A stretch of DNA of 64,000 nt from an uncultured candidatus Porisulfidus sp. (lineage in GTDB: Bacteria; Pseudomonadota; Gammaproteobacteria; Poriferisulfidales; Poriferisulfidaceae). The stretch lies in assembly GCA_965116025.1 (NCBI GenBank), contig OZ220480.1, positions 736,001 through 800,000 of the forward strand, written 5' to 3'. Below the pieces are notes generated by a model. The model saw only the letters and a program-made list of their open reading frames with translations, made no database searches and was not told where the DNA came from. Below are positions 1 to 64,000 of the stretch, piece after piece. A program made the translations under genes and the position numbers. Position 1 is the stretch's first letter; the number at the start of each line of letters is the position of its first letter.

Positions 1-1040
1 ATCGCCCGGCGGAGGCTGAAATGCTCCTCGCCGTCCATGCTCAGGATGATTCGCTGGGCGTCCATGCCCCCGAATAGGGGCGTGTAGGTGTCGTGGCTGC
101 GAAACAGGGACCGGCCGTTCTTCTGGCAGAACAGATTGGCCTCCGGTCCCGCCAGAACGGTGAGGTCGCTCGCTAGGTCGCGGACCCGGAAGACGGGACC
201 CAGCGATCGATAGTACTCCGCGAGCGCCTTGGTTGGGATCGGTCGCAATCTTAGCGAATGCCCGATCAGCGGTAGCGCCCCGGGCGCCATCGGCGGCTGC
301 TTGCGGTGGATCCCGGAAGCTGGCTCCAGGAAGGATTTTCGTAGCGTCTGGTCGCTGGTTCCCGATGATCGGACGGAGAGAATCGCGCTGTGGATCGATT
401 GCCCGATGATATCGAGGTTCCGCACGAGGTCGATGCGCTCGCGACGTTCCGCGAGCTCTTGCTTCGCGAGAATGTGCTCGAAGATTCCGCAGGCGTCGAC
501 CAGGGCGATGAGCGCGATCTCGTCCGGGCTCGGAATGTCTTCGCTGAAGATGACGTTCATCACCCGCAACGTCACGTCCTGGCCCTCGGACGCGGGGAGG
601 CCGGGATACCGTCGGGTCAAGCTCACCTGCTTGTCGAGGTAGACCCCCCCTCCGGGCTCGGAGCCGAAGATTCCTCTGCGCACGAGACGCTCGGCGGCGC
701 GCCGCCGAGTCCGATTGACTATCTCTGGCGCGGCGAGCCGCTCGATCCAGTAGACGGTGTCGGCCTTGTCGTCGGCCGTCGAGATGATCGAGAGAGGGGG
801 GTCGAGAATGTCGTCCCCCAGCGGGGTCGAATCGATGACCACGAGGCTTTCGAGGTCGGTGTCGACGCGACGCTCCTTCGCCAGATCCATCAGCACCGCG
901 CCGGCGAAGGCGTGCCTCATGTTGCGGTCGTCAATATGGATGAGACCGCCCTGCTTCCGATCCAGCAGAAGAACGTGAAGCTCTTCCACCAGCAACAAAG
1001 GCTTCTCGGTCTCCGGCCGCGACGGGTCCGTATTGCTCAT
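1..1040 (-). CDS. GPP34 (GOLPH3/Vps74-like) domain fused to cytochrome P450; runs off the window's left edge (3' truncated)
   Basis: Manual translation from ATG at 1040 (absent from the ORF track because it has no stop in the window). MSNTD..LLLVEELHVLLLDRKQG..AFAGAVLMDLAKERRVDTD..DSTPLGDDILD is GPP34-like. It is followed by PPMAPGALPLIGHSL..LGPVFRV..VLAGPEAN..ILSMDGEEHFSLRR, the P450 proline-rich start and helix C motif. The heme Cys lies outside the window. Confidence 0.75.
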   Translation of the reverse strand, partial: MSNTDPSRPETEKPLLLVEELHVLLLDRKQGGLIHIDDRNMRHAFAGAVLMDLAKERRVDTDLESLVVIDSTPLGDDILDPPLSIISTADDKADTVYWIERLAAPEIVNRTRRRAAERLVRRGIFGSEPGGGVYLDKQVSLTRRYPGLPASEGQDVTLRVMNVIFSEDIPSPDEIALIALVDACGIFEHILAKQELAERRERIDLVRNLDIIGQSIHSAILSVRSSGTSDQTLRKSFLEPASGIHRKQPPMAPGALPLIGHSLRLRPIPTKALAEYYRSLGPVFRVRDLASDLTVLAGPEANLFCQKNGRSLFRSHDTYTPLFGGMDAQRIILSMDGEEHFSLRRA

Positions 1041-1134
1041 GCGCTTCTCACCTCGCCCGAAAATTCTAACGCATCACGCGTCGCTCGATAGGTTGGGACG
1101 GCTGACTTGACGATCCCGGCGAGGCGCCGGCGGG

Positions 1135-2166
1135 TCAGTCCTTGTAGCCGAGCAACTCCAGCCCAGGACGACAAGCCTCGGTGATCGCGCGCCGCTCGTC
1201 AGGGTCGAGCCGCGCGAACTTCGATTTGGTCTGGCGAGGAATTCCCGCCACTTGGGCGATCCAGCTATCAGCTTCCAAGTCTGGCGAGATGAACTCGATG
1301 AGGCGGCGCGCCTCGCGTTCTGGATGTTCCTGCAGATCCTCGAATCGAAGATTGAGCAAGCGATCAGGCCCGAAGTGGCCGAACACCCGGTGGCCCGTCT
1401 CGATCATGTCGCTCCAGAACTTGGCCACCTCAGGCAACTCCGGGCGCTCCGACAGCAGGCCGTCTATGTCCGAGCGCAACCACTGCAACGTTCCCAGCAT
1501 AGAGGTCATCCGGTCGCTGCGCTCAAGCCTTTCCAGAATTCGATAGAGGTCGATTCCCCATCGTTTGGCCCTGCGGATAAGCGCCAGCGTGACCCGGAAC
1601 GGGGGGTGGTCGCGCATCGACAAGGCGGTTTCGCGCCCGTCCCGGAACACGTGCGCGACCCGCGCCTCGGGGAAATGGCGCAGCAACCGCGAGGCCATCA
1701 AGAGGGATCCGCCGTGGCGCTCGATCCACAGTTTCTTTTCGAGCCGCTCCCCCAGCCAACTGAACAGCGCGCGGTAATGCTCGCTGGAAAGCGCTTTGGG
1801 TTGAGCGCGCGCGAACCGCTCGATCTCGTCGTAGAGCTCTTCGTAATGGTCCGTCAGGTGTGGGAGCGAGACCGCCATGATTGGCGGCAGGGTGGTCGCG
1901 TCGAAACGCGACTCGGGATCGTTGAACGGATACAGCAGCTCGCTGAAGGACTCTCGGGCGATGATGCTCATCCGCTTTCCGGGATGGCTGTACAGATGCC
2001 ACATATGGTCGCCGGTGACCTTCTTCCCAGAGAACGCCTGCAGGCCCAGAGTCGCGAAAAACTCGGACATGCTGAGGATGTCCGGATGCTTGTTGAGCAT
2101 CTCCGAGACCATCGTGGACCCGCACCGCCCGGTGCTGAGTACGAAAACGGGGGGAATCTCGTTCAC
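1135..2166 (-). CDS. sulfotransferase family protein
   Basis: N-terminal PAPS-binding loop VFVLSTGRCGSTMV, 3'-PB-like HVFRDGRETALS, and LRFEDLQEHP. Confidence 0.85.
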   Translation of the reverse strand: MNEIPPVFVLSTGRCGSTMVSEMLNKHPDILSMSEFFATLGLQAFSGKKVTGDHMWHLYSHPGKRMSIIARESFSELLYPFNDPESRFDATTLPPIMAVSLPHLTDHYEELYDEIERFARAQPKALSSEHYRALFSWLGERLEKKLWIERHGGSLLMASRLLRHFPEARVAHVFRDGRETALSMRDHPPFRVTLALIRRAKRWGIDLYRILERLERSDRMTSMLGTLQWLRSDIDGLLSERPELPEVAKFWSDMIETGHRVFGHFGPDRLLNLRFEDLQEHPEREARRLIEFISPDLEADSWIAQVAGIPRQTKSKFARLDPDERRAITEACRPGLELLGYKD

Positions 2167-2385
2167 GTGGCCATGCGCTCGTTGGAATCGATCCCAGATT
2201 CAATAATCTGATCGGATAGGAAGTGTATCACGGCCTTCGAATCCCGCTTGTCCGGGCTGGGCCAAACCTTGATCTCCGAGATCATCGGTTCTGACCGTTT
2301 TCTACCTGTCCAGAATTTCGCGCGGGCGACCGGGTGATATATAATGCGCGGCCATCCGAGACCGATCCTTGAACAGGAACTAATA

Positions 2386-5300
2386 ATGACCAAGAGCCTA
2401 TCCATTTCCGATGTCATCCGCGCCGCGCTTCGCGTGGCTCCGTCGTCTTCCCGCATAGGGGGGGGGGGGGGGGGGGGGGGCATAGCCTCCGTTTCCTGAC
2501 CGTTCTGGCCGGTTTCGCGGCCTTTCTATCGATTCCGCTGATTCCAAACTCCGCCGAGGCGGGGACCACGGGGAATTGCGGCACGCCCAGTGCTAACGCG
2601 ATCACCTGTGGCGACGCGAGCTACACCAATACCGCCGGCTCCCCGATCAAGTATGGAGATCGGACCGTAGGCCTGACGCTGACCGTGAAGCCTTCTGGGG
2701 CGAGCACGGTCGTCGTCACCGCCTCGAAACTTCCCGCGACCACGAGCGAGGCGTTCCCGGGGATCCATCTGGACGGGGAAGGCACCCTGAAAGTCCTCTT
2801 GGATGGCGCCGTGAAAGTCGTGAACGGGGCGACCCGGACGACGGTGGACGCGACGCTCGCGGGCGAGACGGGGACTTTCAAGTTCATCCACCCGGATCAC
2901 AAGCTGGGCTCGCGGAACGACGGGGTGTACGTGGCGTACGACAAGGATGACGACGCGGGGACAACGACGGGCATGGTGGAGGTGATGGTGGGGAAGGACG
3001 CCGTGATCGGGAGCGAGACGGCGCCGGCGGGACGGTACGGGGTTCACGCCGCGTTCGTGGACGGGGACAGCGCCAACGCGAACTATCCAGCCGGGAAGAT
3101 CAAGGTGACGAACGCGGGCATGGTGCATGGCCACTACGCGGGGATTTACGCGAAGCACGACGGGAAGGGCGACATCGAGATCGAGACGTTGGAGGGGAGC
3201 GTGACGTCGATGGGGATTCGGGCGATCTCGAATAAAGCTGACAAGGCGGATCGGGGCGGGAATATCGCCATTCGCCATCATGGCCGGATCGTGGTCAAGG
3301 ATCCGGCTCGGTACGCGGACACGCTGACGATGGCGAACGTGGCCACGCCGCTGGAGATGGATAAAGTCAGCTTCCCCGACCGGCACAGAGGAGGGATCTA
3401 CGTGGAGCATTGGGAAAAGCGGGCGCCGACGGGCGCGAAGCCCAGCAGCTCGATCCTGGTCGAGTCGAGCGGCGACATCGTCGCCCATCCGATCCACGGC
3501 AAAGAAGGCGACAACAGAGCGAGAAGAAGCGCCATTTACGTCATCACGCGGGGGAACGGTGATTCCGTCGTTCCGGTCACGGTCGACGTGACGGGGGGCA
3601 CCCTGACGGCGGACGACCCGAGTGGAAGAAATGGAGGGAATGGGATTTACATCTATTACTCTCAGCACAAAGGCGGTTTGATCAAGGTGGATCTCGCCGG
3701 CGAGATTTCACGGACGGGAGACATAAGAGATGGAATCTCTATTAATAGACAATACAACGACACTAGCGACGATTCCAGCGATGTCAACAGAGACATAGAG
3801 GTGACGCTGAAGTCCGGGGCGCGGATCGGCATGGAGGGAGATGAGCCGACCGTGGGTCGGCGTGGCGTGTCAGTGACCCAGTCGACCAGCGGGGGAACGG
3901 TTCGGGTGGCTGTGGAGTCCGGGGCGCGGATCGGAACCGCGGGGACTCCGGTCGGCGAGAACGGGGTGGTCGCCGAGACCAGCAACGCCGATGACGAGAA
4001 CGACATCATGGTCACCAACGAAGGCCACATCCACGCGAAGGGCTCGGGAGTGGTCGCTCTGCATCGCGGCTGGGGCGACGTGGTCGTGACGCATTCGATG
4101 GGCGAGATCGTGGCGGGCGACGGGCCCGATATCTTGGACTCCTTATCCTTTTCGGAGGATCACAAGACGAAGCTGGCGGACCTGAAAGGCAGGCCCGCTG
4201 GCATCCTCGCCGTTCATGGAGGCTCGCAGCCCAAGCCGCTTCCCGGCAAGGATATCAGCAATAACGACCCCTCCACCTACGAGTCCGACATCGGGGAGAT
4301 CAAGATCACGTCGAAAGCGGACATCACGTCGAAGGGCGACGGCATTCTCGCCTACGTGAGAGACCTGAACGATGAGGGGGCCAGGAGCCCCAAGATGAGA
4401 GTCCCGATCATGATCGACGCGTCGGGCGGAACGATCACGGCGGACGGGCACGGCGTGCACGCGGAGACGGCCACCATCTACCAGGGCACCTACGCGGGGA
4501 CGGAGACCACCTACGACGATGCCACTAAGGCCGGGAAGATCACGGTCACGGTAGGCGAGATGGCGACGATCCGTGCCAAGAAGGACGGCGTTCACGTCAA
4601 GGGCATGCGGACCTTCGCGGAAAATCACGCCCGGAAGGGGCAATATGACCAGACGGTCACCATCAACGGCAAGGTGATGGGCGGCGCCGGCGAGCATGCT
4701 GGCGTTCGGATGGTGAACGGCGGGACGCTGGTGATCGGGCCGAAGGCGGAGATCGGCGCGGCGTCCGGGATCGCGGTGAAAGCGGATGGAGCGCTGCATG
4801 TCACCCTGAAGGAGAACGAGCATGGGCAGATCGCGTTCGTCATGGGGAAATTCCTGAATAGTGGAAAGGACGCGCCGAACGTCTTCCAGCGGGAGTTGAT
4901 GGCCGGCGCGAAGAAGACGATAGCCGTGGGGGACGCGGTGAAGGCGACATCGGGGAAGACGGGGACGCATGGAGTGTACGACGCGGTGTTTGAGCGGATG
5001 GTCACGCTGAAGTCGATCACGGGCGGGCATCAGTTCCAGGTGGACTCCGAGCGGGAGATCAGCCGGACGTACCACGCCCGGGCTCGGGTGTACGAGGCGC
5101 TGCCGTCGGTGCTGCTGGAGATGAGCGCGCCGGGCGGTCGTCAGGCGCGGTTGTCGGCGACGCGTGGCGGCGGGGGCGCATGGGCGCGGGTATTGGCGAG
5201 CGATGGCGAGCGGGAGGCGGATATGTCCACGACCGAGATGGACGATGCGGGCCGCGCGCTGTCTTGGGACTTCGAGCGCTGGGGCGTGGAGACGGGCTTC

Positions 5301-5975
5301 GTAGTTCCCGCGGACGCGCCGGGCGTGACGCTGGGCGTGAGCGCGCACTACCGTGACGGCGAGGCGGATGTCGCGCGCGGCGGGAAGATCGAGGTCTCGG
5401 GCGTGGGCGTCGGGACTTCGGCGACCTGGCGGGGGGAGGACGGCTGGTACGCGGACGGGGAGCTCTCGTACACGCGGTTCGAGGATGTCGACTTGAGCTC
5501 GGAGACTCGGGGGATGGTGGCGTCCGGTCTGGACGGAGAGGGTCACGCGGTCGGCGTGGAGGTCGGCAGGCGCATGGAGATGGATGGCTTCGCGCTGGTT
5601 CCGCGCGGGGGATTGACGTGGACTTGGGTGGATGTCGACGGCTTCGCCGACGTGTCGGGCGTTACCGGGAGTGGTCGGGTATTTTTCCGCTCGGAGGACA
5701 GCGCGCGGGCGCGTATCGGGGTACTGTTGGAGAACGGCGAGACGTACGCCTCATTGGACGTGGAGCGTGAGCTGTCGGAGAGCCGGGAGGTCATGGCGTC
5801 GGGGTCGCGGCTTCGCTCGGAGGTGGAGGCCACGTGGGCGCGTTTGGGAGTTGGAGGCGTGATGGCGCTGGACGCGCAGGGGGAGTCGACGCTATCGGCG
5901 GACGCTCACTACGCGGCATCGGACGGCGACAATCACGATTACGGCGCGAGCGTCCTGCTGAAGGTCCGCTTCTGA
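2386..5975 (+). CDS. autotransporter 1 (beta-helix passenger + C-terminal beta-barrel); frameshifted at a G23 tract in the signal-peptide region
   Basis: ATG 2386 follows AGGAAC. MTKSLS...SSRI-G23 leads to the h-region HSLRFLTVLAGFAAFLSIPLIPNSAEA in the frame of ORF 2685..5975. The barrel ends YGASVLLKVRF with a terminal Phe. Confidence 0.85.
2458..2480 (+). repeat. G23 homopolymer, translational phase-variation candidate
   Basis: CCCGCATA-G23-CATAGC; the 2386 ATG joins the passenger frame only with G(3n), e.g. G21 or G24. Confidence 0.85.
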
Positions 5976-6029
5976 TCCGGCCCAAAATCGGTGTCAGCTC
6001 GGAAATCTGGGGGTCAAACGATTCTGGAT

Positions 6030-6770
6030 CTAGTCCTCTGGCGACGCGAGGTCTCCCGTCGTCACGAGGAAACGCCACACCAAGGCGCCCGCCTCGCCTT
6101 CCAGCGTCAGCGCGGCGTTCATGATCGCCACCATGGCCTCGCAGAAGCGGGGGTGGACGGCGTCGCCGGGGTGCAGCGCGGCCATCAGTTCAGGGCTGGC
6201 GGTCGCCTCGAGCGTGGCGTACAGCGAATCCAGGTCCTCGGCCTGAATCTCCCGAATCCCTCTCGGCGCGGCGCGCGCTCGCGCGGCCGCGCCGAGGAAC
6301 GCTTCGATGTAGGCGCCGACCGGGTCGCGGTAGGCGGACTCGCGGTCGGCGGCGAGCGCCTGCGGACCCCTGCGCTCGTACGCCAGGCATCGCTGAGCTC
6401 CGTCGAGCTGGTCGATCAGCGCGAAGATGTCTCTGCGTCGCTCGACCAGCGCGCGCCAGTCGGCCGGATCTCCCTGACGCACCAGCTCGTTGTAGCGCGT
6501 CCAGTTGCGGCGCGAGGCCCGCGTCAGCTCTTGGCTCGCCCGTTTCGGATTCGCGCCGTGCTGGAGTTCGACCATCCGCGCGATCAGGGCGTCGTAATGC
6601 TCTGGAAAATATCGTTTCTGCGCTTCCAGCGCCGGATCGCCGGCTTGTTCCAGCGTCAGCCGCATCGCCGTACGCGACGGTGGCGTTTTGGATTCTTCGT
6701 CGTCCGCGATGGCGCCGGCGCTCGCGCCCGCCACCGCCAGCGCGAGAGCTAGCGCGAGGCGAGCGCTCAC
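6030..6770 (-). CDS. exported hypothetical protein, third gene of the RND operon
   Basis: GTG at 6770 overlaps the RND stop (GTGA); signal peptide VSARLALALALAVAGASAGAIA. Confidence 0.6.
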   Translation of the reverse strand: MSARLALALALAVAGASAGAIADDEESKTPPSRTAMRLTLEQAGDPALEAQKRYFPEHYDALIARMVELQHGANPKRASQELTRASRRNWTRYNELVRQGDPADWRALVERRRDIFALIDQLDGAQRCLAYERRGPQALAADRESAYRDPVGAYIEAFLGAAARARAAPRGIREIQAEDLDSLYATLEATASPELMAALHPGDAVHPRFCEAMVAIMNAALTLEGEAGALVWRFLVTTGDLASPED

Positions 6771-9700
6771 GCGGGCGCCTTGAGGAATATTCCGCGCAGG
6801 CGCGTCAGCCAATTGCGGAAATCGTCCATGATCAGGTAGAAACACGGCAGGACCAGCAAGATCAGCGCGGTGGCGAACAGCAACCCGATTCCCAGGCTGA
6901 TCGCCATCGGCATCAGGAATCTCGTCTGTCCGCTCGAGAAGAAGATCAGCGGCGACACGCCAAGAAAGGTGGTCACCGTGGTCAGCAGGATGGCGCGGAA
7001 CCGCGACCGGCTCCCCTGCAGCACCGCCTCGACGCGGTCGCGTCCGCGCGCGCGCAACTGCTGCACGAATTTGATCAGAATCAGGGAATCGTTGACCACC
7101 ACGCCGATCAGCGCGAGGATGCCGATCAGCGACAGGAACTGCAGATGGATCCCGGCGGCGACGTGCCCGACCACCACGCCGATCAGCGCGAACGGAATCG
7201 CGGCGATCACCACCAGCGGGTCCAGCAGGGACCGGAACAGGGCGGCGAGGATGAAGAAAATGATCGTGAGGGCCGCGAGAATGGCGCGCTTGATGTCGGC
7301 GAGCGCGATGGCCGTCTCGCGTTTCTCGCCCAAGTACGTCATGCGGTAGTCGTCCGAGGGCGGGAAGAGGTCGCCGAACTCGCGGTCCAGCAACGCCGTG
7401 ACGGACTTCGCGGAAGTGACGGCCGGATCGATGTCGGCCGTGATGATCGCCATGCGCTCGCCGTCGCGCCGCCGCACCGTGGACAGGCCGCGAGTCGTGG
7501 TGATATCCGCCACCTCGTCCAGATAGACCACGCCGCTTTCCGTGGTGATGGGCAGGCGGTCGAACGCCGCCGCGTCGCGCCGCGTCGCGCCCGAATACAG
7601 CGCCCGGACCGGCACGCGCTGGTCGCCTCGGCTGATGTGGACCACCTTGTCGCCCTGATAGCCCATGCGCACGGCCGCGCCCAGCTCGGCTTGGGTGATG
7701 CCCAACTCTCGTCCGCGCGAGTTCAGGGCGTACTGGTACTCGACCTTTCCGGGCTCCAGGTTGTGCCGGGCGTCCGCGACGCCAGGCAGGCGGGCCAGGA
7801 ACGCTTGGATCCGCTCGGCGCGCGACTGGATCTGATCCAGATCGGGACCGATGACGCCCACCTCGATGTCGGCGCCGCTCGGTCCGGCCTGATCGCTCTG
7901 GAAGGAGACGCGCTGGATCCCGGGGATCGTCTCCAGCGCCGCGCGCGCCTCGTCCCGGATCTCTTCGGTTGAGCGCTCGCGCTCACCCGGCGTGGAGAGC
8001 TTCATGTTGATCAGAGGGGCGACGTAGGTCTCGATCCACCCTTCCGGCGCCGGCTCCGTCAGGTTGACGCTGATCTGCACGTATTGGGTGCCCAGCGTGC
8101 TGTTCTGGGTGGTGTCCATGCTCACGCCGATATTGGTCTGGAGGCTTTCCAGCTCGCTTGGCTGGACGATGTCGTAGATGGCGCGCTCGACGCGTTTCGC
8201 GAGGGCGTTGGAATCGGCGAGGCCATACGTGCTCGGCCCCTCGATGTTGACCAGGAACCGGTTCGTCACCAAATCGGCGAACTGGTTGTATGGCATCCGA
8301 GTGACCATGAAGGCCAGCGTGACCGCGAGCGTCCCGATCGTCACGCTGGCCACCAGATAGCGATTCCGGAGGCTCCAGTCGAGCAGGGCGTGGTAGCGGT
8401 CCAGGAACGCGCGCCAGCGGTCCGCCTTGCGCGATGAGCGCGTCAGCTTGAGGATCTCGGCCGCGTGCGAGGGCAGGATCAGGAACGCCTCCAGCAGGGA
8501 GCCGGCCAGCGCGGCCACCACCACGATTGGAAGCACCTCGACGAACTGGCCCATGGTTCCCGAGACGCTCAGCAGGGTGAGGAAGGTCGCGGCCGTGGTC
8601 AGGATCGAGGCCAGCACCGGCCACATGACCTCCCGGGCGCCGAGGTAGGCGGCCTCGCGCGCGTCCATCCCCTCCTCCATGTGGCGGTAGGCGTTCTCGG
8701 AGATGATGATGGCATCGTCCACGATCAGCCCGAGCACGACCAGGAACGCGAACATGCTGACCATGTTGACGCTGTATCCGAGCATGGCCATCACGATCAC
8801 GGCGGTCAGCATGGACACTGGAATGCCCAGCGCCGTGATCAGGGCCATCCGAAAGTTGAGCATGAGATACAGCGCGAGAAGCAGCAGCGCCAAAGCCACG
8901 ACGCCGGACGCCTGCACGGTGTTGATGCGGGTCTCGATCAAGGGCGACATGTCCATGTAGAAACTCGCCTGAACGCCCTCGGGCAGGGCGAACCGCCCGA
9001 CCGTCTCGCGCACCCGGTCGGCGACCTCGCGGGTGGACGCCCGGTCGATTTTGGAGACGGTCATGTTGATCGCTGGCATTCCATTGAAGCGTCCCAAGGT
9101 GACCGGCTCCTCCAGCCGCATGGACACCTGTCCCAAGTCGCGAATCCGCAACTGACCGCCGCGCGCGTTGCCGCGCGCCGCGATGTCGCCGATGGCCTCG
9201 ACTCCGTCCGCGCCCATCCCGCGCAGCAGGATATCGCCCTCCTCGCCGCGGATGACGCCGCTGGGCGTGTCGTGCAGGTTGCCGCGCAAGGCCGCGGTGA
9301 TCTCGTCCGCCGACACCCCGCGGGCGGCCAGCTCGCGCGGGTCCAGCTCCACCCAGACCTCCCAGTCCCGGCTGCCGGCCACGCTGACGCCGGACACTCC
9401 GGGGATCCGCTGCACGGCGCGGCGCAGCCGCTCGGCCGCCTCGCGCATCAGCGGCATGGGCGCCTCGCCGTGCAGGGCGACGCTGATGGCGGTGATCTGG
9501 TGCTTGAGCCGGCGGACTTGCGGCGTGTCGGCGTCTCGCGGGAAGTCCTCGATGGCGTCGATCTCGGTGCGCATCTCGCGCAGCAGCTCGTCTGGGTCTG
9601 CCCCTTCCAGAAGTTTGTACTGAATGACTGACAGGCCCTCCTGCGAGAGCGAGGTGACCGAATCGACGTCGACCAGAGAGTCCAGAGCCTCCTCGATCGG

Positions 9701-9889
9701 GATGGTGATCTGGCGCTCGACCTCTTCCGGCGAGGCACCCTCGAAAGTGGCGCTTACCTGGAGGATGTCGCGGTCCAGAGTAGGGAACACCTCCTGCGGC
9801 ATCGAGCGCCAGGCCATCAGTCCCAGCGCCAGCGTCAGCGCCATCGCCAGGTTGACGAGCAGCGGGTTGTTCAGAGAGAAACGGATCAT
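6767..9889 (-). CDS. efflux RND transporter permease (AcrB/AcrD/AcrF family)
   Basis: 1040 aa; GASPEEVERQITIPIE, GLIVDDAIIISEN, GVVVNDSLIL and SRFRAILLTTVTT motifs. Confidence 0.95.
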   Translation of the reverse strand: MIRFSLNNPLLVNLAMALTLALGLMAWRSMPQEVFPTLDRDILQVSATFEGASPEEVERQITIPIEEALDSLVDVDSVTSLSQEGLSVIQYKLLEGADPDELLREMRTEIDAIEDFPRDADTPQVRRLKHQITAISVALHGEAPMPLMREAAERLRRAVQRIPGVSGVSVAGSRDWEVWVELDPRELAARGVSADEITAALRGNLHDTPSGVIRGEEGDILLRGMGADGVEAIGDIAARGNARGGQLRIRDLGQVSMRLEEPVTLGRFNGMPAINMTVSKIDRASTREVADRVRETVGRFALPEGVQASFYMDMSPLIETRINTVQASGVVALALLLLALYLMLNFRMALITALGIPVSMLTAVIVMAMLGYSVNMVSMFAFLVVLGLIVDDAIIISENAYRHMEEGMDAREAAYLGAREVMWPVLASILTTAATFLTLLSVSGTMGQFVEVLPIVVVAALAGSLLEAFLILPSHAAEILKLTRSSRKADRWRAFLDRYHALLDWSLRNRYLVASVTIGTLAVTLAFMVTRMPYNQFADLVTNRFLVNIEGPSTYGLADSNALAKRVERAIYDIVQPSELESLQTNIGVSMDTTQNSTLGTQYVQISVNLTEPAPEGWIETYVAPLINMKLSTPGERERSTEEIRDEARAALETIPGIQRVSFQSDQAGPSGADIEVGVIGPDLDQIQSRAERIQAFLARLPGVADARHNLEPGKVEYQYALNSRGRELGITQAELGAAVRMGYQGDKVVHISRGDQRVPVRALYSGATRRDAAAFDRLPITTESGVVYLDEVADITTTRGLSTVRRRDGERMAIITADIDPAVTSAKSVTALLDREFGDLFPPSDDYRMTYLGEKRETAIALADIKRAILAALTIIFFILAALFRSLLDPLVVIAAIPFALIGVVVGHVAAGIHLQFLSLIGILALIGVVVNDSLILIKFVQQLRARGRDRVEAVLQGSRSRFRAILLTTVTTFLGVSPLIFFSSGQTRFLMPMAISLGIGLLFATALILLVLPCFYLIMDDFRNWLTRLRGIFLKAPA

Positions 9890-11109
9890 GGAGCGCGCTC
9901 GCGGACGCGCACTGAGCGGCGCTCGTCCATGGCCGCGACGTCGCGGGCGACGATGCGGTCCCCCTCGTTCAGGTCCGCCTTGATCACGCGCCAGGAGCCC
10001 ACGCGCGGTCCTGGCTCGACGTCGACGCGGCGCAGCGACTGGCCCTCGATCCGGTATACCGAGTGCCCCGACGCGTCCACCCGCAGGGCCTCCACCGGCA
10101 CCGCCAACGCGTTTCGGATGACTGGAAGAGGAAGGCGGGCGATGGCCAGCCGTCCCGGCGCGGCGTGCGCGCCGGGGATTCGGATCCGCAGGGCGTGCGT
10201 GAAGGTGCGCGGGTCCGGGTCGGCCTGCAGGGCGACCAAGACCCCCGGGATTTCCCGCCCTTCCGTTCGCACGGCGATCTTCCGCTCAAGTTCCAGAGCG
10301 CCGGCGGCGGTTCCGTCGACCTCCACATAGAAGTCGAGCTCCGACGCGTCGACCAGGGTGATGACCGTTTGGTCTCCGGTGATGCGGTCGCCGATCTCGG
10401 CTCGCACTTCGTTGACCGTTCCGTCGAACGGCGCCACCAGCCGCGCGCGCGCGAGATCCCGCCGGGCCTGATCGAGCTTCGCTCGCTTCAGCGCCCGGCG
10501 CTGCCCGCCGGTTCCGACTGAGTGGCGAAGCTCCGCCACCCGCGATTCCAACTCGGCCAGCTTCTGCTCGGCGGCGTTGAGCGAGGATCTCGAAAGCAAT
10601 GAGCGCTCATCCAGCGTTCGGTGCCGCGCGACCTCCTCGCGTTGCAGGTCGCGATGCCGAATCGCCTGCGTCAGTCGGACCTGATCTCGCTTGATGCCGC
10701 TTTCCTCAAGGCGCAACTCCGCCTCGGCGACGCGCTCCCGATCCCGGAAGTCCTGATCGTCGAGAGTCATCAGCGCGTCTCCGGTGGAGACCTTCATTCC
10801 GGGCTCCACCTCGCGGCGCAGCAGCCGTCCCGGGACCTCGAACCGCAACGCCGCGCGCCGCCGCGGCTGAAGCCGGCCCGTGAAATCGGCGGAGGGCGAG
10901 ACGTCGCGCCGCGTCACCACGTGCGCCTCCACCGCCAAGGGGGGGAGCTCCTCCAGGACCACCTCCGGTCGCGGAGCGGTGGCGACCAGGGCGTAAGCCG
11001 CGAAGCCGAAAAGCCCAAGGGCCGCGATCGCCCAAAAACCTGATCCGAGCGACCGGAAAAATCGCCACTTCCGCTCGCGTGGTCGGGTGGAGTAGGGGGA
11101 GGAACGCAT
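9886..11109 (-). CDS. efflux RND periplasmic adaptor subunit (MFP)
   Basis: ATG 11109; one TM segment, lipoyl half motifs FEVPGRLLRREVEPG and LVAPFDGTVNEV, coiled-coil hairpin. Confidence 0.9.
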   Translation of the reverse strand: MRSSPYSTRPRERKWRFFRSLGSGFWAIAALGLFGFAAYALVATAPRPEVVLEELPPLAVEAHVVTRRDVSPSADFTGRLQPRRRAALRFEVPGRLLRREVEPGMKVSTGDALMTLDDQDFRDRERVAEAELRLEESGIKRDQVRLTQAIRHRDLQREEVARHRTLDERSLLSRSSLNAAEQKLAELESRVAELRHSVGTGGQRRALKRAKLDQARRDLARARLVAPFDGTVNEVRAEIGDRITGDQTVITLVDASELDFYVEVDGTAAGALELERKIAVRTEGREIPGVLVALQADPDPRTFTHALRIRIPGAHAAPGRLAIARLPLPVIRNALAVPVEALRVDASGHSVYRIEGQSLRRVDVEPGPRVGSWRVIKADLNEGDRIVARDVAAMDERRSVRVRERAP

Positions 11110-11186
11110 GGCTGGACCGAGAGGGCGCGGCAGTCGGTAGAATATACCAGACGACACGGCCGGTCCCGCGCTGGCCGCATCGGTGC

Positions 11187-13424
11187 ATGCAGACCTTTCG
11201 CCGCGCCTTTCTGCTGATGACCCTGGGACCCTGGGGCGCCGTGGCGTGGGCGGAGGAGCCGTTGCCCCTTCCGGAACCGCTCGAGCCGGCGTATTGCGGA
11301 CCGATGGATATCGGCGTGGACGCGGGGGAGAGCGATGAGCTGGAGGCGGAGGCCGGACGGGTCCGGCGCGACGGCGACCAGGTCGAGATGAGCGTGGACG
11401 TTCGCGTTCGACAGGGAACCGCGCGCGCCAGCGCGGAATCCGCGCGGATCGACCGCGGGCGGAGCCGGGCGACGCTGGAAGGCGACGTTCGCATGAGCGG
11501 GCCGGGCGTCGCTCTGGAGGCCGATCGGATGGAGCTGGACTACGCGCGCGGACGGATGGAGGCCACCGACGCCCGCTATCGCCTGAGCGGAGGGGGGACG
11601 GGTCGCGCCCAGCGGATCGAGCGCTCCGAGGACGGCGCGCTGGAGGCCGAGGAAGCCAGTTATTCCACCTGCGCGCTGGAGAGCCCGCTCTGGAGCTTGC
11701 GGGCGGAGACGATCCGGATCGATCCGGCTGAGGGACAGGGCGAGGCGCGTGGCGCCACGCTCCGCCTCGGTCCGGTACCGGTGATGGCCATGCCTTGGGT
11801 GGGATTTCCGGTCGGGGACGCGCGCAGGAGCGGCTGGCTGGCGCCGGAGCTCGGGACTTCCGACGATCTGGGCTACTCCCTGGAGACACCGTATTATCTG
11901 AATCTCGCCCCGCACTACGACGCGGTCCTATCCGCCCGCTACATGGGACGGAGGGGCTTGCAGGTCAAGCCGAGCGGCCGCTACCGGACGCGGCATGGCG
12001 GCGGCGCGGTTCGCGCCGAGTTCCTGAGCGATAACGAGACGGACGATGACCGCTACCTGCTGCACTGGCGCCACGCCGGCGCTCGCCTGAGTGGCTGGGA
12101 CTACCGGATCGACTACACCGACGTGTCCGACCGCGCGTATCTAGAGGATTTCCGGTCGGGCGTCCACGGGCTGTCGGCGACCCGACTGCGGCAGGAGGCG
12201 AGCGTCGCGTGGCGCTCTCCCGCGTGGACCTTCAGCGCCGCGTTGACCGGGAGCGACCCGCTGAAGGACCAGATCGAGCGGTGGGACCGGTTGCCGAAGG
12301 CGCGCGCCAAGGGAGTCGTCCGGATTCCCTCGGCGGGGTTGGTGCTGGTCCCGGCGTTCGCGGTTGACGCGTTCCGGGGTGATCTGGACGCGCTGGGCGT
12401 GCAGGGGGAGCGCTACGACGCGGGGCTGACGCTCGCCCGAAAGATCGCCGGTGCTGGCTGGCAGGTGACGCCGCGCCTGCAGTGGCGCCACACCCAGTAC
12501 AATCTGAAGCATTCCGACGCCGCGGAGGCGACCGCCAGGGAGGCGGGCGAGAAACTGGAGCGCTCGCCAAGCCGGACCTTGCCGATCTACAGCGTCGACG
12601 CGCGGGCGCGATTCGAGCGGCGGTTGGAGGACGGCGCCGTGCAGACGCTGGAGCCGCGGCTCTTCTATCTAAGCCGCCCGCGGCGCGATCATAGCGACAT
12701 TCCCATGTTCGACAGCCGGAGAATGGATCTCGATTTCGACACGATGTTCCGCGGCCCCCGAGCCGCGGGGCGCGACCGGATCGGCGCCGTCGACCTTCTG
12801 GCGACCGGCGTCGAAACGCGAATCATCGACCCGGTCTCGGGCTACCAGCGACTGCGGGCCCGGCTTGGCCGCGTCTGGTATTTCCGGCCTCCGCCCGCGC
12901 TCGTCCATGGCGGCGAGGGAGACCACGCGAAATCCGCCTGGGCCGCCGAGATCGATTTCCGCCCCGCGCCGCGATTCCAGTTGCGGTCCGCGTTGCGCTA
13001 CGATCCGGGGCATAAGGGTAGCGACACGACTTGGGCCTCGCACATGATCGGCTGGAACGGAACGGATGGCGAGCGCTTCCAGGCGCGCTACCTCCGCCGC
13101 GCGGAACCCTTGGGCGAGGCGGAGAAAATCGAGCAGGCGGAGGCGTCCGCGCTGTTCCCGCTGGGCCAGAACTGGCATATGACCTTTCGCTACCGCTACG
13201 ATTTGCGTGGAGACCGGAGTCTGGAGACCCTGTCCGCTCTCGAGTACCGAGGGTGCTGCATGACCGTGGGAATCGGCGCGTGGAAGATTCGCCGCGAGGT
13301 AGGAGAGGAATCCGAAAGCCGCGTGATGCTGCAGGTTCGCTTCCATGGTCTGGCCGGTTTCGGGGAGGACGTCGTGGCCCGGACGCGCCGGGAACTGGAC
13401 GGGGAGTTGGTATGGCCCTATTGA
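11187..13424 (+). CDS. lptD: LPS-assembly protein LptD
   Basis: YSTC..W, TPYYLNLAPHYD, QTLEPRLFYL, EYRGCC; lies upstream of surA-pdxA. Confidence 0.93.
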   Translation: MQTFRRAFLLMTLGPWGAVAWAEEPLPLPEPLEPAYCGPMDIGVDAGESDELEAEAGRVRRDGDQVEMSVDVRVRQGTARASAESARIDRGRSRATLEGDVRMSGPGVALEADRMELDYARGRMEATDARYRLSGGGTGRAQRIERSEDGALEAEEASYSTCALESPLWSLRAETIRIDPAEGQGEARGATLRLGPVPVMAMPWVGFPVGDARRSGWLAPELGTSDDLGYSLETPYYLNLAPHYDAVLSARYMGRRGLQVKPSGRYRTRHGGGAVRAEFLSDNETDDDRYLLHWRHAGARLSGWDYRIDYTDVSDRAYLEDFRSGVHGLSATRLRQEASVAWRSPAWTFSAALTGSDPLKDQIERWDRLPKARAKGVVRIPSAGLVLVPAFAVDAFRGDLDALGVQGERYDAGLTLARKIAGAGWQVTPRLQWRHTQYNLKHSDAAEATAREAGEKLERSPSRTLPIYSVDARARFERRLEDGAVQTLEPRLFYLSRPRRDHSDIPMFDSRRMDLDFDTMFRGPRAAGRDRIGAVDLLATGVETRIIDPVSGYQRLRARLGRVWYFRPPPALVHGGEGDHAKSAWAAEIDFRPAPRFQLRSALRYDPGHKGSDTTWASHMIGWNGTDGERFQARYLRRAEPLGEAEKIEQAEASALFPLGQNWHMTFRYRYDLRGDRSLETLSALEYRGCCMTVGIGAWKIRREVGEESESRVMLQVRFHGLAGFGEDVVARTRRELDGELVWPY

Positions 13425-14701
13425 TTCGCGCCGGAATCCTGGCGCTGTCGCTGGGCGCCGGGGCCGCGGCGGCCGAGGTGCTGGACCGCGTGGTGGCGGT
13501 GGTCGAGGACGACGTCATCACCCTGTCGGAGCTCCAGGATCGCGTCGAGATCATCGTCAAGCAGATTCAGCAAGGAGGAACGCCGTTGCCGCCGCGCGAC
13601 CAGCTGATCGACCAAGTGCTGGAATACATGGTCGTCGCCCGCCTGCAACTGCAGCTCGCGGAGAAGCGAGGGGTCGCCCTGCCGGTCGACGCGGTGGCAC
13701 GCGAGATCCAGTCGCTCGCGCGGCGCAACGGAATGGAGACGCAGGAGTTCCGGCGCCAGATGGAGCGTGGGGGGGTCCGCTTCGCCAGCTTCTACGACTA
13801 CCTCCACGAGCAGATGCTGACCCAGCGTCTTCAGCAGATGGAGTCCCGCCGGCTGGTGCGAGTCACGGAGGAGGAGGTCGACAACTTCATTCGGTTGCAC
13901 TCCGATCGCCTCCAGGCCGACGTCCGGTATCACTTGGCGCACATTCTGCTCGCTGTGGAAGGGCGGCCAACCCCGGAGGAGATCGGGCGCCTGCGGGACA
14001 AGGCCCACGGCCTGACCCAGAGAGTCCGCGACGGCGAGCGCTTCGCTCGCCTCGCCCTGACCGAATCGGATGGTCGCAACGCCCTCAAGGGTGGAGATCT
14101 CGGCTGGCGTGACGCCGCGGATCTGCCGAGTTTCGCGGCCGACGCGATCGCGGCGCTGGAGCCGGGCGAGATCACCGACCCGATTCGCAGCGCGAGCGGC
14201 TTTCACCTGTTCCAGCTCACTAACAAGGAGGGCGCCGGTCAGATCATGGTGAACCAGACGCGCTCTCGACACATCCTGATCCGGACCAGCGCCCTGGTCG
14301 ATGACGACGAGGCGCTCGCCCAGCTCAAGACCTTGAAGGACCGGCTCGCTGGGGGCGACCGCTTCGAGGACCTCGCCCGCTCGCATTCCGACGACATCGC
14401 CTCGGCCTCGGACGGAGGCAACCTCGGATGGACCTCGCCAGGCAAGCTGGACCCATACTTCGAGGAGCGGATGAACCAGCTGGAAGTTGGCGAAGTGAGC
14501 GAGCCGTTCCAGACCCAGTTCGGCTGGCACATCGTGCAGGTGCTGGAGCGCCGCCGGGTCGACGAGACGAAATCAGCCTTGCGGACGCGGGCGCTGAATC
14601 ATCTGGCCCGCTCCCGGGTCAACGACGAGATCGACATCTGGTTGCGGCGGTTGCTGAACAACTCCTACGTCCGCTATATGACCGGCGAGCGCGATGCGTG
14701 A
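13412..14701 (+). CDS. surA: periplasmic chaperone/PPIase SurA
   Basis: LDRVVAVVEDDVITLSEL; two parvulin domains (GGDLGW, GGNLGW, TQFGWHIV). Confidence 0.95.
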   Translation: MALLIRAGILALSLGAGAAAAEVLDRVVAVVEDDVITLSELQDRVEIIVKQIQQGGTPLPPRDQLIDQVLEYMVVARLQLQLAEKRGVALPVDAVAREIQSLARRNGMETQEFRRQMERGGVRFASFYDYLHEQMLTQRLQQMESRRLVRVTEEEVDNFIRLHSDRLQADVRYHLAHILLAVEGRPTPEEIGRLRDKAHGLTQRVRDGERFARLALTESDGRNALKGGDLGWRDAADLPSFAADAIAALEPGEITDPIRSASGFHLFQLTNKEGAGQIMVNQTRSRHILIRTSALVDDDEALAQLKTLKDRLAGGDRFEDLARSHSDDIASASDGGNLGWTSPGKLDPYFEERMNQLEVGEVSEPFQTQFGWHIVQVLERRRVDETKSALRTRALNHLARSRVNDEIDIWLRRLLNNSYVRYMTGERDA

Positions 14702-15680
14702 GCCGCGCGTGGCGGTGACCGCCGGCGAGCCGGGAGGGATCGGTCCGGACCTGACGCTGGCGCTCGCGGGCCGGAAGAGCCCGGCGCGTTGCGTCGCGTT
14801 CGCCGATCCGCGGCTTCTCCGGGAACGGGCCCGGCGTCTCGGTCGCTCGGTCCGGATCGTGGAATACCGTCCAAACGCCGCCCCCGAGCCGGGCGCGCTG
14901 GAAGTCCACGCCATTCCGATGCCGGGCGAGGCCCGGGCGGGCGTCGCCGAGACCCGGTTCGCTCCCTACGTTCTGGAGAGCGTCGCCAAGGCCGGGCGCG
15001 GCTGTCTCGAAGGAGAGTTCGACGCGCTGGTGACCGGGCCGGTCCAGAAAAGCTCGCTGCTGGCCGCGGGCCTGCCGTTTCGCGGTCATACGGAATACCT
15101 CGCCGAGCAGGCGGGCGCCGAGTCGGTCATGTTGCTGACCGCGGACTCCCTGCGCGTCGCGCTCGCGACCACGCACCTCCCTCTGGCCGAGGTGCCGGGG
15201 GCGGTGACCCGGGAGCGAATCGTCCTCGTCCTCGAGATCCTGATCGCGGGGCTACGGTCCAGATTTGGACTGGATCGGCCGCGGATCCGGGCGCTGGGTC
15301 TCAATCCCCATGCTGGCGAGGGCGGATATTTCGGGCGGGAGGAGCGAGAGGCCATCGCGCCGGCCATCGAGGAGGCGCGCCAGCGCGGTCATCGGGTCGA
15401 GGGCCCCGTCTCGGCCGACACGGCCTTCGTCGACCGCGACGGGGTCGACGCGTTACTCGCCATGTACCACGACCAGGGCCTCCCGGCGCTGAAAGCGCTG
15501 GGATTCGGTCACGCCGTGAACGTGACCTTGGGTCTGCCGTATGTTCGGACCTCGGTCGATCATGGCACCGCGCTGGATCTCGCCGGGACCGGCCGGGCCG
15601 ACCCCGGGAGCCTGTTCGAGGCGATCGATTCCGCGGCGCGGCAGGCGCGCGCGTCCCGGAGCTGGGCCAAGGCCGCGTGA
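14694..15680 (+). CDS. pdxA: 4-hydroxythreonine-4-phosphate dehydrogenase
   Basis: TAGEPGGIGPD, GHTEYLA, GLNPHAGE, AMYHDQG, RTSVDHGTA. Confidence 0.97.
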   Translation: MREPRVAVTAGEPGGIGPDLTLALAGRKSPARCVAFADPRLLRERARRLGRSVRIVEYRPNAAPEPGALEVHAIPMPGEARAGVAETRFAPYVLESVAKAGRGCLEGEFDALVTGPVQKSSLLAAGLPFRGHTEYLAEQAGAESVMLLTADSLRVALATTHLPLAEVPGAVTRERIVLVLEILIAGLRSRFGLDRPRIRALGLNPHAGEGGYFGREEREAIAPAIEEARQRGHRVEGPVSADTAFVDRDGVDALLAMYHDQGLPALKALGFGHAVNVTLGLPYVRTSVDHGTALDLAGTGRADPGSLFEAIDSAARQARASRSWAKAA

Positions 15681-16078
15681 GCGTCTCTCCCCCGCTTCCG
15701 AAAGAATTTCTTCGGGCGTGGAGCGAGCGCGAGCCGCTGGCCGCCCTGTCCACGGTCGGCGCGGACGGTGCGCCAAACGTGATCTGGGTTCTCTGCGCGC
15801 GTCTGACCGACGAGGGGCAGGTGGTCGTGGCGGACAACGCCATGAGCAAGACCCGGGCCAACATCGACGCGGGCGGCGCCGGCGCCTTGGTGTTTTTGGC
15901 GAAGCCCCGGCGGGCCTACCAAATGAAGGGTCCGTTGTCCTATCATGCGGACGGGCCGGTCTTCGACGCGATGAAACATGGCTGGCTGGACGATTCCTAT
16001 CCTGGGTGCGGCGCGGTGCTGATGGAGATCCGGGAAATTCACGAGGGCGCGGACGAGGTCTGGCGGCGCGACGCCTGA
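15677..16078 (+). CDS. pyridoxamine 5'-phosphate oxidase-like FMN-binding split-barrel protein
   Basis: GTG overlaps the pdxA stop; LSTVGADGAPNV, VVADNAMSKTRANI, YQMKG. Confidence 0.75.
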   Translation: MSVSPPLPKEFLRAWSEREPLAALSTVGADGAPNVIWVLCARLTDEGQVVVADNAMSKTRANIDAGGAGALVFLAKPRRAYQMKGPLSYHADGPVFDAMKHGWLDDSYPGCGAVLMEIREIHEGADEVWRRDA

Positions 16079-16081
16079 TCC

Positions 16082-16873
16082 ATGGCCCTGCCGCCGCCGC
16101 GGAAACGCCTGGGGCAGCACTTTCTGTCCGACGCGGCGAAAATCGAGGAGGTCGCGGCCGCGGTTGGCATCGCCGACACTTTGATTGAGATCGGTCCCGG
16201 CCGTGGCGCGCTGACGTTCGCGCTGGTGCCGCGGACCCGGAACCTGATCGCCATCGAGAAGGACCCGGTCCTCGCCGAATACCTGAAGCGCCGATTCGCC
16301 GACAACCCCGTGATCGAGATCCGTCACGCGGACGCGCTTCGGGAAGATCTGTCTCAGTATCCCACGGGCGCGCGGCTGGTGGGCAACTTGCCGTACAACG
16401 TGGCGACCGCGATGTTGCGGCGCTGGCTGGACCCGCGGATCCGCTTGGCGGACTTGACCGTGATGGTGCAGCGCGAGGTCGCGCTGCGCTTGGCCGCGCC
16501 GCCAGGGGACCCGTCGCGGGGGCAGCTGTCGGTGGCCGTCCAGCTATCGATGCGGGTCGAGCCGCTTTTCGATGTCGCGCCGGAATGCTTCGATCCGCCT
16601 CCCAAGGTCGTCTCCACCGTGGTGCGGCTCGCGCCGAGGAAGACCCTCCTCGTCAAGGAGGACGCGCGGGAAGATTTTCTGCGCCTCGTTCAGCAGGCGT
16701 TCGCCTCGCGCCGGAAGACCTTGCGCAACAATTTGCCGGAGATTCCGGATCTGGCGTGGGCGAGAGCGGAGATCGACCCGCGACGGCGGGCCGAGACGCT
16801 TTCGTGCGAGGAATTCGCCCGGCTGTTCCAAACGGTCCGCTCAGTCCAAGTCTCGGGCGACGCGGAAGCCTGA
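16082..16873 (+). CDS. rsmA: 16S rRNA m6,2A1518/1519 dimethyltransferase
   Basis: RKRLGQHFL, IEIGPGRGALT, VGNLPYNV, MVQREVA, PPPKVVS. Confidence 0.97.
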   Translation: MALPPPRKRLGQHFLSDAAKIEEVAAAVGIADTLIEIGPGRGALTFALVPRTRNLIAIEKDPVLAEYLKRRFADNPVIEIRHADALREDLSQYPTGARLVGNLPYNVATAMLRRWLDPRIRLADLTVMVQREVALRLAAPPGDPSRGQLSVAVQLSMRVEPLFDVAPECFDPPPKVVSTVVRLAPRKTLLVKEDAREDFLRLVQQAFASRRKTLRNNLPEIPDLAWARAEIDPRRRAETLSCEEFARLFQTVRSVQVSGDAEA

Positions 16874-18013
16874 TGTGCTCGTCGCGCCTTGCGGAAGTCT
16901 CGGCACGCGGGCCGCCGCTCGAAGCCATCTTTCTCCATTGAACCATGAGCCTCCTCGCATCACGCGTATGAAGCACAAGCCGAACTCCCATGCGCTTCCA
17001 TCCTTTGGCCTGCCCGAATAATCGGCGTGGTAGCAATCCTGCGTCCATTCCGCGACGTTCCCGATCATGTCGTACAGTCCGAACGCGTTCGGGGGATAGG
17101 ATCCCACGGGCGCGGTTCCTGTAAATCCGTCTTCGCAGGGAATGATCCGGTCATATTGAAAGATAAAGCCGTGGAAGCTGGCGCCCGTTTGATCGTATCC
17201 GTTGGCGAACGCGCAGGGATCGTCCTCGGGCGCCCAGTAGTTGGGCGTCGTGGATCCGGCGCGCGTCGCGTACTCCCATTCCGCCTCGGTCAGCAATCGA
17301 TAGCGCTTGCCCGTCAGGCCGGACGCCCACTGCACATACAGTTGCGCGTAATGCCAATTGACATTGGGCGTGGGACGTCGTCCTTGGCCGTAGCCCTCAT
17401 CGTCAGGCGTCCATCCACCGCAACCGCCCATTCGGACGCAGTGCTCCCAATCCTCGAAAGTCACCTCGAAAACGCCCACCGCGAACGGCGCCGGGATCGT
17501 CACTTCCGTTCGCGGGGATTCGTTCTGGTCGCGATGGGCTTCCGATTCTGGCGACCCCATGATGAACGACCCGGCTGGGATCACGACCATTCTCGGAGTG
17601 GTGTCGCAATCCCGGAAAACGTCGCCCGGCTCGAGTCCTTCGGACGCGTTCGGATCGCACTCGGCGATCCATTCGGCGTCGCTTAACGCGACATATCCCC
17701 GCAGGGCCGGCTGGTTTTTTTCTCGCGGCAGATCCACGAGATACCAAGCTCGCGTTTCCCGCGATAATTGGAGCGGGGTCCCCGCAGGGACCGTCGCGAC
17801 CACCGCGCTGTTCGGGTCTGGAGCATGTCTTACCGATCCCGGGTCAGCGAGCATGCGCAACTCCAGCGCGTCCGCTGGCGCGGGAACGGCGAAACTGGAG
17901 AGCGCCACCACGCTGAGCGTCAGGAGAGCGAGGACTCTGCCGAAGGCGCCTTGACCGAGCGCCCTTCTCGCCACGAAGGGAAAAAGCGAGATCGGTGAGC
18001 TATCGCGTCCCAT
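16841..18013 (-). CDS. SH3-like + FGE-sulfatase (SUMF1/EgtB/PvdO) domain exported protein
   Basis: FRDC..PRMVVIPAGSFIMGS, YRLLTEAEWEYATRAG, PNAFGLYDMIGNVAEW, RGGSW, GFRVARDL; N-terminal hydrophobic segment and SH3b-like VRHAPDPNSAVV..WYLV..GYV. Confidence 0.85.
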   Translation of the reverse strand: MGRDSSPISLFPFVARRALGQGAFGRVLALLTLSVVALSSFAVPAPADALELRMLADPGSVRHAPDPNSAVVATVPAGTPLQLSRETRAWYLVDLPREKNQPALRGYVALSDAEWIAECDPNASEGLEPGDVFRDCDTTPRMVVIPAGSFIMGSPESEAHRDQNESPRTEVTIPAPFAVGVFEVTFEDWEHCVRMGGCGGWTPDDEGYGQGRRPTPNVNWHYAQLYVQWASGLTGKRYRLLTEAEWEYATRAGSTTPNYWAPEDDPCAFANGYDQTGASFHGFIFQYDRIIPCEDGFTGTAPVGSYPPNAFGLYDMIGNVAEWTQDCYHADYSGRPKDGSAWEFGLCFIRVMRGGSWFNGERWLRAAARVPRLPQGATSTSGFRVARDLD

Positions 18014-18016
18014 CGC

Positions 18017-19261
18017 TCAATCCAGATCCCGGGCGATGCGAAGCCCTAGACTGCTGTAACTACCGCCTATCGTTCTTCTGGTGCGCGACGCCCACCGGTT
18101 TTTGTGTAAAGCGTAGGCCCACGCGCCGCCGCGCGTGACGCGAGCGTCGCAATCGCCCGCCTCCCAAGCGCTTCCGTCCGTCGGGGCGCCGAGATAACTG
18201 TCGTTGTAGCAGTCCTGCGTCCATTCGGCGACGTTTCCCACCATCTCATGCAACCCGAACGCGTTCGGTGGGAAGGAACCTACGGGGGCGCTGGCCACAT
18301 ATCCATCCGCGCATGGAAGATTCAAGCGGACCGAGGCCGCTAAGCCGGGAAGGGCCTTCATCGCCGTTTGGTCAAGGCCATTCAGACGCTCGCAATACGT
18401 CGATCCCTCTCCGGCATTCTGGCTGGGTCCCGCTGCTCCCGCCCGGGCGGCGTATTCCCACTCCGATTCGCTCAGTAGCCGATACCTTTTCCCTGTCACC
18501 GCGGACAGCCATCGCACGTACTGTCGCGCTTGCGACCAGTTCACGTTGATTAAGGGAAGGTTCCCGTGTCCAAGGCCGAGATCGTGGGGCGTGCTCGTGC
18601 CGCATCCCCCCGCTCTCTGGCAGGCGTCCCACTGCTCGAAGGTCACCTCGTACACTCCCGCCGCGAACGGAGTGGCGATCTCCACCTTTCGCTGGGGGCC
18701 TTCATGGGGCAACCGGTGTTTTTCCGATTCCGACGATCCCATGATGAAGCTTCCCGCGGGCACGACGACCATTTCCGGCGCCGCCGCGCAATCCCGAAAC
18801 CGGTCTCCTGGCCTTAAATCCGTAATTTCCGAAGAAGCGCAGTTGGCGGTCCACTCGACATCGCTTACCGAGACGTAGCCTTTCCGAAAGGAAGGCCCTT
18901 CCGAGTTCTCGTATGGCTCGACGAGATACCAGGTTCGCGTTTCCGAGATGGCCCGAAGGGGAGCGCGCGCGGGCACGGTCGAGATAATCTCGCTGTTCGG
19001 GTCCGGGGCCGCCCGTATCGCGCCCGGGTCGGCGCGCATGCGCAGAGTGATCATGCTGGATCTCAGCGGGTCCAGTTGCTGGGACCCGAACGTCGATCGC
19101 AAGATGAGCAACTCCTTGATGGTGAACTTGGACAGAAAACTAACGCCTTGGTGAATCGACGACCAATTCATCAGAACGAAATAAGCCAACAGAACCATGG
19201 CGAGAACGCCGACAGTCCCCGCGACCCCCTTCCAAGACTTCAGGAATCTCGCCCCGCTCAA
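18017..19261 (-). CDS. SH3-like + FGE-sulfatase domain membrane-anchored protein (paralog)
   Basis: Same architecture: IRAAPDPNSEII..WYLV..GYVS, PEMVVVPAGSFIMGS, LSESEWEYAARAG, GLRIARDLD. Confidence 0.85.
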   Translation of the reverse strand: MSGARFLKSWKGVAGTVGVLAMVLLAYFVLMNWSSIHQGVSFLSKFTIKELLILRSTFGSQQLDPLRSSMITLRMRADPGAIRAAPDPNSEIISTVPARAPLRAISETRTWYLVEPYENSEGPSFRKGYVSVSDVEWTANCASSEITDLRPGDRFRDCAAAPEMVVVPAGSFIMGSSESEKHRLPHEGPQRKVEIATPFAAGVYEVTFEQWDACQRAGGCGTSTPHDLGLGHGNLPLINVNWSQARQYVRWLSAVTGKRYRLLSESEWEYAARAGAAGPSQNAGEGSTYCERLNGLDQTAMKALPGLAASVRLNLPCADGYVASAPVGSFPPNAFGLHEMVGNVAEWTQDCYNDSYLGAPTDGSAWEAGDCDARVTRGGAWAYALHKNRWASRTRRTIGGSYSSLGLRIARDLD

Positions 19262-19489
19262 TTTTCCGTTCCCGCTTTAGAGTGGCTCGGTCGTTGCCCC
19301 GACGGCGATTCGCGTCCGCGACCGATTCGACGCGTGGGTCCCGAGATTCATCAGCGTTCCGCTCTCCCGCGGCTTCCAGTAGGGAAAGAATATACTACCA
19401 GTTTCATTTTGGAATGTTAAATCGCCGAATCGAGTTCTGGTGCCAAGGTCCATCGAACGTGAAATTCCGACGACATCCATGAAGTGAGC

Positions 19490-19771
19490 ATGCGGACGAT
19501 AATATTGGCTATGTCGGCCGTGGTGCTGGCCGGGGGGTGCTCGCGAGTCATCCAGGATACCCGCGAGCATATGGCATGCTATTACGAGACGAGGTATCTT
19601 CAAGAGAAATACGAATATACGGAATGCAGAAGCAAAACGGATGATAGCGGAGCAACAGTTGAAAGGTGCGACAAGATCGCCACGTACCCGCGACGGGAAG
19701 CGTACGACGAATGTCTCGCCAGAATTAAATCCGAGATGAAGAGGACGGAGAGCGGAGTCATGGATGAGTGA
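19490..19771 (+). CDS. small Cys-rich putative lipoprotein
   Basis: MRTIILAMSAVVLAGG-C lipobox-like signal; four further Cys. Confidence 0.55.
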   Translation: MRTIILAMSAVVLAGGCSRVIQDTREHMACYYETRYLQEKYEYTECRSKTDDSGATVERCDKIATYPRREAYDECLARIKSEMKRTESGVMDE

Positions 19772-20029
19772 AGCCCCCACGAGATGGTTTCAGCCAATCA
19801 CCAAGACTTCAAACCAATCGAGGGAAACCTGCGTCAAGCGGCGACTGACCTCGATCTCCGAGCTAATCGATTCTGACGATTTTGGCCGGTCCGGGATTTC
19901 GCGTGGGCTCGGCGGCGAGGATTCGGCTCGCTTTCGGGGCGTTTTCCAGCGAAAAACTCACCCCCGCGCAGGGCTCCACCAGCCGCGCGAGGTGGCGAGG
20001 TCAGATCGGGGTGGATAAAGTGCCGGCCC

Positions 20030-20196
20030 GCCCGCTAGTCCAGCCTCGCGACGACTCCGGCATGGCTCGCGGAAGGTCGCGCGGGATCCGCGCCTTGCCC
20101 AGCTGTTAAGGCATGATGATGCTCCCGTCGGGGTTGACGCGGCTCATCTTGTCGTCGCCGGTGGCAACGGACGGGAGGGGTGAAATTCGGGTTCAT
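20030..20196 (-). pseudogene. decayed 5' fragment of an IS1380-like transposase-derived gene (paralog of 23098..23637)
   Basis: Encodes TGDDKMSRVNPD and LGKARIPRDL..RGWTSG, matching the 23637 ORF, but with a frameshift and an in-frame TAA. Confidence 0.7.
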
Positions 20197-20320
20197 ATAA
20201 TGGAATTCGCGGTTGGTCGTTCACCCAATGAGTGAAACTTTCCAACTTCCATCCGAACGGATTGCCTCGACGGGATCGGCCCCAGCCGGGATTCCCGCTC
20301 CTTTAGTTTGGAGATCTAGG
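20030..20320. repeat. diverged direct repeat, copy 1 (copy 2 at ~23472..23765), flanking autotransporter 2
   Basis: Shared blocks GTCGGGGTTGACGCGGCTCATCTTGTCGTCGCCGGTG, CATATAATG, TTCACCCA-N-TG(A/G)GTGAA, CAGCCGGGA, CTCCTTTAG. Confidence 0.8.
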
Positions 20321-20325
20321 GCTTC

Positions 20326-23086
20326 ATGATCAAAGAGAAAGCTTGCCGTTTCCAATACCGCTCGCGCCGCGCTTCGGCGCATTCCCGCATAGGGGGGGGG
20401 GGGGGGGGGGGGGGCATTGTCCCGCTTCCTGACCTTTCTGGCCAGCTTCACGGCCACTCTCTCCATTTCGCTGATACCGCATTCCGCCATGGCGGCGACC
20501 ACGGGGAATTGCGGCGCTCTTCCCGGCGGCTCGGGCGCCGCCGAGGTCACCTGCAGCGACCCGACCTACAACAAGACCGATGGCCCGCCGATCCGGTACA
20601 ACCTAGCCGCGCCGGGCCGGAGCGTGACATTGACCGTCCGGCCTTCCGGGGCGGGCACGGTCACCATCACGTCTAGCGGGATCACCAGCGGCGCGAGGGA
20701 CGCTCGGCCAGGGATCGTCCTGAGCGGGCCCGGCGCCCTGAAGAAAGTCGTTCTCAATGGAAGGGTTCACATTGAGAACGGCGCGACCCGGAGGCTCGTG
20801 ACGGGGCTGCCCACGACGGTCACGCGCACCGGGAAGGCCATTGATTCGAGGGATCGTGGGGCGGGGCTCAACCATGGCATTTATGTAGGCCACCTAGGAA
20901 GCGACATCGACGCTCAGAAGGACCACGCCGAGGTGATGGTGGGAGCCCAGGCGCGGATCGGAACCGAAGGCAAGCCGATGGGCGGGTTTGGCGTGCTGGC
21001 GTACTTCCAGCACGACACCGACGTCAGCGTGACGAACGCGGGTGAGATTTACGGGACGTACGCGGGGATACTGGCGCATCGCTCGGGCGGGGGCGACACC
21101 GTGATCAAGACGGCGAAGGGCAGCGTGACCTCGCAAGGGATCTGGGCATCGGCGGGGGATCTGTCGGGCGAGGTCTCGAATACGAGATTTGTTTTGATAA
21201 ACCAAGGCCCGTCCCCTGGAGGCGGTGACATCACGATCGTCCATGAGGGTAAGATCGTGGTCCAAAGCCATCCGCTACGCTATCTGACCACGACGACCCC
21301 GACGATGAGCGAACATGTGGAAAGCCGAAGCTCGTATGCGCGCGCGGGCCTAGACGTTTTTCACCAGGACAAGAGCGCTCCGGCCGCGGACGGGCAAGCC
21401 AGCAGCGAGATCTCGATCACGTCGAGCGGTGACATCGAGATCGTGACGGATCCAGGCATCCGGCCGTTGCGATCACATGGCGTTCGCGTCATAACGAAAG
21501 GGGACGACGACTCCGTGGTTCCGGTCACGGTAGGCGTGACGGGGGGAACCATCATGGGGGTCGGAGAGGAAGGTCACGCGATCAGAATTCACCATGAGCA
21601 TAGCGGGGGTCTCATCAAAGTGGATCTCGCGGGCGGGACGATCACGGCGGACGGGCATGGCGTCTACGTGGAGACGGCCACCACCTACGAGGACGCGACG
21701 AAAGCCGGGAAGATTGAGGTCACGGTGGGGGAGATGGCGACGATCCGTGCCAAGAAGGATGGCGTTCACGTCAAGGGGATGCGGACCTTCGCGTCCGACC
21801 ACGCCCGGAAGGGACAATACGACCAGACGGTCACCATCAACGGCAAGGTGATGGGCGGCGGTGGAGACCACGCCGGCGTTCGGATGGTGATGGGCGGGAC
21901 ACTAGTGATCGGGCCGAAGGCGAAGGTGGAGGCGGCGTCCGGAACCGCGATGAGGGCGGACGGGGAGCTGACCATCACCATGAGCAAGGACGCGGTCGGA
22001 CGCGTCGGCTATGTCAAGGGGAAGATGCTCAACAGCGGAACGACGACTTTCGATGGGGTGAAGGTGGGTGGGGAGTACACGCTCAGTCCGGGCGTCGAGG
22101 AGCGCGGCGCGTACGATATCTCCAAGGTCACCCTGAAGACGATCGAGGGCGGTCACCAGTTCATGGACTCGGGTCGGGCGTATCACGACCGGGCTCGGGT
22201 GTACGAGGCGCTGCCGTCGGTGTTGCTGGAGATGAGCGCGCCGGGCGGTCGTCAGGCGCGGCTATCGGCGACGCGGGACGGCGGGGGCGTTTGGGCGCGG
22301 GTCATGGCGAGCGACGGTGAGCGTGAGGCGGAGACGTCCACGACTTCCATGGACGCGGCCAGGCATGATCTGTCATGGGACTTCGAGCGCTGGGGCGTGG
22401 CGACGGGCATCGCCGTTCCCACGGACCTGCCGGGCGTGACGCTGGGCGTGAGCGCGCACTACCGTGACGGCGAGGCGGACGTCAAGCGTGGCGGGAAGAT
22501 CGAGGCCTCGGGCGTGGGCATCGGGGCTTCGGCGACCTGGCGGGGCGAGGACGGCTGGTACGCGGACGGGGAGCTCTCGTACACGCGTTTCGAGGATGTC
22601 GACTTGAGTTCGGAGACGCGCGGGATGGTGGCGTCCGGTCTGGACGGAGAGGGTCACGCGATCAGCGTGGAGGTCGGCAGGCGGCTGGAGATGGACGGCT
22701 TCGCGCTGGTTCCGCGCGGGGGATTGACGTGGACTTGGGTGGACGTCGACGGCTTCGCCGACGTGTCGGGCGTTACTGGAAGCGGAAGAGTGTCGTTCCG
22801 CTCGGAGGACAGCGTGAGGGCGCGGGTCGGGGCGCTGCTGGAGAATGGCCAGACGTACGCGTCTCTGGACGTGGAGCATGAGTTCTCGGAGAGCCGGGAG
22901 GCGATGGCGTCGGGAGCGCGGTTGCGCTCGGAGGTGGAGTCCACGTGGGCGCGCGTGGGCGTTGGGGGCGTGATGACGCTGGACGCGCGAGGGGAATCGA
23001 CGCTCTCGGCGGACGCTCACTACGCGGCGTCAGGCGGCGATAATCATGATTATGGCGTGAGCGTCCTGCTGAAGGTTCGCTTCTGA
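20326..23086 (+). CDS. autotransporter 2; frameshifted at a G23 tract in the signal-peptide region
   Basis: ATG 20326 MIKEK..AHSRI-G23, then the h-region LSRFLTFLASFTATLSISLIPHSAMA in the frame of ORF 20417..23086; barrel nearly identical to AT1, ending LLKVRF. Confidence 0.85.
20392..20414 (+). repeat. G23 homopolymer, translational phase-variation candidate
   Basis: CCCGCATA-G23-CATTGT; in frame only with G(3n+1), e.g. G22 or G25. Confidence 0.85.
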
Positions 23087-23097
23087 TCGACTTCTGA

Positions 23098-23637
23098 TCA
23101 CCGCCCGGCGCTCAAGTCGGGGTTGTGTCTTGTATCGGGATGGCCGCGCGTCCGGATCAGGAACTTCGCCAGCCGCCACCGCGCCTCGTGGATCAACCCC
23201 AGGGTTTCGGACGGGCGCTGGTCCGCGCTCTCTGGATCGGCATCCATGTCGTGGAAGCAGAGCAGCCAGTCATGCAGCGAGCTCGCCGACGGGAAGACGC
23301 GCCCGCGCCCGCCTCGGAAGCGCGCCGCCAGCTCCTCTTCCTTGACCCCCAGCAGGCCCGGCTCATGCAGGCGAACCAGCTCGCGCAGACCCTCGTTGTC
23401 CTCCAGCTCGTCCACGTCCGAGACGCATTCGTGATCCAGCCCGTTGAGTGGCAGCAGGGTCAGCGGCATCTGCCCACTGGTCCAGCCTTGCGAAGGCTCT
23501 GGCAGGGATCGTAGAAGATTGCGCGGGATCCGCGCTTGGCCCAGCAGGTCCAGCAGCACGAGGACGCGACTGTCGGGGTTGACGCGGCTCATCTTGTCGT
23601 CGCCGGTGACGACGACCGGAGAGGTGAATTCCGACAT
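23098..23637 (-). pseudogene. truncated IS1380-family transposase-like gene (N-terminal part only)
   Basis: QGWTSGQM..LLPLN..ECVSDVDELEDNEGL..ELAARFRGGRGRVFPSASSLHDWLLCFHD resembles IS1380 transposase N-termini; ends before any DDE region. Confidence 0.65.
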
Positions 23638-23765
23638 ATAATGAGGCTCCTGGTTGGTTGTCGTTCGTTCACCCATTGGGTGAAAGGATTTACACCTCCA
23701 CTCTACAGGAATTCCTCGGTGGAATCGGCATCAGCCGGGACCTCCACTCCTTTAGCTCGGATATC
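23472..23765. repeat. diverged direct repeat, copy 2
   Basis: Homologous to 20030..20320. Confidence 0.8.
23668..23684. promoter_or_regulatory. perfect palindrome TTCACCCA-T-TGGGTGAA, candidate operator (variant at 20220..20236)
   Basis: 8-bp inverted repeat with a 1-nt spacer, retained in both repeat copies. Confidence 0.45.
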
Positions 23766-24019
23766 GTGGCTGTTCTCGCCACTCTTCACCGGGTTACAAT
23801 GCCGTCACACTTGAAAGTTGAAACTGAGGCCCTTTGATGGTCGGTCATCAGTCCTCGACGGCCCACGCTTATGCGCCTCGTCTTCGCCTTATGAGGATTA
23901 CTGGTTCTAGGCGTTCCCCCTGCGCCTCGCGCTCGAACCGAGACCACGGCCGTCAATGCGACCGCGAGACGTGTAAACCGTGAGGCCCGCCCGAATGAGC
24001 GACCAGCGAAAGAGAATGA

Positions 24020-27000
24020 TTGATGGCCGCGCCGGGTCAATTGACCCGGCGCGTCACCTTGCTAGGTCTGTACGCTGTGTCCATTAGCAGAAGCGCCATC
24101 GAAGAGTTTTCGGGGTTGCCGAACGACTCTACCTCGACTTCCGGGGACGATCCAGTCGCCGTGACCGGGCGGAATTTCTCACGACCGTTCCAAGTCGGCG
24201 ATCTCGTCGGTCTTCGATCCGATCCAGATACCGTTGCGCCAATCATCGCCATCGTGGACGGCGGGCCCGAGACTCGCTATCGAGTGTTTCAAGACGGCCG
24301 TTCGGCCATTTACTACGAGAGCCAGCTGCGGCCCATCAAGCCTTCTGGAAAGCGTTCCCTGACCGGTGCCGACGATCTGCGCGCCCATTTGACCAGCCTG
24401 CATCTGCTCTCGCCTTCCGCCGCGAATCTGTATTCGCTGCGGTCCGGTCGCGTGCAGTTCGTGCCCTACCAATATCGTCCCGTGGTGAGGCTGATTCGGG
24501 CCGACCGACCGCGCCTGCTGATCGCCGACGAGGTGGGTGTGGGCAAGACGATCGAGGCCGGACTGATCATCAAGGAACTGCGGGCGCGGATGGATATATC
24601 CTCGGTGCTGGTGATCTGCCCCAAGGCACTGGTGGCCGAGCGCAAATGGTATTTGGAGATGAAACGTTTCGATGAGCATTTCGAGGCGCTGGATGGCCGG
24701 ACGCTTCGCCATTGCTTGCGGGAAACGGATCTGGAAGGCGAGTGGCCTGATCGCTATGCCAAGGCGATCATCCCGTTCTCTCTGTTCGATTCATCACTGC
24801 TTTTCGGCAAGAGCGGGAAGCGTTCGCGGAACGGTGACGGGATGCTGGCCCTCGACCCACCGCCCAGATTCGATCTCGTGATCGTGGACGAGGCGCACCA
24901 CATCCGCAATTCGAGCACGTATCTCCACCAAGCTGTTCGGTATTTCTGCGACAACGCGCAGGCCGCGGTCTTTCTGACCGCGACCCCGGTGCAACTCGGA
25001 AGCGAAGATCTTTTTACCTTGCTGAACGTTCTGCGACCCGATCTCATCATCGACCATCCGAGTTTCGAGCAGATGGCCGAGCCGAACGGATTCATCAACA
25101 CCGCCGTAGATCACTGCCGCGCTGGAAGGGGTGACTGGCGAGCCAGGGCCCGCGCGTGTCTGGGCGATGCCGGGCGCACCCAATGGGGTCGCGTGTTCCT
25201 GCGGGAAGCGCCAGCGTTCCGGGATATCCACGACCGCCTGACCGCTAAAAACGGTGACGATGCGGACCGCGTCCGCGTCATACGCTCGCTGGAGGAGCTG
25301 CACACCTTCAGCCCGATGATCAACCGGACGCGGCGACGTGATATCGGGGAGTTCTCGACCCGGCGGCCGGAAACGCTGACCGTGGAGTTCACGTCCGCCC
25401 AGCGCCGTCTCCATGAAGATTTGCTTGACGTGGTGAGCCGCATCTTGGCGCGCGCGCACGGCGACCAGCACGTCAAATTCATGATGTCGACGATTCGTCG
25501 CCAGGCGGCCAGCTGTCTCTATGGCTTGGCTCCGCTATTGCGCGGCGCTCTCGCCGGACGGCTCGACGACCTTGAGGCGCTGGACGAATTCGATGGCGGG
25601 TTTCCCGCCAACATGGCTTTCATGGTGGAAATCCGAGCTGATATCGAGGCCCTCCTGAAGAGAGCCGAGGATCTAGATCCTCTCGACCCCAAGGTGGAAG
25701 CTTTCGTCAAAGTGCTTCGGGACAAGAGCCAAATGAAAAACAACAAGTCTCTGGTTTTCAGCACCTTTCGCCATACGCTCGCTTATATCCAGGGGTATGT
25801 TGCTGACGCGGGATTGCGCTATGGACTGGTGCATGGCGGCGTTCCAGACGCGGAGCGCGCGGAAGTGCGTCGCCGTTTCGCGCTGGCGAAAGACGACCCG
25901 AACGCTTTGGATGCGCTACTGTCCTCGGAAGTTGGCGGCGAAGGCCTTGACTTCCAGTTTTGCGACCTGCTGGTCAACTACGACCTGCCATGGAATCCGA
26001 TGCGCGTCGAGCAGCGCATCGGGCGCCTTGATCGGTACGGCCAGCGAAGTGAAAGCGTGGCTATCGTCAATCTGGTGACGCCGGGCACGGTGGACGCGGA
26101 TATCTACGAGCGATGTCTGGAGCGCATCGGGGTGTTCCATCATGCCGTCGGCGGAAGCGAGGAAATCCTCGGTGAGATCTCGCGGGAGATCCACGATATC
26201 GCGGACAGATTCACCCTGACTCCAGAGCAACGCGCCGAGCGCCTCCGGCAAATTGGAGACAATAAGATCCGCCGAGTTCAGGAAGAGAACGAGTTGGAGG
26301 ATCGGCAAGCCGAGTTGTTCGGGTTGACGGTCTCCAACAAGTTCTGGCGCGAGGAAGTGGCCGAAGCGGAGAGTTATTGGCTGTCTCCGCCGGCGTTGCG
26401 GCGATGCGTCGTCACCTATCTGGAGAGCGTGGGCGGAGCCGACGGCAATTTCTTGTTGGGTGACAAGTCGCTCAAGACTCTGCAACTCAGTCGAGATGTT
26501 CGGGCTCGATTGCTGAGTGACTTCAGGAAACGACCTCGGCCCACTGATCCAGTCGCTCGACAATGGGAGAAATGGCTCAGAGGCTCCGAGCCAAGATTGC
26601 AGGTCACGTTCGATCAGAAAGCTGCCGCGAATGAGCCCCGGGCCGTCTATCTGAACGTCCTTCATCCTTTAATCAGGCAGGCGGCGCGTCACCAGGAACG
26701 CGCCGAGGTGCTGCATGCGAGTCTCGTCGCGTCGACCGACATCGTTCCGCCCGGCGAGTACCCGTTCGCGGTCTATCAATGGCGCAAAGTCGGTTTGCGC
26801 GCCGATGACGAGCTCGTGGCTATCGCGTCCGATCCGAAACTGGATGGTGCCGTGCTGTCATTATTGGAAACCGCGACCGACGCTCCTTCCGGGAGCCCGC
26901 CCGACGAGGCCGCGATCGAGCGGTTGGACCAGCGTCACCACAGCGAATGGAACGCGAGGCGCGCGGAACATATGGCCAAGAACCTGGAGGACGTGCGACA

Positions 27001-27235
27001 CCGCGAACAAAGCTTGGATGTCAGTCACAGGGCGCGATGCGGGTTGTTGGAAGACCAAATCGAGAACGCGACGAACGGTAAAATCCGCCGCATGAAGGAA
27101 AGCGAATTGGCCCGGGCGAGGAACGACTACGAATGTCGCGGCGCCGATCTGGCGAAGTTGAAGGAAAGCGCGGATATCCACGCGACTCTGGTCGTCGTCG
27201 GTTTTCTGCGGATAACAGGGGAGGCTATCCAATGA
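24020..27235 (+). CDS. SNF2/RapA-family helicase-ATPase (start uncertain, possibly GTG ~24161)
   Basis: LIADEVGVGKTIEAG, IVDEAHH, LTATPVQ, SSEVGGEGLDFQ, NYDLPWNPMRVEQRIGRLDRYGQ. Confidence 0.92.
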   Translation: MMAAPGQLTRRVTLLGLYAVSISRSAIEEFSGLPNDSTSTSGDDPVAVTGRNFSRPFQVGDLVGLRSDPDTVAPIIAIVDGGPETRYRVFQDGRSAIYYESQLRPIKPSGKRSLTGADDLRAHLTSLHLLSPSAANLYSLRSGRVQFVPYQYRPVVRLIRADRPRLLIADEVGVGKTIEAGLIIKELRARMDISSVLVICPKALVAERKWYLEMKRFDEHFEALDGRTLRHCLRETDLEGEWPDRYAKAIIPFSLFDSSLLFGKSGKRSRNGDGMLALDPPPRFDLVIVDEAHHIRNSSTYLHQAVRYFCDNAQAAVFLTATPVQLGSEDLFTLLNVLRPDLIIDHPSFEQMAEPNGFINTAVDHCRAGRGDWRARARACLGDAGRTQWGRVFLREAPAFRDIHDRLTAKNGDDADRVRVIRSLEELHTFSPMINRTRRRDIGEFSTRRPETLTVEFTSAQRRLHEDLLDVVSRILARAHGDQHVKFMMSTIRRQAASCLYGLAPLLRGALAGRLDDLEALDEFDGGFPANMAFMVEIRADIEALLKRAEDLDPLDPKVEAFVKVLRDKSQMKNNKSLVFSTFRHTLAYIQGYVADAGLRYGLVHGGVPDAERAEVRRRFALAKDDPNALDALLSSEVGGEGLDFQFCDLLVNYDLPWNPMRVEQRIGRLDRYGQRSESVAIVNLVTPGTVDADIYERCLERIGVFHHAVGGSEEILGEISREIHDIADRFTLTPEQRAERLRQIGDNKIRRVQEENELEDRQAELFGLTVSNKFWREEVAEAESYWLSPPALRRCVVTYLESVGGADGNFLLGDKSLKTLQLSRDVRARLLSDFRKRPRPTDPVARQWEKWLRGSEPRLQVTFDQKAAANEPRAVYLNVLHPLIRQAARHQERAEVLHASLVASTDIVPPGEYPFAVYQWRKVGLRADDELVAIASDPKLDGAVLSLLETATDAPSGSPPDEAAIERLDQRHHSEWNARRAEHMAKNLEDVRHREQSLDVSHRARCGLLEDQIENATNGKIRRMKESELARARNDYECRGADLAKLKESADIHATLVVVGFLRITGEAIQ

Positions 27236-30200
27236 GTTTCATCGAGAGCATCAGAGAGAAACGGCAGAAGTACATAGACGGTGTGAAAGCAAACGAAGGC
27301 GCTATCAATATTGAAGATATTTTCAAGGATTTCTACCCGGACAAGGCGCATTTTATTTATGAACTTCTTCAGAACGCCGAGGACGCGGGCGCGACGAAAG
27401 TCCGATTTACCCTTGACGATAACAAGTTGATTTTTGAACACAATGGTAGGCCATTCGAGAAGAAAGACATCGAGTCGATCACTGGTATAGGGTTCAGCGA
27501 AAAAAGTAGTGAAGCCGACAAGATTGGCCGTTTCGGAATAGGATTCAAGGCGGTGTTTCTCTACACGGATTCGCCGCGCATATGGTCTCCAAATCATTCC
27601 TTTGAAATTTCTGACATGGTGATTCCTTCGGCTCTCTCGTCAGACCAGAGCCTCGGCGAGCGAACGCGATTCGAATTCCCGTTCAATTCTAAAAATATGC
27701 CTCGGAGGCGAGCGTTCAAGGAGATTCGGAATGGCTTGAGCGATATTTCCGACGACACACTATTGTTCTTATCGAAGATCAAGGAAATAGAGTGGAATGT
27801 GAATGGGATCAAGAAAGAAAGTTTGCGTCGAGATTCTCGTTCGAATTTTCACGTTGAAATTTCCAGGGAAAGTAAAGGCGAGAATTTCCCAAGCTCTCAT
27901 TTCCTTTGTTTCAAGGCACCAGCAGATGGGCTGAGTAGCCAGCACGTGGCTATCGCGTTCGATCTCGAACCACGTTCGGATGGCAACAGGCAGGCGGATA
28001 TGCCTTCGTCCTTCGCGACGCGGTTTCGGGTGGTTTCTGCGGACAGCGGGCTTGTCGCGGTCTATTTCATGGCTAAAAAAGAGACATCGAATCTACGTTT
28101 CCACCTTCACGCTCCGTTCGTCCCGGATCCAAGCCGTTCAAGCGTCAAGGACACGCCGGACAACGATACCTTGTTTCAGCAACTCGCGGATCTCGCGGCG
28201 CGGTCTCTCCACGAGATCCAGGCCTTAGGCTTGCTCGACCGAGAGTTTCTCTCCGTGTTGCCGAATAGCAGAGATAAGGTTCAGGGTCGGTATGACCTCA
28301 TTCGGGAGGCCATCGTCGACGTGATGAAGGAGCAACCACTGACTCCTACGCATGCTGGCCACCATGCTCCGGCTGATCAGTTACTTCAGGCGGAGGCGAA
28401 ATTAAAAGATCTTCTGGGCGGCGATGATGTCCGTTTTCTTATCGATGATGCCGATAGGTTTGATTGGGCTGTTTCGGTCAGGCAAAAAAATGGCCGTGTT
28501 GATCGTTTCCTGCATGACCTTGGAGTCGAGCAGTGGGGTGTTGAAGAATTTGTGGGAGCGCTGAAAGATTGTTGCTCCTATAACACCTACCGAAAATACC
28601 GAAAACAGGAGTTTCTCGACTGGATGCGGAAGAAGCCAGTGAAATGGCACCGCGAACTGTACGCCTTATTCCATGAAGTGCTGAAGAAGAATTACTTTGA
28701 TCGATTCAGGGGTATCTGCGTCGTCAGGTGCTCCAATAAAAAGTTCGGAACAGGATCCAAGTGCTACTTTCCCACATCAGAAATGCACGAAGGCCCTTTT
28801 CTCTTGGTTGAGGAAGATATCTATGCAGGCGGTAACAAGAAAAAAAGAGCGAGAGAACGCTAGGGAGTTTTTGGAGTGCGTTGGCGTTCGCGAGGTCGGG
28901 TTTAGCGAAAAGATCAAATTCATCCTCGAGCGGCGATATGCGAATCCTGATCTCACACCAAATTGGGAGAGCCATGTCGCTGACTTGAAGAGGTTCATTA
29001 ATTTTTGGAAAAAAGATCGTGCCACGGTCGATCTTTTCAAAGAATACACCATCTTCCAGAGCGTCAATGGTGGCTGGTCTCGGCCGAGTGATCTGTATCT
29101 CGACAGTCCTTATCTTGATACCGATCTGAGTGCTTACTATAGCCGTCTTGGCTCCGAATCAGAACTAACGTCACTGTCGGATCGGTATAAGAAATTCCCC
29201 GATTTGGAACATCTTGTCTGTTTTGCCAAGGCATGTGGTGTGGTTAGCTGTCTCGAGATTAAGGTTGACTCTTGCCGCAACAGCCCCGAGAAGAAATACT
29301 TGTTAAACGCTCCAGGAGAGAAAATAACTGACGGTGAGGTTGACCAAGACTTTTACGTCCCCAAGCTTGCCACCTTGCTCAAGAAGCCAGCTCTGGATAT
29401 TTCCCGACTGGTTTGGAAGACCCTTCGCGACCAATCGAAAGATGGGATATTGAAAGCCATCTATAGAAAAAATGCGAGCAACGACGCGAGAACGTCACCT
29501 TCGCGGCTCTTGCTCTTGCTACGTGAAGCGGCTTGGATACCTCAAGAGGATAATCACCAGAACGTTAAATTTACTCGCCCCGCTGATGCATCTAGGGATA
29601 TGCTTCCTAAAGGCTTCCCGTTCGATTCGGATTGGAATTGGCTTGACGCGGTCGGCTTTGGCAAGGAAACGAAAGAGCGAATCGAACGGGCTCGCAAGGA
29701 CATGGAAGATGCCGAAAGGCTCGGGTTTCGCGACGAATCTGCCCTCACGGATGGCCGCCGATTCGGGGAGCTGGACCCAAAAATCCGACGGGAGTTTCTG
29801 GATAAACAAAAAATGCTCGTGGAACTTCCGGTGAGAGATTCTGATGATCCGAGACGAAGAGCGGAGAGGGTCCGCAAGGAAGCTCGGGAAGCACCTGAGC
29901 GCGAGCGTCAGAAACGCATGCGTTCCGTCTTGATTCAACGTGACCGGGTCAAGAGAGAAAAGGCCGAGCCCTACCTTCGGAATCTGTACACGAACGACGA
30001 CGGCGTGACCATCTGCCAAGCGTGCCGGGAGCCTCTCCCGTTCCGGCGGCTCTCCGATGGAAAATACTACTTCGAGACCGTGGAGTTTCTCCCGGAGCTG
30101 GAGAGGCATTACCACCAGAATTATCTCGCGCTGTGTCCGAATTACGCGGCCATGTTCAAGCATGCGAACGAATCCAAGGAAGTGCTGAAGGACTTGTTTC

Positions 30201-30319
30201 TCAATATGAATGGTAACGATTTGGAGCTAACATTGGCGGGCCGGACGGTCACCCTGTATTTCACTGAGCTCCACCGCGACGATCTTGAGGCGGTGATCAA
30301 GGTCGATGAGGAGAAATGA
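27232..30319 (+). CDS. sacsin-like GHKL ATPase with C-terminal HNH-like domain; split by a +1 frameshift at an A7 run (28840..28846)
   Basis: ATGA overlap with the helicase; HFIYELLQNAEDA, FEHNGRPF, IGRFGIGFKAVF; C-terminal ICQACR..YFETVEF..NYLALCPN. Deleting one A fuses ORFs 27232..28863 and ..30319 (KKKERENAREF). Confidence 0.8.
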
Positions 30320-30394
30320 ATCCCCGCGGCGCGCGGCGACGTCATTTGGCCGACCCGGTATAATTCGCCGCGTTATCCCAGTATCTTTTTCCGC

Positions 30395-30778
30395 ATGTCC
30401 GCCGAGCGTGAGTACAACATAGAGGTTCAGGTAGAGACCCAGTTTCTCCCGGAACAATCCGACCCGGACGACGACCGTTTCGTGTTCGCGTATACCATCA
30501 CCATCACCAATACGGGCGACCTTCCGGCTCGTTTGGTAAGTCGGCACTGGATCATTCTTGATGGGGCCGAGAATCGACAGGAGGTGCATGGCGAGGGCGT
30601 CGTCGGGCAGCAGCCCCACTTGGCGCCGGGCGAGGCTTTCCGCTACACCTCCGGCACCGTTCTGCAGACCCCGGTCGGGTCCATGCACGGGTCCTACCAG
30701 ATGCTGGGAGACGACGGCACCCGCTTCAACGCCGAAATTCCCGCGTTCACTCTTTCCACTCCCCACTCCCTGCACTGA
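30395..30778 (+). CDS. apaG: ApaG protein
   Basis: FAYTITITN, SRHWII, GEGVVGQQP, YTSGT, GSMHGSY. Confidence 0.97.
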   Translation: MSAEREYNIEVQVETQFLPEQSDPDDDRFVFAYTITITNTGDLPARLVSRHWIILDGAENRQEVHGEGVVGQQPHLAPGEAFRYTSGTVLQTPVGSMHGSYQMLGDDGTRFNAEIPAFTLSTPHSLH

Positions 30779-30784
30779 CCCGGA

Positions 30785-31621
30785 ATGGCGGTCTTCGCGG
30801 TCGGTGACATCCAGGGGTGTCTGGATGAGCTTCGCTCAGTTCTGAGGCAAGCCGGATTTCGTGCCCGAACGGACACGCTCTGGTGCGTGGGCGACTTGGT
30901 CAATCGAGGTCCGCAATCCTTGGAGACCATGCGCTTCCTGCGCGACTTGGGGGATCGAGCCGTTTGCGCGCTCGGAAACCACGACATCACCTTGCTCGCG
31001 TTGGCGGCGGGGGTCCAGGTGCGCGCCCGGCATCAATTGCGCGACGTGCTGGACGCTCCAGACCGAGACGAGTTAGTTAGTTGGCTACGGTCGCGCCCGG
31101 CGATGCATCACGATCCCGAGCTGGGCTACGCGATGGTGCATGCCGGAGTGTTGCCAGAGTGGTCGCTGGAGCAGGCCCTGGAGCGAGCTGGAGAGCTAGA
31201 GACGTTTCTTCGTGGTGACGGATGGGAGGAAAAAATCCACAAGTTTTACGGCCCCCGGCCGCGCCGCTGGAGAGATTCGCTCACCGGGTTCAAGCGCCTG
31301 CGAATCATCGCCAACGTTCTGACTCGCCTGCGCTATTTGGATGCCGAGGGCCGGATCAATCTGGACTGCAAGCTTTCGCCCGCCAAATGCCCGCGCGGTC
31401 TCACGCCATGGTTCCGGGCGCCTCACCGAGGGACGCGACGGACGAGGATCATCTTCGGACACTGGTCGACGCTGGGGTTCTATTCCGGCAACAACGTTTG
31501 GGGGATCGATACCGGTTGCGTCTGGGGGCGAAAGCTGACCGTCCTTCGGCTTGAGCGTAATGGTCCCGTGCCGGTCCAGATCCTGTGTCAGCGACAGGCC
31601 TTGATTCGCAAGAATTCTTGA
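30785..31621 (+). CDS. apaH: symmetrical bis(5'-nucleosyl)-tetraphosphatase
   Basis: GDIQGC, GDLVNRGPQS, LGNHD, FGHWS, IDTGCVWG. Confidence 0.97.
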   Translation: MAVFAVGDIQGCLDELRSVLRQAGFRARTDTLWCVGDLVNRGPQSLETMRFLRDLGDRAVCALGNHDITLLALAAGVQVRARHQLRDVLDAPDRDELVSWLRSRPAMHHDPELGYAMVHAGVLPEWSLEQALERAGELETFLRGDGWEEKIHKFYGPRPRRWRDSLTGFKRLRIIANVLTRLRYLDAEGRINLDCKLSPAKCPRGLTPWFRAPHRGTRRTRIIFGHWSTLGFYSGNNVWGIDTGCVWGRKLTVLRLERNGPVPVQILCQRQALIRKNS

Positions 31622-32079
31622 TGGCGGAAGGAATAGGCATGCCGGTCGTCCGCCGGGTGAGCCCGCTCTTTTTGCAAAGTAAATTCTGACAGATCCAGTT
31701 CCGGCAGTCGCGCGTCGCCCTGGATCTCGGCATCGACCGTGGTTAGGTAAAGCCGGTCGCAGAGCGGCAGGAAATGGCGGTAGACCTTAACGCCCCCGAC
31801 CACCATCGCCTCGGGGTTTCCGGCGCAGAGGTCCAAGGCGGCTTCCGGGCTTCGCGCCCATTCGCAGTTTCCTGTAGTCGGGCGCCTGGAAATCACGACG
31901 CAACGGCGGCGGGGAAGGTCGCTCGGCAACGATTCCCAAGTCATGCGGCCCATGATCACCGGCTTGTCGAGCGTGATGCGGCGGAAGTTCCTGAGGTCGT
32001 CCGGTAGATGCCAAGGAAGCGAGTTCTCGTGTCCGATGACTCCATTCCGGGAAATCGCGAGAATGGCCGAGAGGATCAT
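31588..32079 (-). CDS. folA: dihydrofolate reductase
   Basis: GVIG..LPWHLPDDL..FRRIT..VIMGRMTWES, VVGG. Confidence 0.95.
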   Translation of the reverse strand: MILSAILAISRNGVIGHENSLPWHLPDDLRNFRRITLDKPVIMGRMTWESLPSDLPRRRCVVISRRPTTGNCEWARSPEAALDLCAGNPEAMVVGGVKVYRHFLPLCDRLYLTTVDAEIQGDARLPELDLSEFTLQKERAHPADDRHAYSFRHQEFLRIKACR

Positions 32080-32873
32080 CAGACCGCGACCGGAGCCGCG
32101 ATGCGCGGGTGGCTTCGGTAGTTATCGAGCTGGACGTCCTCATAGCGGAACTCGAGCAAATTCTTGACCTCCGGGTTCAGCCGCAGGGTTGGCAAGGGAT
32201 ACGGCTCTCGCGCAAGTTGCTCGCGCGCCTGCTCCAGATGGTTCCGGTACAGGTGCGCGTCGCCGAAGGTGTGGACGAACTCCCCGGGCCGCAGGCCGCA
32301 GACTTGCGCCACCATCATGGTCAGGAGCGAGTACGAGGCGATGTTGAACGGCACCCCAAGAAACAGGTCCGCGCTTCGCTGGTAGAGTTGGCAGGAAAGT
32401 TTTTCTTCGGCCACATAGAATTGGAACAGAACGTGGCAGGGCGCCAGCGCCATGCGGTCGAGCTCGGCGACGTTCCACGCGCAAACCAAATGGCGCCGGG
32501 AGTCTGGCCGCATTTTCAGTTGTTCGATCAGAGCGCGGATTTGGTCGTGCTCGCGACCTTCTCGTCCCGGCCAGCTCCGCCACTGGCGTCCGTAGATCGG
32601 GCCCAGCTCGCCCTCCTCGTCGGCCCACTCGTCCCAAATGGTCACTCCGCGCTCGCTTAGCGCGCGCGCGTTGGTCTCACCGCGCAGAAACCACAGCAAC
32701 TCATGGATCACGGACTTGACGTGGATTTTCTTGGTGGTGACCAAGGGGAAGCCCTCAGCTAGGTTGTATCGATTCTGGTATCCGAACACCGAGCGAGTGC
32801 CGACTCCGGTGCGGTCGGGCTTGTCCACGCCGCGTTCCAGCGCGTGGCGCAAGAGATCCAGATAGGGCTTCAT
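32079..32873 (-). CDS. thyA: thymidylate synthase
   Basis: ATG 32873; [35 protein letters not shown]. Confidence 0.98.
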
Positions 32874-33649
32874 GATCGCGCGCTTCGAGCGCGCCAGGCC
32901 ATTATCAGGCCAACCAGGGCCAAGGGGACGCAGAGAATCTGGCCCATGGTCAGCCAACCGAACGCCAGATAACCTAGATGAGCGTCCGGCAGGCGGACGA
33001 ACTCCACCGCGAAGCGGACGAAGGAATAGCCGATAGCGAATGTCGCCGCGACGGCGCCGACAGCTCGGGGTTGGCGAGCGAACCACCAGAGAACCGTGAA
33101 CAGAAGGATGCCTTCCAGCGCGGCCTCGTACAGCTGGCTCGGGTGACGCGGCTCGGGCCCCGCCGCTGGGAAGACGACTCCCCACGGAAGATCGGTGGGC
33201 CGCCCCCAAAGCTCACCATTGATGAAGTTCCCGATTCGACCGAAGAACAGCCCGACGGGCACCATCGGAGCGCAGAAATCGACGGTCGTCAGCCAGCCGA
33301 GATTCGTCTTGCGCCGCCACAGCCAGACCGCGACCAGCGCTCCGATCAGGCCACCGTGAAAACTCATCCCGCCTTCCCAAATGCGCAGGATCATCCAGGG
33401 ATCCGCCAGCAAGCGGTCCGAGTGATAGAAAAGGGCGGAGCCGGCCCGACCGCCGAGGATGGCGCCAAGGGCCCCGTAGAACAGCAGGTCGCCGACCTGC
33501 TCAGGGGCGACTGCGGTGTGCGCCCGGCGGGCGTGGCGGATGCCGAGCGGCCAAAATCCTGAGAATCCGAGCACGTACATCAGGCCGTACCAGTGGATCC
33601 GAACAGGGCCTATCGCGAAGGCGACCGGGTCCCAATCAAGTAGCATCAC
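32870..33649 (-). CDS. lgt: prolipoprotein diacylglyceryl transferase
   Basis: [37 protein letters not shown]. Confidence 0.98.
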
Positions 33650-33777
33650 GTCGTCGGCAGTGTTTCGCGCTTGGCTCGGGTTAGTTCACGTGCGGAAACT
33701 CTGGTTCCTATTTTCGATATTCTGTGCCTCGGGCCCACCCGCAAGCCATTCGGTACCGGTCAGAGTCGCTACCAATT

Positions 33778-34467
33778 TCATTTATCGGGCCTGGCCACCC
33801 GCCACGTTCGGCGTGGCTTTTTGGTAGCGACATAGAAGGTGGTACTATCGTCACCTTGTGCTTTGATCGCAGCGATGTCTGGAGGGAGCCACTGGGGCAA
33901 GGCTTCCTCAATCCATCTCCAATCGAATCCGCGCTCGTATGCCTCGTTGTACAGGCTTTCGAACACAAGATCGGCTGTGAGCGGATCATCACACTTGATT
34001 ATGGCTATGGCATCCTGCACGTCGACGATGTGTCCAAAGAATTCACCGGCAATCAGATAGTCAATATCCCCTACGAAATCATGTCTATCGTCTTCGCATT
34101 TCCAATACCAGCGTTTCACATCCTCGCGTTCCCGATACCATAGGCAAGGGTCTCCAAAGTTGGTTTCCTCAAGTGCCTCGGGGGCAGGCTGGTAAAGAGT
34201 AACGGTGTCACTCACAGACCGCTTGGCCTTGGCATCCATGCAGTCGCCGCTTTCCCGCTCAATCTTTTTGCGAACGTCCTGCTCCAGCTGAGTCATCCAG
34301 TAGGACTTCTCCACGGCCTTAACAAAGGCGTTGAGTTTCTCGACATCGGTTTTTGAGGGGTTGAGTTTTGACTCCTCAAGAATCGCCTTGATTGATCTGC
34401 ATCGTGATTTGATACGGTCCAGTTGTTCGCTGGTCGTATAAACCTTCTTTGGTTTTGCGTCAGCCAT
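33778..34467 (-). CDS. hypothetical protein
   Basis: Open ~229-aa ORF from MADAKPKK in a lower-GC island; no motif recognised. Confidence 0.5.
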   Translation of the reverse strand: MADAKPKKVYTTSEQLDRIKSRCRSIKAILEESKLNPSKTDVEKLNAFVKAVEKSYWMTQLEQDVRKKIERESGDCMDAKAKRSVSDTVTLYQPAPEALEETNFGDPCLWYREREDVKRWYWKCEDDRHDFVGDIDYLIAGEFFGHIVDVQDAIAIIKCDDPLTADLVFESLYNEAYERGFDWRWIEEALPQWLPPDIAAIKAQGDDSTTFYVATKKPRRTWRVARPDK

Positions 34468-34539
34468 AAAGTGCAAAAACCCAACGAGGTTGCGCGTGCC
34501 CAAACATGGTTGCTTCTACGGGTGACCGGCAATGTCCTG

Positions 34540-34651
34540 CCAGTGCGAAGTATTCAGCGTAACAATGATCGTAGCCGTGCGTGATCTTCGTGCAACCGGT
34601 CACGGGATTCCAAGTCGCGTTGGCCCACTCGACTGGTGATCTGGAATTCAT
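34540..34651 (-). pseudogene. remnant of a DUF5131 (phage Gp37/Gp68-like) gene
   Basis: VEWANATWNPVTGCTKITHGYDHCYAE matches the DUF5131 N-terminus (WNPVTGCxKxSxGCxxCYAE) with one Cys lost; homology ends after ~35 aa. Confidence 0.75.
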
Positions 34652-34744
34652 AATGACGTTACTCAATCTTGGCGAATTTCCACGATTGATCCGGTTAGGA
34701 TATTCTGCGAACAAGTCAGGGTAGGTGGGTATAGAGATCAGCGT

Positions 34745-36550
34745 TCATTCATCTGCCTCGTTCTCTGTTACAACCTTTTTACCCATCGCGCCTTCAACGA
34801 GCTTGGACAGTGCTCGCATGCGTGTGGCGAAGAATGAGTCAAAGTCGTCGTTGCGTAGATGCTCTGGTTCAATGAGATGGGATCGCAAAATATCGTCCAA
34901 TATCGAGCCATCTACGCCTTTATCCTCAATCTTTTTTAGGTATGCGGAAGGGGACTCCCCGCCAATTGATCTGTTTGTTGTCTTGGACAATGGTGTCTTA
35001 TTGATGATGGAATTGAAGTTTCTTGGCAGGATATTCCGTTTCTCGCACCAGTTCCGTGGAAAGATGTGGTGGATATCGATTTGGTGGTCGAAGAATGAGA
35101 TTATTTCCACGGGTTGGCCGGTCACGAAATCTCGGCAATTACGCATAAGCAGTGCGTGAATGCTCTTGTAGGCGGCCGAGGTGCGGGCACGTAGAGAGTA
35201 AAATCGTTCCTGATTGAAAACTGCCTCATCAAGTGTTCGGGGCTTTGGTCCCTGATCTTGGATCCAGCTGACAAGCTCTGGTACGTCCCTAGCGAGACGT
35301 GTTTCAGTGCTGGATCCATAAAGTTCACCTAGAGCAACCGACCAGAACCAGCGTTCAATTTTTTCGCTCGCGGACGGTGTGTGTGCATCTTGGCCAAGGA
35401 TGGCGAAAGTGGATGCGAGACCGACCGTGAGTGTGTTGTAAGGAACGTCTTTATGCCAAATGATTTTGTGCTCATTCAGGAAGGTGGCCGCATTTTTCAT
35501 TCCATCTTCAACTGCGTCGGCATGTCTTCGGTAGTTGGCGAGCGGGAGGGCCAATAATGCATCGCGATTACAACTGATCCCGGGAAGGTTTTTCTTCTCT
35601 ACACCTTTTGCGGCGCATTCCAACTTGCGTTTTCGTGTGTGTAGTAATGTACAAGCTTGCAGAAAATCGTCACCTTTGATTTTGGTGAGCACGTCACGCG
35701 GGCTGGGATATCCGACGATTCGGTCTCTCCGTCCGGTCGCGGAACTGTCATCCGGACCGTACCAATCACTTCGTAGATCGAAATCGCTGGCGGCGAAGAT
35801 GGCTGTAAGTAAGTCGAATACATCCAGTTGCTTACCGCCCACATTGACTTTCTCGAAGATCAGGCAAATTGCTGCGCGGCTGTTGTCTTGGTCGAGTCGG
35901 ATGAGAGGCATTTGGTACATTTCGATTTTTTTGATTATGTCGTGGAATCCTTCTTCAAGATCAAAAAAACCCTTTCCCTTATCCCGCCAGTATTTCTGCC
36001 ATTCGAAAAACCAATCTCGGTTATCAAAGGATTGGTTCAGGGGAAACATGTTTTCCTCAATTTCACGACTACCTGTTGACAAGTCACACTCAATGTTTCG
36101 CCCGAAATTTTCCCGTGTTTTTCGATCCGTTGGCACACTAATAATCGCATCCTCAATGTCTGCCTCAGCACTTAGTGCTTTTCGGATGTCAAGATAGTAG
36201 AACCGATTTATCTTTTCGCCTCGATGATTTCGCGTTTGAACTGGCTGGCTGGCATACATTGACTGGTAGATAGACGTGATCCGCTGTTGACCGTCTAGTA
36301 GCAGTTCGTCTGGGCTGATCTCGCGAGCAAGAACCACTCCAGCGAGAGGGCGAGGTTTGAATCGAAGTTCACACCCCGCCTCAAGGGTTAGCAATGTTCC
36401 AACAGGAAAGCCTTTGGCGATAGATGCGATAAGGCTACGGATATCCTCATCGCTCCAAACGTAATCTCTTTGAAAGTCCGGAAGTTGAAGGTGACCATCA
36501 TGAACGGCACGTAGAAGATCAACAAGACTTTTCTTCGCGATGTCAAACAT
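34745..36550 (-). CDS. DUF262/DUF1524 GmrSD-like modification-dependent restriction protein
   Basis: ATG 36550; LQLPDFQRDYVW, LLLDGQQRITS, IFEKVNVGG; C-terminal DIHHIFP..N..N HNH-like motif. Confidence 0.88.
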   Translation of the reverse strand: MFDIAKKSLVDLLRAVHDGHLQLPDFQRDYVWSDEDIRSLIASIAKGFPVGTLLTLEAGCELRFKPRPLAGVVLAREISPDELLLDGQQRITSIYQSMYASQPVQTRNHRGEKINRFYYLDIRKALSAEADIEDAIISVPTDRKTRENFGRNIECDLSTGSREIEENMFPLNQSFDNRDWFFEWQKYWRDKGKGFFDLEEGFHDIIKKIEMYQMPLIRLDQDNSRAAICLIFEKVNVGGKQLDVFDLLTAIFAASDFDLRSDWYGPDDSSATGRRDRIVGYPSPRDVLTKIKGDDFLQACTLLHTRKRKLECAAKGVEKKNLPGISCNRDALLALPLANYRRHADAVEDGMKNAATFLNEHKIIWHKDVPYNTLTVGLASTFAILGQDAHTPSASEKIERWFWSVALGELYGSSTETRLARDVPELVSWIQDQGPKPRTLDEAVFNQERFYSLRARTSAAYKSIHALLMRNCRDFVTGQPVEIISFFDHQIDIHHIFPRNWCEKRNILPRNFNSIINKTPLSKTTNRSIGGESPSAYLKKIEDKGVDGSILDDILRSHLIEPEHLRNDDFDSFFATRMRALSKLVEGAMGKKVVTENEADE

Positions 36551-36589
36551 CCTGTATGGCACCTTGCATTCAGGTTTGGGTAGCGAATA

Positions 36590-36622
36590 ATTATACCCCC
36601 CCCCCCCCCCCCCCCTTGTCAA
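36590..36622 (-). promoter_or_regulatory. sigma70 promoter with poly-G spacer: TTGACA-A-G20-TATAAT (21-bp spacer), upstream of the GmrSD-like gene
   Basis: Perfect consensus -35 (36617..36622) and -10 (36590..36595) bracket the C20 run at 36596..36615. Confidence 0.85.
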
Positions 36623-36694
36623 GATGAAGCCTCTTCCCAATGGTGAGCTCGCAAGAGGAGTGTGAGCATATAATTTGTGAGAACGTATTCTCTC

Positions 36695-38713
36695 ATGCCG
36701 AACCGACTCTCCGAATCCTCGAGCCCCTACTTGCGGCAGCATGCCGGCAATCCGGTGGACTGGTATCCGTGGGGCGAGGAGGCGTCGCGCGAAGCGCGCG
36801 AGTCCGGGCGACCGATCCTTCTGTCGATCGGCTACGCCGCCTGCCACTGGTGCCATGTCATGGAGCACGAATCCTTCGAGGACCCAGAGACCGCGGCGTT
36901 GATGAACCGCCTGTACGTCAACATCAAAGTGGACCGCGAGGAGCGGCCGGACCTTGACAAGATCTACCAGACGGCGCAGATGCTGCTGACCCAGCGCGGC
37001 GGTGGTTGGCCGCTGACTTTGTTTCTCACGCCGGACAAGCGGATTCCCTTTTTCGGTGGTACCTACTTTCCGCCGGAGCCCCGCCATGGACTGCCCGCGT
37101 TCCGCCAGATCCTGGAGCAGGTCGCCCAGTGGTACGGAGGGCACGCCGAAGAGCTGGTAGAGCAGAACGAGTCGGTATGCGCCGCGTTGCGAAACATTCA
37201 CCAGCCGCCCCGGGCGGTCGCTTGGCCAGAGAATATCGAGTCGGATCTCATCAAGGAATTGGCGGGGTCGTTCGACGCGCGGGATGGGGGATTCGGCGGC
37301 GCTCCAAAATTCGCGCGACCGGCTCCGGTGCAGTGGCTGCAGTCGAGCGACGACCCCAGGGCTCGGCATATGGCGACGCATACTCTGGCGCGCATGGCCG
37401 AGGGAGGCATCCAGGATCACGTCGGGGGAGGCTTCTACCGATATTCGGTCGACGCTCGCTGGATGATCCCGCACTTCGAGAAGATGCTGTACGATCAAGC
37501 CCTGTTGTTGCCGCTGTACGCCCGGGCTTGGAAAGATGCCGAATCTCCGTCGCTCAAGGCCGCCGCGGAAGGCATCGTCTCGTTCGTCACCCGCGAGCTT
37601 CAGGATGGCGCGGGCGGCTTCTACTCCAGCTTGGACGCCGACTCCGAGGGAGAGGAAGGCAAGTTTTACCTGTGGGCTCCGGAGGAGGTGAAGGCGACGC
37701 TTCCCGAAGAGGACTACCTGGCGTTCGCGTTCCGGTTCGGGCTGGACCGTCCGGCGAACTTCGAGGGACGCTGGCACCTGCACGGGTTTCGCTCTCTACT
37801 GGAGACCGCGGCCCACTTCAAGCGGCCAGTGGAAGAGATCCAGGATATGTTCGAGGCGGATTTTCGGCGCCTGCGCGAGGTTCGCTCGGCCCGCGTCCGG
37901 CCGGGGCTGGACGACAAGATGCTGACCAGCTGGAATGGCCTGATGATCCGGGGCTTGGTCCTCGCGTCTCGCATGCTGGACGAGCCGGATTGGCTCCGCC
38001 ACGCGGAAGCGGCGTTCGACTTCGTTCGGGATCGGCTTTGGGATGGCCAGCGATTGCGCGCGAGCTTCAGCCAGGGGAAGGCGAGCTTGAACGCGTACTT
38101 GGACGACTACGCGTTCATGCTGGAAGCGGCCCTCTTATTGTTGAAGAGCCGATGGAATAGTGAGGATCTCGCGTTCGCGGAACGATTGGCCGAGGTGATC
38201 GCCGATCAGTTCGCGGATCCCGATGGCGGGCTGTTCTTCACGTCGGGCGATCACGAGGAGCTGCTGGTTCGCCCGCGTCTTTTGGCGGACGATGTCACGC
38301 CGTCCGGTTGCTCGGTCGCGTGCGAGGGGCTGACCCGGATTGGGCATCTTCTCGCGCGGGGCGATTGGGTGGACTTGGCGGAACGGACGCTGGCGGGAGC
38401 GCGTGGCGCCGTCGCTCACGCGCCGCAGGAGCACGCCCGCTTCCTGGAGGCCCGGTCCGTGGTGGAACGGCCCCTCCCGCAGATTATTTTGCGCGGGAAA
38501 GAGCCGGAACTGGAGCGCTGGCGAGCCGAGGCCTGGCGCGAAGAGGTCCGGGTGGACTGCTACGCCGTTCCCGAGAACGCGGATCGTCTCCCGACCGCCC
38601 TTCAGGACAAATCCGCGCGAGGCGCGGTGGTGGCCTACGTCTGCGTCGGGCTTTCCTGCGAGGCGCCGATCCGGTCGTTCGAGGCTTTCAGAGAGAGGGT
38701 TCAGGCGTTGTGA
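36695..38713 (+). CDS. thioredoxin domain-containing protein (YyaL/SSP411 family)
   Basis: [57 protein letters not shown]. Confidence 0.95.
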
Positions 38714-39480
38714 GTCCGATTCGCGGCCTGTGGCGGCTCGCGCGTTTGCTGTACCTCATCGGGTCGGGCATGGTCGAGGGAAGTCAGGAGCATATCCGCG
38801 CGCTGGCCTCCACCCCCTCGTCGGCCGAGGCGCAAGCGAGGAACCAGGACTGGTTCCGGCGCGTTCTCGCTTGCCTGAACGTCCAGGTTTCCGTGCATGG
38901 AAAACTCGCCGACGCGCCGTGTCTGGTGGTTTGCAACCATATCTCATGGTTAGACATCCTGGTGCTGGGCTCTGCCGCGCCGGTCGTGTTCCTGAGCAAG
39001 GTGGAAATCGCCCGGTGGCCGCTGATCTCCCGCTTGGCCCGGGCGGGCGGGACCCTGTTCATCCAGCGCGGAGGAGAGGGAGCCGCGCGCCATAGCATCG
39101 ACGAGATGCGCAAGGCGTTCGCGCGTCGGCAAAGCGTCGCGATTTTTCCCGAGGGAACGACGGGAGAGGGTCGCGTGGCGCTTCCGTTCCACCCTCGGCT
39201 TTTCGCGGCCGCGATCGAGAGCGGAACGCGGGTGCAGCCGGTCGCGTTGCGCTATCCGCACTCGCGGGGCGTGCACCCGAAAGTGCCGTACATAGGCAGG
39301 CAGACGCTGGTCGCCAGCATTCTGGGAATTCTCGGGTGCAGGTCGATTCAGGCGGAAGTGACGCTCGGGCCGCCCATCGATCCCGAGGGACTGGAGCGCC
39401 GCCGTCTCGCGGATCAGGCGCGGGCGTTCGTGGTGGGAGTGTTGGAGCGGGGCCTCGGAGACCCGGAACGAGAGCACTGA
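38710..39480 (+). CDS. lysophospholipid (1-acyl-sn-glycerol-3-phosphate) acyltransferase
   Basis: GTG overlaps the upstream stop; NHISWLD, GTLFIQR, IFPEGTT. Confidence 0.9.
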
Positions 39481-39523
39481 AAGAGGGACCCCTCATAAAC
39501 CCGGAGGGAACGCGGGCGGGGAT

Positions 39524-39790
39524 TCAGGCGCCGAGACTTTTGATGCGCGCGTTCAGGCGGCTTTTCTGGCGGGCCGCCTTGTTGCGGTGGATCAGTCCCC
39601 GGCTCACCGCGCTGTCGATCACGGGGGCGGCCTCCCGGAAGGATTGAAGGGCGCGCTCGCGTTCGCCTTGCTCAATCCACTTGACCACGTTCTTGACGAA
39701 CGTGCGGTAGCGCGACGCCAGCGCCATGTTGGCGGAGCGACGCGAGATCTCCTGACGGGCGCGCTTGCGAGACTGAGCGGAATTGGCCAT
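39524..39790 (-). CDS. rpsT: 30S ribosomal protein S20
   Basis: MANSAQSRKRARQ..GLIHRNKAARQKSRL. Confidence 0.98.
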   Translation of the reverse strand: MANSAQSRKRARQEISRRSANMALASRYRTFVKNVVKWIEQGERERALQSFREAAPVIDSAVSRGLIHRNKAARQKSRLNARIKSLGA

Positions 39791-39956
39791 AGGCGGCGCA
39801 TTATATATGAAACGCTCGACCTCAGTCGCCGAAATCTTGGGGCGAGTCGGAGCGGCTGGATCGACGCGCTCACCGCCCCGGTCGCGAAGGCTTCTGGCTT
39901 GACATAGGAAAACGCGCGGATTAGGATTGCCTTGCTCCCGAGCGGAAACCCGCCCC

Positions 39957-41132
39957 GTGCCCGACTACAAACGCCTCGCTCTGCCGCGTCCCGTTCCGCT
40001 GGAGGAGGGCCTCGACCAAGCGCTGTCGGTCCTGAACGGGATGTTCGACGCCGACGACTTCCATGTCCTTCGAAACGGTGATCGCGTGGATGTCTGGCTT
40101 CGTCAGGTGAATATGGAAGATTTGGCGGCCGCCGTCGCTCGCGTGGAATCCGAACACGGAAACAAGGACGCGATGCGCGGCGTCTTCCAAGCGGTGGAAG
40201 GAGTCCGCAGCTATGGGCTTAACGGCAACAAGCGTTTGTACGTCGGCTACAACAGAGAGAGGAAGGTAGCGAACCGCAAAGCGAAGGTTCTGCGCCGGGG
40301 GAGTCATTTCTACGCGAACGACCACGCGTTCGAGCGTGGCGATAACGCCCTGCCCGCGTCGATGATGGACCGGATCGTTTGCGCCGACAGCGAGACCGCG
40401 CTCCGGGATCTGCCCGACAACTGCGTCGACTTGGTTTTCACTTCTCCGCCCTACAACTTCGGGCTCGGCTACGGCGCTACCCCGGAAGCCGACAGTGACG
40501 CGATCGACTGGGACGCTTATTTCTCCAAACTGTTCGCCGTCTTCGACGAGTGCATCCGGACGCTCAAGTTTGGCGGGCGAATCGTGGTGAACGTCCAGCC
40601 CCTGTTCTCGGATTACATCCCAAGCCATCACGTCATCTCCCAGTTTTTCATGGAGCGCAAATTGATCTGGAAAGGAGAAATCCTGTGGGAGAAGAACAAC
40701 TACAACTGCAAGTACACCGCGTGGGGAAGTTGGAAGAGCCCGTCCAGTCCCTACCTCAAGTATACGTGGGAGTTCGTGGAGATCTTCTGCAAGGGGAGTC
40801 TCAAGAAGTCCGGCGCGTCCGCCGACGCGGACATTGACGCGGATTCTTTCAAGGAATGGGTGAACGCGAAGTGGTCCATCGCTCCGGAACGGCGGATGCG
40901 GGAATATGGACATCCCGCCATGTTCCCGGAGGAGCTGGCGAGAAGAGTGATGCTCTTGTTCAGTTTTCGGGGCGATACCGTGCTGGACCCGTTCAACGGC
41001 GTTGGGACCACCACCGCTGTTGCGGCGCGCCACGGAAGACATTTCCTAGGCATCGATGCCGTGCGGGAATACTGCGACTCGGCGCGAGAACGGTTGGCGA
41101 AAGTGTGTCGGCAAACCCGACTTCATGTCTGA
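39957..41132 (+). CDS. site-specific DNA methyltransferase (N4-C/N6-A, beta-type order) with an N-terminal extension
   Basis: Motif IV FTSPPYN precedes HPAMFPEEL and motif I VLDPFNGVGTT; start is GTG 39957 or TTG 39927. Confidence 0.9.
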   Translation: MPDYKRLALPRPVPLEEGLDQALSVLNGMFDADDFHVLRNGDRVDVWLRQVNMEDLAAAVARVESEHGNKDAMRGVFQAVEGVRSYGLNGNKRLYVGYNRERKVANRKAKVLRRGSHFYANDHAFERGDNALPASMMDRIVCADSETALRDLPDNCVDLVFTSPPYNFGLGYGATPEADSDAIDWDAYFSKLFAVFDECIRTLKFGGRIVVNVQPLFSDYIPSHHVISQFFMERKLIWKGEILWEKNNYNCKYTAWGSWKSPSSPYLKYTWEFVEIFCKGSLKKSGASADADIDADSFKEWVNAKWSIAPERRMREYGHPAMFPEELARRVMLLFSFRGDTVLDPFNGVGTTTAVAARHGRHFLGIDAVREYCDSARERLAKVCRQTRLHV

Positions 41133-41832
41133 TTTTCCAGCGTCGCGTCACGCGATCATTCGATACTACGACATGCTTGTTGGTGGGATCAATGACAAAG
41201 CCATAGCGGAACGGGAACGTGCCTACGGGGGCGTCATCCGTGCTGGAAAAGGCCAGTTGGTGGAATGGATCGCCTCTCACATCATTGGCTTGGCATGGCG
41301 GGAACGAGGCGGCGCTCGGGCCCGGCTCTCGTTTGGCGAAAAGAAGACGTACCTCGTGCCAATCCGGCAGGAGTACGTGGAGCGAATGCCGGAGGACGTA
41401 AGACCATATGTCGCTAATCGCACCGACAAATACGCGTATCGCGCTCAAGTAGATGTTCACGCCTTCATTGATGGCGAATTCGCGCTTGGAATGGAATGCA
41501 AGGCGTACACCGAGAACGCGATGCTCAAGCGCATACTTGTTGATTTTCAGTTATTGAAGTCGATCCGCCCTCATCTTATCTGTTGTCTGTTGCAGTTGGA
41601 AAGTCAGTTGGGAGGCGGCTATTCGAATCCATTGGCGGCCCCGCAAATGGGAAGCCCACGTAGCCATGCGTTGATGTCTTACTTCCCGGAAGTCGACTTG
41701 AACGTTCTCACCCTGCTTGAGGGAGAGCGGCGGATCAATCAACCTATCCACATTCCCAATTACTTTAAAGAACTCCGTCCAGAATGTCTGGATCACGCCA
41801 TCAACCAGGTTGGCGACTTGCTCGCGACTTAG
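41125..41832 (+). CDS. putative type II restriction endonuclease (PD-(D/E)xK)
   Basis: Overlaps the MTase stop; QVDVH..GMECKAY motif. Confidence 0.65.
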   Translation: MSDFPASRHAIIRYYDMLVGGINDKAIAERERAYGGVIRAGKGQLVEWIASHIIGLAWRERGGARARLSFGEKKTYLVPIRQEYVERMPEDVRPYVANRTDKYAYRAQVDVHAFIDGEFALGMECKAYTENAMLKRILVDFQLLKSIRPHLICCLLQLESQLGGGYSNPLAAPQMGSPRSHALMSYFPEVDLNVLTLLEGERRINQPIHIPNYFKELRPECLDHAINQVGDLLAT

Positions 41833-42067
41833 TTTGACGTCTTCACTCGGCGGTGTTTCCGAAATGGACGCGAGCGCGTCTTCCCGTCGACGAGCTTGCC
41901 GAAGACTGGCTGGGTGGTGAAGTAGAGATCGGCCAATACTTGTCGCTACGTCGCGATCCGGTCCATCTTGGAAGGCGGGCTGATGGTGGGGGTGATGCCG
42001 CTCGGTTAGATGGAACTGGCGATCCAAACCGCTGACCACCGCGTGCGCTGGATGGCGATATCGCGAG

Positions 42068-43378
42068 TCAGCTCGATCCGTTCCCGCCCGCCGGTTTCCC
42101 TCGGCGCGCGGTGGCGCTAAGCAGAGTGGAGATGTTCACCGAAAGCGCTGACAGATGAGACAGGGCGACAGCCATTCTGGATTCCAACGTCGCCAACGGA
42201 TCCTCTTCCTCCGTGAAATCTTCCACTCCCTGGTCCACGTCCCATTCACGCGCGAAACGGACCGCTTCCGAAGGGCTCATCATCCATTGCGCGTTCTCGT
42301 CCGACATCTCTGGATGCGCCATGTTGGTCAGATACGCTTGGCAATGGTAGGCTGGCTTCCCGTTTTTTGCTGGCAATTCATCGATTCCGATTCCAAATTC
42401 GCCTGGCAGACCGCGTCGGGTTCCGATAATGAGCGTTCTTCGCGACCCCCCCGGAACCGGAGCATCCAAGGGCGCGCATTCGAGGTTTGAATCCGGGTCC
42501 GATACTGGCGACCACAGCGCGTCTGGAGTCTTCGCTATCGCCGCGCGCGATTCCGCGCTCAGTCGCGTTTTGGTCACGAAGCCGATCACGCCAAGTCGGC
42601 GCAGCTCTTCTGAGCGCGATTCCGGGTCGTCGCAGAAACTGCCCGTTTCCTCCTGAAAGATCGCGCTGTCTAAATAGACGCGCACGCGCTTGATTTCGGG
42701 GGGTATGTGAGACAGCATGCGCTCCAGAAGCCGTTTTCCACGTTCCTCAATCGGATTTCCATCTCTCAGCATATCCAGGCCGACCGTGGTCCCGAACTCC
42801 GAACAGAACGCGGTCAGTGGCCGGGTATCGGTCTCGCCGCGGTTAGCCAGCGAGTCCCCACGCTGGTTTGGCGACGCGCCCATCGCGTTCAGGCTGAGCG
42901 TCAACTCTTCCAGCTCCGCCTTCTCGATTAGGAACGAGGTCAAGCGCCACGACGCGCCCTCAAATATTCGTGGGCTCGGCGCGGAGCTCGATCCATCCGA
43001 ATCTTCCCGAAAAGAGCTCAGCCACTCGTCCAGGGCGATCATGGACGGAAAGGTGCGCCGGCGTTTGCCCCGAAAGCGAGCTGCCAGCTCCTTTTTCGTT
43101 ATTCCCAGAATATCCGGTTCGCGCTCGCGAATCAGCCGGCACAGGGGACGGTCCGCCTCCAGCGTTTCTATATCCGTGATATCGTCCTTCTCGAACGCGT
43201 CCGGAAGCAACACGGACAGCGCCATTTGCCCGCAGGTCCAGCCTTTCTCGCCCACTGGCATGTCATGCAGGACTTTCGCCTCGCACAGGAGGTCCAGCCA
43301 TAGGGTGAATTTCATGTCGAGAGTGAACTCGCTTAAATCCGGGTCGCCCCGCACTTGGAACGGACTGGAAAAATTCAT
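42068..43378 (-). mobile_element. IS1380-family transposase-derived ORF, open but catalytically degenerate
   Basis: GWTCGQM, ELAARFRGKRRRTFPS, LRDGN, VRVYLDSA, GVIGF; the usual TLDxDAT motif reads TLSLNAM; N-terminus is paralogous to the 23637 ORF. Confidence 0.65.
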
Positions 43379-43823
43379 GCTAACGAGGCTCCAATGAGGT
43401 TTTCGCGGCGCGTCTTTCGCTTCAATCGGATGAATATCAACTAGAATCGCCCGACTACCCAAGGCGAAACCGCCATACGCCATGCCGCCGGACATGGTTG
43501 ATTCTTCCTGCCCATCATAGTACACCCGCTCGCGTTCTCGGATTCCCATGCGCCAAATTCCCGTGTTCGAAGCGCTAGTTGGACACCAAAATTCGTGTCA
43601 ACGGACCAACGATTTCAGGCTTCATATCCGAAGATGCCGCCCTAAACTGCCCAAGGCCTGAAGTCCTTGAATTGAATGATTCGGTGAACATCATCCTTGC
43701 TCGCTACGCTCAATTTTCAATGATGGGCGAGAGTGAATCTTCTAACCCGCATTAGAGTTGAAAGCGGTGGGAGCGCGGGACATGCTGTAAGATTTTCTGT
43801 CCCAAAACGCGCAGGAGGCTCTA

Positions 43824-44367
43824 ATGCCTGAAATTTCGGTCAAGCAACCCACTTTCAACCGTCTCAAGCGCCATGCCGAACCGATTGAAGACACGGGGGA
43901 AAGACGTAATCAATCGCGCCTTGGACGCGTTGGAGCGTGAGAGCGCGCGGGCGGATCCAGAGAAGGTCATGCCGACCGTGGGACACCAGATTGATCCCCA
44001 GGCGTTGCCAGATCTGACGCACACGAAGGTTCTGATCGCAACGGTCGCGGGCCAAAGCGTGGGCAAACCGAAATGGAAAAAGCTACTGAGAACGATGCTG
44101 GCCCACGCCATCAAGCGGGGTTCGGATATCGACCGGCTAAAGGAGGTCAGCCACGCCATGGTTCAAGGCCGAAAGGAAGATGATGGATACCTGTATTGCG
44201 AAGAAATGGGCATCTCGCTCCGGCCATTGAACGCCAATGCTTCCTGCCGAACGCTGGTGGCGGTCGCCAAGAGTCTCGGGACTGGGCTTGAGGTCGCGTT
44301 TATGTGGGGCTCCGAAGAAGGTGTTGCTCGCCCGGGCGAGATAGGCTGGTTTCGCTTGGGTGAATAG
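43824..44367 (+). pseudogene. SepA/SeqA-N-like small protein with a +1 frameshift at GGGGGAAA (43895..43902)
   Basis: AGGAGG RBS, ATG 43824 MPEISVKQPTFNRLKRHAEPIEDTG, continuing in another frame as DVINRALDALE..PDLTHTKV..KPKWKKLL. Confidence 0.55.
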
Positions 44368-44521
44368 TCGTTGACGGGCCGTTGGCTTGGGTGAGACGGC
44401 GCGTCTCCTCGGGCACGGTTTCCGTGCGGAGACACCGTCGAGACTCCCCCGGATGTCGTTGAATGGCTTCAGGCTATTTCGCGATATTGCTCACTCCATT
44501 ATTCTAAAGAGGGACATTCCG

Positions 44522-45286
44522 ATGATTCAAGACGTTCGGACGCTTCTGGATCAATACCGGGTTTGGCTGAAAGACAGAACCGGTCTCCGAGAAATTGATG
44601 GCTGGGTAGAGATCACCACGCCCTATCTCGATCACCACAATGACTATCTCCAGGTTTACGTCAAGCGCGCGCGAGACGGCTTTGCGCTGACGGACAAAGG
44701 GTATGTTCTGGAAGACCTCAAGATGTCTGGATGCGAGATAGACAGTCCAAAGCGGAAGGCGCTTATCAGAATGACGCTAAATGGATTTGGCGTGCTGTTG
44801 AATGGACAGGCGCTGGAAGTCAAGGCGTCAGTGGACGACTTCGCGTTGCGGAAGCATAATCTCGTTCAGGCGATGCTCGCGGTCAACGACCTTTTTCATC
44901 CGTCCGCGTCCTTGACCACGAGCTTGTTTCACGAGGACGTGACGGCTTGGCTCGATCTTTCCCGAATCCGCTACACACCAAGCGTCAAGTTCACGGGCAA
45001 GAGCGGTTACGATCATCGCTTCGACTTCGTTATACCAAAGTCGGAGTCCGAGCCCGAACGCGTGCTACGAGTGATCAATCGCCCAAATCGCGACGCGGCG
45101 CAGGCGATGGTGTTCGCGTGGATAGAGACCAAGGAGGCGCGTCCAGCCGAGACCCGAGCTTACGCGCTGTTGAACGACTCCGAGAAAACCGTCTCCGAGA
45201 GCGTGCGGAACGCGATGCGCAGCTATCAGGTGGATCCGATTCTATGGTCGCGACGCGACGATGCCGTAAACGCTCTGATCGCGTGA
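44522..45286 (+). CDS. DUF1828/DUF1829 family protein
   Basis: EITTPYLDHHNDYLQVY, LTDKGY, HNLVQAMLAVNDLF, TGKSGYDHRFDFVIP. Confidence 0.8.
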   Translation: MIQDVRTLLDQYRVWLKDRTGLREIDGWVEITTPYLDHHNDYLQVYVKRARDGFALTDKGYVLEDLKMSGCEIDSPKRKALIRMTLNGFGVLLNGQALEVKASVDDFALRKHNLVQAMLAVNDLFHPSASLTTSLFHEDVTAWLDLSRIRYTPSVKFTGKSGYDHRFDFVIPKSESEPERVLRVINRPNRDAAQAMVFAWIETKEARPAETRAYALLNDSEKTVSESVRNAMRSYQVDPILWSRRDDAVNALIA

Positions 45287-45400
45287 TCCGCCTTTTTCAA
45301 GGCTTTGTGGTTGGGCCCACGTAGCTTTCTTCCAAGCAACCAAGGGTCCGTCTGCCTGACGCTGATTCGTATGCCGCGCGTTCTCTCTCGGTCCTGCTCG

Positions 45401-46585
45401 CTATTCCGCCACCCGTTTCGCGCGCAGCCACCGTGGCCCATCTAAGCGTCCGTCCGCCTGATGGATGAAGAATCTTCGCACCGCCCGGTAGCGGCCCGCC
45501 AGCTCCATCGCCAAGTCGCCCGCTTGCCGGAAGCCTTGCCACCCTCCGCCGAAGCCTAAGCGGAAGCCTTCTAGCAAGCACTGCGTCGCCCGCACCGGGC
45601 CCTTGCGGCGGCGCTCGTACGCTCGGATGGCGCGCATGCTGAGCGAGTGAATCTCGATTTCTTCCTGCAGCACGGCGGCATCCATCAACCCCAGGTTTTG
45701 GCCCAGTCCCGCCAGGGGGTGCACCACGTGCGCCGCGTCGCCCGCTAGCGCGACGCCGTCCGCGCACCAGCGCGGCGCGCAACCCCGGCCCAGTGGAAGC
45801 TTTTTGCGGGGCCCGCGAAGGCTCATCGCGCCCAGGCGTCCTCCCGTTGCCTCCATGAGCGAGATCTCGAATGCTTCCGAACTGGAATCCATCAACTCGT
45901 CGGCCCGGGTCGTCGACCACACCAGCGAATAATGACTGTTGAACAGCGGTAGCAGGGCGATCGGGCCATCCACGGTGAAGCGTTGCCATGCCGTTGGCTC
46001 GCCCGGGCGCTCGGTCTCGATCTCCGCGATGAGTGCCTGCTCTTGATACGGACGATAATCCCATTCAAGGCCAGCTAGCGAGCGGATTCTGGAATCAGCG
46101 CCGTCCGCCGCCACGACCAGGCGAGCGTCCAGTCGCTTCCCGGATTCCAGGGTCAAGGTGATGCCGGAGGCGTGGCGCTCGATCCGGGCGGCCGAGTCCG
46201 GATTCCGTAAAGTCACTCCGGCCTCTCGCGATGCCTGGTGCAACGCCCGCACCAGGACGGAGTTTTCCACGATATGCCCGAGTTGCGGCCGATTGATGTC
46301 GGATGCCAGAAACTCGATTCCGTCATGGTCGGTCTCTCCCCAAACCCGCATGCGGGTCCAAGGCGCGGTCCGGTCCAAATCCATGCGTCGCCAAGCCCCG
46401 CAGGTTCGGAGGATCTCCTCGGAGGCTGGGGTTAGCGCGAGCGTTCGGATCTCTGGCTCCGGGCCGGGCGCTTTTGGCGGGAGCTCCTGCCGCTCGACCA
46501 GCTCGACCTTCAGCCCGGACCGGGCCAGCAACGCGGCGGTGGCCAGTCCGACCGCGCCGCCGCCGACGACGATGACGTCAGACAT
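45401..46585 (-). CDS. UbiH/UbiF/VisC family FAD-dependent ubiquinone hydroxylase (UbiI-like position)
   Basis: VVGGGAVG, AADGADS, AGDAAHVVHPLAGLGQNLG. Confidence 0.9.
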   Translation of the reverse strand: MSDVIVVGGGAVGLATAALLARSGLKVELVERQELPPKAPGPEPEIRTLALTPASEEILRTCGAWRRMDLDRTAPWTRMRVWGETDHDGIEFLASDINRPQLGHIVENSVLVRALHQASREAGVTLRNPDSAARIERHASGITLTLESGKRLDARLVVAADGADSRIRSLAGLEWDYRPYQEQALIAEIETERPGEPTAWQRFTVDGPIALLPLFNSHYSLVWSTTRADELMDSSSEAFEISLMEATGGRLGAMSLRGPRKKLPLGRGCAPRWCADGVALAGDAAHVVHPLAGLGQNLGLMDAAVLQEEIEIHSLSMRAIRAYERRRKGPVRATQCLLEGFRLGFGGGWQGFRQAGDLAMELAGRYRAVRRFFIHQADGRLDGPRWLRAKRVAE

Positions 46586-47816
46586 AGGCTTTTCCTTCTC
46601 TCTCGGTTTTCAGGGCTAGATCCGCTTGGGGCAGATCGGCCCCCATCCCAAAGCGAACGAGCCGGGTCCGGAAACGCGGCACGCTTTCCAACGCGAACAG
46701 GGTGGCGGCGCGCAGGCCCCGGATCAAGGGGTTTCGCGCCACGAACCCGCGGGCGAGCAGATCCGTGAAGCCAGCCACTCTTCGAGCGTCCTCGTCGCGC
46801 GTGCGCGCGTACCGCTCCAATAGTTGGGGCGCGCCCGGGTCGGTTCCCTCGCGCCGGGCCTCCCCGAGGATTTGGGCCAGCCACGCCGCGTCTCGGACGA
46901 CCAAGTTGAATCCCTGCGCCGCGACCGGGTGAAAGCCGTACGCCGCGTCTCCGATCAGGATGCCGCGGTCGCCCACCCGTCGCTGAACTCTCCGGAACGT
47001 CAGGTCATAAAAGTTTCGGGGGCCCGCCCCCTCGACTTGTCCCGCTCGCGTCCCCAGCGCCCGTCGCAGCTCTTGGAGGAATCTGTCGTCCGGCCAGACC
47101 CGGGCCCTCCGGGCCGTCTCTCGAGGCAGGGCCCATACCAAGGCTCTCCGGCCCGAGGGGTGGGGCAACAGGGCCAGAGGCCCGTCGTCCGTGAAGCGTT
47201 CGTATGCCCAGCCGTCCGCCGCGCGGTCCATCTCCACCTCGGCCACGATCGCGCTTTGGTCGTAATCCACTTCTTCCGCGCGCAATCCCAGCGCGTCGCG
47301 CAGGGTCGATCTGGCTCCGTCCGCCGCGATCAGCAAGCGGGCGCTCACGACTTTCCGCGCGTCATCCCGCTGGATTTCCAGCTCGACGCGACCGCTCCGG
47401 GACTCGACTCGCTCGACGGAGGTTTGGGTCAGGAACGCGCAATTTGGAGATCCATCGACCGCCTCGCGCAGGATCTTCGCCAGGACTCCCGCGGGGACCA
47501 CATAGCCCAAGGCTGGCAATCCCTCATCGCTAGCGCGCAGGCGGGTCGATCCGAAAGCGCCGCGCTGGGAGACGTCGATGCGCGTCACCCGCGCGCATTC
47601 GGGCGCGAGTCTCTCCCACGCCCCGATGGCGTCGAGGATGCGGCGGGAGCTTTCGGACAGGGCCAGGCCGCGCGGATCGGACAGGGCCGCCCGTCCGTCG
47701 CCGCGCTCCAGGATCGAGATTCTCCAGCCGGAAGAGCTCAACAAAACGGCCTGCGCCAGCCCGGCCAGTCCTCCGCCGGCAATGATCAGCTCGGGGTCGG
47801 GTCCCGTTTCGCTCAT
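46578..47816 (-). CDS. ubiH: 2-octaprenyl-6-methoxyphenol hydroxylase UbiH-like
   Basis: ATG 47816; IAGGGLAG, AYERFTDDGPLALLP, HPVAAQGFNL; follows pepP. Confidence 0.85.
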   Translation of the reverse strand: MSETGPDPELIIAGGGLAGLAQAVLLSSSGWRISILERGDGRAALSDPRGLALSESSRRILDAIGAWERLAPECARVTRIDVSQRGAFGSTRLRASDEGLPALGYVVPAGVLAKILREAVDGSPNCAFLTQTSVERVESRSGRVELEIQRDDARKVVSARLLIAADGARSTLRDALGLRAEEVDYDQSAIVAEVEMDRAADGWAYERFTDDGPLALLPHPSGRRALVWALPRETARRARVWPDDRFLQELRRALGTRAGQVEGAGPRNFYDLTFRRVQRRVGDRGILIGDAAYGFHPVAAQGFNLVVRDAAWLAQILGEARREGTDPGAPQLLERYARTRDEDARRVAGFTDLLARGFVARNPLIRGLRAATLFALESVPRFRTRLVRFGMGADLPQADLALKTEREGKAYV

Positions 47817-49125
47817 GACGCCTCTGACCCCACGAGACGGCAGATCTCGTCTGGATCGGTCGGCAGGTCCGCGCTCAGCACGTCGGGCCCGTGGCGGGTC
47901 ACGGCCACGTCGTCCTCGATGCGCACTCCGATGCCGTGGAATCGTTTCGGCACGCCTTTGGCGCCGGGGCGGAAATACAGCCCGGGCTCGACCGTGGTCA
48001 CCATGCCGGGTCGCAGGGTTCGCCAGTTGCCATTGACGCGGTACTCGCCGACGTCGTGCACGTCCATGCCCAGCCAGTGGGCGGTCCCGTGCATGAAGAA
48101 GGGTTTGTACGCCTCTTTTTTCCATAAAGTTGGCCATCGTCCCTTCAGCACGCCCAGATGCGTCAGCCCTCGGGTCAGAACCCGGGTCGCCGCGTGGTGA
48201 ATCTCGTTCCAAGGGTTGCCGGGCGCGCATTGATCGATGGCGGCCCGTTGCGCTTCCAGGACCAGCTCGTAGATCTCCCGTTGCGCGGGCGTGAACTGGC
48301 CGTTCACCGGCCAGGTGCGGGTGATGTCGCTAGCGTAGCCGGCGAGCATGCCGCCGCTGTCGATCAGCGCCAGGTCGCCTTCCTCAGTCCGGCGGGAGTT
48401 CTCGGAATAATGGAGCGTGCATGCGTTGGGGCCCGAGGCCACGATATCAGGGTAGGCGAACCGCATGCCGTGGCGCCGGGTCTCGTACCTCAGCTCGGCC
48501 TCTAGCTCATATTCGTGAAGCCCAGGCCGGGCTTTCGCCATGGCGCGCCGGTGCGCCCCGCCCGTGATCACGGCCGCCCGGCGCATCAGCGCGATCTCGC
48601 TTCGGCTTTTGCATAGCCGCATCTCATGGATGTCGCGGTCCAGCAACCGACATTCTTCTGGAGGGCGATGCCCGGAGCGGCTCCCCAAACGCAACTGGTC
48701 GATCCAGCGAGCGATCCGTCCGTCGAGCTCCCGGTGCCGCCCCAGCGCGTAGCACAAGGTTTTCCGCCCTTTCAGCAGGTCCGGGATCATGTCGTCCAGC
48801 CGGCCGAGCGGATAGGCGGCGTCCGCGCCGTACCGCGCGCGGGCCTCTTCCGGTCCCGCGCGCGCGCCCTCCCATCGCTCGCGAGAGGGGTCGCGCTTTT
48901 GGCAGAACATCAGAAACTCTCCGTCCGGGCGCCCCGGAAGCAACGCCGCGATGGCGCTTGGCTCGGGGAAGCCGGTTAGGTAGAGGAAGTCGCTGTCCTG
49001 GCGGTACGGCCAGTCGACGTCGCGGCTTTGGACGCGGGTCGGGGCCGAGGGGATCAGCGCCACCGCGCTCGGTCCGATCCGCCGCATGAGTTTCTTGCGC
49101 CGCCGCGCGTATTCGGCTTCGGAAA

Positions 49126-49129
<4 letters not shown>
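47813..49129 (-). CDS. pepP: Xaa-Pro aminopeptidase
   Basis: YRQDSDFLYLTGFPEP, YASDITRT, HGTAHWLGMDVHDVG, TVEPGLY, GVRIEDD. Confidence 0.96.
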
Positions 49130-51274
<2,145 letters not shown>

Positions 51275-51354
51275 TTATAAAAGGGATCGCGCGCCAGCGC
51301 GCCGCGAATTCCGACGTTCGCCCGCGGGGGGCTGGCGCCAAGGCGCCCCTGAGG

Positions 51355-51627
51355 TCAGGCCGGAGGCTGGGCCGCCGGGTTAATCGACACGTAGGTGCGA
51401 CTCTCGCGCCCGCGCGAGCGGAACTCCACGACGCCGTCCACTTTGGCGAACAGGGTGTGGTCGCGTCCGCATCCCACGAAGGGCCCGGGCCGGCAACGGG
51501 TGCCGCGCTGCCGAATCAGGATGGTTCCGGCGCGAACGCGCTCCCCGCCGAATCGCTTCACGCCGAGTCGCTTGGACTCGGAGTCGCGTCCGTTTCGGGA
51601 ACTGCCGCCGGATTTCTTGTGCGCCAT
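51355..51627 (-). CDS. rpmA: 50S ribosomal protein L27
   Basis: [24 protein letters not shown]. Confidence 0.98.
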
Positions 51628-51634
51628 CCTCGCC

Positions 51635-51946
51635 TCAGACCTTGATGTCCTGGATCTCGAGCTCGGTCCAATTCTGTCGGTGCCCAGTGCGGGTTCGGGA
51701 GTTTTTCCGTCGCCGGAACTTGACCACCCGAATCTTCGGGGACCGGCCGTGGCGCGTCACTTGGGCGGCGACGCGTCCTCCCTCCACGAGCGGCGCGCCG
51801 ACATGGGCGCTCCCGTCGTCCGACACCAGCAGGACGCGGTCGAATTCGACCCGCTCGCCTGGCTCGCGCGCGAGCCGCTCCACTCGAATGATATCGCCGG
51901 GTTGGACGCGATACTGCTTTCCGCCTGTTTCAATGACCGCGCGCAT
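51635..51946 (-). CDS. rplU: 50S ribosomal protein L21
   Basis: [16 protein letters not shown]. Confidence 0.98.
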
Positions 51947-52017
51947 ATGGTTTCGTGGGGACCGTCGGGGGCGCGTATTCTAGCCAAATCCGGGGAGAAT
52001 GGCAAACGCGACCGCGC

Positions 52018-53157
52018 TTAGGCGATGAAGATGAAATCGAAGTCGTCGACGGTCAGGTCGCCCGCGTTGAAATCCTTCAACGTGATGGTGTCTCCCTCAT
52101 CGCCATAGCCGACGACCGTGTCCTTGCCTTTTTGCGAGATTCTCAATTTCCCGAAAGCGTCCTCGTCCAAGAGGTCCGGATCGTCAAAGAGGGGGGCTGG
52201 ACCGTCGAGGTGGAGTTGGATGATATCTCCACGACCAGATTCCCGGGCCGCCAAGAAAGCTTCGTACGTAGGGAGATAGTCACTGCTTCCGCTAAAGCCG
52301 AAGCCAAAGTCATTGATGACGTCGTTCCCATCGCCCTCGCGAAACACGAAGGTCTCGGCGCCCCAGCCACTTTCCATGACATCGTTGCCTTTGCCGCCAT
52401 TCATGATGTCGTCGCCCCAGCTGCTTTCCAGGATGTCGTTGCCCTTTCCGCCGTTCAGGGTGTCGTCGCCCCAGCCGCCTTCCAGGATGTCCTGACCCTT
52501 CCCGCCATACAGCGTGTCGTCGCCCCAACTGCCATCCAGGATGTCCTGGCCCTTCCCGCCATACAGCGTGTCGTCGCCCCAACTGCCATCCAGGATGTCC
52601 TGGCCCTTCCCGCCGCGCAGCGTGTCGTCGCCCCAGCCGCCGTTCAGGGTGTCGTTTCCATTATGTCCTTGCAGAACGCTGTCGCTCCAGCCAGCTACCA
52701 GCACGTCGTGGCCATTTCCGCCGGTCAACTCGCCATCGCCTTCCCGAACGACGCCGCCCCCCGTCTCCGCGACGGTCTCAACAAAATGAAAGTCCTCCGC
52801 CGTCAGGAGGTGATTCCCGTTCTCGTCGATCAGGTCCGCGACGTCGCGCAGGATGATCTTGTTGCCGCTGTCGTCCCACCGAATCGTGATGACGCTTTCC
52901 GAAGCGTCCACATCGAAGCGCAGGTCGTCGAACGTCCCGTCGAGTTGCGTGAACCGAATCATGTCGCCTTTCTCGAAGTCGAGGATGGTGTCGACGCCGT
53001 TCCCCCGGTCCGTCTGGAATATGAAGAGGTCCTTCTTATCGGTGGCCTGATGCGTCTCGTTCCAGTACTGAAGCTCCGGGTTCGCGTAGAGGCGCTCAAG
53101 CGTGTAAGGCGAATAGTTTTCGCTGGTGGCTTTTTCGCGGTCTCGGAATATCGCCAT
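52018..53157 (-). CDS. RTX-type calcium-binding repeat protein (probable type I secretion substrate)
   Basis: GGxGxD nonapeptides (GGKGQDILD/GSWGDDTLY), FVFREGDGNDVINDF, C-terminal LTVDDFDF; GAGGAG RBS. Confidence 0.88.
   Translation of the reverse strand: MAIFRDREKATSENYSPYTLERLYANPELQYWNETHQATDKKDLFIFQTDRGNGVDTILDFEKGDMIRFTQLDGTFDDLRFDVDASESVITIRWDDSGNKIILRDVADLIDENGNHLLTAEDFHFVETVAETGGGVVREGDGELTGGNGHDVLVAGWSDSVLQGHNGNDTLNGGWGDDTLRGGKGQDILDGSWGDDTLYGGKGQDILDGSWGDDTLYGGKGQDILEGGWGDDTLNGGKGNDILESSWGDDIMNGGKGNDVMESGWGAETFVFREGDGNDVINDFGFGFSGSSDYLPTYEAFLAARESGRGDIIQLHLDGPAPLFDDPDLLDEDAFGKLRISQKGKDTVVGYGDEGDTITLKDFNAGDLTVDDFDFIFIA
52350..52660 (-). repeat. 54-bp (18-aa) tandem repeats encoding RTX nonapeptide pairs
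   Basis: Near-identical units such as GTGTCGTCGCCCCAACTGCCATCCAGGATGTCCTGGCCCTTCCCGCC repeated with 54-bp period. Confidence 0.85.
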
Positions 53158-53201
53158 GATTTTTCTCCTCGCTGGTGGTGGATCGATCTCTGATGGCTCC
53201 G

Positions 53202-53228
53202 AGTATACCCCCCCCCCCCCCCTGTCAA
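53202..53228 (-). promoter_or_regulatory. sigma70 promoter with a pure poly-G spacer: TTGACA-G15-TATACT, upstream of the RTX gene
   Basis: -35 at 53223..53228 and -10 at 53202..53207 bracket the C15 run at 53208..53222. Confidence 0.85.
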
Positions 53229-53346
53229 GTCAAGTCAGGCGGCTTCGCGCGGTCCTGGACGCCGTGGCGAAATCTCGCCTGAGCGACCTTCGGGGGAAGC
53301 CTCGCGCGCTCTTTATAATGAGGCCGTTCGCGTGGTATGGAAACCG

Positions 53347-54237
53347 ATGTTCAACAGTCTGTTTCTCGATGATGTCGCTGGCAACAAGAACGAGCGCCAG
53401 CAACTCGACCACCTCCTAACGATCACGGCGCCGCACGAGCGCGTCATCCTGGCGGGCATTGGCGCGATTTTGCTGGCGCTCGCGGCGTGGGCGCTGTTCG
53501 GCGCCGTCGCGCGCGACGTCACGGTCACCGGGGTTTTGCTCAAGCCCGGGGAGCGCCACGAGATCGTCTCGACCGAGCCAGGGCGCCTGGTGAGATTTCT
53601 GGTCGCGCCCGGGGACGTAGTGGAGCAGGGAGGGGCGCTCGCCCGCCAGACCGTGCCGGAACTGGAGCGCGAGGTGGCCGCCTTGCGCGACCAGGTCGAT
53701 ATGCTGGAGACGAGGGCTAGGCGGGTTGATGGCGACGACGCTCATTCGGCGCTGGCGGCGGCTCGGGAAGCGTTGTTTCGAATGGAGGCGCGGCGCGGCG
53801 CGAGAGAGACGATCGTCAGCCATTTCAGCGGCGAGGTCATGGCCTTGAGCGCGGCTCCGGGAGACTATCTGCCCGCTGGGTCGGTCGTCGCGCGGATTCG
53901 CGAGCGCGAGGCCGACGAGTCGCTTCAGGTGGCGTTGCTGGTCGACTCGCGCGTCGCGAGACGTCTCCAGGCCGGGATGCCGGCCCGAGTTGAGGTGGTG
54001 ACAGCGGGCGGAGAAACGCGCGAGGTGGAAGGAGAGGTCGAATCCATGATTTCTGATCCTCCGCCAAGATGGCTGTCCGAATTTCTGTCCGCGGACGAGG
54101 GTCTCGCGCATCGCGTCAATATCGCGCTCCGCCCCGATTCGAACGGCCTGGACGCGCCGGATGGCGCTCCGTGCCGCGCGCGGGTCGCGTTCGACCAGCA
54201 CCCGCTCGTCGCTTTCTTCGATCCTGAACGGCTCTGA
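53347..54237 (+). CDS. NHLP bacteriocin system secretion protein (HlyD-like adaptor)
   Basis: ERQQLDHLLTITAP..WALFGAV..VTGVLL is typical of NHLM secretion proteins; TATAAT at 53314. Confidence 0.85.
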   Translation: MFNSLFLDDVAGNKNERQQLDHLLTITAPHERVILAGIGAILLALAAWALFGAVARDVTVTGVLLKPGERHEIVSTEPGRLVRFLVAPGDVVEQGGALARQTVPELEREVAALRDQVDMLETRARRVDGDDAHSALAAAREALFRMEARRGARETIVSHFSGEVMALSAAPGDYLPAGSVVARIREREADESLQVALLVDSRVARRLQAGMPARVEVVTAGGETREVEGEVESMISDPPPRWLSEFLSADEGLAHRVNIALRPDSNGLDAPDGAPCRARVAFDQHPLVAFFDPERL

Positions 54238-54249
54238 TGGCCGTCTTGA

Positions 54250-56472
54250 ATGCCTTCTTCCACCACGCGCGAATGCTCCGAATCCGGTAAGCCGCGGCGA
54301 GCGGGGCGCGAGAGGCGGCGCGTGACCACGCCGCTTCTGCTGCAGATGCATATGACCGAGTGCGCCGCCGCGAGTCTGGGCAGCGTGCTCGCCTATTTCG
54401 GTCGCTGGGCGCCGCTCGCCGAATTGCGGGACGCGTGCGAGATCAGCCGCGACGGCTCCACCGCCGCCGGCATCAAGCGCGCCGCTGAGCGCTACGGCCT
54501 CGAGTGCGCGGGCTTTTTCGGAAAGATCCATCAAGTCAAGAAGCGGCCCCTTCCGCTGATTCTGTTCTGGGAATACAACCACTTCCTCATCCTGGAAGGC
54601 CACGACGAAAAATGGTTCTACCTCAACGATCCGGCCACCGGGCGCCGCAAGCTGTCCAGGAAGAGGTTCGAGGAGGGCTTCACCGGAGTGGCCCTGCAGT
54701 TCAAGCCGGGACCGGAGTTTCAGCCTGGGGGCGTTCGCCCTCGGATCCTGGAGCGCGTCCCGTCCTGGTTCCGGGGCGCCGGGCCGGCCTTGGCCTATGT
54801 GGCCGGGTGCGGGCTGGCGCTGACCGCGCTGGCCCTCGTGACTCCCGCGTCGCTGGCCATTTTCGTGGACCAGGCTCTGGGGCAAGGCGAGCCCTGGGGC
54901 TGGATCGTGGCGGGCGCGATGGCGGGCGCGGCCGTTCTGGTGTATGCGCTGACCTGGCTGAAGCGGCGATGCCTGCGGCGCTTGGCCGCCCGGATATCGA
55001 TCATCGCTTGGGATCGATGCCTGACTCGATTTCTGCGGTTGCCGATCGACTTCTTCCACCACCGCTTCGCGGGAGAGTTGACCGCCCGCGTTCTGTCGGT
55101 CGACAAGATCGCCAAGACTCTCTCGAATCATTTCGTCGATCTCCTGATCGAGCTCGGAATGAGCCTGGCGTTCCTGGCCGTCATGCTGGCGTACGAGCCG
55201 ACGCTGGCGTTGATCGTTTTGGGCCTGGCCGCGATCAACGCCGCTCTGACGCGCCTGATCGCTCGATTCCGATCAGACGCGAGCCACGCCCTGCAGCGGG
55301 AGCAGGGCCTGTTGCTCGGCATCGGGACGATGATGCTGCACCACACGGACACGTTGCGGATGACCGCCTCGGACGATCGCTTTTTCTCTCGCTGGAGCGG
55401 GCATCAGGCCCGGGAGCTTGCCGCGCGCCAGCGTTTCTCCGAACTGAGCCACGTCAACTCGTCCCTGCCAGGCATGTTCTCGATCTTGGGGAGCGTGGCG
55501 GTCCTGGCGGTTGGCGCGACCAAGGTGATGGATGGCGAGATGACGCTCGGCATGCTGATGGGGTTTTATGTCGTGGCCGCCATGTTCTTGGAGCCCGTCG
55601 GGCGCTTCGTCTCGTTCTCGGACGATCTCCAGGCCCTTTCGACGGACATGCAGCGTCTGGAGGATATCACGAAAGCCTCGGAAGATCCGGGGCTGGCGCG
55701 TCGCGATGATTCGTCGGGCTCCCTCGCCACTCTGAACGGGCGCCTGCGCTTGGCGGGCCATGTGGAGCTGCGCGACGTCAGCTTTGGCTACAACCGCGGC
55801 CGTCCTCCTCTGATCAAGAATTTCAACTTGACCATAAAGCCTGGGCAAAGGGTCGCGGTGGTCGGATCCAGCGGATCGGGAAAATCCACCCTGGCGCATC
55901 TGGTTTCCGGCATCTACCAGCCATGGTCCGGGGAGATCTTGTTCGATGGCCGCCCTCGACGCGAGATACCCGACGCGGTGCTGTCGCGATCCCTGTCCAT
56001 GGTGGACCAGAACGTCATTCTCTTCACCGCGACCGTGCGCGAGAACATCACGTTGTGGAATCCGGCCATTCCGGACGACATGCTGGTTTCCGCGGCCCGC
56101 GACGCCCGCGTTCACGACGATATTCTCGGTCGTCCGCATGGCTACGCGACGCGAGTCGAGGAGGATGGGGACAACTTCAGCGGGGGTCAGCGGCAGCGGC
56201 TGGAAATCGCGCGGGCGCTGGTCGGCAACCCGACCGTGCTGATTCTCGACGAGGCGACCAGCGCGCTCGACGCGGCGACGGAGGACTTGGTCGATGACGC
56301 GCTACGCCGCCGGGGAATCAGCTGCTTGATCGTGGCGCATCGGCTGAGCACGGTTCGAGACTGCGACCAGATCATCGTGCTCGAGAAGGGCGAGGTCGCG
56401 CAACGCGGCTCCCATGAGGAATTAATCGCGGACAAGGACGGGGTCTACTACCGGCTCGTCCAGGCGGGCTAG
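54250..56472 (+). CDS. NHLP-family export ABC transporter, C39 peptidase/permease/ATPase
   Basis: TPLLLQMHMTECAAASL (Cys), FWEYNHF (His), NDPATG; Walker A GSSGSGKS, FSGGQRQRLEIAR. Confidence 0.93.
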   Translation: MPSSTTRECSESGKPRRAGRERRRVTTPLLLQMHMTECAAASLGSVLAYFGRWAPLAELRDACEISRDGSTAAGIKRAAERYGLECAGFFGKIHQVKKRPLPLILFWEYNHFLILEGHDEKWFYLNDPATGRRKLSRKRFEEGFTGVALQFKPGPEFQPGGVRPRILERVPSWFRGAGPALAYVAGCGLALTALALVTPASLAIFVDQALGQGEPWGWIVAGAMAGAAVLVYALTWLKRRCLRRLAARISIIAWDRCLTRFLRLPIDFFHHRFAGELTARVLSVDKIAKTLSNHFVDLLIELGMSLAFLAVMLAYEPTLALIVLGLAAINAALTRLIARFRSDASHALQREQGLLLGIGTMMLHHTDTLRMTASDDRFFSRWSGHQARELAARQRFSELSHVNSSLPGMFSILGSVAVLAVGATKVMDGEMTLGMLMGFYVVAAMFLEPVGRFVSFSDDLQALSTDMQRLEDITKASEDPGLARRDDSSGSLATLNGRLRLAGHVELRDVSFGYNRGRPPLIKNFNLTIKPGQRVAVVGSSGSGKSTLAHLVSGIYQPWSGEILFDGRPRREIPDAVLSRSLSMVDQNVILFTATVRENITLWNPAIPDDMLVSAARDARVHDDILGRPHGYATRVEEDGDNFSGGQRQRLEIARALVGNPTVLILDEATSALDAATEDLVDDALRRRGISCLIVAHRLSTVRDCDQIIVLEKGEVAQRGSHEELIADKDGVYYRLVQAG

Positions 56473-56475
56473 CCG

Positions 56476-59385
56476 ATGCCGCTTCCAGAAATCGGCTCTC
56501 TTGAGCGCTTGGCCCTCCAGTCAGGCGCACCGACGCCTTGCGCCGGAAACCTGCCGATCGATCTGGATGATCCGCGACGCGCCTGGTTCATCGAGAAGGG
56601 CGCGGTCGATCTATTTCTGGTCGAGCGCCAGGATGGCGAGGACCAGGCGTCTCCGCAACATCTGTTTCGCGCCGACGCCGGGCGTCTCTTGCCGGGCGTG
56701 GCTCCGCAAATAAAGGGCACGGCGTTCAGCTTGAGGGCGAAAGGCTTGCCGGGCACGGTGCTGCGCCGCCTTTCCACCGAGCGCCTGAGCGCGATCTCGA
56801 GCGCGGAATTGGCCGAGCGGATCGACGCGTGGATCGCGGATCTCTCCACCGAGCTTTCCCGAGACGCGGGGCGCCGGCCGCGACCCGATTCGCCCATCCA
56901 GCCCGGCGAGCTCTCGCTCAACGCGGGTGACACGCTCTCGTCCCGGCAGGGCGTGGCGTGGATATCGCGGCTGCCTCAGGGCGCGGGACTGTTTCTGGGG
57001 TTGATCGATCCGGCCGAGAGCGATTTGCCCGACAGGGCCGCCACGCCGCTCACGCCGGCGACCTGGCTGACGTTGATGGAGACGACGAAAGTTTCCGTCC
57101 GCTCCTCCCGAGAGCTCGCCGAAGAGGGGCTTCTTCTGCCGGCCTTGGCGAGCTTCCACGGGACCGCGTTCGCTCATGAGCGGCTCAATCGCGATTTGGC
57201 CGCCGCCGATCAGGCGAATCTGGAGCGGGACCGCGTCACGAACCGCCGTGGCGACGAGGATCGCGCCCGTCGCCACCTGTTCAACCTTTATGATCGTCCG
57301 GATCAAGGAGCGGCCGACGCGAAGGGCGAGGCCTTGCTCGAGGCGCTGAAAGTCATCGGGGAGCGTGAGGGCATCGAATTTCAGTGGCCCGCCAGGCCGG
57401 GCGCCACCGATTCGGTTCCCGCGCTCGGCGACGTCCTGGACGCTTCCGGGGCGCGCGCCCGGCAGGTGCGGCTCGCTTGGGAAGAGCGATGGTGGGTGGG
57501 AGACGGCGGCGCGATGCTGGCGTTTCGAGAAGCCGACGGGCGGCCCGTGGCTTTGCTGCCCGGGGCGCTCGGGCGCTATCGGGAAGTGGAGCGAGCGGGC
57601 TCGCGCGGCGTTCGGGTGACTCCCCAGCGAGCGAAGGCGCTCGGTCCTGACGCGTGGGTGTTCTACCAGCCGCTGACGCCGGGCGAGGCGCGGCCGCGGG
57701 ATCTGTACCGACTCGTCCGGAAGGGCTTGGCCGCGGACTTCCTGCGATTCGTGGCCGCTGGCCTGATCGGTGGGCTGGTCATGCTGGCGCCCGCCGCCAT
57801 GGTCGGTTTCGTCGCCGACGAGGTCATTCCGACGGGCGAGGTCGGCTTGCTGCGCTTGGCGGTCGCGACCTTGGCCGCGCTCGCCTTGGCCGGGGCGCTG
57901 CTGCATATCCTTCAGGGCATGGCGCTCATGCGTCTCGAGGGGCGCGGCGCGTTCCGACTCGAGGCCGCGTTCTGGGATCGGTTGCTCCGATTGCCCTTGA
58001 GTCTCCTGCGCCGCTACCCGGCGGGCGATCTCGCCATGCGGGGCATGACGTTCCAGACTCTTCGCGACGCCGCGCGGGACGTGGTCGCCACCGCGGCGCT
58101 GTCCATCGTCTTCTCGCTTCCGGCCTTTCTTCTGATCTTCTATCACGACGCGACGCTGGGGATCGTCACGGTCGTTTTCGGATTCTTCTCTCTGGCCGTG
58201 ACCCTGGCGCTGGGCCTGCGGCAAGTCCCTCCGCACGACCGGGTGACGCGAACCGTTCATCGCATGGCCGGCCAGCTGTTTCAGTTCACGAACGGCATTT
58301 CCAAACTGCGGGTCGGTGACGCGGAGGGAACCGCCTTCGCGGTGCTGGCGCGAGGATACCGCGAGCGGAAGCGCGCGGAGTCCGGGCTGGGAGCCCTGGA
58401 AGACCATTCGCGGGCGTTCGGGGCCGCGGTGCCGCTGCTGGGCGGCGCCGCGCTGTTTCTGATGATGGAGCCGGGCCGGGAGGGCGTCGAGGTCGGGGAC
58501 TTTCTGGTCGTCTATCTCGCGTTCATGGTGTTCCAGGTGGCGGTCGCCAAGCTGGGCTCCTCGTTCGGCGCGGTCGCCGCCATCGTCTCGGCTTTCCGGC
58601 AGATCCGCCCGTTTCTGTCCGCGACTCCGGAGACGAGCTCCGAGGGAGAGCGGGTCGAGAGTCTGGGAGGCGAGGTGGCGCTCGACCATATCACGTTCCG
58701 GTACGACCCCGAAGGTCCCCTGATTCTCGACGATGTCACGATTCGCGCCCATCCGGGCGAGTTCGTCGCCATCGCCGGGGAATCGGGGGCGGGCAAGAGC
58801 ACGATCTTCCGAATCGCCCTCGGCCTGGACCAGCCGTCGTCCGGCGCGGTGTACTACGACGGGCGCGACCTGAGACGCCTGAATCTCAAGCAGCTGCGCC
58901 GGAAGGTCGGCGTCGTGCCGCAGGACGTGCAGCTTCACCCGGAGGATATCTGGGACAACATCGTCGGGGATCAGGAAGGCGTGGGGGCCGAGGAGGCCTG
59001 GGCGGTGGCCCGGGCCGCCTCGGTCGAGCGCGACATCCGGGCGATGCCCATGGGAATGATGACCTGCGTCGGGGGTGGCGGCCTCACGTCCGGAGGCGAA
59101 AGCCAGCGCATCATGATCGCGCACGCGCTGATCGAGCATCCTCGGGTCATGCTGCTCGACGAGGCGACGAATTGGCTCGATAACGACAATCAGGCCAGAA
59201 TCATGGACAATCTGGCGAATCTTCGATCCACCCGGATCGTGATCGCCCATCGCCTCTCGACCTTGCGCCAGGCGGACCGAATCTACGTGATGCGGGAGGG
59301 AAAGGTGGTCGAGATCGGGACGTTCGAGACGCTGATGGAGATCAGCGGAGTCTTCTGGAATCTGGTGCGGCGGCAGATCGCCTGA
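56476..59385 (+). CDS. NHLP bacteriocin export ABC transporter permease/ATPase (second subunit)
   Basis: N-terminal cNMP-like WFIEKGAVDLF, GRPVALLP, WDRLLRLP, GESGAGKS, SGGESQR, LLDEAT. Confidence 0.9.
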   Translation: MPLPEIGSLERLALQSGAPTPCAGNLPIDLDDPRRAWFIEKGAVDLFLVERQDGEDQASPQHLFRADAGRLLPGVAPQIKGTAFSLRAKGLPGTVLRRLSTERLSAISSAELAERIDAWIADLSTELSRDAGRRPRPDSPIQPGELSLNAGDTLSSRQGVAWISRLPQGAGLFLGLIDPAESDLPDRAATPLTPATWLTLMETTKVSVRSSRELAEEGLLLPALASFHGTAFAHERLNRDLAAADQANLERDRVTNRRGDEDRARRHLFNLYDRPDQGAADAKGEALLEALKVIGEREGIEFQWPARPGATDSVPALGDVLDASGARARQVRLAWEERWWVGDGGAMLAFREADGRPVALLPGALGRYREVERAGSRGVRVTPQRAKALGPDAWVFYQPLTPGEARPRDLYRLVRKGLAADFLRFVAAGLIGGLVMLAPAAMVGFVADEVIPTGEVGLLRLAVATLAALALAGALLHILQGMALMRLEGRGAFRLEAAFWDRLLRLPLSLLRRYPAGDLAMRGMTFQTLRDAARDVVATAALSIVFSLPAFLLIFYHDATLGIVTVVFGFFSLAVTLALGLRQVPPHDRVTRTVHRMAGQLFQFTNGISKLRVGDAEGTAFAVLARGYRERKRAESGLGALEDHSRAFGAAVPLLGGAALFLMMEPGREGVEVGDFLVVYLAFMVFQVAVAKLGSSFGAVAAIVSAFRQIRPFLSATPETSSEGERVESLGGEVALDHITFRYDPEGPLILDDVTIRAHPGEFVAIAGESGAGKSTIFRIALGLDQPSSGAVYYDGRDLRRLNLKQLRRKVGVVPQDVQLHPEDIWDNIVGDQEGVGAEEAWAVARAASVERDIRAMPMGMMTCVGGGGLTSGGESQRIMIAHALIEHPRVMLLDEATNWLDNDNQARIMDNLANLRSTRIVIAHRLSTLRQADRIYVMREGKVVEIGTFETLMEISGVFWNLVRRQIA

Positions 59386-59485
59386 TACGGTCTGGCCTCG
59401 TGCCGGAGGCGCGTCATTCGAGGCGCCCCGTTGGCGCGTTTTCCGCTTTCCCTTTGGCGGCGGAGCGCGGTCGCCCGGCGAGCGC

Positions 59486-59830
59486 TCAGAGATGGTGGTT
59501 CAGACGTAGCTCCACGATGCTGTCGCGGCGCGCCGGATAGATCTGCCGGTTTCTCTCGTCCGCGCTGAGCGCGTGGAAGCCCTCCGCGTTCTTGGACCAG
59601 CGCTCTCGAAGCCTCTTCGTGGCGGGCATCGCATCGAAGGAAAAGTCCCGCGCCCGGATCCGCTCGAAGCCCGCCTCCTCAAGGGTCGCGACCACCCCGC
59701 TCCATGGTTCCAGAGGCGGCATGCGCCAGCCGTATCGCGCGCTCGCGCGCATGGCTTCTTGCTCTTCGGACATGGGCGCGCCGCTCCTTGACAGAGCCAT
59801 CTCGACGTGGACAATGCCAAGATGCTGGCG
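59486..59830 (-). pseudogene. possible C-terminal remnant of a SAM-dependent methyltransferase
   Basis: LEEAGFERIRARDFS resembles class I MTase C-terminal strands; no motif I seen. Confidence 0.3.
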
Positions 59831-59853
59831 GACGGACTGGCGAGGAGGCCGTG

Positions 59854-62265
59854 ATGGCGGAAGTCAGGGCAGAGGCGGGCGGCCTGAAGGGAAAGGCTCT
59901 CGATCCCTCGATCGGGAACGCCTTGCCGCACTTCCTGCCCCTCTTAGTTTTTCCGTTGCTCGCGCTCGCCGCGACGCATGGCGGCTGGTGGACCGCGGGG
60001 CCGCTCCTCTTCATCGCGCTGGTGAAGGTTCTTGATGGCGCGTTTGGGGAAGAAGAGCGGAATATGGACCCGAGCGCGCCGCTGGCGGGCCGCCTGCCTT
60101 GGTACGAGGCGCCGCTCTGGCTGTGGTCGATCCTGTGGCCTCTGACGCTGGTCTTCTCGCTCTGGCAGATTCTCGTCGCCGACCATTTGGCCATTTGGGA
60201 AATCGCGCTGGTGGCGCTGGCGCTGGTCAACGTCTCCCAAGCGGTTTTCATCATCGGCCATGAGCTGATCCACCGGCAGGCCACGTGGGAACGCTGGCTC
60301 GGCGAGTTTCTGCTGGCCTCCGCGTCTTATCCGCATTACGCGACCGAGCATGTCTACGTCCATCACGTGCTCGCCTGCACGCCGATGGATTCCGGGACCG
60401 CTCCCAAAGGCGTGAGCTTTTGGCAACTCATACCCGGAGATTTGAAGAACAGTCTTCTCGAGTCTTGGCGATTCGCGCGCGACCGTCTCGCTCGCCGGCG
60501 CTTGCCCGTCTGGCATCACGCGAATCCGTTCTGGCGCCACATCGCCGGAGTCGGGGCGTGGTACGCGCTGGTGTACTGGATGGGCGGGCCGTGGGCGTTG
60601 CTGATCTACGTGGCTCTTTGCTTCAGCGTGATCCTCTTTATGAAGATCATCAACTATGTCCAGCACTACGGCTTGCAACGCATTCGCTTGCCGAGCGGTC
60701 GATACGAGAAAGTGCGGCCGTGGCACTCCTGGAGCGCCTCGAGCAGGCTCACGAACTGGCTTTTCTACAACATGCAACGCCATGCCGATCACCATATCGA
60801 GATGATTCGGCATTATCCGTTGTTGCAGCACTATGGCGAGGACGAGTCCCCCAAGCTGCCGGGAAGCTACCTGCGGATGATCGGGCTGGCCGCGTTCCCC
60901 CGACGCTGGTTCAAGACGATGGACCCGCTGGTTGATCGCTGGCGCGAGAAGTTCTATCCGGAGATCAAGGACTGGCGCGCTTACGAGAGTCGGGCGTATG
61001 CCGCGTACCCGGACGCGTTCGAGACGATTCGCGAAATTCTCGATACCGCGCCCCTTCTCGCCGACTGGGTAGACGAGTCTCCGGAGTTGCTGGAAAACTT
61101 GCGGAGCAGGGAATTCACGGACCTGGACCTTCCGGGCGGCTTCGGGCCGGACGCGGAGTTCGAGAGGGTCGCTCGGCGCGGCCTCGCTCGCCTGTACTGG
61201 ACCCGCGAGTTCGGAGTCTCCGAGATGAGGGAGCGGATCGCGGAGATCCCGTTCCAGGGAATCCGGGAGGCGGTGGAGATCGCGCGGCGCTGGTCGAACG
61301 ACAAGACGTTCCAGATCTGCATGCATACGGCGCGCGGAAGCCTGTCGCCAGCTGAGGCCGCGACGGCGCTGTCCAACGTCGCCGAAGCCTCGATTTCCGC
61401 CTCGCTGGTGGCGGCCCAAAAAGTTCTCTCCGATCTCTACGCGTGGCGAGTCGAGGAGGGGAGCGTGGCCGTGGCGATATCGGGAGAGCTGGGCGGTGGC
61501 GAGACGACCCCTGGGGTCAAGTTCCGCCCCGTGATCGTGCATCAAGGAGCGGCCTCGGAATCCCACGACTACGAAGCGGCGTGCGGTCGATTCGTCGAGG
61601 CGCTCCGTTCTTTGTCGCGCGTCAATTTGCTGCTCGCGCCGGTCGCGAAGGACGAGGAGGAGAGAATGGTCTATTCCCTCGCTGAGTTCGTGGAGCGCTG
61701 TCGGTCCGCCACGTCCGCCGAGGACGCGCTCGAGCTAGCCCGGACGCGGCTCGTTTTTGGGGCTAGAACCTCCGAGACCGGAAGGCGACTCGCCGAGACG
61801 CGGCAGGAAGTCCTGACCCATGGCGCGGCGCGGGACGCGCTGCTCGCTGAGGCGCGCGAGAGGGACGGACAAGTCGCCGAATCCGGATCGCCCTCGATCC
61901 GCGACATGCGTGGCGGCGGCCGGGATGTCGAGCGCGCCGCCAGATTCCTGCAGCTGAAGCATGTGGACGACGTCCCTGATCTTCTAGCTACCGACGCGAT
62001 CTTGATTTTCCGGGTCGCGGGCGAAAGCGGGGTGGTTCCCGCGGATCTCGCGGAACGCCTGGAAAGCGCCGCGAAGATGTGGCGGAACCTGCGGGGCATC
62101 CTGCGACTGGTGAAGAAAGATCGCGCGTCGGCGGAAGCGGCGACTCCAGAAATCAAGGAGGTGATCGCCCGCGCCTGCGGACAGGACGATTTTGACGATT
62201 TGACCAAGGCGATCCGCGAGACCGCCTCTCAAGCGGGCGCCGACATTGACGCGCTGACGGCATGA
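59854..62265 (+). CDS. AlkB/fatty-acid-desaturase-type membrane di-iron enzyme fused to a degenerate GlnE-like nucleotidyltransferase region
   Basis: GAGGAGG RBS; His boxes HELIH, EHVYVHH, NYVQHYG, MQRHADHH; C-terminal ALSNVAEASI, VAISGELGGGE, RGGGRDVERAARFLQL. Confidence 0.8.
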   Translation: MAEVRAEAGGLKGKALDPSIGNALPHFLPLLVFPLLALAATHGGWWTAGPLLFIALVKVLDGAFGEEERNMDPSAPLAGRLPWYEAPLWLWSILWPLTLVFSLWQILVADHLAIWEIALVALALVNVSQAVFIIGHELIHRQATWERWLGEFLLASASYPHYATEHVYVHHVLACTPMDSGTAPKGVSFWQLIPGDLKNSLLESWRFARDRLARRRLPVWHHANPFWRHIAGVGAWYALVYWMGGPWALLIYVALCFSVILFMKIINYVQHYGLQRIRLPSGRYEKVRPWHSWSASSRLTNWLFYNMQRHADHHIEMIRHYPLLQHYGEDESPKLPGSYLRMIGLAAFPRRWFKTMDPLVDRWREKFYPEIKDWRAYESRAYAAYPDAFETIREILDTAPLLADWVDESPELLENLRSREFTDLDLPGGFGPDAEFERVARRGLARLYWTREFGVSEMRERIAEIPFQGIREAVEIARRWSNDKTFQICMHTARGSLSPAEAATALSNVAEASISASLVAAQKVLSDLYAWRVEEGSVAVAISGELGGGETTPGVKFRPVIVHQGAASESHDYEAACGRFVEALRSLSRVNLLLAPVAKDEEERMVYSLAEFVERCRSATSAEDALELARTRLVFGARTSETGRRLAETRQEVLTHGAARDALLAEARERDGQVAESGSPSIRDMRGGGRDVERAARFLQLKHVDDVPDLLATDAILIFRVAGESGVVPADLAERLESAAKMWRNLRGILRLVKKDRASAEAATPEIKEVIARACGQDDFDDLTKAIRETASQAGADIDALTA

Positions 62266-62442
62266 CTCGGAAGCGCCCCGCGCCGAAATTCGCGCGCGCG
62301 TCGAGCTCGAGAATCGTGGAAACCGGCCAGCTCCCTTAGAGCGGCCGACGGCATTGGATCTTCTGGCGTGAAGCGTGGCGCGGACGGGCTATGCCGGGAC
62401 GCGATCCCGCGTGACCAGGCCCAGCCAGCGGGAAGATCAGGC

Positions 62443-64000
62443 GTGGACGGAAAGCCTGATGACGAAGCGTCGCCGCGAGCGGCTCCCAGCCGTGGAATTC
62501 TGAGCGAAGTCGCGGCCGCCGAGATAGGCCCCATCGAGAGGCCCGCGATCACTCCGCACCTTGAGTTTCGCGAGATCGACGCCGGACGGACGCTCTTGGT
62601 TTCCGAGCGTTTCAACACGTTGCTTCGCGAGCCAATCCACGCGGAACTTCTCCCGTTGCTCGATGGGTCTCGCTCCCGCCGCGACATCATCGCCGCGCTT
62701 TCGCCCGCGCGCTCGGAATCGCGGGTTCAGGCGGCGTTGCGGGCTCTGGCCTCCCGGGGCTATATCGTTTCTGGAGAGCACGCCATGGATCGCGGGTCCG
62801 CGGCGTTTTGGACTTCTCTGGGGGCCTCTCCCCGATACGCTGAGGAGCGTCTCGCGGAATCGAGAGTGGAAGTCGTGGGCGATGACGCCGAGCTGGCCCG
62901 CCGGCTTGGCGCCATGGGCGTGAGCGTTGGCGCGGGCCGTCCGACTCTGGTCGTCGTCTCGTGCGCCGACTATCTTGATGAGCGGCATGCCGCCGCGAAT
63001 CGGCGGCACATCGAATCGGGCGTGCCGTGGACGCTGATCAGACCGAAAGGAATCCGCCCTTTATTCGGACCGATTTTCCGGCCGGCGGAAGGGGGGCCTT
63101 GCTGGGCTTGTCTGGCGTACCGTCTCCGGGGACATCAGGAAGTCCATAACTTCTTGCGCAACCTTTCTGGCGAGGAGGCGGCTTTCCTGCCCAATGTCGC
63201 TGAGCCCGCCGTCTTGGCGGCGATCTACGGTCTGGCCGCGGCCGAAATCGCCAAGTGGCTGGTTTTCCGAGAAAAAGCGCCGCTTCACGAGCAGGTCATC
63301 TCCATGGATGTCGCCCGCCTCGAGAGCGCGCGCCATCAGGTGGCGCGTCGTCCGCAGTGTCTCGAGTGCGGCGACGAGGCGTTGTTCCGCGCCGACCGCC
63401 CGGCGACTCCCGCGCTCTTGAAGCCGAGCCCGAAAAACGTCCGCGACAGTGGTGGCGCGCGCTCGGTGTCCCCGGAGGAGACCTTGGGCAAGTATCGCCA
63501 CCTGATCAGCTCGGTCAGCGGGGTCGTGTCGTGGCTGACGCGCGTTACGGAGGATGGCGATCCGTGGTTGCATGTCTACTGGGCCGGAAGCAATTTCGCG
63601 CTGAGAAGCGACAGGCTGAGCTCGCTGCGACGTAGCCTGCGAAACAAGAGCGCGGGCAAGGGGAGCACGCCTCGACAGGCCGAGGCGAGCGCGCTTTGCG
63701 AGGCGGTCGAGCGTTATTCCAGCGCGTTCCATGGCGACGAGATCCGTCGCCGAAAGCGTTTCGTCGATTTTCTCAAGGCGGGCGAATTGGAAGCCATCCA
63801 TCCGAACGAGGTCCAGCTGTTCAGCGACCGTCAGCTGGAGAACGCCGAGCGAATCAACGCTCGGGGCCATCCCTATAACTTCGTTCCGGCGCGGTTTGAC
63901 CCAGAGGCGGAAATCGATTGGTCACCCGTATGGTCGCTGACCCAGGGCCGGCATCGCTATTTGCCGACTTCCGTGCTCTACGGAATGCCTGACGAGAGGC
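62443..64000 (+). CDS. TOMM leader-binding/E1-like + YcaO cyclodehydratase fusion; runs off the window's right edge
   Basis: Manual translation: LLPLLDGSRSRRDII, AFWTSLG, LFGPIFRP..GPCWACLAYRL, RRPQCLECG, SGGARSVSPEETL, SAGKGSTPRQAEASALCEAVERYS; start uncertain (GTG 62368 or 62443). Confidence 0.9.
   Translation, partial: MDGKPDDEASPRAAPSRGILSEVAAAEIGPIERPAITPHLEFREIDAGRTLLVSERFNTLLREPIHAELLPLLDGSRSRRDIIAALSPARSESRVQAALRALASRGYIVSGEHAMDRGSAAFWTSLGASPRYAEERLAESRVEVVGDDAELARRLGAMGVSVGAGRPTLVVVSCADYLDERHAAANRRHIESGVPWTLIRPKGIRPLFGPIFRPAEGGPCWACLAYRLRGHQEVHNFLRNLSGEEAAFLPNVAEPAVLAAIYGLAAAEIAKWLVFREKAPLHEQVISMDVARLESARHQVARRPQCLECGDEALFRADRPATPALLKPSPKNVRDSGGARSVSPEETLGKYRHLISSVSGVVSWLTRVTEDGDPWLHVYWAGSNFALRSDRLSSLRRSLRNKSAGKGSTPRQAEASALCEAVERYSSAFHGDEIRRRKRFVDFLKAGELEAIHPNEVQLFSDRQLENAERINARGHPYNFVPARFDPEAEIDWSPVWSLTQGRHRYLPTSVLYGMPDER

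Follow-up and report, generated by a model that had tools for sequence, protein, structure and literature searches.

The four long G/C homopolymers in the analysed window, a 64,000-nt stretch of an uncultured candidatus Porisulfidus genome, are probably slipped-strand contingency switches belonging to a genome-wide set of 45 such tracts, a reading to which we assign a probability of roughly three in four. Our best reading is a phase variation that would be classical in kind, acting on both translation and transcription, and unusual in its length range. The genomes directly show how the tracts are built, that they are not randomly placed, that their design is conserved, and that near-identical paralogues differ in tract length. 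Length variation within the population, reversibility, and expression following tract length are what we infer from them.

Listing every homopolymer of at least 7 nt in the window returned 13 runs. Nine of them are 7 nt long, and the remaining four are G or C runs of 15–23 nt (Table 1). Their coordinates and lengths agree with those given in an earlier note on this DNA, and, as that note had also stated, no housekeeping gene contains any of them. Its description of them as a set of four holds within the window, not as a total, because the whole-genome scan it had proposed found 45 G/C tracts of 15–39 nt (median, 22 nt) in the 2.02-Mb single-contig genome, the window's four included, mostly in autotransporter, restriction/defence, and glycosyltransferase contexts. 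Under an iid model, the whole genome should contain 0.08 G/C runs of at least 15 nt; extrapolation from the observed decay of run lengths 3–8 gives 1e-4. G/C runs of 8 nt occur nine times in the genome, and runs of 9–14 nt do not occur at all. The tracts are therefore over-represented, and they are enriched in surface, secretion, and restriction genes. Their placement in the window is length-sensitive: what depends on tract length is the reading frame at tracts 1 and 2, and at tracts 3 and 4 the −35/−10 spacing.

Table 1. Positions of the four tracts and of the associated genes and promoters in the window (AT, autotransporter; T1SS, type I secretion).
Feature	Coordinates	Strand	Description
Tract 1	2458–2480	+	G23; between AT1 leader ATG and signal-peptide core
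Tract 2	20392–20414	+	G23; between AT2 leader ATG and signal-peptide core
Tract 3	36596–36615	−	G20 (C20 on the forward strand); promoter spacer, GmrSD-like gene
Tract 4	53208–53222	−	G15 (C15 on the forward strand); promoter spacer, RTX-repeat gene
AT1 leader ORF	2386–2499	+	encodes MTKSLSISDVIRAALRVAPSSSRI, tract read as Gly codons; 37 aa
AT1 body	2481–5975	+	1164 codons, no interrupting stop
AT2 leader	20326–20391	+	encodes MIKEKACRFQYRSRRASAHSRI; SD-like GGAG 5′ of ATG 20326
AT2 body	20417–23086	+	889 codons; PF03797 beta-domain, residues 625–858
GmrSD-like gene	34745–36550	−	601 aa; N-terminal PF03235 (DUF262)
GmrSD-like promoter	36590–36622	−	TTGACA 36622–36617, A, G20 36615–36596, TATAAT 36595–36590
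RTX-repeat gene	52018–53157	−	379 aa; PF00353 nonapeptide repeats
RTX-repeat promoter	53202–53238	−	TTGACA 53228–53223, G15 53222–53208, TATACT 53207–53202
HlyD-like gene	53347–54237	+	divergent from RTX-repeat gene
C39-peptidase ABC exporter	54250–56472	+	same T1SS cluster
Second ABC protein	56476–59385	+	same T1SS cluster (53347–59385)

Long homopolymers could also arise from sequencing or assembly, for example as two-colour poly-G or polishing errors, and the draft genomes of three relatives (L125, L140, and L148) do show artefact-like G50 runs where contigs end, as well as untidy G-rich sequence containing N. However, all 45 tracts are internal to one contig and flanked left and right by unique sequence, and the same flanks are common to 24 paralogues. 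In a separate assembly of a public run, a contig bridges tract 3 without a gap, again as C20, although this is a single run (n = 1) that may be the source data, and its DNA contigs cannot display minor length variants. Single-contig relatives (n = 7) likewise carry 5–14 tracts of at least 15 nt each. Only the exact lengths are uncertain, and we consider an artefact extremely improbable.

Tracts 1 and 2 had been placed between the ATG and the h-region of autotransporter signal peptides, and the anatomy of both genes agrees with this placement. In autotransporter 1 (AT1), an SD-like AGGA stands about 8 nt 5′ of the leader ATG, tract 1 begins 72 nt on from this ATG, and the body contains, in order, the signal-peptide core HSLRFLTVLAGFAAFLSIPLIPNSAEA, the passenger, and the PF03797 beta-domain (residues 917–1132). 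At G23 the leader frame meets a TGA at 2497–2499 and is out of frame with the body; AT1 would be ON only if the tract length is a multiple of three (21 or 24). Tract 2 starts 66 nt past the ATG of autotransporter 2 (AT2) and is followed by (L)SRFLTFLASFTATLSISLIPHSAMA, so that AT2 would be ON only with a length leaving a remainder of one modulo 3 (22 or 25). Both genes are thus OFF at the assembled G23, single calls that are soft, since assembled lengths above 20 nt are perhaps off by one base. A TTG at 20417, two bases past tract 2 and in the frame of the AT2 body, is a possible tract-independent start that could bypass the switch; in a paralogue with an ATG at the equivalent site, the gene call begins at that ATG. 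Behind the tracts, a charged residue, a hydrophobic core, and an AxA-like site can be recognised by eye as a putative signal peptide. The C-terminal beta-barrel translocator domain is present in both AT1 and AT2 (PF03797 at 86 and 101 bits), with a further match to TIGR01414. Leaders of in-frame paralogues gave no match to the Pfam ESPR model at E-values up to 5, passenger residues 1–906 matched no Pfam family, and a sequence search with a family profile found no solved structure. The earlier designation of the two proteins as adhesins is unproven.

In the mechanism that we propose, replication slippage would alter how many G residues separate the signal-peptide core of a type Va autotransporter from the short leader. 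A −10-like box, a Shine-Dalgarno site, and an ATG belong to the leader itself. Only one of three length classes would fuse it, via a Gly7–8 linker, to the body of 889 or 1164 codons; with the other two classes, translation would stop after a short peptide and no protein would be exported.

This arrangement extends over nearly the whole autotransporter repertoire of the genome, as 30 of the 45 tracts, 16–27 nt in length, stand 5′ of 30 of the 32 PF03797 beta-domain matches. All 24 family-A paralogues have the tract between a conserved leader (M..IRAALRGASSSSRI) and HS(L/P)RFLTVLAG, and the distance from the leader ATG to the tract is a multiple of 3 nt in 23 of them. An SD-like tetramer precedes the leader ATG in 20 of the 24 genes, and a −10-like hexamer lies 36–62 nt 5′ of it in 23 of 24. 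In the controls, the first ATGs of long ORFs have such a hexamer in 52 of 682 cases, and random positions in 192 of 20,000. Behind the tract, every family-A body is open (24/24; 889–1166 codons). The six family-B genes have giant bodies, with stop-free frames reaching 9644 codons. Three paralogue pairs, with 300-nt downstream flanks that are 93–97% identical and free of gaps, differ in tract length (G23/G17, G20/G25, and G23/G21); unequal tracts beside such near-identical flanks would read as hypermutability. No second strain of the species was found: the leader motif had no hits in the metagenome collection or in any of 52 other genomes from the order. The comparison with related genomes that the earlier note had suggested revealed the tract-before-signal-peptide design in relatives and in other assemblies. 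Three of three tract loci examined in a same-genus genome (G015) carry C23 or C24 directly 5′ of an autotransporter signal peptide, behind leader sequences unrelated to those of this genome, and homologues from another assembly (48% identity) show Gly6 or Gly8 at the corresponding place in the leader.

Tracts 3 and 4 fill the space between the −35 and −10 hexamers, as previously proposed, in front of genes with a ribosome-binding site. The hexamers around tract 3 match the consensus at 12 of 12 positions (6/6 and 6/6) and those around tract 4 at 11 of 12 (6/6 and 5/6). Tract 3 is the only place in the window with the pattern TTGACA-N13–23-TATAAT, for which chance would give 0.01 occurrences. 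At the RTX-repeat promoter, TTGACA is supplied by the tandem pentamers CTGAC-TTGAC-TTGAC-A (53238–53223), and the spacer measures 15 nt when counted from this hexamer and 20 nt when counted from the TTGACT upstream of it. The GmrSD-like promoter has a spacer of 21 nt. Slippage at these two tracts would shift the distance between the hexamers and thereby tune how strongly the RTX-repeat gene and the GmrSD-like gene, which is type IV restriction-like, are transcribed. At the assembled spacers of 21 and 15 nt, neither promoter should be more than weakly active, if active at all. G15–G17 at tract 3, three to five slippage steps away, or G16–G18 at tract 4 would bring the spacer back to 16–18 nt. 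Scanning the intergenic regions of the two genes found no sigma-70-like sites spaced 16–18 nt. The statement that all four tracts are OFF or suboptimal as assembled is therefore borne out, with two frames out, spacers of 21 and 15 nt, and no alternative sigma-70-like sites spaced 16–18 nt.

The GmrSD-like gene lies on a low-GC islet (49–53% GC), and an SD-like AAGGTG precedes its ATG. The DUF262 (ParB-like) domain is well matched (PF03235, 103 bits, residues 11–252), and among solved structures the best relative, the 'DUF262 domain-containing protein' 7p9k, matches over the N-terminal motif only. The C-terminus matches weakly to PF07510 (15.5 bits with a cut-off of 23; residues 463–530) and HNH_4 (11 bits). 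In the RTX-repeat gene, the Shine-Dalgarno sequence GAGGAG stands 7 nt 5′ of the ATG. The protein contains five stretches of calcium-binding nonapeptide repeats (PF00353, 141 bits), and its 140-aa N-terminus matched no family. Scores for the RTX-toxin and serralysin models of NCBIfam were far under the cut-offs, and we therefore refer to it as an RTX-repeat protein rather than as a recognised toxin or protease. The divergently adjacent HlyD-like, C39-ABC, and ABC genes, which have their own TATAAT at about 53305, likely encode its exporter.

Beyond the autotransporters, eight tracts touch restriction or defence genes, three are within a glycosyltransferase (GT2) cluster, one is at a T1SS junction, and one is at the RTX promoter. 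Among the tract-bearing genes are those for Type ISP, Eco57I-like type IIG, N6_Mtase, and N6_N4 MTase enzymes, as well as DUF499, PAPS-reductase, and HATPase_c_3 proteins. These gene classes match those of known phasomes. MutS and MutL are intact in the genome and should damp slippage.

The tracts might instead be run-away homopolymers in decaying accessory genes of a small reduced genome, mostly dead rather than reversible switches. Among the intragenic tracts with a readable frame, 29 of 38 are out of frame, and only 4 of the 24 family-A genes are ON where 8 would be expected (binomial P = 0.06); this surplus would also fit decay. So would the promoter spacers of 21 and 15 nt, lengths that far exceed the needs of switching (median 22, up to 39), an insertion sequence that also interrupts a tract-bearing methyltransferase gene, and the lack of an RTX-repeat orthologue among 15 same-genus genomes. 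Yet about a quarter of the tracts are in frame, near the third or so that neutral length drift alone predicts. Moreover, the 24 family-A and six giant family-B bodies have remained stop-free over 889 to 9644 codons, and the open bodies of family-A genes that are mostly out of frame argue for selection. The tract occupies one exact position relative to ATG, Shine-Dalgarno site, and signal peptide in 30 genes, and other species repeat the design with unrelated sequences. We regard decay as unlikely.

Slippage might also occur predominantly at the RNA level, producing mixed frames from every gene at any tract length in the DNA and making the tracts constant attenuators instead of heritable switches, which would be compatible with the contingency-switch reading. 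Transcriptional slippage at long poly-A rescues frameshifted genes in insect endosymbionts. The tracts of 15–39 nt exceed the 8–9-bp RNA:DNA hybrid, so RNA-polymerase slippage may add to DNA slippage, and all tracts are at least 15 nt long with none of 9–14 nt. However, the studied polymerases slip less on G/C runs than on A/T runs, and the two promoter-spacer tracts, which act before a transcript exists, would be left unexplained. We give little credence to a dominant role of RNA slippage. The same length distribution might hint at G-quadruplexes or i-motifs that regulate transcription or translation by folding and not by length, because a three-tetrad G-quadruplex with 1-nt loops needs an all-G run of at least 15 nt, exactly the minimum tract, and the 9–14-nt class is empty. 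Folding is nonetheless very improbable, given that the mRNA of family B and of several defence genes carries the C strand, not the G strand, and that strict frame and −35/−10 placement is needed by a length-counting switch, not by a folding element.

Autotransporter and promoter-spacer homopolymer switches are already known. Phase-variable type Va autotransporters with intragenic homopolymers include NalP and MspA/AusI of Neisseria meningitidis, CapA of Campylobacter jejuni, and BapC of Bordetella. They share with AT1 and AT2 a 5′ poly-G/C run whose length sets the frame between start codon and body, but their tracts are about 8–14 nt, compared with 16–27 nt here, and concern one or a few genes, whereas here 30 of 32 beta-domain matches carry a tract within a fixed leader/signal-peptide-core module. 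Promoter-spacer switches with a homopolymer between −35 and −10, whose length sets promoter strength, are found in porA (poly-G) and opc and fetA (poly-C) of N. meningitidis, fim2/fim3 (poly-C) of Bordetella pertussis, and vlp (poly-A) of Mycoplasma hyorhinis. In contrast to these, the hexamers here are at or near full consensus, the tract makes up the entire spacer (G20 and G15), and control falls not on porins or fimbriae but on a GmrSD-like defence gene and a T1SS substrate with RTX repeats. We know of no GmrSD-type gene with such a promoter. Phasevarions rely on repeats in phase-variable type I hsdS and type III mod genes, and the tracts within the Type ISP, type IIG, N6_Mtase, and N6_N4 MTase genes resemble them. 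The defence gene of the window, however, is controlled at the promoter and not in its coding sequence, and no phasevarion-style epigenetic regulation is expected from it, because the GmrSD-like enzyme is type IV-like, of methylation-dependent type, without a methylase. Campylobacter lacks MutS/MutL mismatch repair and has a GC content of about 30%, whereas this genome has both proteins and a GC content of 63%. The Campylobacter poly-G phasome (PhasomeIt) resembles the present set in that a small genome carries poly-G/C tracts by the dozen, most of them within ORFs, that the genes concerned serve surface structures and restriction-modification, and that ON/OFF states are deduced from the frame (PMC6321876). 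Campylobacter lengths peak at 9 (53%) and 10 (26%) with 13–15 rare, in contrast to a minimum of 15 and a median of 22 here (PMC6321876).

The contingency-locus programme envisaged in the earlier note is supported by 45 tracts concentrated in autotransporter, restriction/defence, and glycosyltransferase genes. Nothing indicates coupling between the loci; each looks like a switch of its own. Such a programme may point to a host-associated lifestyle. Across two families of the order, G/C tracts of 15–70 nt occur and tracts of 9–14 nt do not. It is conceivable, though we advance it only tentatively, that the lineage has, despite intact mismatch repair, a distinct long-tract regime of phase variation that places a near-whole autotransporter repertoire and much of its defence under stochastic control. 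If so, a population would show a shifting small subset of its surface proteins, stochastic control would span 30 autotransporter genes, one of them with a 9644-codon frame, and a system resembling antigenic variation would exist in a non-pathogenic, possibly sponge-associated symbiont.

The 64-kb window contains 13 homopolymers of at least seven nucleotides, nine of exactly seven and four longer, and these four are the very runs that the earlier note had proposed as phase-variation switches on surface, secreted and defence genes (see table). We also scanned the genome for long G/C runs, as the same note had suggested, and classified the contexts of the 45 tracts found. The genome, of which the window covers positions 736001–800000, is a single contig of 2,018,984 bp with 62.7% GC, in which G/C run lengths are bimodal: their number decays steeply up to 8 nt (by a factor of 0.18 per base, down to nine runs of 8 nt), no run of 9–14 nt exists, and the 45 tracts then measure 15–39 nt (median 22, mode 23, with eight of the nine 23-nt tracts in the autotransporter family A). 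Only 0.08 runs of at least 15 nt are expected under an iid model, and 1e-4 when the decay of the observed run lengths 3–8 is extrapolated. The poly-G tracts are real and far above chance, and their origin as an artefact is very improbable. The longest A/T run does not exceed 10 nt, repeats of 3–9-nt units are absent at the thresholds used, and dinucleotide repeats are confined to 48 short ones of 6–9 units (46 CG or GC, 2 TC). MutS and MutL are intact. The leading strand carries the G strand of 32 of the 45 tracts because of gene orientation. The cumulative GC skew has its minimum at ~0.70 Mb and its maximum at ~1.70 Mb, which places the window just clockwise of the probable replication origin.

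Long G/C tracts and neighbouring features (window coordinates, unless C1, the contig of the genome G000, is given)
Feature	Position	Run	Remark
Tract 1	2458–2480	G23	AT1 leader
Tract 2	20392–20414	G23	AT2 leader
Tract 3	36596–36615	G20, minus strand (C20 forward)	promoter of GmrSD-like gene
Tract 4	53208–53222	G15, minus strand (C15 forward)	promoter of RTX-repeat gene
Sulfotransferase gene	1135–2166		just upstream of AT1
Two tandem paralogues	16841–19261		SH3 domain and FGE-sulfatase domain
DrmD-like SNF2 helicase	24020–27235		PADLOC DrmD, E = 1.8e-119
TmtA-like sacsin/HATPase-type protein	27133–28863, 28697–30319		split over overlapping ORFs; 50% GC stretch
Type II MTase	39927–41132		restriction-modification pair
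Type II REase	41056–41832		restriction-modification pair
IS1380-like ORF	42068–43549		weak
PDC-M24B gene	44387–45286		DUF1828/DUF1829
GT2 paralogues (L155)	C1: 90005, 97045	G30, G39	3' ends of both genes; the genome's longest tracts
Family-B giant	C1: 108600–137600	C29	9644-codon open frame ending in beta-domain; run separates leader ATG from putative signal peptide; as assembled, out of frame
ABC/HlyD junction (L157)	C1: 396727	C25	25 nt ahead of T1SS-type ABC gene stop, 18 nt ahead of HlyD ATG
Tract-less family-A gene (L165)	C1: 508000–511000		full-length; ordinary, uninterrupted leader
Family-A paralogue	C1: 1011129	G20	catalogued protein P0002

Tracts 1 and 2 interrupt the leaders of two autotransporter genes, AT1 and AT2, whose C-termini are autotransporter beta-domains (PF03797, 86 and 101 bits; TIGR01414 matches too). 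The AT1 leader starts at ATG 2386, with AGGA ~8 nt and TATAAT 46 nt upstream, and comprises 24 codons, MTKSLSISDVIRAALRVAPSSSRI, after which the tract is read as GGG codons; the body frame after the tract opens with HSLRFLTVLAGFAAFLSIPLIPNSAEA and continues for 1164 codons without a stop. Because tract 1 begins on a codon boundary and the body at the base right after it, AT1 is ON, with leader and body in frame, only when the tract length is a multiple of three. At G23, the leader terminates at TGA 2497–2499, and the body frame has no ATG, GTG or TTG before 2685, a point beyond the putative signal peptide. AT2 has the same layout (ATG 20326, a 22-codon leader and an 889-codon body) with one base fewer between tract and body, so that it is ON only at lengths that leave a remainder of 1 on division by 3, and OFF at G23. 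A TTG at 20417, 2 bases past tract 2, lies in the body frame and gives MSRFLTFLASF..., and a paralogue at genome position 545783 has an ATG at this place, where the catalogued protein P0023 starts. The G run of tract 2 might serve as an SD-like leader and permit some tract-independent expression of AT2. The autotransporter passenger gave no Pfam match at E values up to 5 and nothing in a PDB profile search.

PF03797 matches the genome in 32 places: 24 genes of family A with a tract, AT1 and AT2 among them, six giants of family B, the single full-length family-A member without a leader homopolymer and one weak fragment. All 24 tract-bearing genes of family A share the module of leader, G16–27 and HS(L/P)RFLTVLAG. 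Their leader ATG lies a multiple of three bases ahead of the tract in 23 of the 24 genes and has an SD-like tetramer upstream in 20, and a -10-like hexamer stands 36–62 nt upstream in 23, compared with 192 of 20000 random positions and 52 of the 682 first ATGs of ORFs of at least 400 codons. In family B (6/6), the leader is followed by C18–29 on the coding strand, with a putative signal peptide ~20 residues further. The tract-less family-A gene serves as a natural comparator, always on, for the 24 paralogues with a putative switch. The canonical leader of the P0002 paralogue is out of frame at G20. An ATG 148 nt upstream, which belongs to the +1 frame of that leader, does read in frame into the gene and gives the catalogued 1211-aa protein, so that a second ON length class may exist at some loci.

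Tracts 3 and 4 occupy promoter spacers. Tract 3 reads TTGACA-A-G20-TATAAT on the minus strand, with a spacer of 21 nt, followed by a 39-nt leader with AAGGTG and by ATG 36550, which opens the gene of a 601-aa protein; the single TTGACA-N13-23-TATAAT of the window lies at this tract, against 0.01 expected. At its N-terminus, the protein carries GmrSD_N/DUF262 (103 bits), accompanied only by a sub-threshold GmrSD_C/HNH signal, with PDC-M55C and HEC-05 as top PADLOC models, and its gene lies on a low-GC islet (49–53% GC), with lgt/thyA on one side and a divergent DUF255 thioredoxin-like gene on the other. Together with the genes at 39927–45286, it makes up a defence-rich stretch with interleaved housekeeping genes. 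Tract 4 reads TTGACA-G15-TATACT on the minus strand, with a spacer of 15 nt, and is followed by GAGGAG, 7 nt and ATG 53157, which opens the gene of a 379-aa protein. This protein carries RTX nonapeptide repeats (141 bits) besides a 140-aa N-terminus without a family match. The divergent neighbours, an HlyD-like gene, a C39-ABC exporter and a second ABC gene, constitute a type I secretion system that likely exports the RTX-repeat protein. The -35 box of tract 4 is the last of three tandem pentamers, CTGAC-TTGAC-TTGAC-A (53223–53238, minus strand), and further -35-like hexamers therefore lie 5 and 10 bp upstream; with this 5-bp phasing, several tract lengths differing by 5 nt could each yield a usable spacer.

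The spacer optimum of sigma-70 promoters is 17 ± 1 nt. A promoter scan of the intergenic regions of tracts 3 and 4 found no sigma-70-like site with 16–18 nt spacing. Because their spacers of 21 and 15 nt depart from the optimum, the GmrSD-like and RTX-repeat genes should be silent or weak as assembled, tract 3 being three to five and tract 4 one to three slippage steps away from a working spacer. With both G23 tracts out of frame as well, the earlier view that all four tracts are OFF or suboptimal as assembled holds.

The 15 tracts outside the autotransporter genes comprise eight related to defence, three in a glycosyltransferase cluster, one at an ABC/HlyD junction, the RTX promoter and two unclassified ones. 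Apart from the GmrSD-like promoter, the defence tracts belong to one Type ISP and one Eco57I-like type IIG enzyme, to an N6_Mtase that includes a specificity part and to an N6_N4 methyltransferase, whose gene an insertion sequence interrupts as well; the others concern a DUF499 protein, an HATPase_c_3 protein, and a PAPS-reductase gene adjoining an AAA_23 gene and a BglII-type system. The third tract of the glycosyltransferase cluster, besides those of the two GT2 paralogues, lies in a small DUF120-like gene. The opposite strand of G39 reads TTGAAA-G-C39-TAGAAT, a promoter-like pair directed antisense into the gene. Length changes at the ABC/HlyD junction would affect no more than the tail of the ABC protein or translational coupling, and no gene would be switched off. 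The split of the TmtA-like protein in the window could reflect a frameshift in a defence gene or a mistake of the assembly.

Of the 38 intragenic tracts whose frame could be read, the assembly has nine in frame (4/24 in family A, 3/6 in family B and 2/8 among the others), where the assembled lengths of 15–39-nt runs may be off by a base; four or fewer in family A has a probability of 0.06 against an expectation of one-third. This excess of OFF states, together with the tract 3 spacer far from its optimum, is what decay of the loci without adaptive switching would leave behind, but 30 long bodies have remained free of stops and the placement of the tracts is precise and recurrent, which makes decay an unlikely explanation.

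Tract length appears to change readily. In three pairs of paralogues, the 300-nt downstream flanks are 97.0%, 94.3% and 93.3% identical and gap-free, beside tracts of G23/G17, G20/G25 and G23/G21, respectively; indels therefore accumulate far faster in the tract than in the adjoining sequence. A 12.3-kb contig from one public run spans tract 3 and has C20 without any difference, although minor length variants do not show in contigs. A second strain was not found in the genome, metagenome or protein collections: 23 of the 31 protein matches came from this genome, with no near-identical allele from elsewhere, and a degenerate two-flank tract pattern gave 0 stretches in the metagenome collection. 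A metagenome search for TTGACA-(0–1 nt)-G12-(0–14 nt)-TATAAT returned 12 stretches, and in none of them does an uninterrupted run of at least 15 G fill the spacer, a result that says little because short-read assemblies break at such runs. The nearest named records are uncultured 'Chromatiales' MAGs with 82–83% Obg identity.

Among relatives, G runs of at least 15 nt are present in 11 of the 15 genomes of the same genus, 0 of 7 from a family with genomes of 0.9–1.2 Mb and 5 of 7 from a third family. Artefact-like G50 runs stand at contig ends of draft relatives. Seven single-contig relatives have 12, 5, 5, 14, 12, 8 and 6 tracts, up to G45 and G70; these two runs, in sister-family genomes (L206 in G026 and L212 in G028), make very long G tracts a trait of the wider lineage. 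In G015, a genome of the same genus, five of 12 tracts lie within ~0.3–0.6 kb of the 5' end of PF03797-matching open frames by coordinate comparison, and the three loci that were read have C23 or C24 and then a putative signal peptide in one frame, with leaders unrelated to those described here. Elsewhere in the order, the 23-nt DNA motif of the family-A leader is missing: the 52 other genomes gave no match at up to 3 mismatches. Family-A homologues with 48% identity, from an assembly outside the order's 53 genomes, carry Gly6 and Gly8 at the same leader position, and for three neighbours on the same contig the catalogued protein begins at an internal start. For the RTX-repeat protein, the 15 same-genus genomes gave no match, and the GmrSD-like homologues (best 43% identity) have no G/C run of at least 8 nt or A/T run of at least 9 nt within 1.5 kb at 12 of the 13 non-self loci, L189, which overlaps L183, being omitted; hence, these loci offer no orthologous tract to compare for the two genes.

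We consider slipped-strand mispairing at independent loci the best reading, with a probability of about 0.75. Slippage in an autotransporter leader tract would switch the frame, and slippage in tracts 3 and 4 would change the spacer length of the promoters, which might thus work as 'volume controls'. The 45-tract set, spread over autotransporters, defence and secretion, supports the contingency programme of the earlier note, and nothing points to the coupling between loci that it had included. Every tract is longer than the RNA:DNA hybrid, so that RNA-polymerase slippage could blur the DNA state; as the explanation of the tracts it is improbable, and it is compatible with slipped-strand mispairing. 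Regulation of the quadruplex type is highly unlikely.

Contingency loci are a textbook trait of animal pathogens and commensals. Intragenic homopolymers are well known from autotransporters (NalP, MspA, CapA, BapC), as are spacer tracts from the promoters of porA, opc, fetA, fim and vlp, and phase variation is familiar in restriction genes too. The kind of switch is therefore classical, and the parameter range is unusual. According to PMC6321876, poly-G/C lengths in Campylobacter peak at 9 (53%) and 10 (26%), with 13–15 rare, whereas the present tracts measure 15–39 nt with an empty 9–14 class, in a mismatch-repair-proficient background of 63% GC. Unlike classical systems, the tracts cover the autotransporter repertoire almost completely, a promoter-spacer tract stands before a GmrSD-like gene, and the organism is an uncultured gammaproteobacterium with a small genome. 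Among the papers searched, none connects phase-variable autotransporters with sponge symbionts, or such tracts with sponge or marine symbionts; the accessible portion of PMC10947273 lists only an inverse autotransporter.

Nearly all autotransporters stand behind such tracts, as do glycosyltransferases, a secreted RTX-repeat protein and several restriction systems, and the tracts have about double the length of those studied before; this would amount to a contingency strategy at full scale. If the tracts vary, assembled genomes of such lineages would systematically mis-annotate switch genes as truncated or absent, and the closed genome would provide a defined set of 45 loci, whose length dynamics could be measured from metagenomic reads in a mismatch-repair-proficient, high-GC background. 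Variation of the tracts would also imply strong and fluctuating selection on the surface and phage defences of the organism, for example by host phagocytosis or recognition, or by phages.

Follow-up and report, generated by a model that had tools for sequence, protein, structure and literature searches.

The srp (sponge-derived RiPP proteusin) gene clusters are reportedly described in Nguyen et al. 2021. In the literature that we searched, outside which that paper lies, YcaO and brominase were the only srp enzymes studied, and there was no mention of an AlkB or a desaturase in an srp cluster. The accessible parts of two reports (PMC10858898, PMC10286304) describe thiazoline formation by SrpC and bromination by SrpI, both achieved heterologously without the fusion enzyme considered here; thus, on these accounts, that enzyme is not needed for either step.

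Among membrane di-iron enzymes the closest described system is FtAlkB (PDB 8sbb and 8f6t), in which E281 sits near Fe1 according to the portion of the report available to us (PMC10110569). The AlkB fusions named in the available part of a review have a C-terminal rubredoxin or an N-terminal ferredoxin-reductase/ferredoxin, with no others listed there (PMC8918992), in agreement with the original statement that known AlkB fusions carry rubredoxin or ferredoxin domains and not GlnE. The protein described here resembles the rubredoxin-fused AlkB of that review text in having its soluble domain on the cytoplasmic end, the rubredoxin being likewise C-terminal (PMC8918992), but differs from both the rubredoxin- and ferredoxin-fused enzymes in that its added domain is not a redox protein.

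The window, a stretch of 64,000 nucleotides from an uncultured candidatus Porisulfidus sp., contains the gene for this fusion (Table 1); translation, homology searches and a fold search all confirmed the ORF and the domains first seen in it. The start codon agrees with the MAE... consensus of the 41 homologues compared, and a scan for promoter-like consensus sequences gave 2 sites where 0.3 were expected. The gene does lie, as had been noted, between the NHLP ABC2 exporter and YcaO, and in a frame common to the latter, (62368-59854) mod 3 being 0; the shared frame is without significance.

Table 1. Features of the fusion gene and its neighbours, in positions of the window
Feature	Position	Strand	Evidence
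NHLP-type HlyD secretion protein	53332..54237	+	TIGR03794, E 8e-27
NHLP bacteriocin export ABC transporter, C39 peptidase domain	54250..56472	+	TIGR03796, 864.7 bits, above cut-off; Pfam
NHLP bacteriocin export ABC permease/ATPase, second subunit	56476..59385	+	TIGR03797, E 6e-201
Methyltransferase remnant (within 104-aa ORF 59486-59800)	59594..59785	-	tblastn with the L004 methyltransferase
Promoter-like TTGACA-16-GACAAT upstream of fusion gene	59788..59815	+	Consensus match only
Fusion gene, 803 aa	59854..62265	+	ORF and translation (GAGGAGG before ATG at 59854, stop ending at 62265); full-length homologues at 53-73% identity
AlkB-type di-iron membrane domain, residues 1-369	59854..60960	+	PDB 8f6t/8sbb matches; Foldseek; hydropathy
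His motif HELIHR (H136, H140)	60259..60276	+	Translation; both His in 119/119 family members
His motif EHVYVHH (H166, H170, H171)	60346..60366	+	Translation; family alignment
NYVQHYG motif, Q270 in place of Glu	60652..60672	+	Translation; family alignment
His motif QRHADHH (H310, H313, H314)	60775..60795	+	Translation; family alignment
Soluble GlnE-like module, residues 370-803, from GlnE adenylylation half	60961..62262	+	Profile and fold matches
Degenerate nucleotidyltransferase motif GELGGGETTPGVKFR, K556/R558 for two Asp	61483..61527	+	Translation; alignments
PatD-like fused cyclodehydratase (winged helix, E1-like, YcaO)	62368..64000, past window end	+	TIGR03882, TIGR03604

The RiPP cluster in which the gene had been placed stood as regards its NHLP and YcaO context; its type did not prove to be new, being the published srp proteusin type as the accessible parts of that literature present it. 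In those parts the srp clusters share with the loci studied here an NHLP precursor of ~83-92 aa that has an LEEQL-type motif and ends in an L(C/S)CC-x core of five or six residues, a PatD-like YcaO, NHLP-type exporters and a distribution over several sponge-symbiont phyla, and one relative has the core LCCCW. The published srp cluster, so far as it is covered there, has an LCCCW-type core and the YcaO SrpC, whereas the core in the window's genome is LCCCL, ending in Leu and not Trp, and is not accompanied by a tryptophan halogenase: a search of the genome for Trp_halogenase (the SrpI-type brominase) gave nothing except an FAD-motif match in a UbiH-like ORF. Trp_halogenase is present at a relative locus, L029.

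The intact LCCCL precursor is encoded at G000:C1 1989945-1990220 (L010 1465-1740; TIGR03793, 72 bits), and a second, frameshifted precursor lies 13 kb downstream of the fusion gene. The PatD-like cyclodehydratase that runs past the end of the window is 805 aa in the genome (L009 369-2786), and the full protein scores above cut-off for both TIGR03882 and TIGR03604. The cluster is partly decayed, with the frameshifted precursor, a methyltransferase remnant, an MMPL gene in at least four frameshifted pieces and inserted transposases, and the pathway may be only partly functional in this genome. The fusion gene is intact. The methyltransferase remnant upstream covers residues 180-243 of 294 at 44% identity (E 5.6e-13).

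Residues 26-362 of the fusion match 8f6t (E 6.8e-54) and 8sbb (E 7.2e-37) in a phmmer search of the PDB, and the protein gives a Pfam FA_desaturase match (E 6e-24). With an AF2 model of the fusion (pLDDT 78.7), Foldseek returned 8f6t with E 9.4e-14, TM (target) 0.69 and 34% identity, and 8sbb with E 2.9e-12, while hydropathy confined the TM-like segments to residues 20-271. All four AlkB-like His motifs were located by translation, as first noted, and like FtAlkB the fusion has the AlkB fold and a nine-His di-iron site arranged in these four motifs. The nine ligands, all present in the window protein, are conserved in the 119 family members, H313 being found in 118/119.

The reading of NYVQHYG for NYxEHYG was likewise borne out, and Q270 aligns with E281 of FtAlkB, placing Gln where FtAlkB has the Fe1-proximal Glu. 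This Gln is invariant in the fusion family (119/119). NYxQHYG is not peculiar to the window gene, however, given that it occurs in standalone AlkB-like proteins as well, and it is the canonical AlkB-only matches that have Glu. The neighbours of the standalone Q-type genes are housekeeping genes and give no hint of chemistry. A second difference from FtAlkB is found in the pocket, where the residues contacting the substrate terminus, L274, L315 and L318, are M263, F304 and M307 in the fusion (8f6t/8sbb alignment). The fusion further differs in its location in a RiPP cluster rather than an alkane operon, and in its 430-aa GlnE-like module at the C-terminus.

The GlnE-like character that had been proposed for the C-terminal ~400 aa was recovered by several routes. 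The NCBIfam GlnE equivalog NF010706 matches residues 472-794 (model positions 637-974 of 986) with E 1.6e-18 and 65.8 bits, a score far under its 724-bit cut-off; a family profile matches 3k7d (E 6.7e-19) and 1v4a (E 9.7e-4) in the PDB; and Foldseek with the AF2 model finds 1v4a (2.8e-11), 3k7d (7.3e-9) and DrrA (6.7e-5). The module has in common with GlnE (3k7d for the adenylylation half, 1v4a for the N-terminal half) the nucleotidyltransferase core and the helical domain, and the linker motif REFTDLxLP...ARRGLxRLYY is common to the fusion and one clade of true GlnE. It differs from GlnE in being a single half and not two tandem halves, in having K-x-R for D-x-D, and in the loss of DxRLRPSG. 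The erosion described for the GKLGGxELxxxSDLD motif is real, GELGGGETTPGVKFR aligning to GKLGGWELGYSSDLD of 3k7d with D-L-D replaced by K-F-R, and DxRLRPSG was missing when the fusion was aligned with true GlnE. The protein joins a di-iron domain of AlkB fold, which is intact, to a cytoplasmic module that derives from a GlnE adenylylation half; in the window protein neither the acid pair needed for catalysis nor DxRLRP is left in that module.

Several other origins and functions of the module were considered and rejected. It is not a recent duplicate of the genome's own GlnE, a separate and intact 943-aa protein, to which the pairwise match is E 3e-4 over 72 residues. Nor does the C-domain hold a redox cluster, since an invariant Cys/His set is lacking; C577 occurs in 110/119 members, C633 in 109/119 (missing in the window protein) and C775 in 109/119. 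Two apparently standalone C-domain proteins, P0133 and P0143, are fragments whose first residues lie in the AlkB tail. The degenerate module also occurs as a fusion to RND transporters. A phylum sample of 401 genomes held no RND-GlnE fusion, the six matches outside the window's genome being GlnE of ~1000 aa. The module would be a clear example of a pseudoenzyme domain recruited to a new role on two kinds of membrane protein.

The best 120 matches to the fusion were every one ~665-837 aa with the AlkB plus GlnE-like architecture, and the family counts given here are out of 119 members. The AlkB domains of the fusions form a single clade (SH-aLRT 100), and the closest AlkB-only sequences fall outside it and are at most 42% identical. 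By source name the fusions come from Gammaproteobacteria, Acidobacteria and Nitrospira, and locus L007 is from an Alphaproteobacteria MAG.

Linkage was assessed at 23 fusion loci, drawn from both genomic and metagenomic data, a set that includes the near-duplicates L007 and L021, L022 and L023, and L026 and L033. YcaO was present in 17/23, a gene for a 368-aa protein in 16/23, an NHLP precursor in 14/23 and an MMPL transporter in 12/23; at least one of these four genes or an NHLP-type exporter was found in 20/23, and the remaining three loci (L032, L034, L035) are truncated by a contig end. Within the DNA available for each locus, no precursor was seen at L020, L022, L023 or L029. The cores across the fusion loci are LCCCL, LCCCT, LSCCL, LSCCV, LCCCG, LCCCGI and LCCCW. 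Of 16 genomes of the genus, 11 hold the fusion, and it is these 11 that hold the 368-aa gene; the 37 genomes from elsewhere in the order all lack the fusion. The expected linkage of homologues to YcaO and NHLP genes was found, and across phyla: the fusion shows a fixed genetic association with a PatD-like YcaO, with the 368-aa protein and with precursors ending AG|L(C/S)CC-x. The 368-aa protein has no Pfam or NCBIfam match, and profiles of 9 and 47 sequences match nothing in the PDB; an Atlas search with its homologue P0349 returned 'putative prenyltransferase' clusters at 0.88-0.91, which serves as a lead only.

Given these data, we consider it reasonably probable, judging from sequence and gene context, that the fusion serves the srp-type proteusin (NHLP) pathway of sponge symbionts as a conserved, membrane-bound tailoring oxygenase. 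The di-iron domain would take O2, and electrons from a donor other than rubredoxin, and would hydroxylate or desaturate the pentapeptide, rich in thiazolines and very hydrophobic, on the cytoplasmic side of the membrane prior to export. Oxidation could fall on the side chain of the invariant Leu1, on one of the thiazoline rings, or on a lipid or prenyl substituent of the peptide. The dead GlnE module would be a platform for docking or regulation, with the NHLP leader, YcaO, the exporter and the electron donor as candidate partners. Several points count against a tailoring role: thiazoline formation and bromination were achieved heterologously without the fusion, the cluster is partly decayed in this genome, four loci show no precursor in the DNA available, and no electron partner for the fusion was identified. 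The single-contig genome (99.39% complete) has no PF00301 rubredoxin match, and it holds five Fer2-type ferredoxin matches.

A bolder form of this proposal, which we put forward tentatively, is that the fusion could represent the first case of a ribosomal peptide tailored by a membrane-bound di-iron enzyme of the AlkB type. Its substrate, oxidized within the membrane, would be a tri-thiazoline pentapeptide that is lipid-like or prenylated; its 368-aa partner would be a lipid or prenyl transferase; and the dead module would be a new recognition or coupling domain, common to the oxygenase and RND exporters, that connects modification with export by handing on the product or the NHLP leader.

The fusion might instead be a membrane-lipid or export-associated factor that works with MMPL/RND transporters and leaves the peptide untouched, remodelling membrane lipids for self-protection or processing a lipid carrier. 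An MMPL (HpnN-like) transporter at 12/23 loci is consistent with such a role, as are the RND gene, related to those that carry the module, directly 3' of the fusion at five loci (L024, L025, L030, L035, L019), the nearby geranylgeranyl reductase (L004, L005), polyprenyl synthetase (L024) and CMAS-like methyltransferases, and the housekeeping surroundings of the standalone Q-type AlkB-like genes. The dead GlnE-like module on RND transporters has also been counted in its favor, and these RND fusions fit an export or membrane-homeostasis role and peptide chemistry equally well. However, the tightest partners of the fusion are YcaO and the 368-aa gene rather than the transporters; the accessory lipid genes differ between loci; and in the window's genome the fusion has stayed intact where MMPL has become a pseudogene. 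We therefore regard this explanation as unlikely.

It is also conceivable that in most members the GlnE-like module still works as a nucleotidyltransferase, AMPylating the peptide or a partner, and that the window copy is a degenerate one. The earlier description of the domain as dead holds for the window clade, with its K-x-R, but not as a general statement, as most family members keep E-x-D. The position of K556 is acidic in 88/119 members and that of R558 in 96/119, the G-x-L-A-S-G-E...P-G loop is well kept (G544 in 118/119, E550 in 111/119), and the fold agrees with the GlnE and DrrA AMPylases. On the other hand, the first acidic position varies freely, being E, D, A, G, K or R in the family and Q, R, T or K in more distant fusions, and the GlnE DxRLRPSG motif was in none of the fusions aligned. 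R558 is common to 12/119 sequences and the K/R clade keeps the full 803-aa frame, and thus the module has been retained without the acid pair. Moreover, constraint peaks at residues 351-525, which are as conserved as the AlkB core, while residues 526-803 are more variable, and conservation is lowest in the region of the NTase sheet. These patterns suggest that catalysis was lost across the whole fusion family, and make an active module improbable.

Finally, a hydroxylase of the ordinary kind, for alkanes or lipids, that simply happens to lie next to RiPP genes would agree with the intact AlkB fold and His ligands, and with the labels 'fatty acid desaturase' or 'alkane 1-monooxygenase' that the sources give to homologues, but this already disfavored idea is highly improbable given that the srp linkage holds across phyla and gene orders, that co-occurrence with the 368-aa gene is perfect over the 16 genomes of the genus, that the nearest AlkB-only sequences are so distant, that no alkane-degradation genes are among the neighbours scanned, and that the genome has no rubredoxin. 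The Gln in place of the Fe1-proximal Glu and the changed pocket residues likewise speak against a standard alkane hydroxylase.

According to the accessible part of a preprint (bioRxiv 10.1101/2023.06.09.544420), few RiPP clusters of sponge microbiomes are as widespread or as strongly transcribed as those of the srp type. Two strictly co-occurring core genes, one for the fusion and one for the 368-aa protein, still lack an explanation, and so the mature product probably carries modifications beyond thiazolines and bromine. If the tailoring role proposed here is correct, an AlkB-type enzyme in a RiPP pathway would be a new enzyme class for peptide tailoring, and could serve as a biocatalyst for peptide C-H oxidation.

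An 803-aa open reading frame runs from an ATG behind GAGGAGG to a stop ending at 62265, exactly as originally predicted (59854..62265). A longer alternative frame opens at 59704, but the N-terminus MAEVRAE... agrees with the consensus start of 41 homologues. Residues 115-343 match FA_desaturase (Pfam, E = 6e-24), residues 26-362 match both solved AlkB structures in a phmmer search of PDB sequences (8f6t, E = 6.8e-54; 8sbb, E = 7.2e-37), and TM-like hydrophobic segments are confined to residues 20-271. The translation contains the His motifs HELIHR, EHVYVHH, NYVQHYG and QRHADHH, the nine His of which are kept in 119 full-length family members (H313 in 118/119).

The Gln of NYVQHYG aligns (phmmer) with E281 of FtAlkB, which the available part of the structure paper describes as a conserved Glu adjoining Fe1, replaced by water in the desaturase SCD1 and by His in the hydroxylase Scs7p; variation here, the same text proposes, may tune the reaction (PMC10110569). 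The original prediction had remarked on NYVQHYG in place of NYxEHYG, and the substitution is indeed present and invariant (119/119), but it is not unique to the fusion family: a metagenome scan with a pattern biased towards Q turned up 36 standalone AlkB-like ORFs that share it. Standalone proteins with NYxQHYG (metagenome loci L062-L097) are 340-580 aa long, and in the 10 loci examined their genes lie in housekeeping surroundings (tRNA synthetases, FtsY, MgtE). The substrate-terminus contacts L274, L315 and L318 of FtAlkB correspond to M263, F304 and M307 in the fusion (phmmer alignment).

The predicted GlnE resemblance of the C-terminal ~400 aa was borne out by profiles and by fold. While the Pfam matches to GlnE and GlnD_UR_UTase fall below threshold, residues 472-794 match positions 637-974 of 986 of the GlnE equivalog NF010706 (NCBIfam, E = 1.6e-18), and a profile built from 41 family members matches both the E. 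coli GlnE adenylylation domain (3k7d, E = 6.7e-19) and the GlnE N-terminal half (1v4a, E = 9.7e-4). An AF2 model of the whole fusion (pLDDT 78.7, pTM 0.76) gave six Foldseek matches at E <= 0.001, including for the AlkB part 8f6t (9.4e-14) and 8sbb (2.9e-12), for the GlnE part 1v4a (2.8e-11, TM on target 0.69) and 3k7d (7.3e-9), and the GlnE-like AMPylase DrrA (6.7e-5), with nothing meaningful beyond these.

The HMM alignment, in which GKLGGWELGYSSDLDLIF of 3k7d aligns with GELGGGETTPGVKFRPVIV of the fusion, also upheld the proposed loss of the metal-binding Asp pair, the two catalytic Asp of 3k7d being K556 and R558 here. Across the 119 family members position 556 is E in 76, D in 12 and another residue in 31, and position 558 is D in 89, E in 7, R in 12 and another residue in 11; the first acidic position is Q, R, T or K in more distant fusions (25-37% identity in the module), and the DxRLRPSG motif of true GlnE is absent from every fusion aligned. 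A separate, intact GlnE of 943 aa, with SDIDL and DMRLRP, is encoded in the same genome. With the nucleotide-loop residues G544, S548, E550, P553 and G554 mostly retained in the family, nucleotide may be bound without catalysis. By column entropy the linker and first helical half (residues 351-525) are as constrained as the AlkB core, and the transferase sheet and C-terminal helices are the most variable part of the fusion. A redox centre in the module was ruled out, since the columns hold no invariant Cys/His set.

The architecture is recurrent: a word-indexed search returned 726 matches, the best 120 of which (665-837 aa, 53-100% identity) all share it, under source names such as 'fatty acid desaturase', 'hypothetical protein' and 'alkane 1-monooxygenase' and from organisms that include Gammaproteobacteria, Acidobacteria and Nitrospira. 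With residues 370-803 as query, an exhaustive HMMER search found 518 representatives at E <= 0.001 and 50 at <= 1e-30; among 26 scanned against Pfam, 12 carry FA_desaturase, 7 are true GlnE, 2 are fragments and 5 are fusions to AcrB-type RND transporters, with the module as their C-terminal part (P0179 and P0182, 1521-1525 aa; P0157, P0164, P0173). The RND-fused modules, from Gammaproteobacteria MAGs, have a likewise degenerate motif (P-L-E, P-V-E, R-L-D). A quick maximum-likelihood tree of 87 AlkB domains unites the fusions in a single clade (SH-aLRT 100; 20 full-length and 3 cut by contig ends), nested in a well-supported group that also contains canonical Glu-type AlkBs and one Gln-type clade of standalone proteins, the branching order within which is unresolved.

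The gene lies, as predicted, between exporter and YcaO, with three NHLP export genes before it and an 805-aa PatD-like cyclodehydratase (winged helix, E1-like and YcaO domains) after it, followed by the gene for a 368-aa protein. Linkage to YcaO and NHLP genes held in related loci: by tblastn in 23 fusion loci (5 from species genomes, 18 from metagenomes), which are not 23 independent observations because L007/L021, L022/L023 and L026/L033 are near-duplicates, YcaO was found in 17, the 368-aa gene in 16, an NHLP precursor in 14, NHLP-type export genes in 13 and an MMPL/HpnN-like transporter in 12. Only L032, L034 and L035, each cut by a contig end, have no such cluster gene. The precursors are of 83-92 aa and end in ...EEQLExIxAG followed by a short core (LCCCL, LCCCT, LSCCL, LSCCV, LCCCG, LCCCGI or LCCCW).

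Clusters of this type are already known, having been published as srp (sponge-derived RiPP proteusin). In the accessible portions of the srp literature, SrpE has the core LCCCW, whose three Cys become thiazolines through the YcaO SrpC and whose terminal Trp is brominated by SrpI (PMC10858898, PMC10286304); srp clusters are described as spread across many symbiont phyla and highly transcribed (bioRxiv 10.1101/2023.06.09.544420, in part). A full-text literature search, which did not extend to the founding paper or to supplements, returned no paper linking AlkB, desaturase or GlnE to srp clusters. The order YcaO, 368-aa gene, precursor, HlyD, ABC, ABC in L024 and L030 would match the letter series srpC-srpH. 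In L029 (13694-14971) a tryptophan halogenase is sited between fusion and YcaO. L028 (2207-2458 and 12560-15082) has the canonical LCCCW core and an S8 subtilase right after the fusion, and no halogenase among five ORFs scanned.

Within the genus the fusion module occurs in 11 of 16 genomes, the 368-aa gene in exactly those 11, and PatD-like YcaO in those and two more; the fusion is absent from 37/37 other genomes of the order, and a sample of 401 genomes from the phylum yielded no fusion-type match outside the window's own genome. Two of the related loci, L003 and L005, bear the label Candidatus Porisulfidus. Relatives are non-independent samples; the pattern nonetheless recurs over phyla and gene orders. 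The window's genome holds a second NHLP/YcaO cluster at 1.08 Mb (L011-L013, G000:C1 about 1082000-1090000), with three precursors with long Ser/Thr/Gly/Ala-rich cores, two PatD-like YcaO genes, the genome's sole SagB-type dehydrogenase and no AlkB fusion. From this cluster and the co-occurrence we conclude that the fusion is specific to the short L(C/S)CC-x system. The congeneric genomes G443 and G438 have a second, divergent fusion copy (45-46% identity in the C-terminal module), which suggests paralogous clusters. G439 has 3-4 tandem copies of the 368-aa gene, and G444 has 2.

In the window's genome the srp-type cluster has partly decayed. The 368-aa gene is followed by two transposase genes and an RTX-repeat gene, the MMPL gene is split into at least four frames, and the neighbouring precursor is frameshifted; the fusion, YcaO, 368-aa gene and three export genes are still intact. 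An intact NHLP precursor (91 aa, core LCCCL) is found 1.19 Mb from the cluster, adjoining dinB and a canonical Glu-type AlkB-like gene (NYLEHYG in relatives); in relatives these genes flank the fusion on its other side, which points to a rearrangement that split the locus. RTX calcium-binding repeat proteins are encoded on both cluster flanks, one of them immediately before the HlyD gene but on the other strand.

Features of the fusion cluster and its separated precursor (window positions unless a locus is named; L009 is G000:C1:798000-816000 and L010 the LCCCL precursor locus, both of the window's genome)
Feature	Coordinates	Strand	Remarks
RTX-repeat gene	52018-53157	-	
HlyD (NHLP export)	53332-54237		upstream of fusion
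C39-ABC (NHLP export)	54250-56472		upstream of fusion
Second ABC (NHLP export)	56476-59385		upstream of fusion
Methyltransferase remnant	59594-59785		inside 104-aa minus-strand ORF 59486-59800 just upstream of fusion
Promoter-like TTGACA-16-GACAAT	59788-59815		upstream of fusion; consensus match only
Fusion ORF, 803 aa	59854-62265	+	GAGGAGG ahead of ATG
368-aa protein	L009 2824-3930		homologues P0272-P0391
Transposases	L009 4205-6101, 8573-9706		
RTX-repeat gene	L009 6208-7644	+	
MMPL pieces	L009 10955-13000		frameshifted
Frameshifted precursor	L009 13195-13466		
Intact LCCCL precursor	L010 1465-1740		G000:C1:1989945-1990220

Searches of Pfam, NCBIfam and PDB sequences found no match to the 368-aa protein. 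An Atlas feature search with a homologue returned prenyltransferase clusters at 0.88-0.91, which hints at a relation to aromatic prenyltransferases; sequence profiles lent that identity no support. The weak leads for a prenyl group are these clusters and isoprenoid-type genes scattered in the vicinity of some loci: L004 and L005 have a geranylgeranyl reductase, L024 a polyprenyl synthetase, and six loci DprE1/cytokinin-oxidase-like FAD enzymes.

The AlkB active site is accessed from the membrane, and the reaction requires O2 and two electrons. No rubredoxin gene was found in the window's genome (2.02 Mb, single contig, 99.39% complete) despite two AlkB-like genes, though there are five Fer2-type ferredoxin matches, and thus an electron donor other than rubredoxin must serve. 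The AlkB C-terminus is cytoplasmic, since a natural rubredoxin fusion sits at that end (PMC8918992, in its accessible part). The chemistry of the fusion and the role of its module we infer as follows. The substrate would be a very hydrophobic modified core or a group attached to it, and candidate oxidation sites are the branched alkyl terminus of the invariant Leu1 side chain, a thiazoline ring, and a lipid or prenyl group on the peptide. Only 2 of the 23 fusion loci, L007 and its near-duplicate L021, encode a SagB dehydrogenase. For the GlnE module the best reading is a pseudoenzyme platform: conservation peaks on a surface away from the active site, and the module is found also on RND exporters, homologues of which are encoded immediately 3' of the fusion in five loci.

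Homology, fold and neighbouring genes thus agree with the structure first proposed, an AlkB enzyme with a dead GlnE-like domain in a RiPP cluster: the di-iron AlkB fold is intact, the soluble GlnE-derived module is without catalytic residues, and the gene is tightly linked to srp core genes. The fusion is a conserved, and apparently so far unstudied, core gene of a known cluster type.
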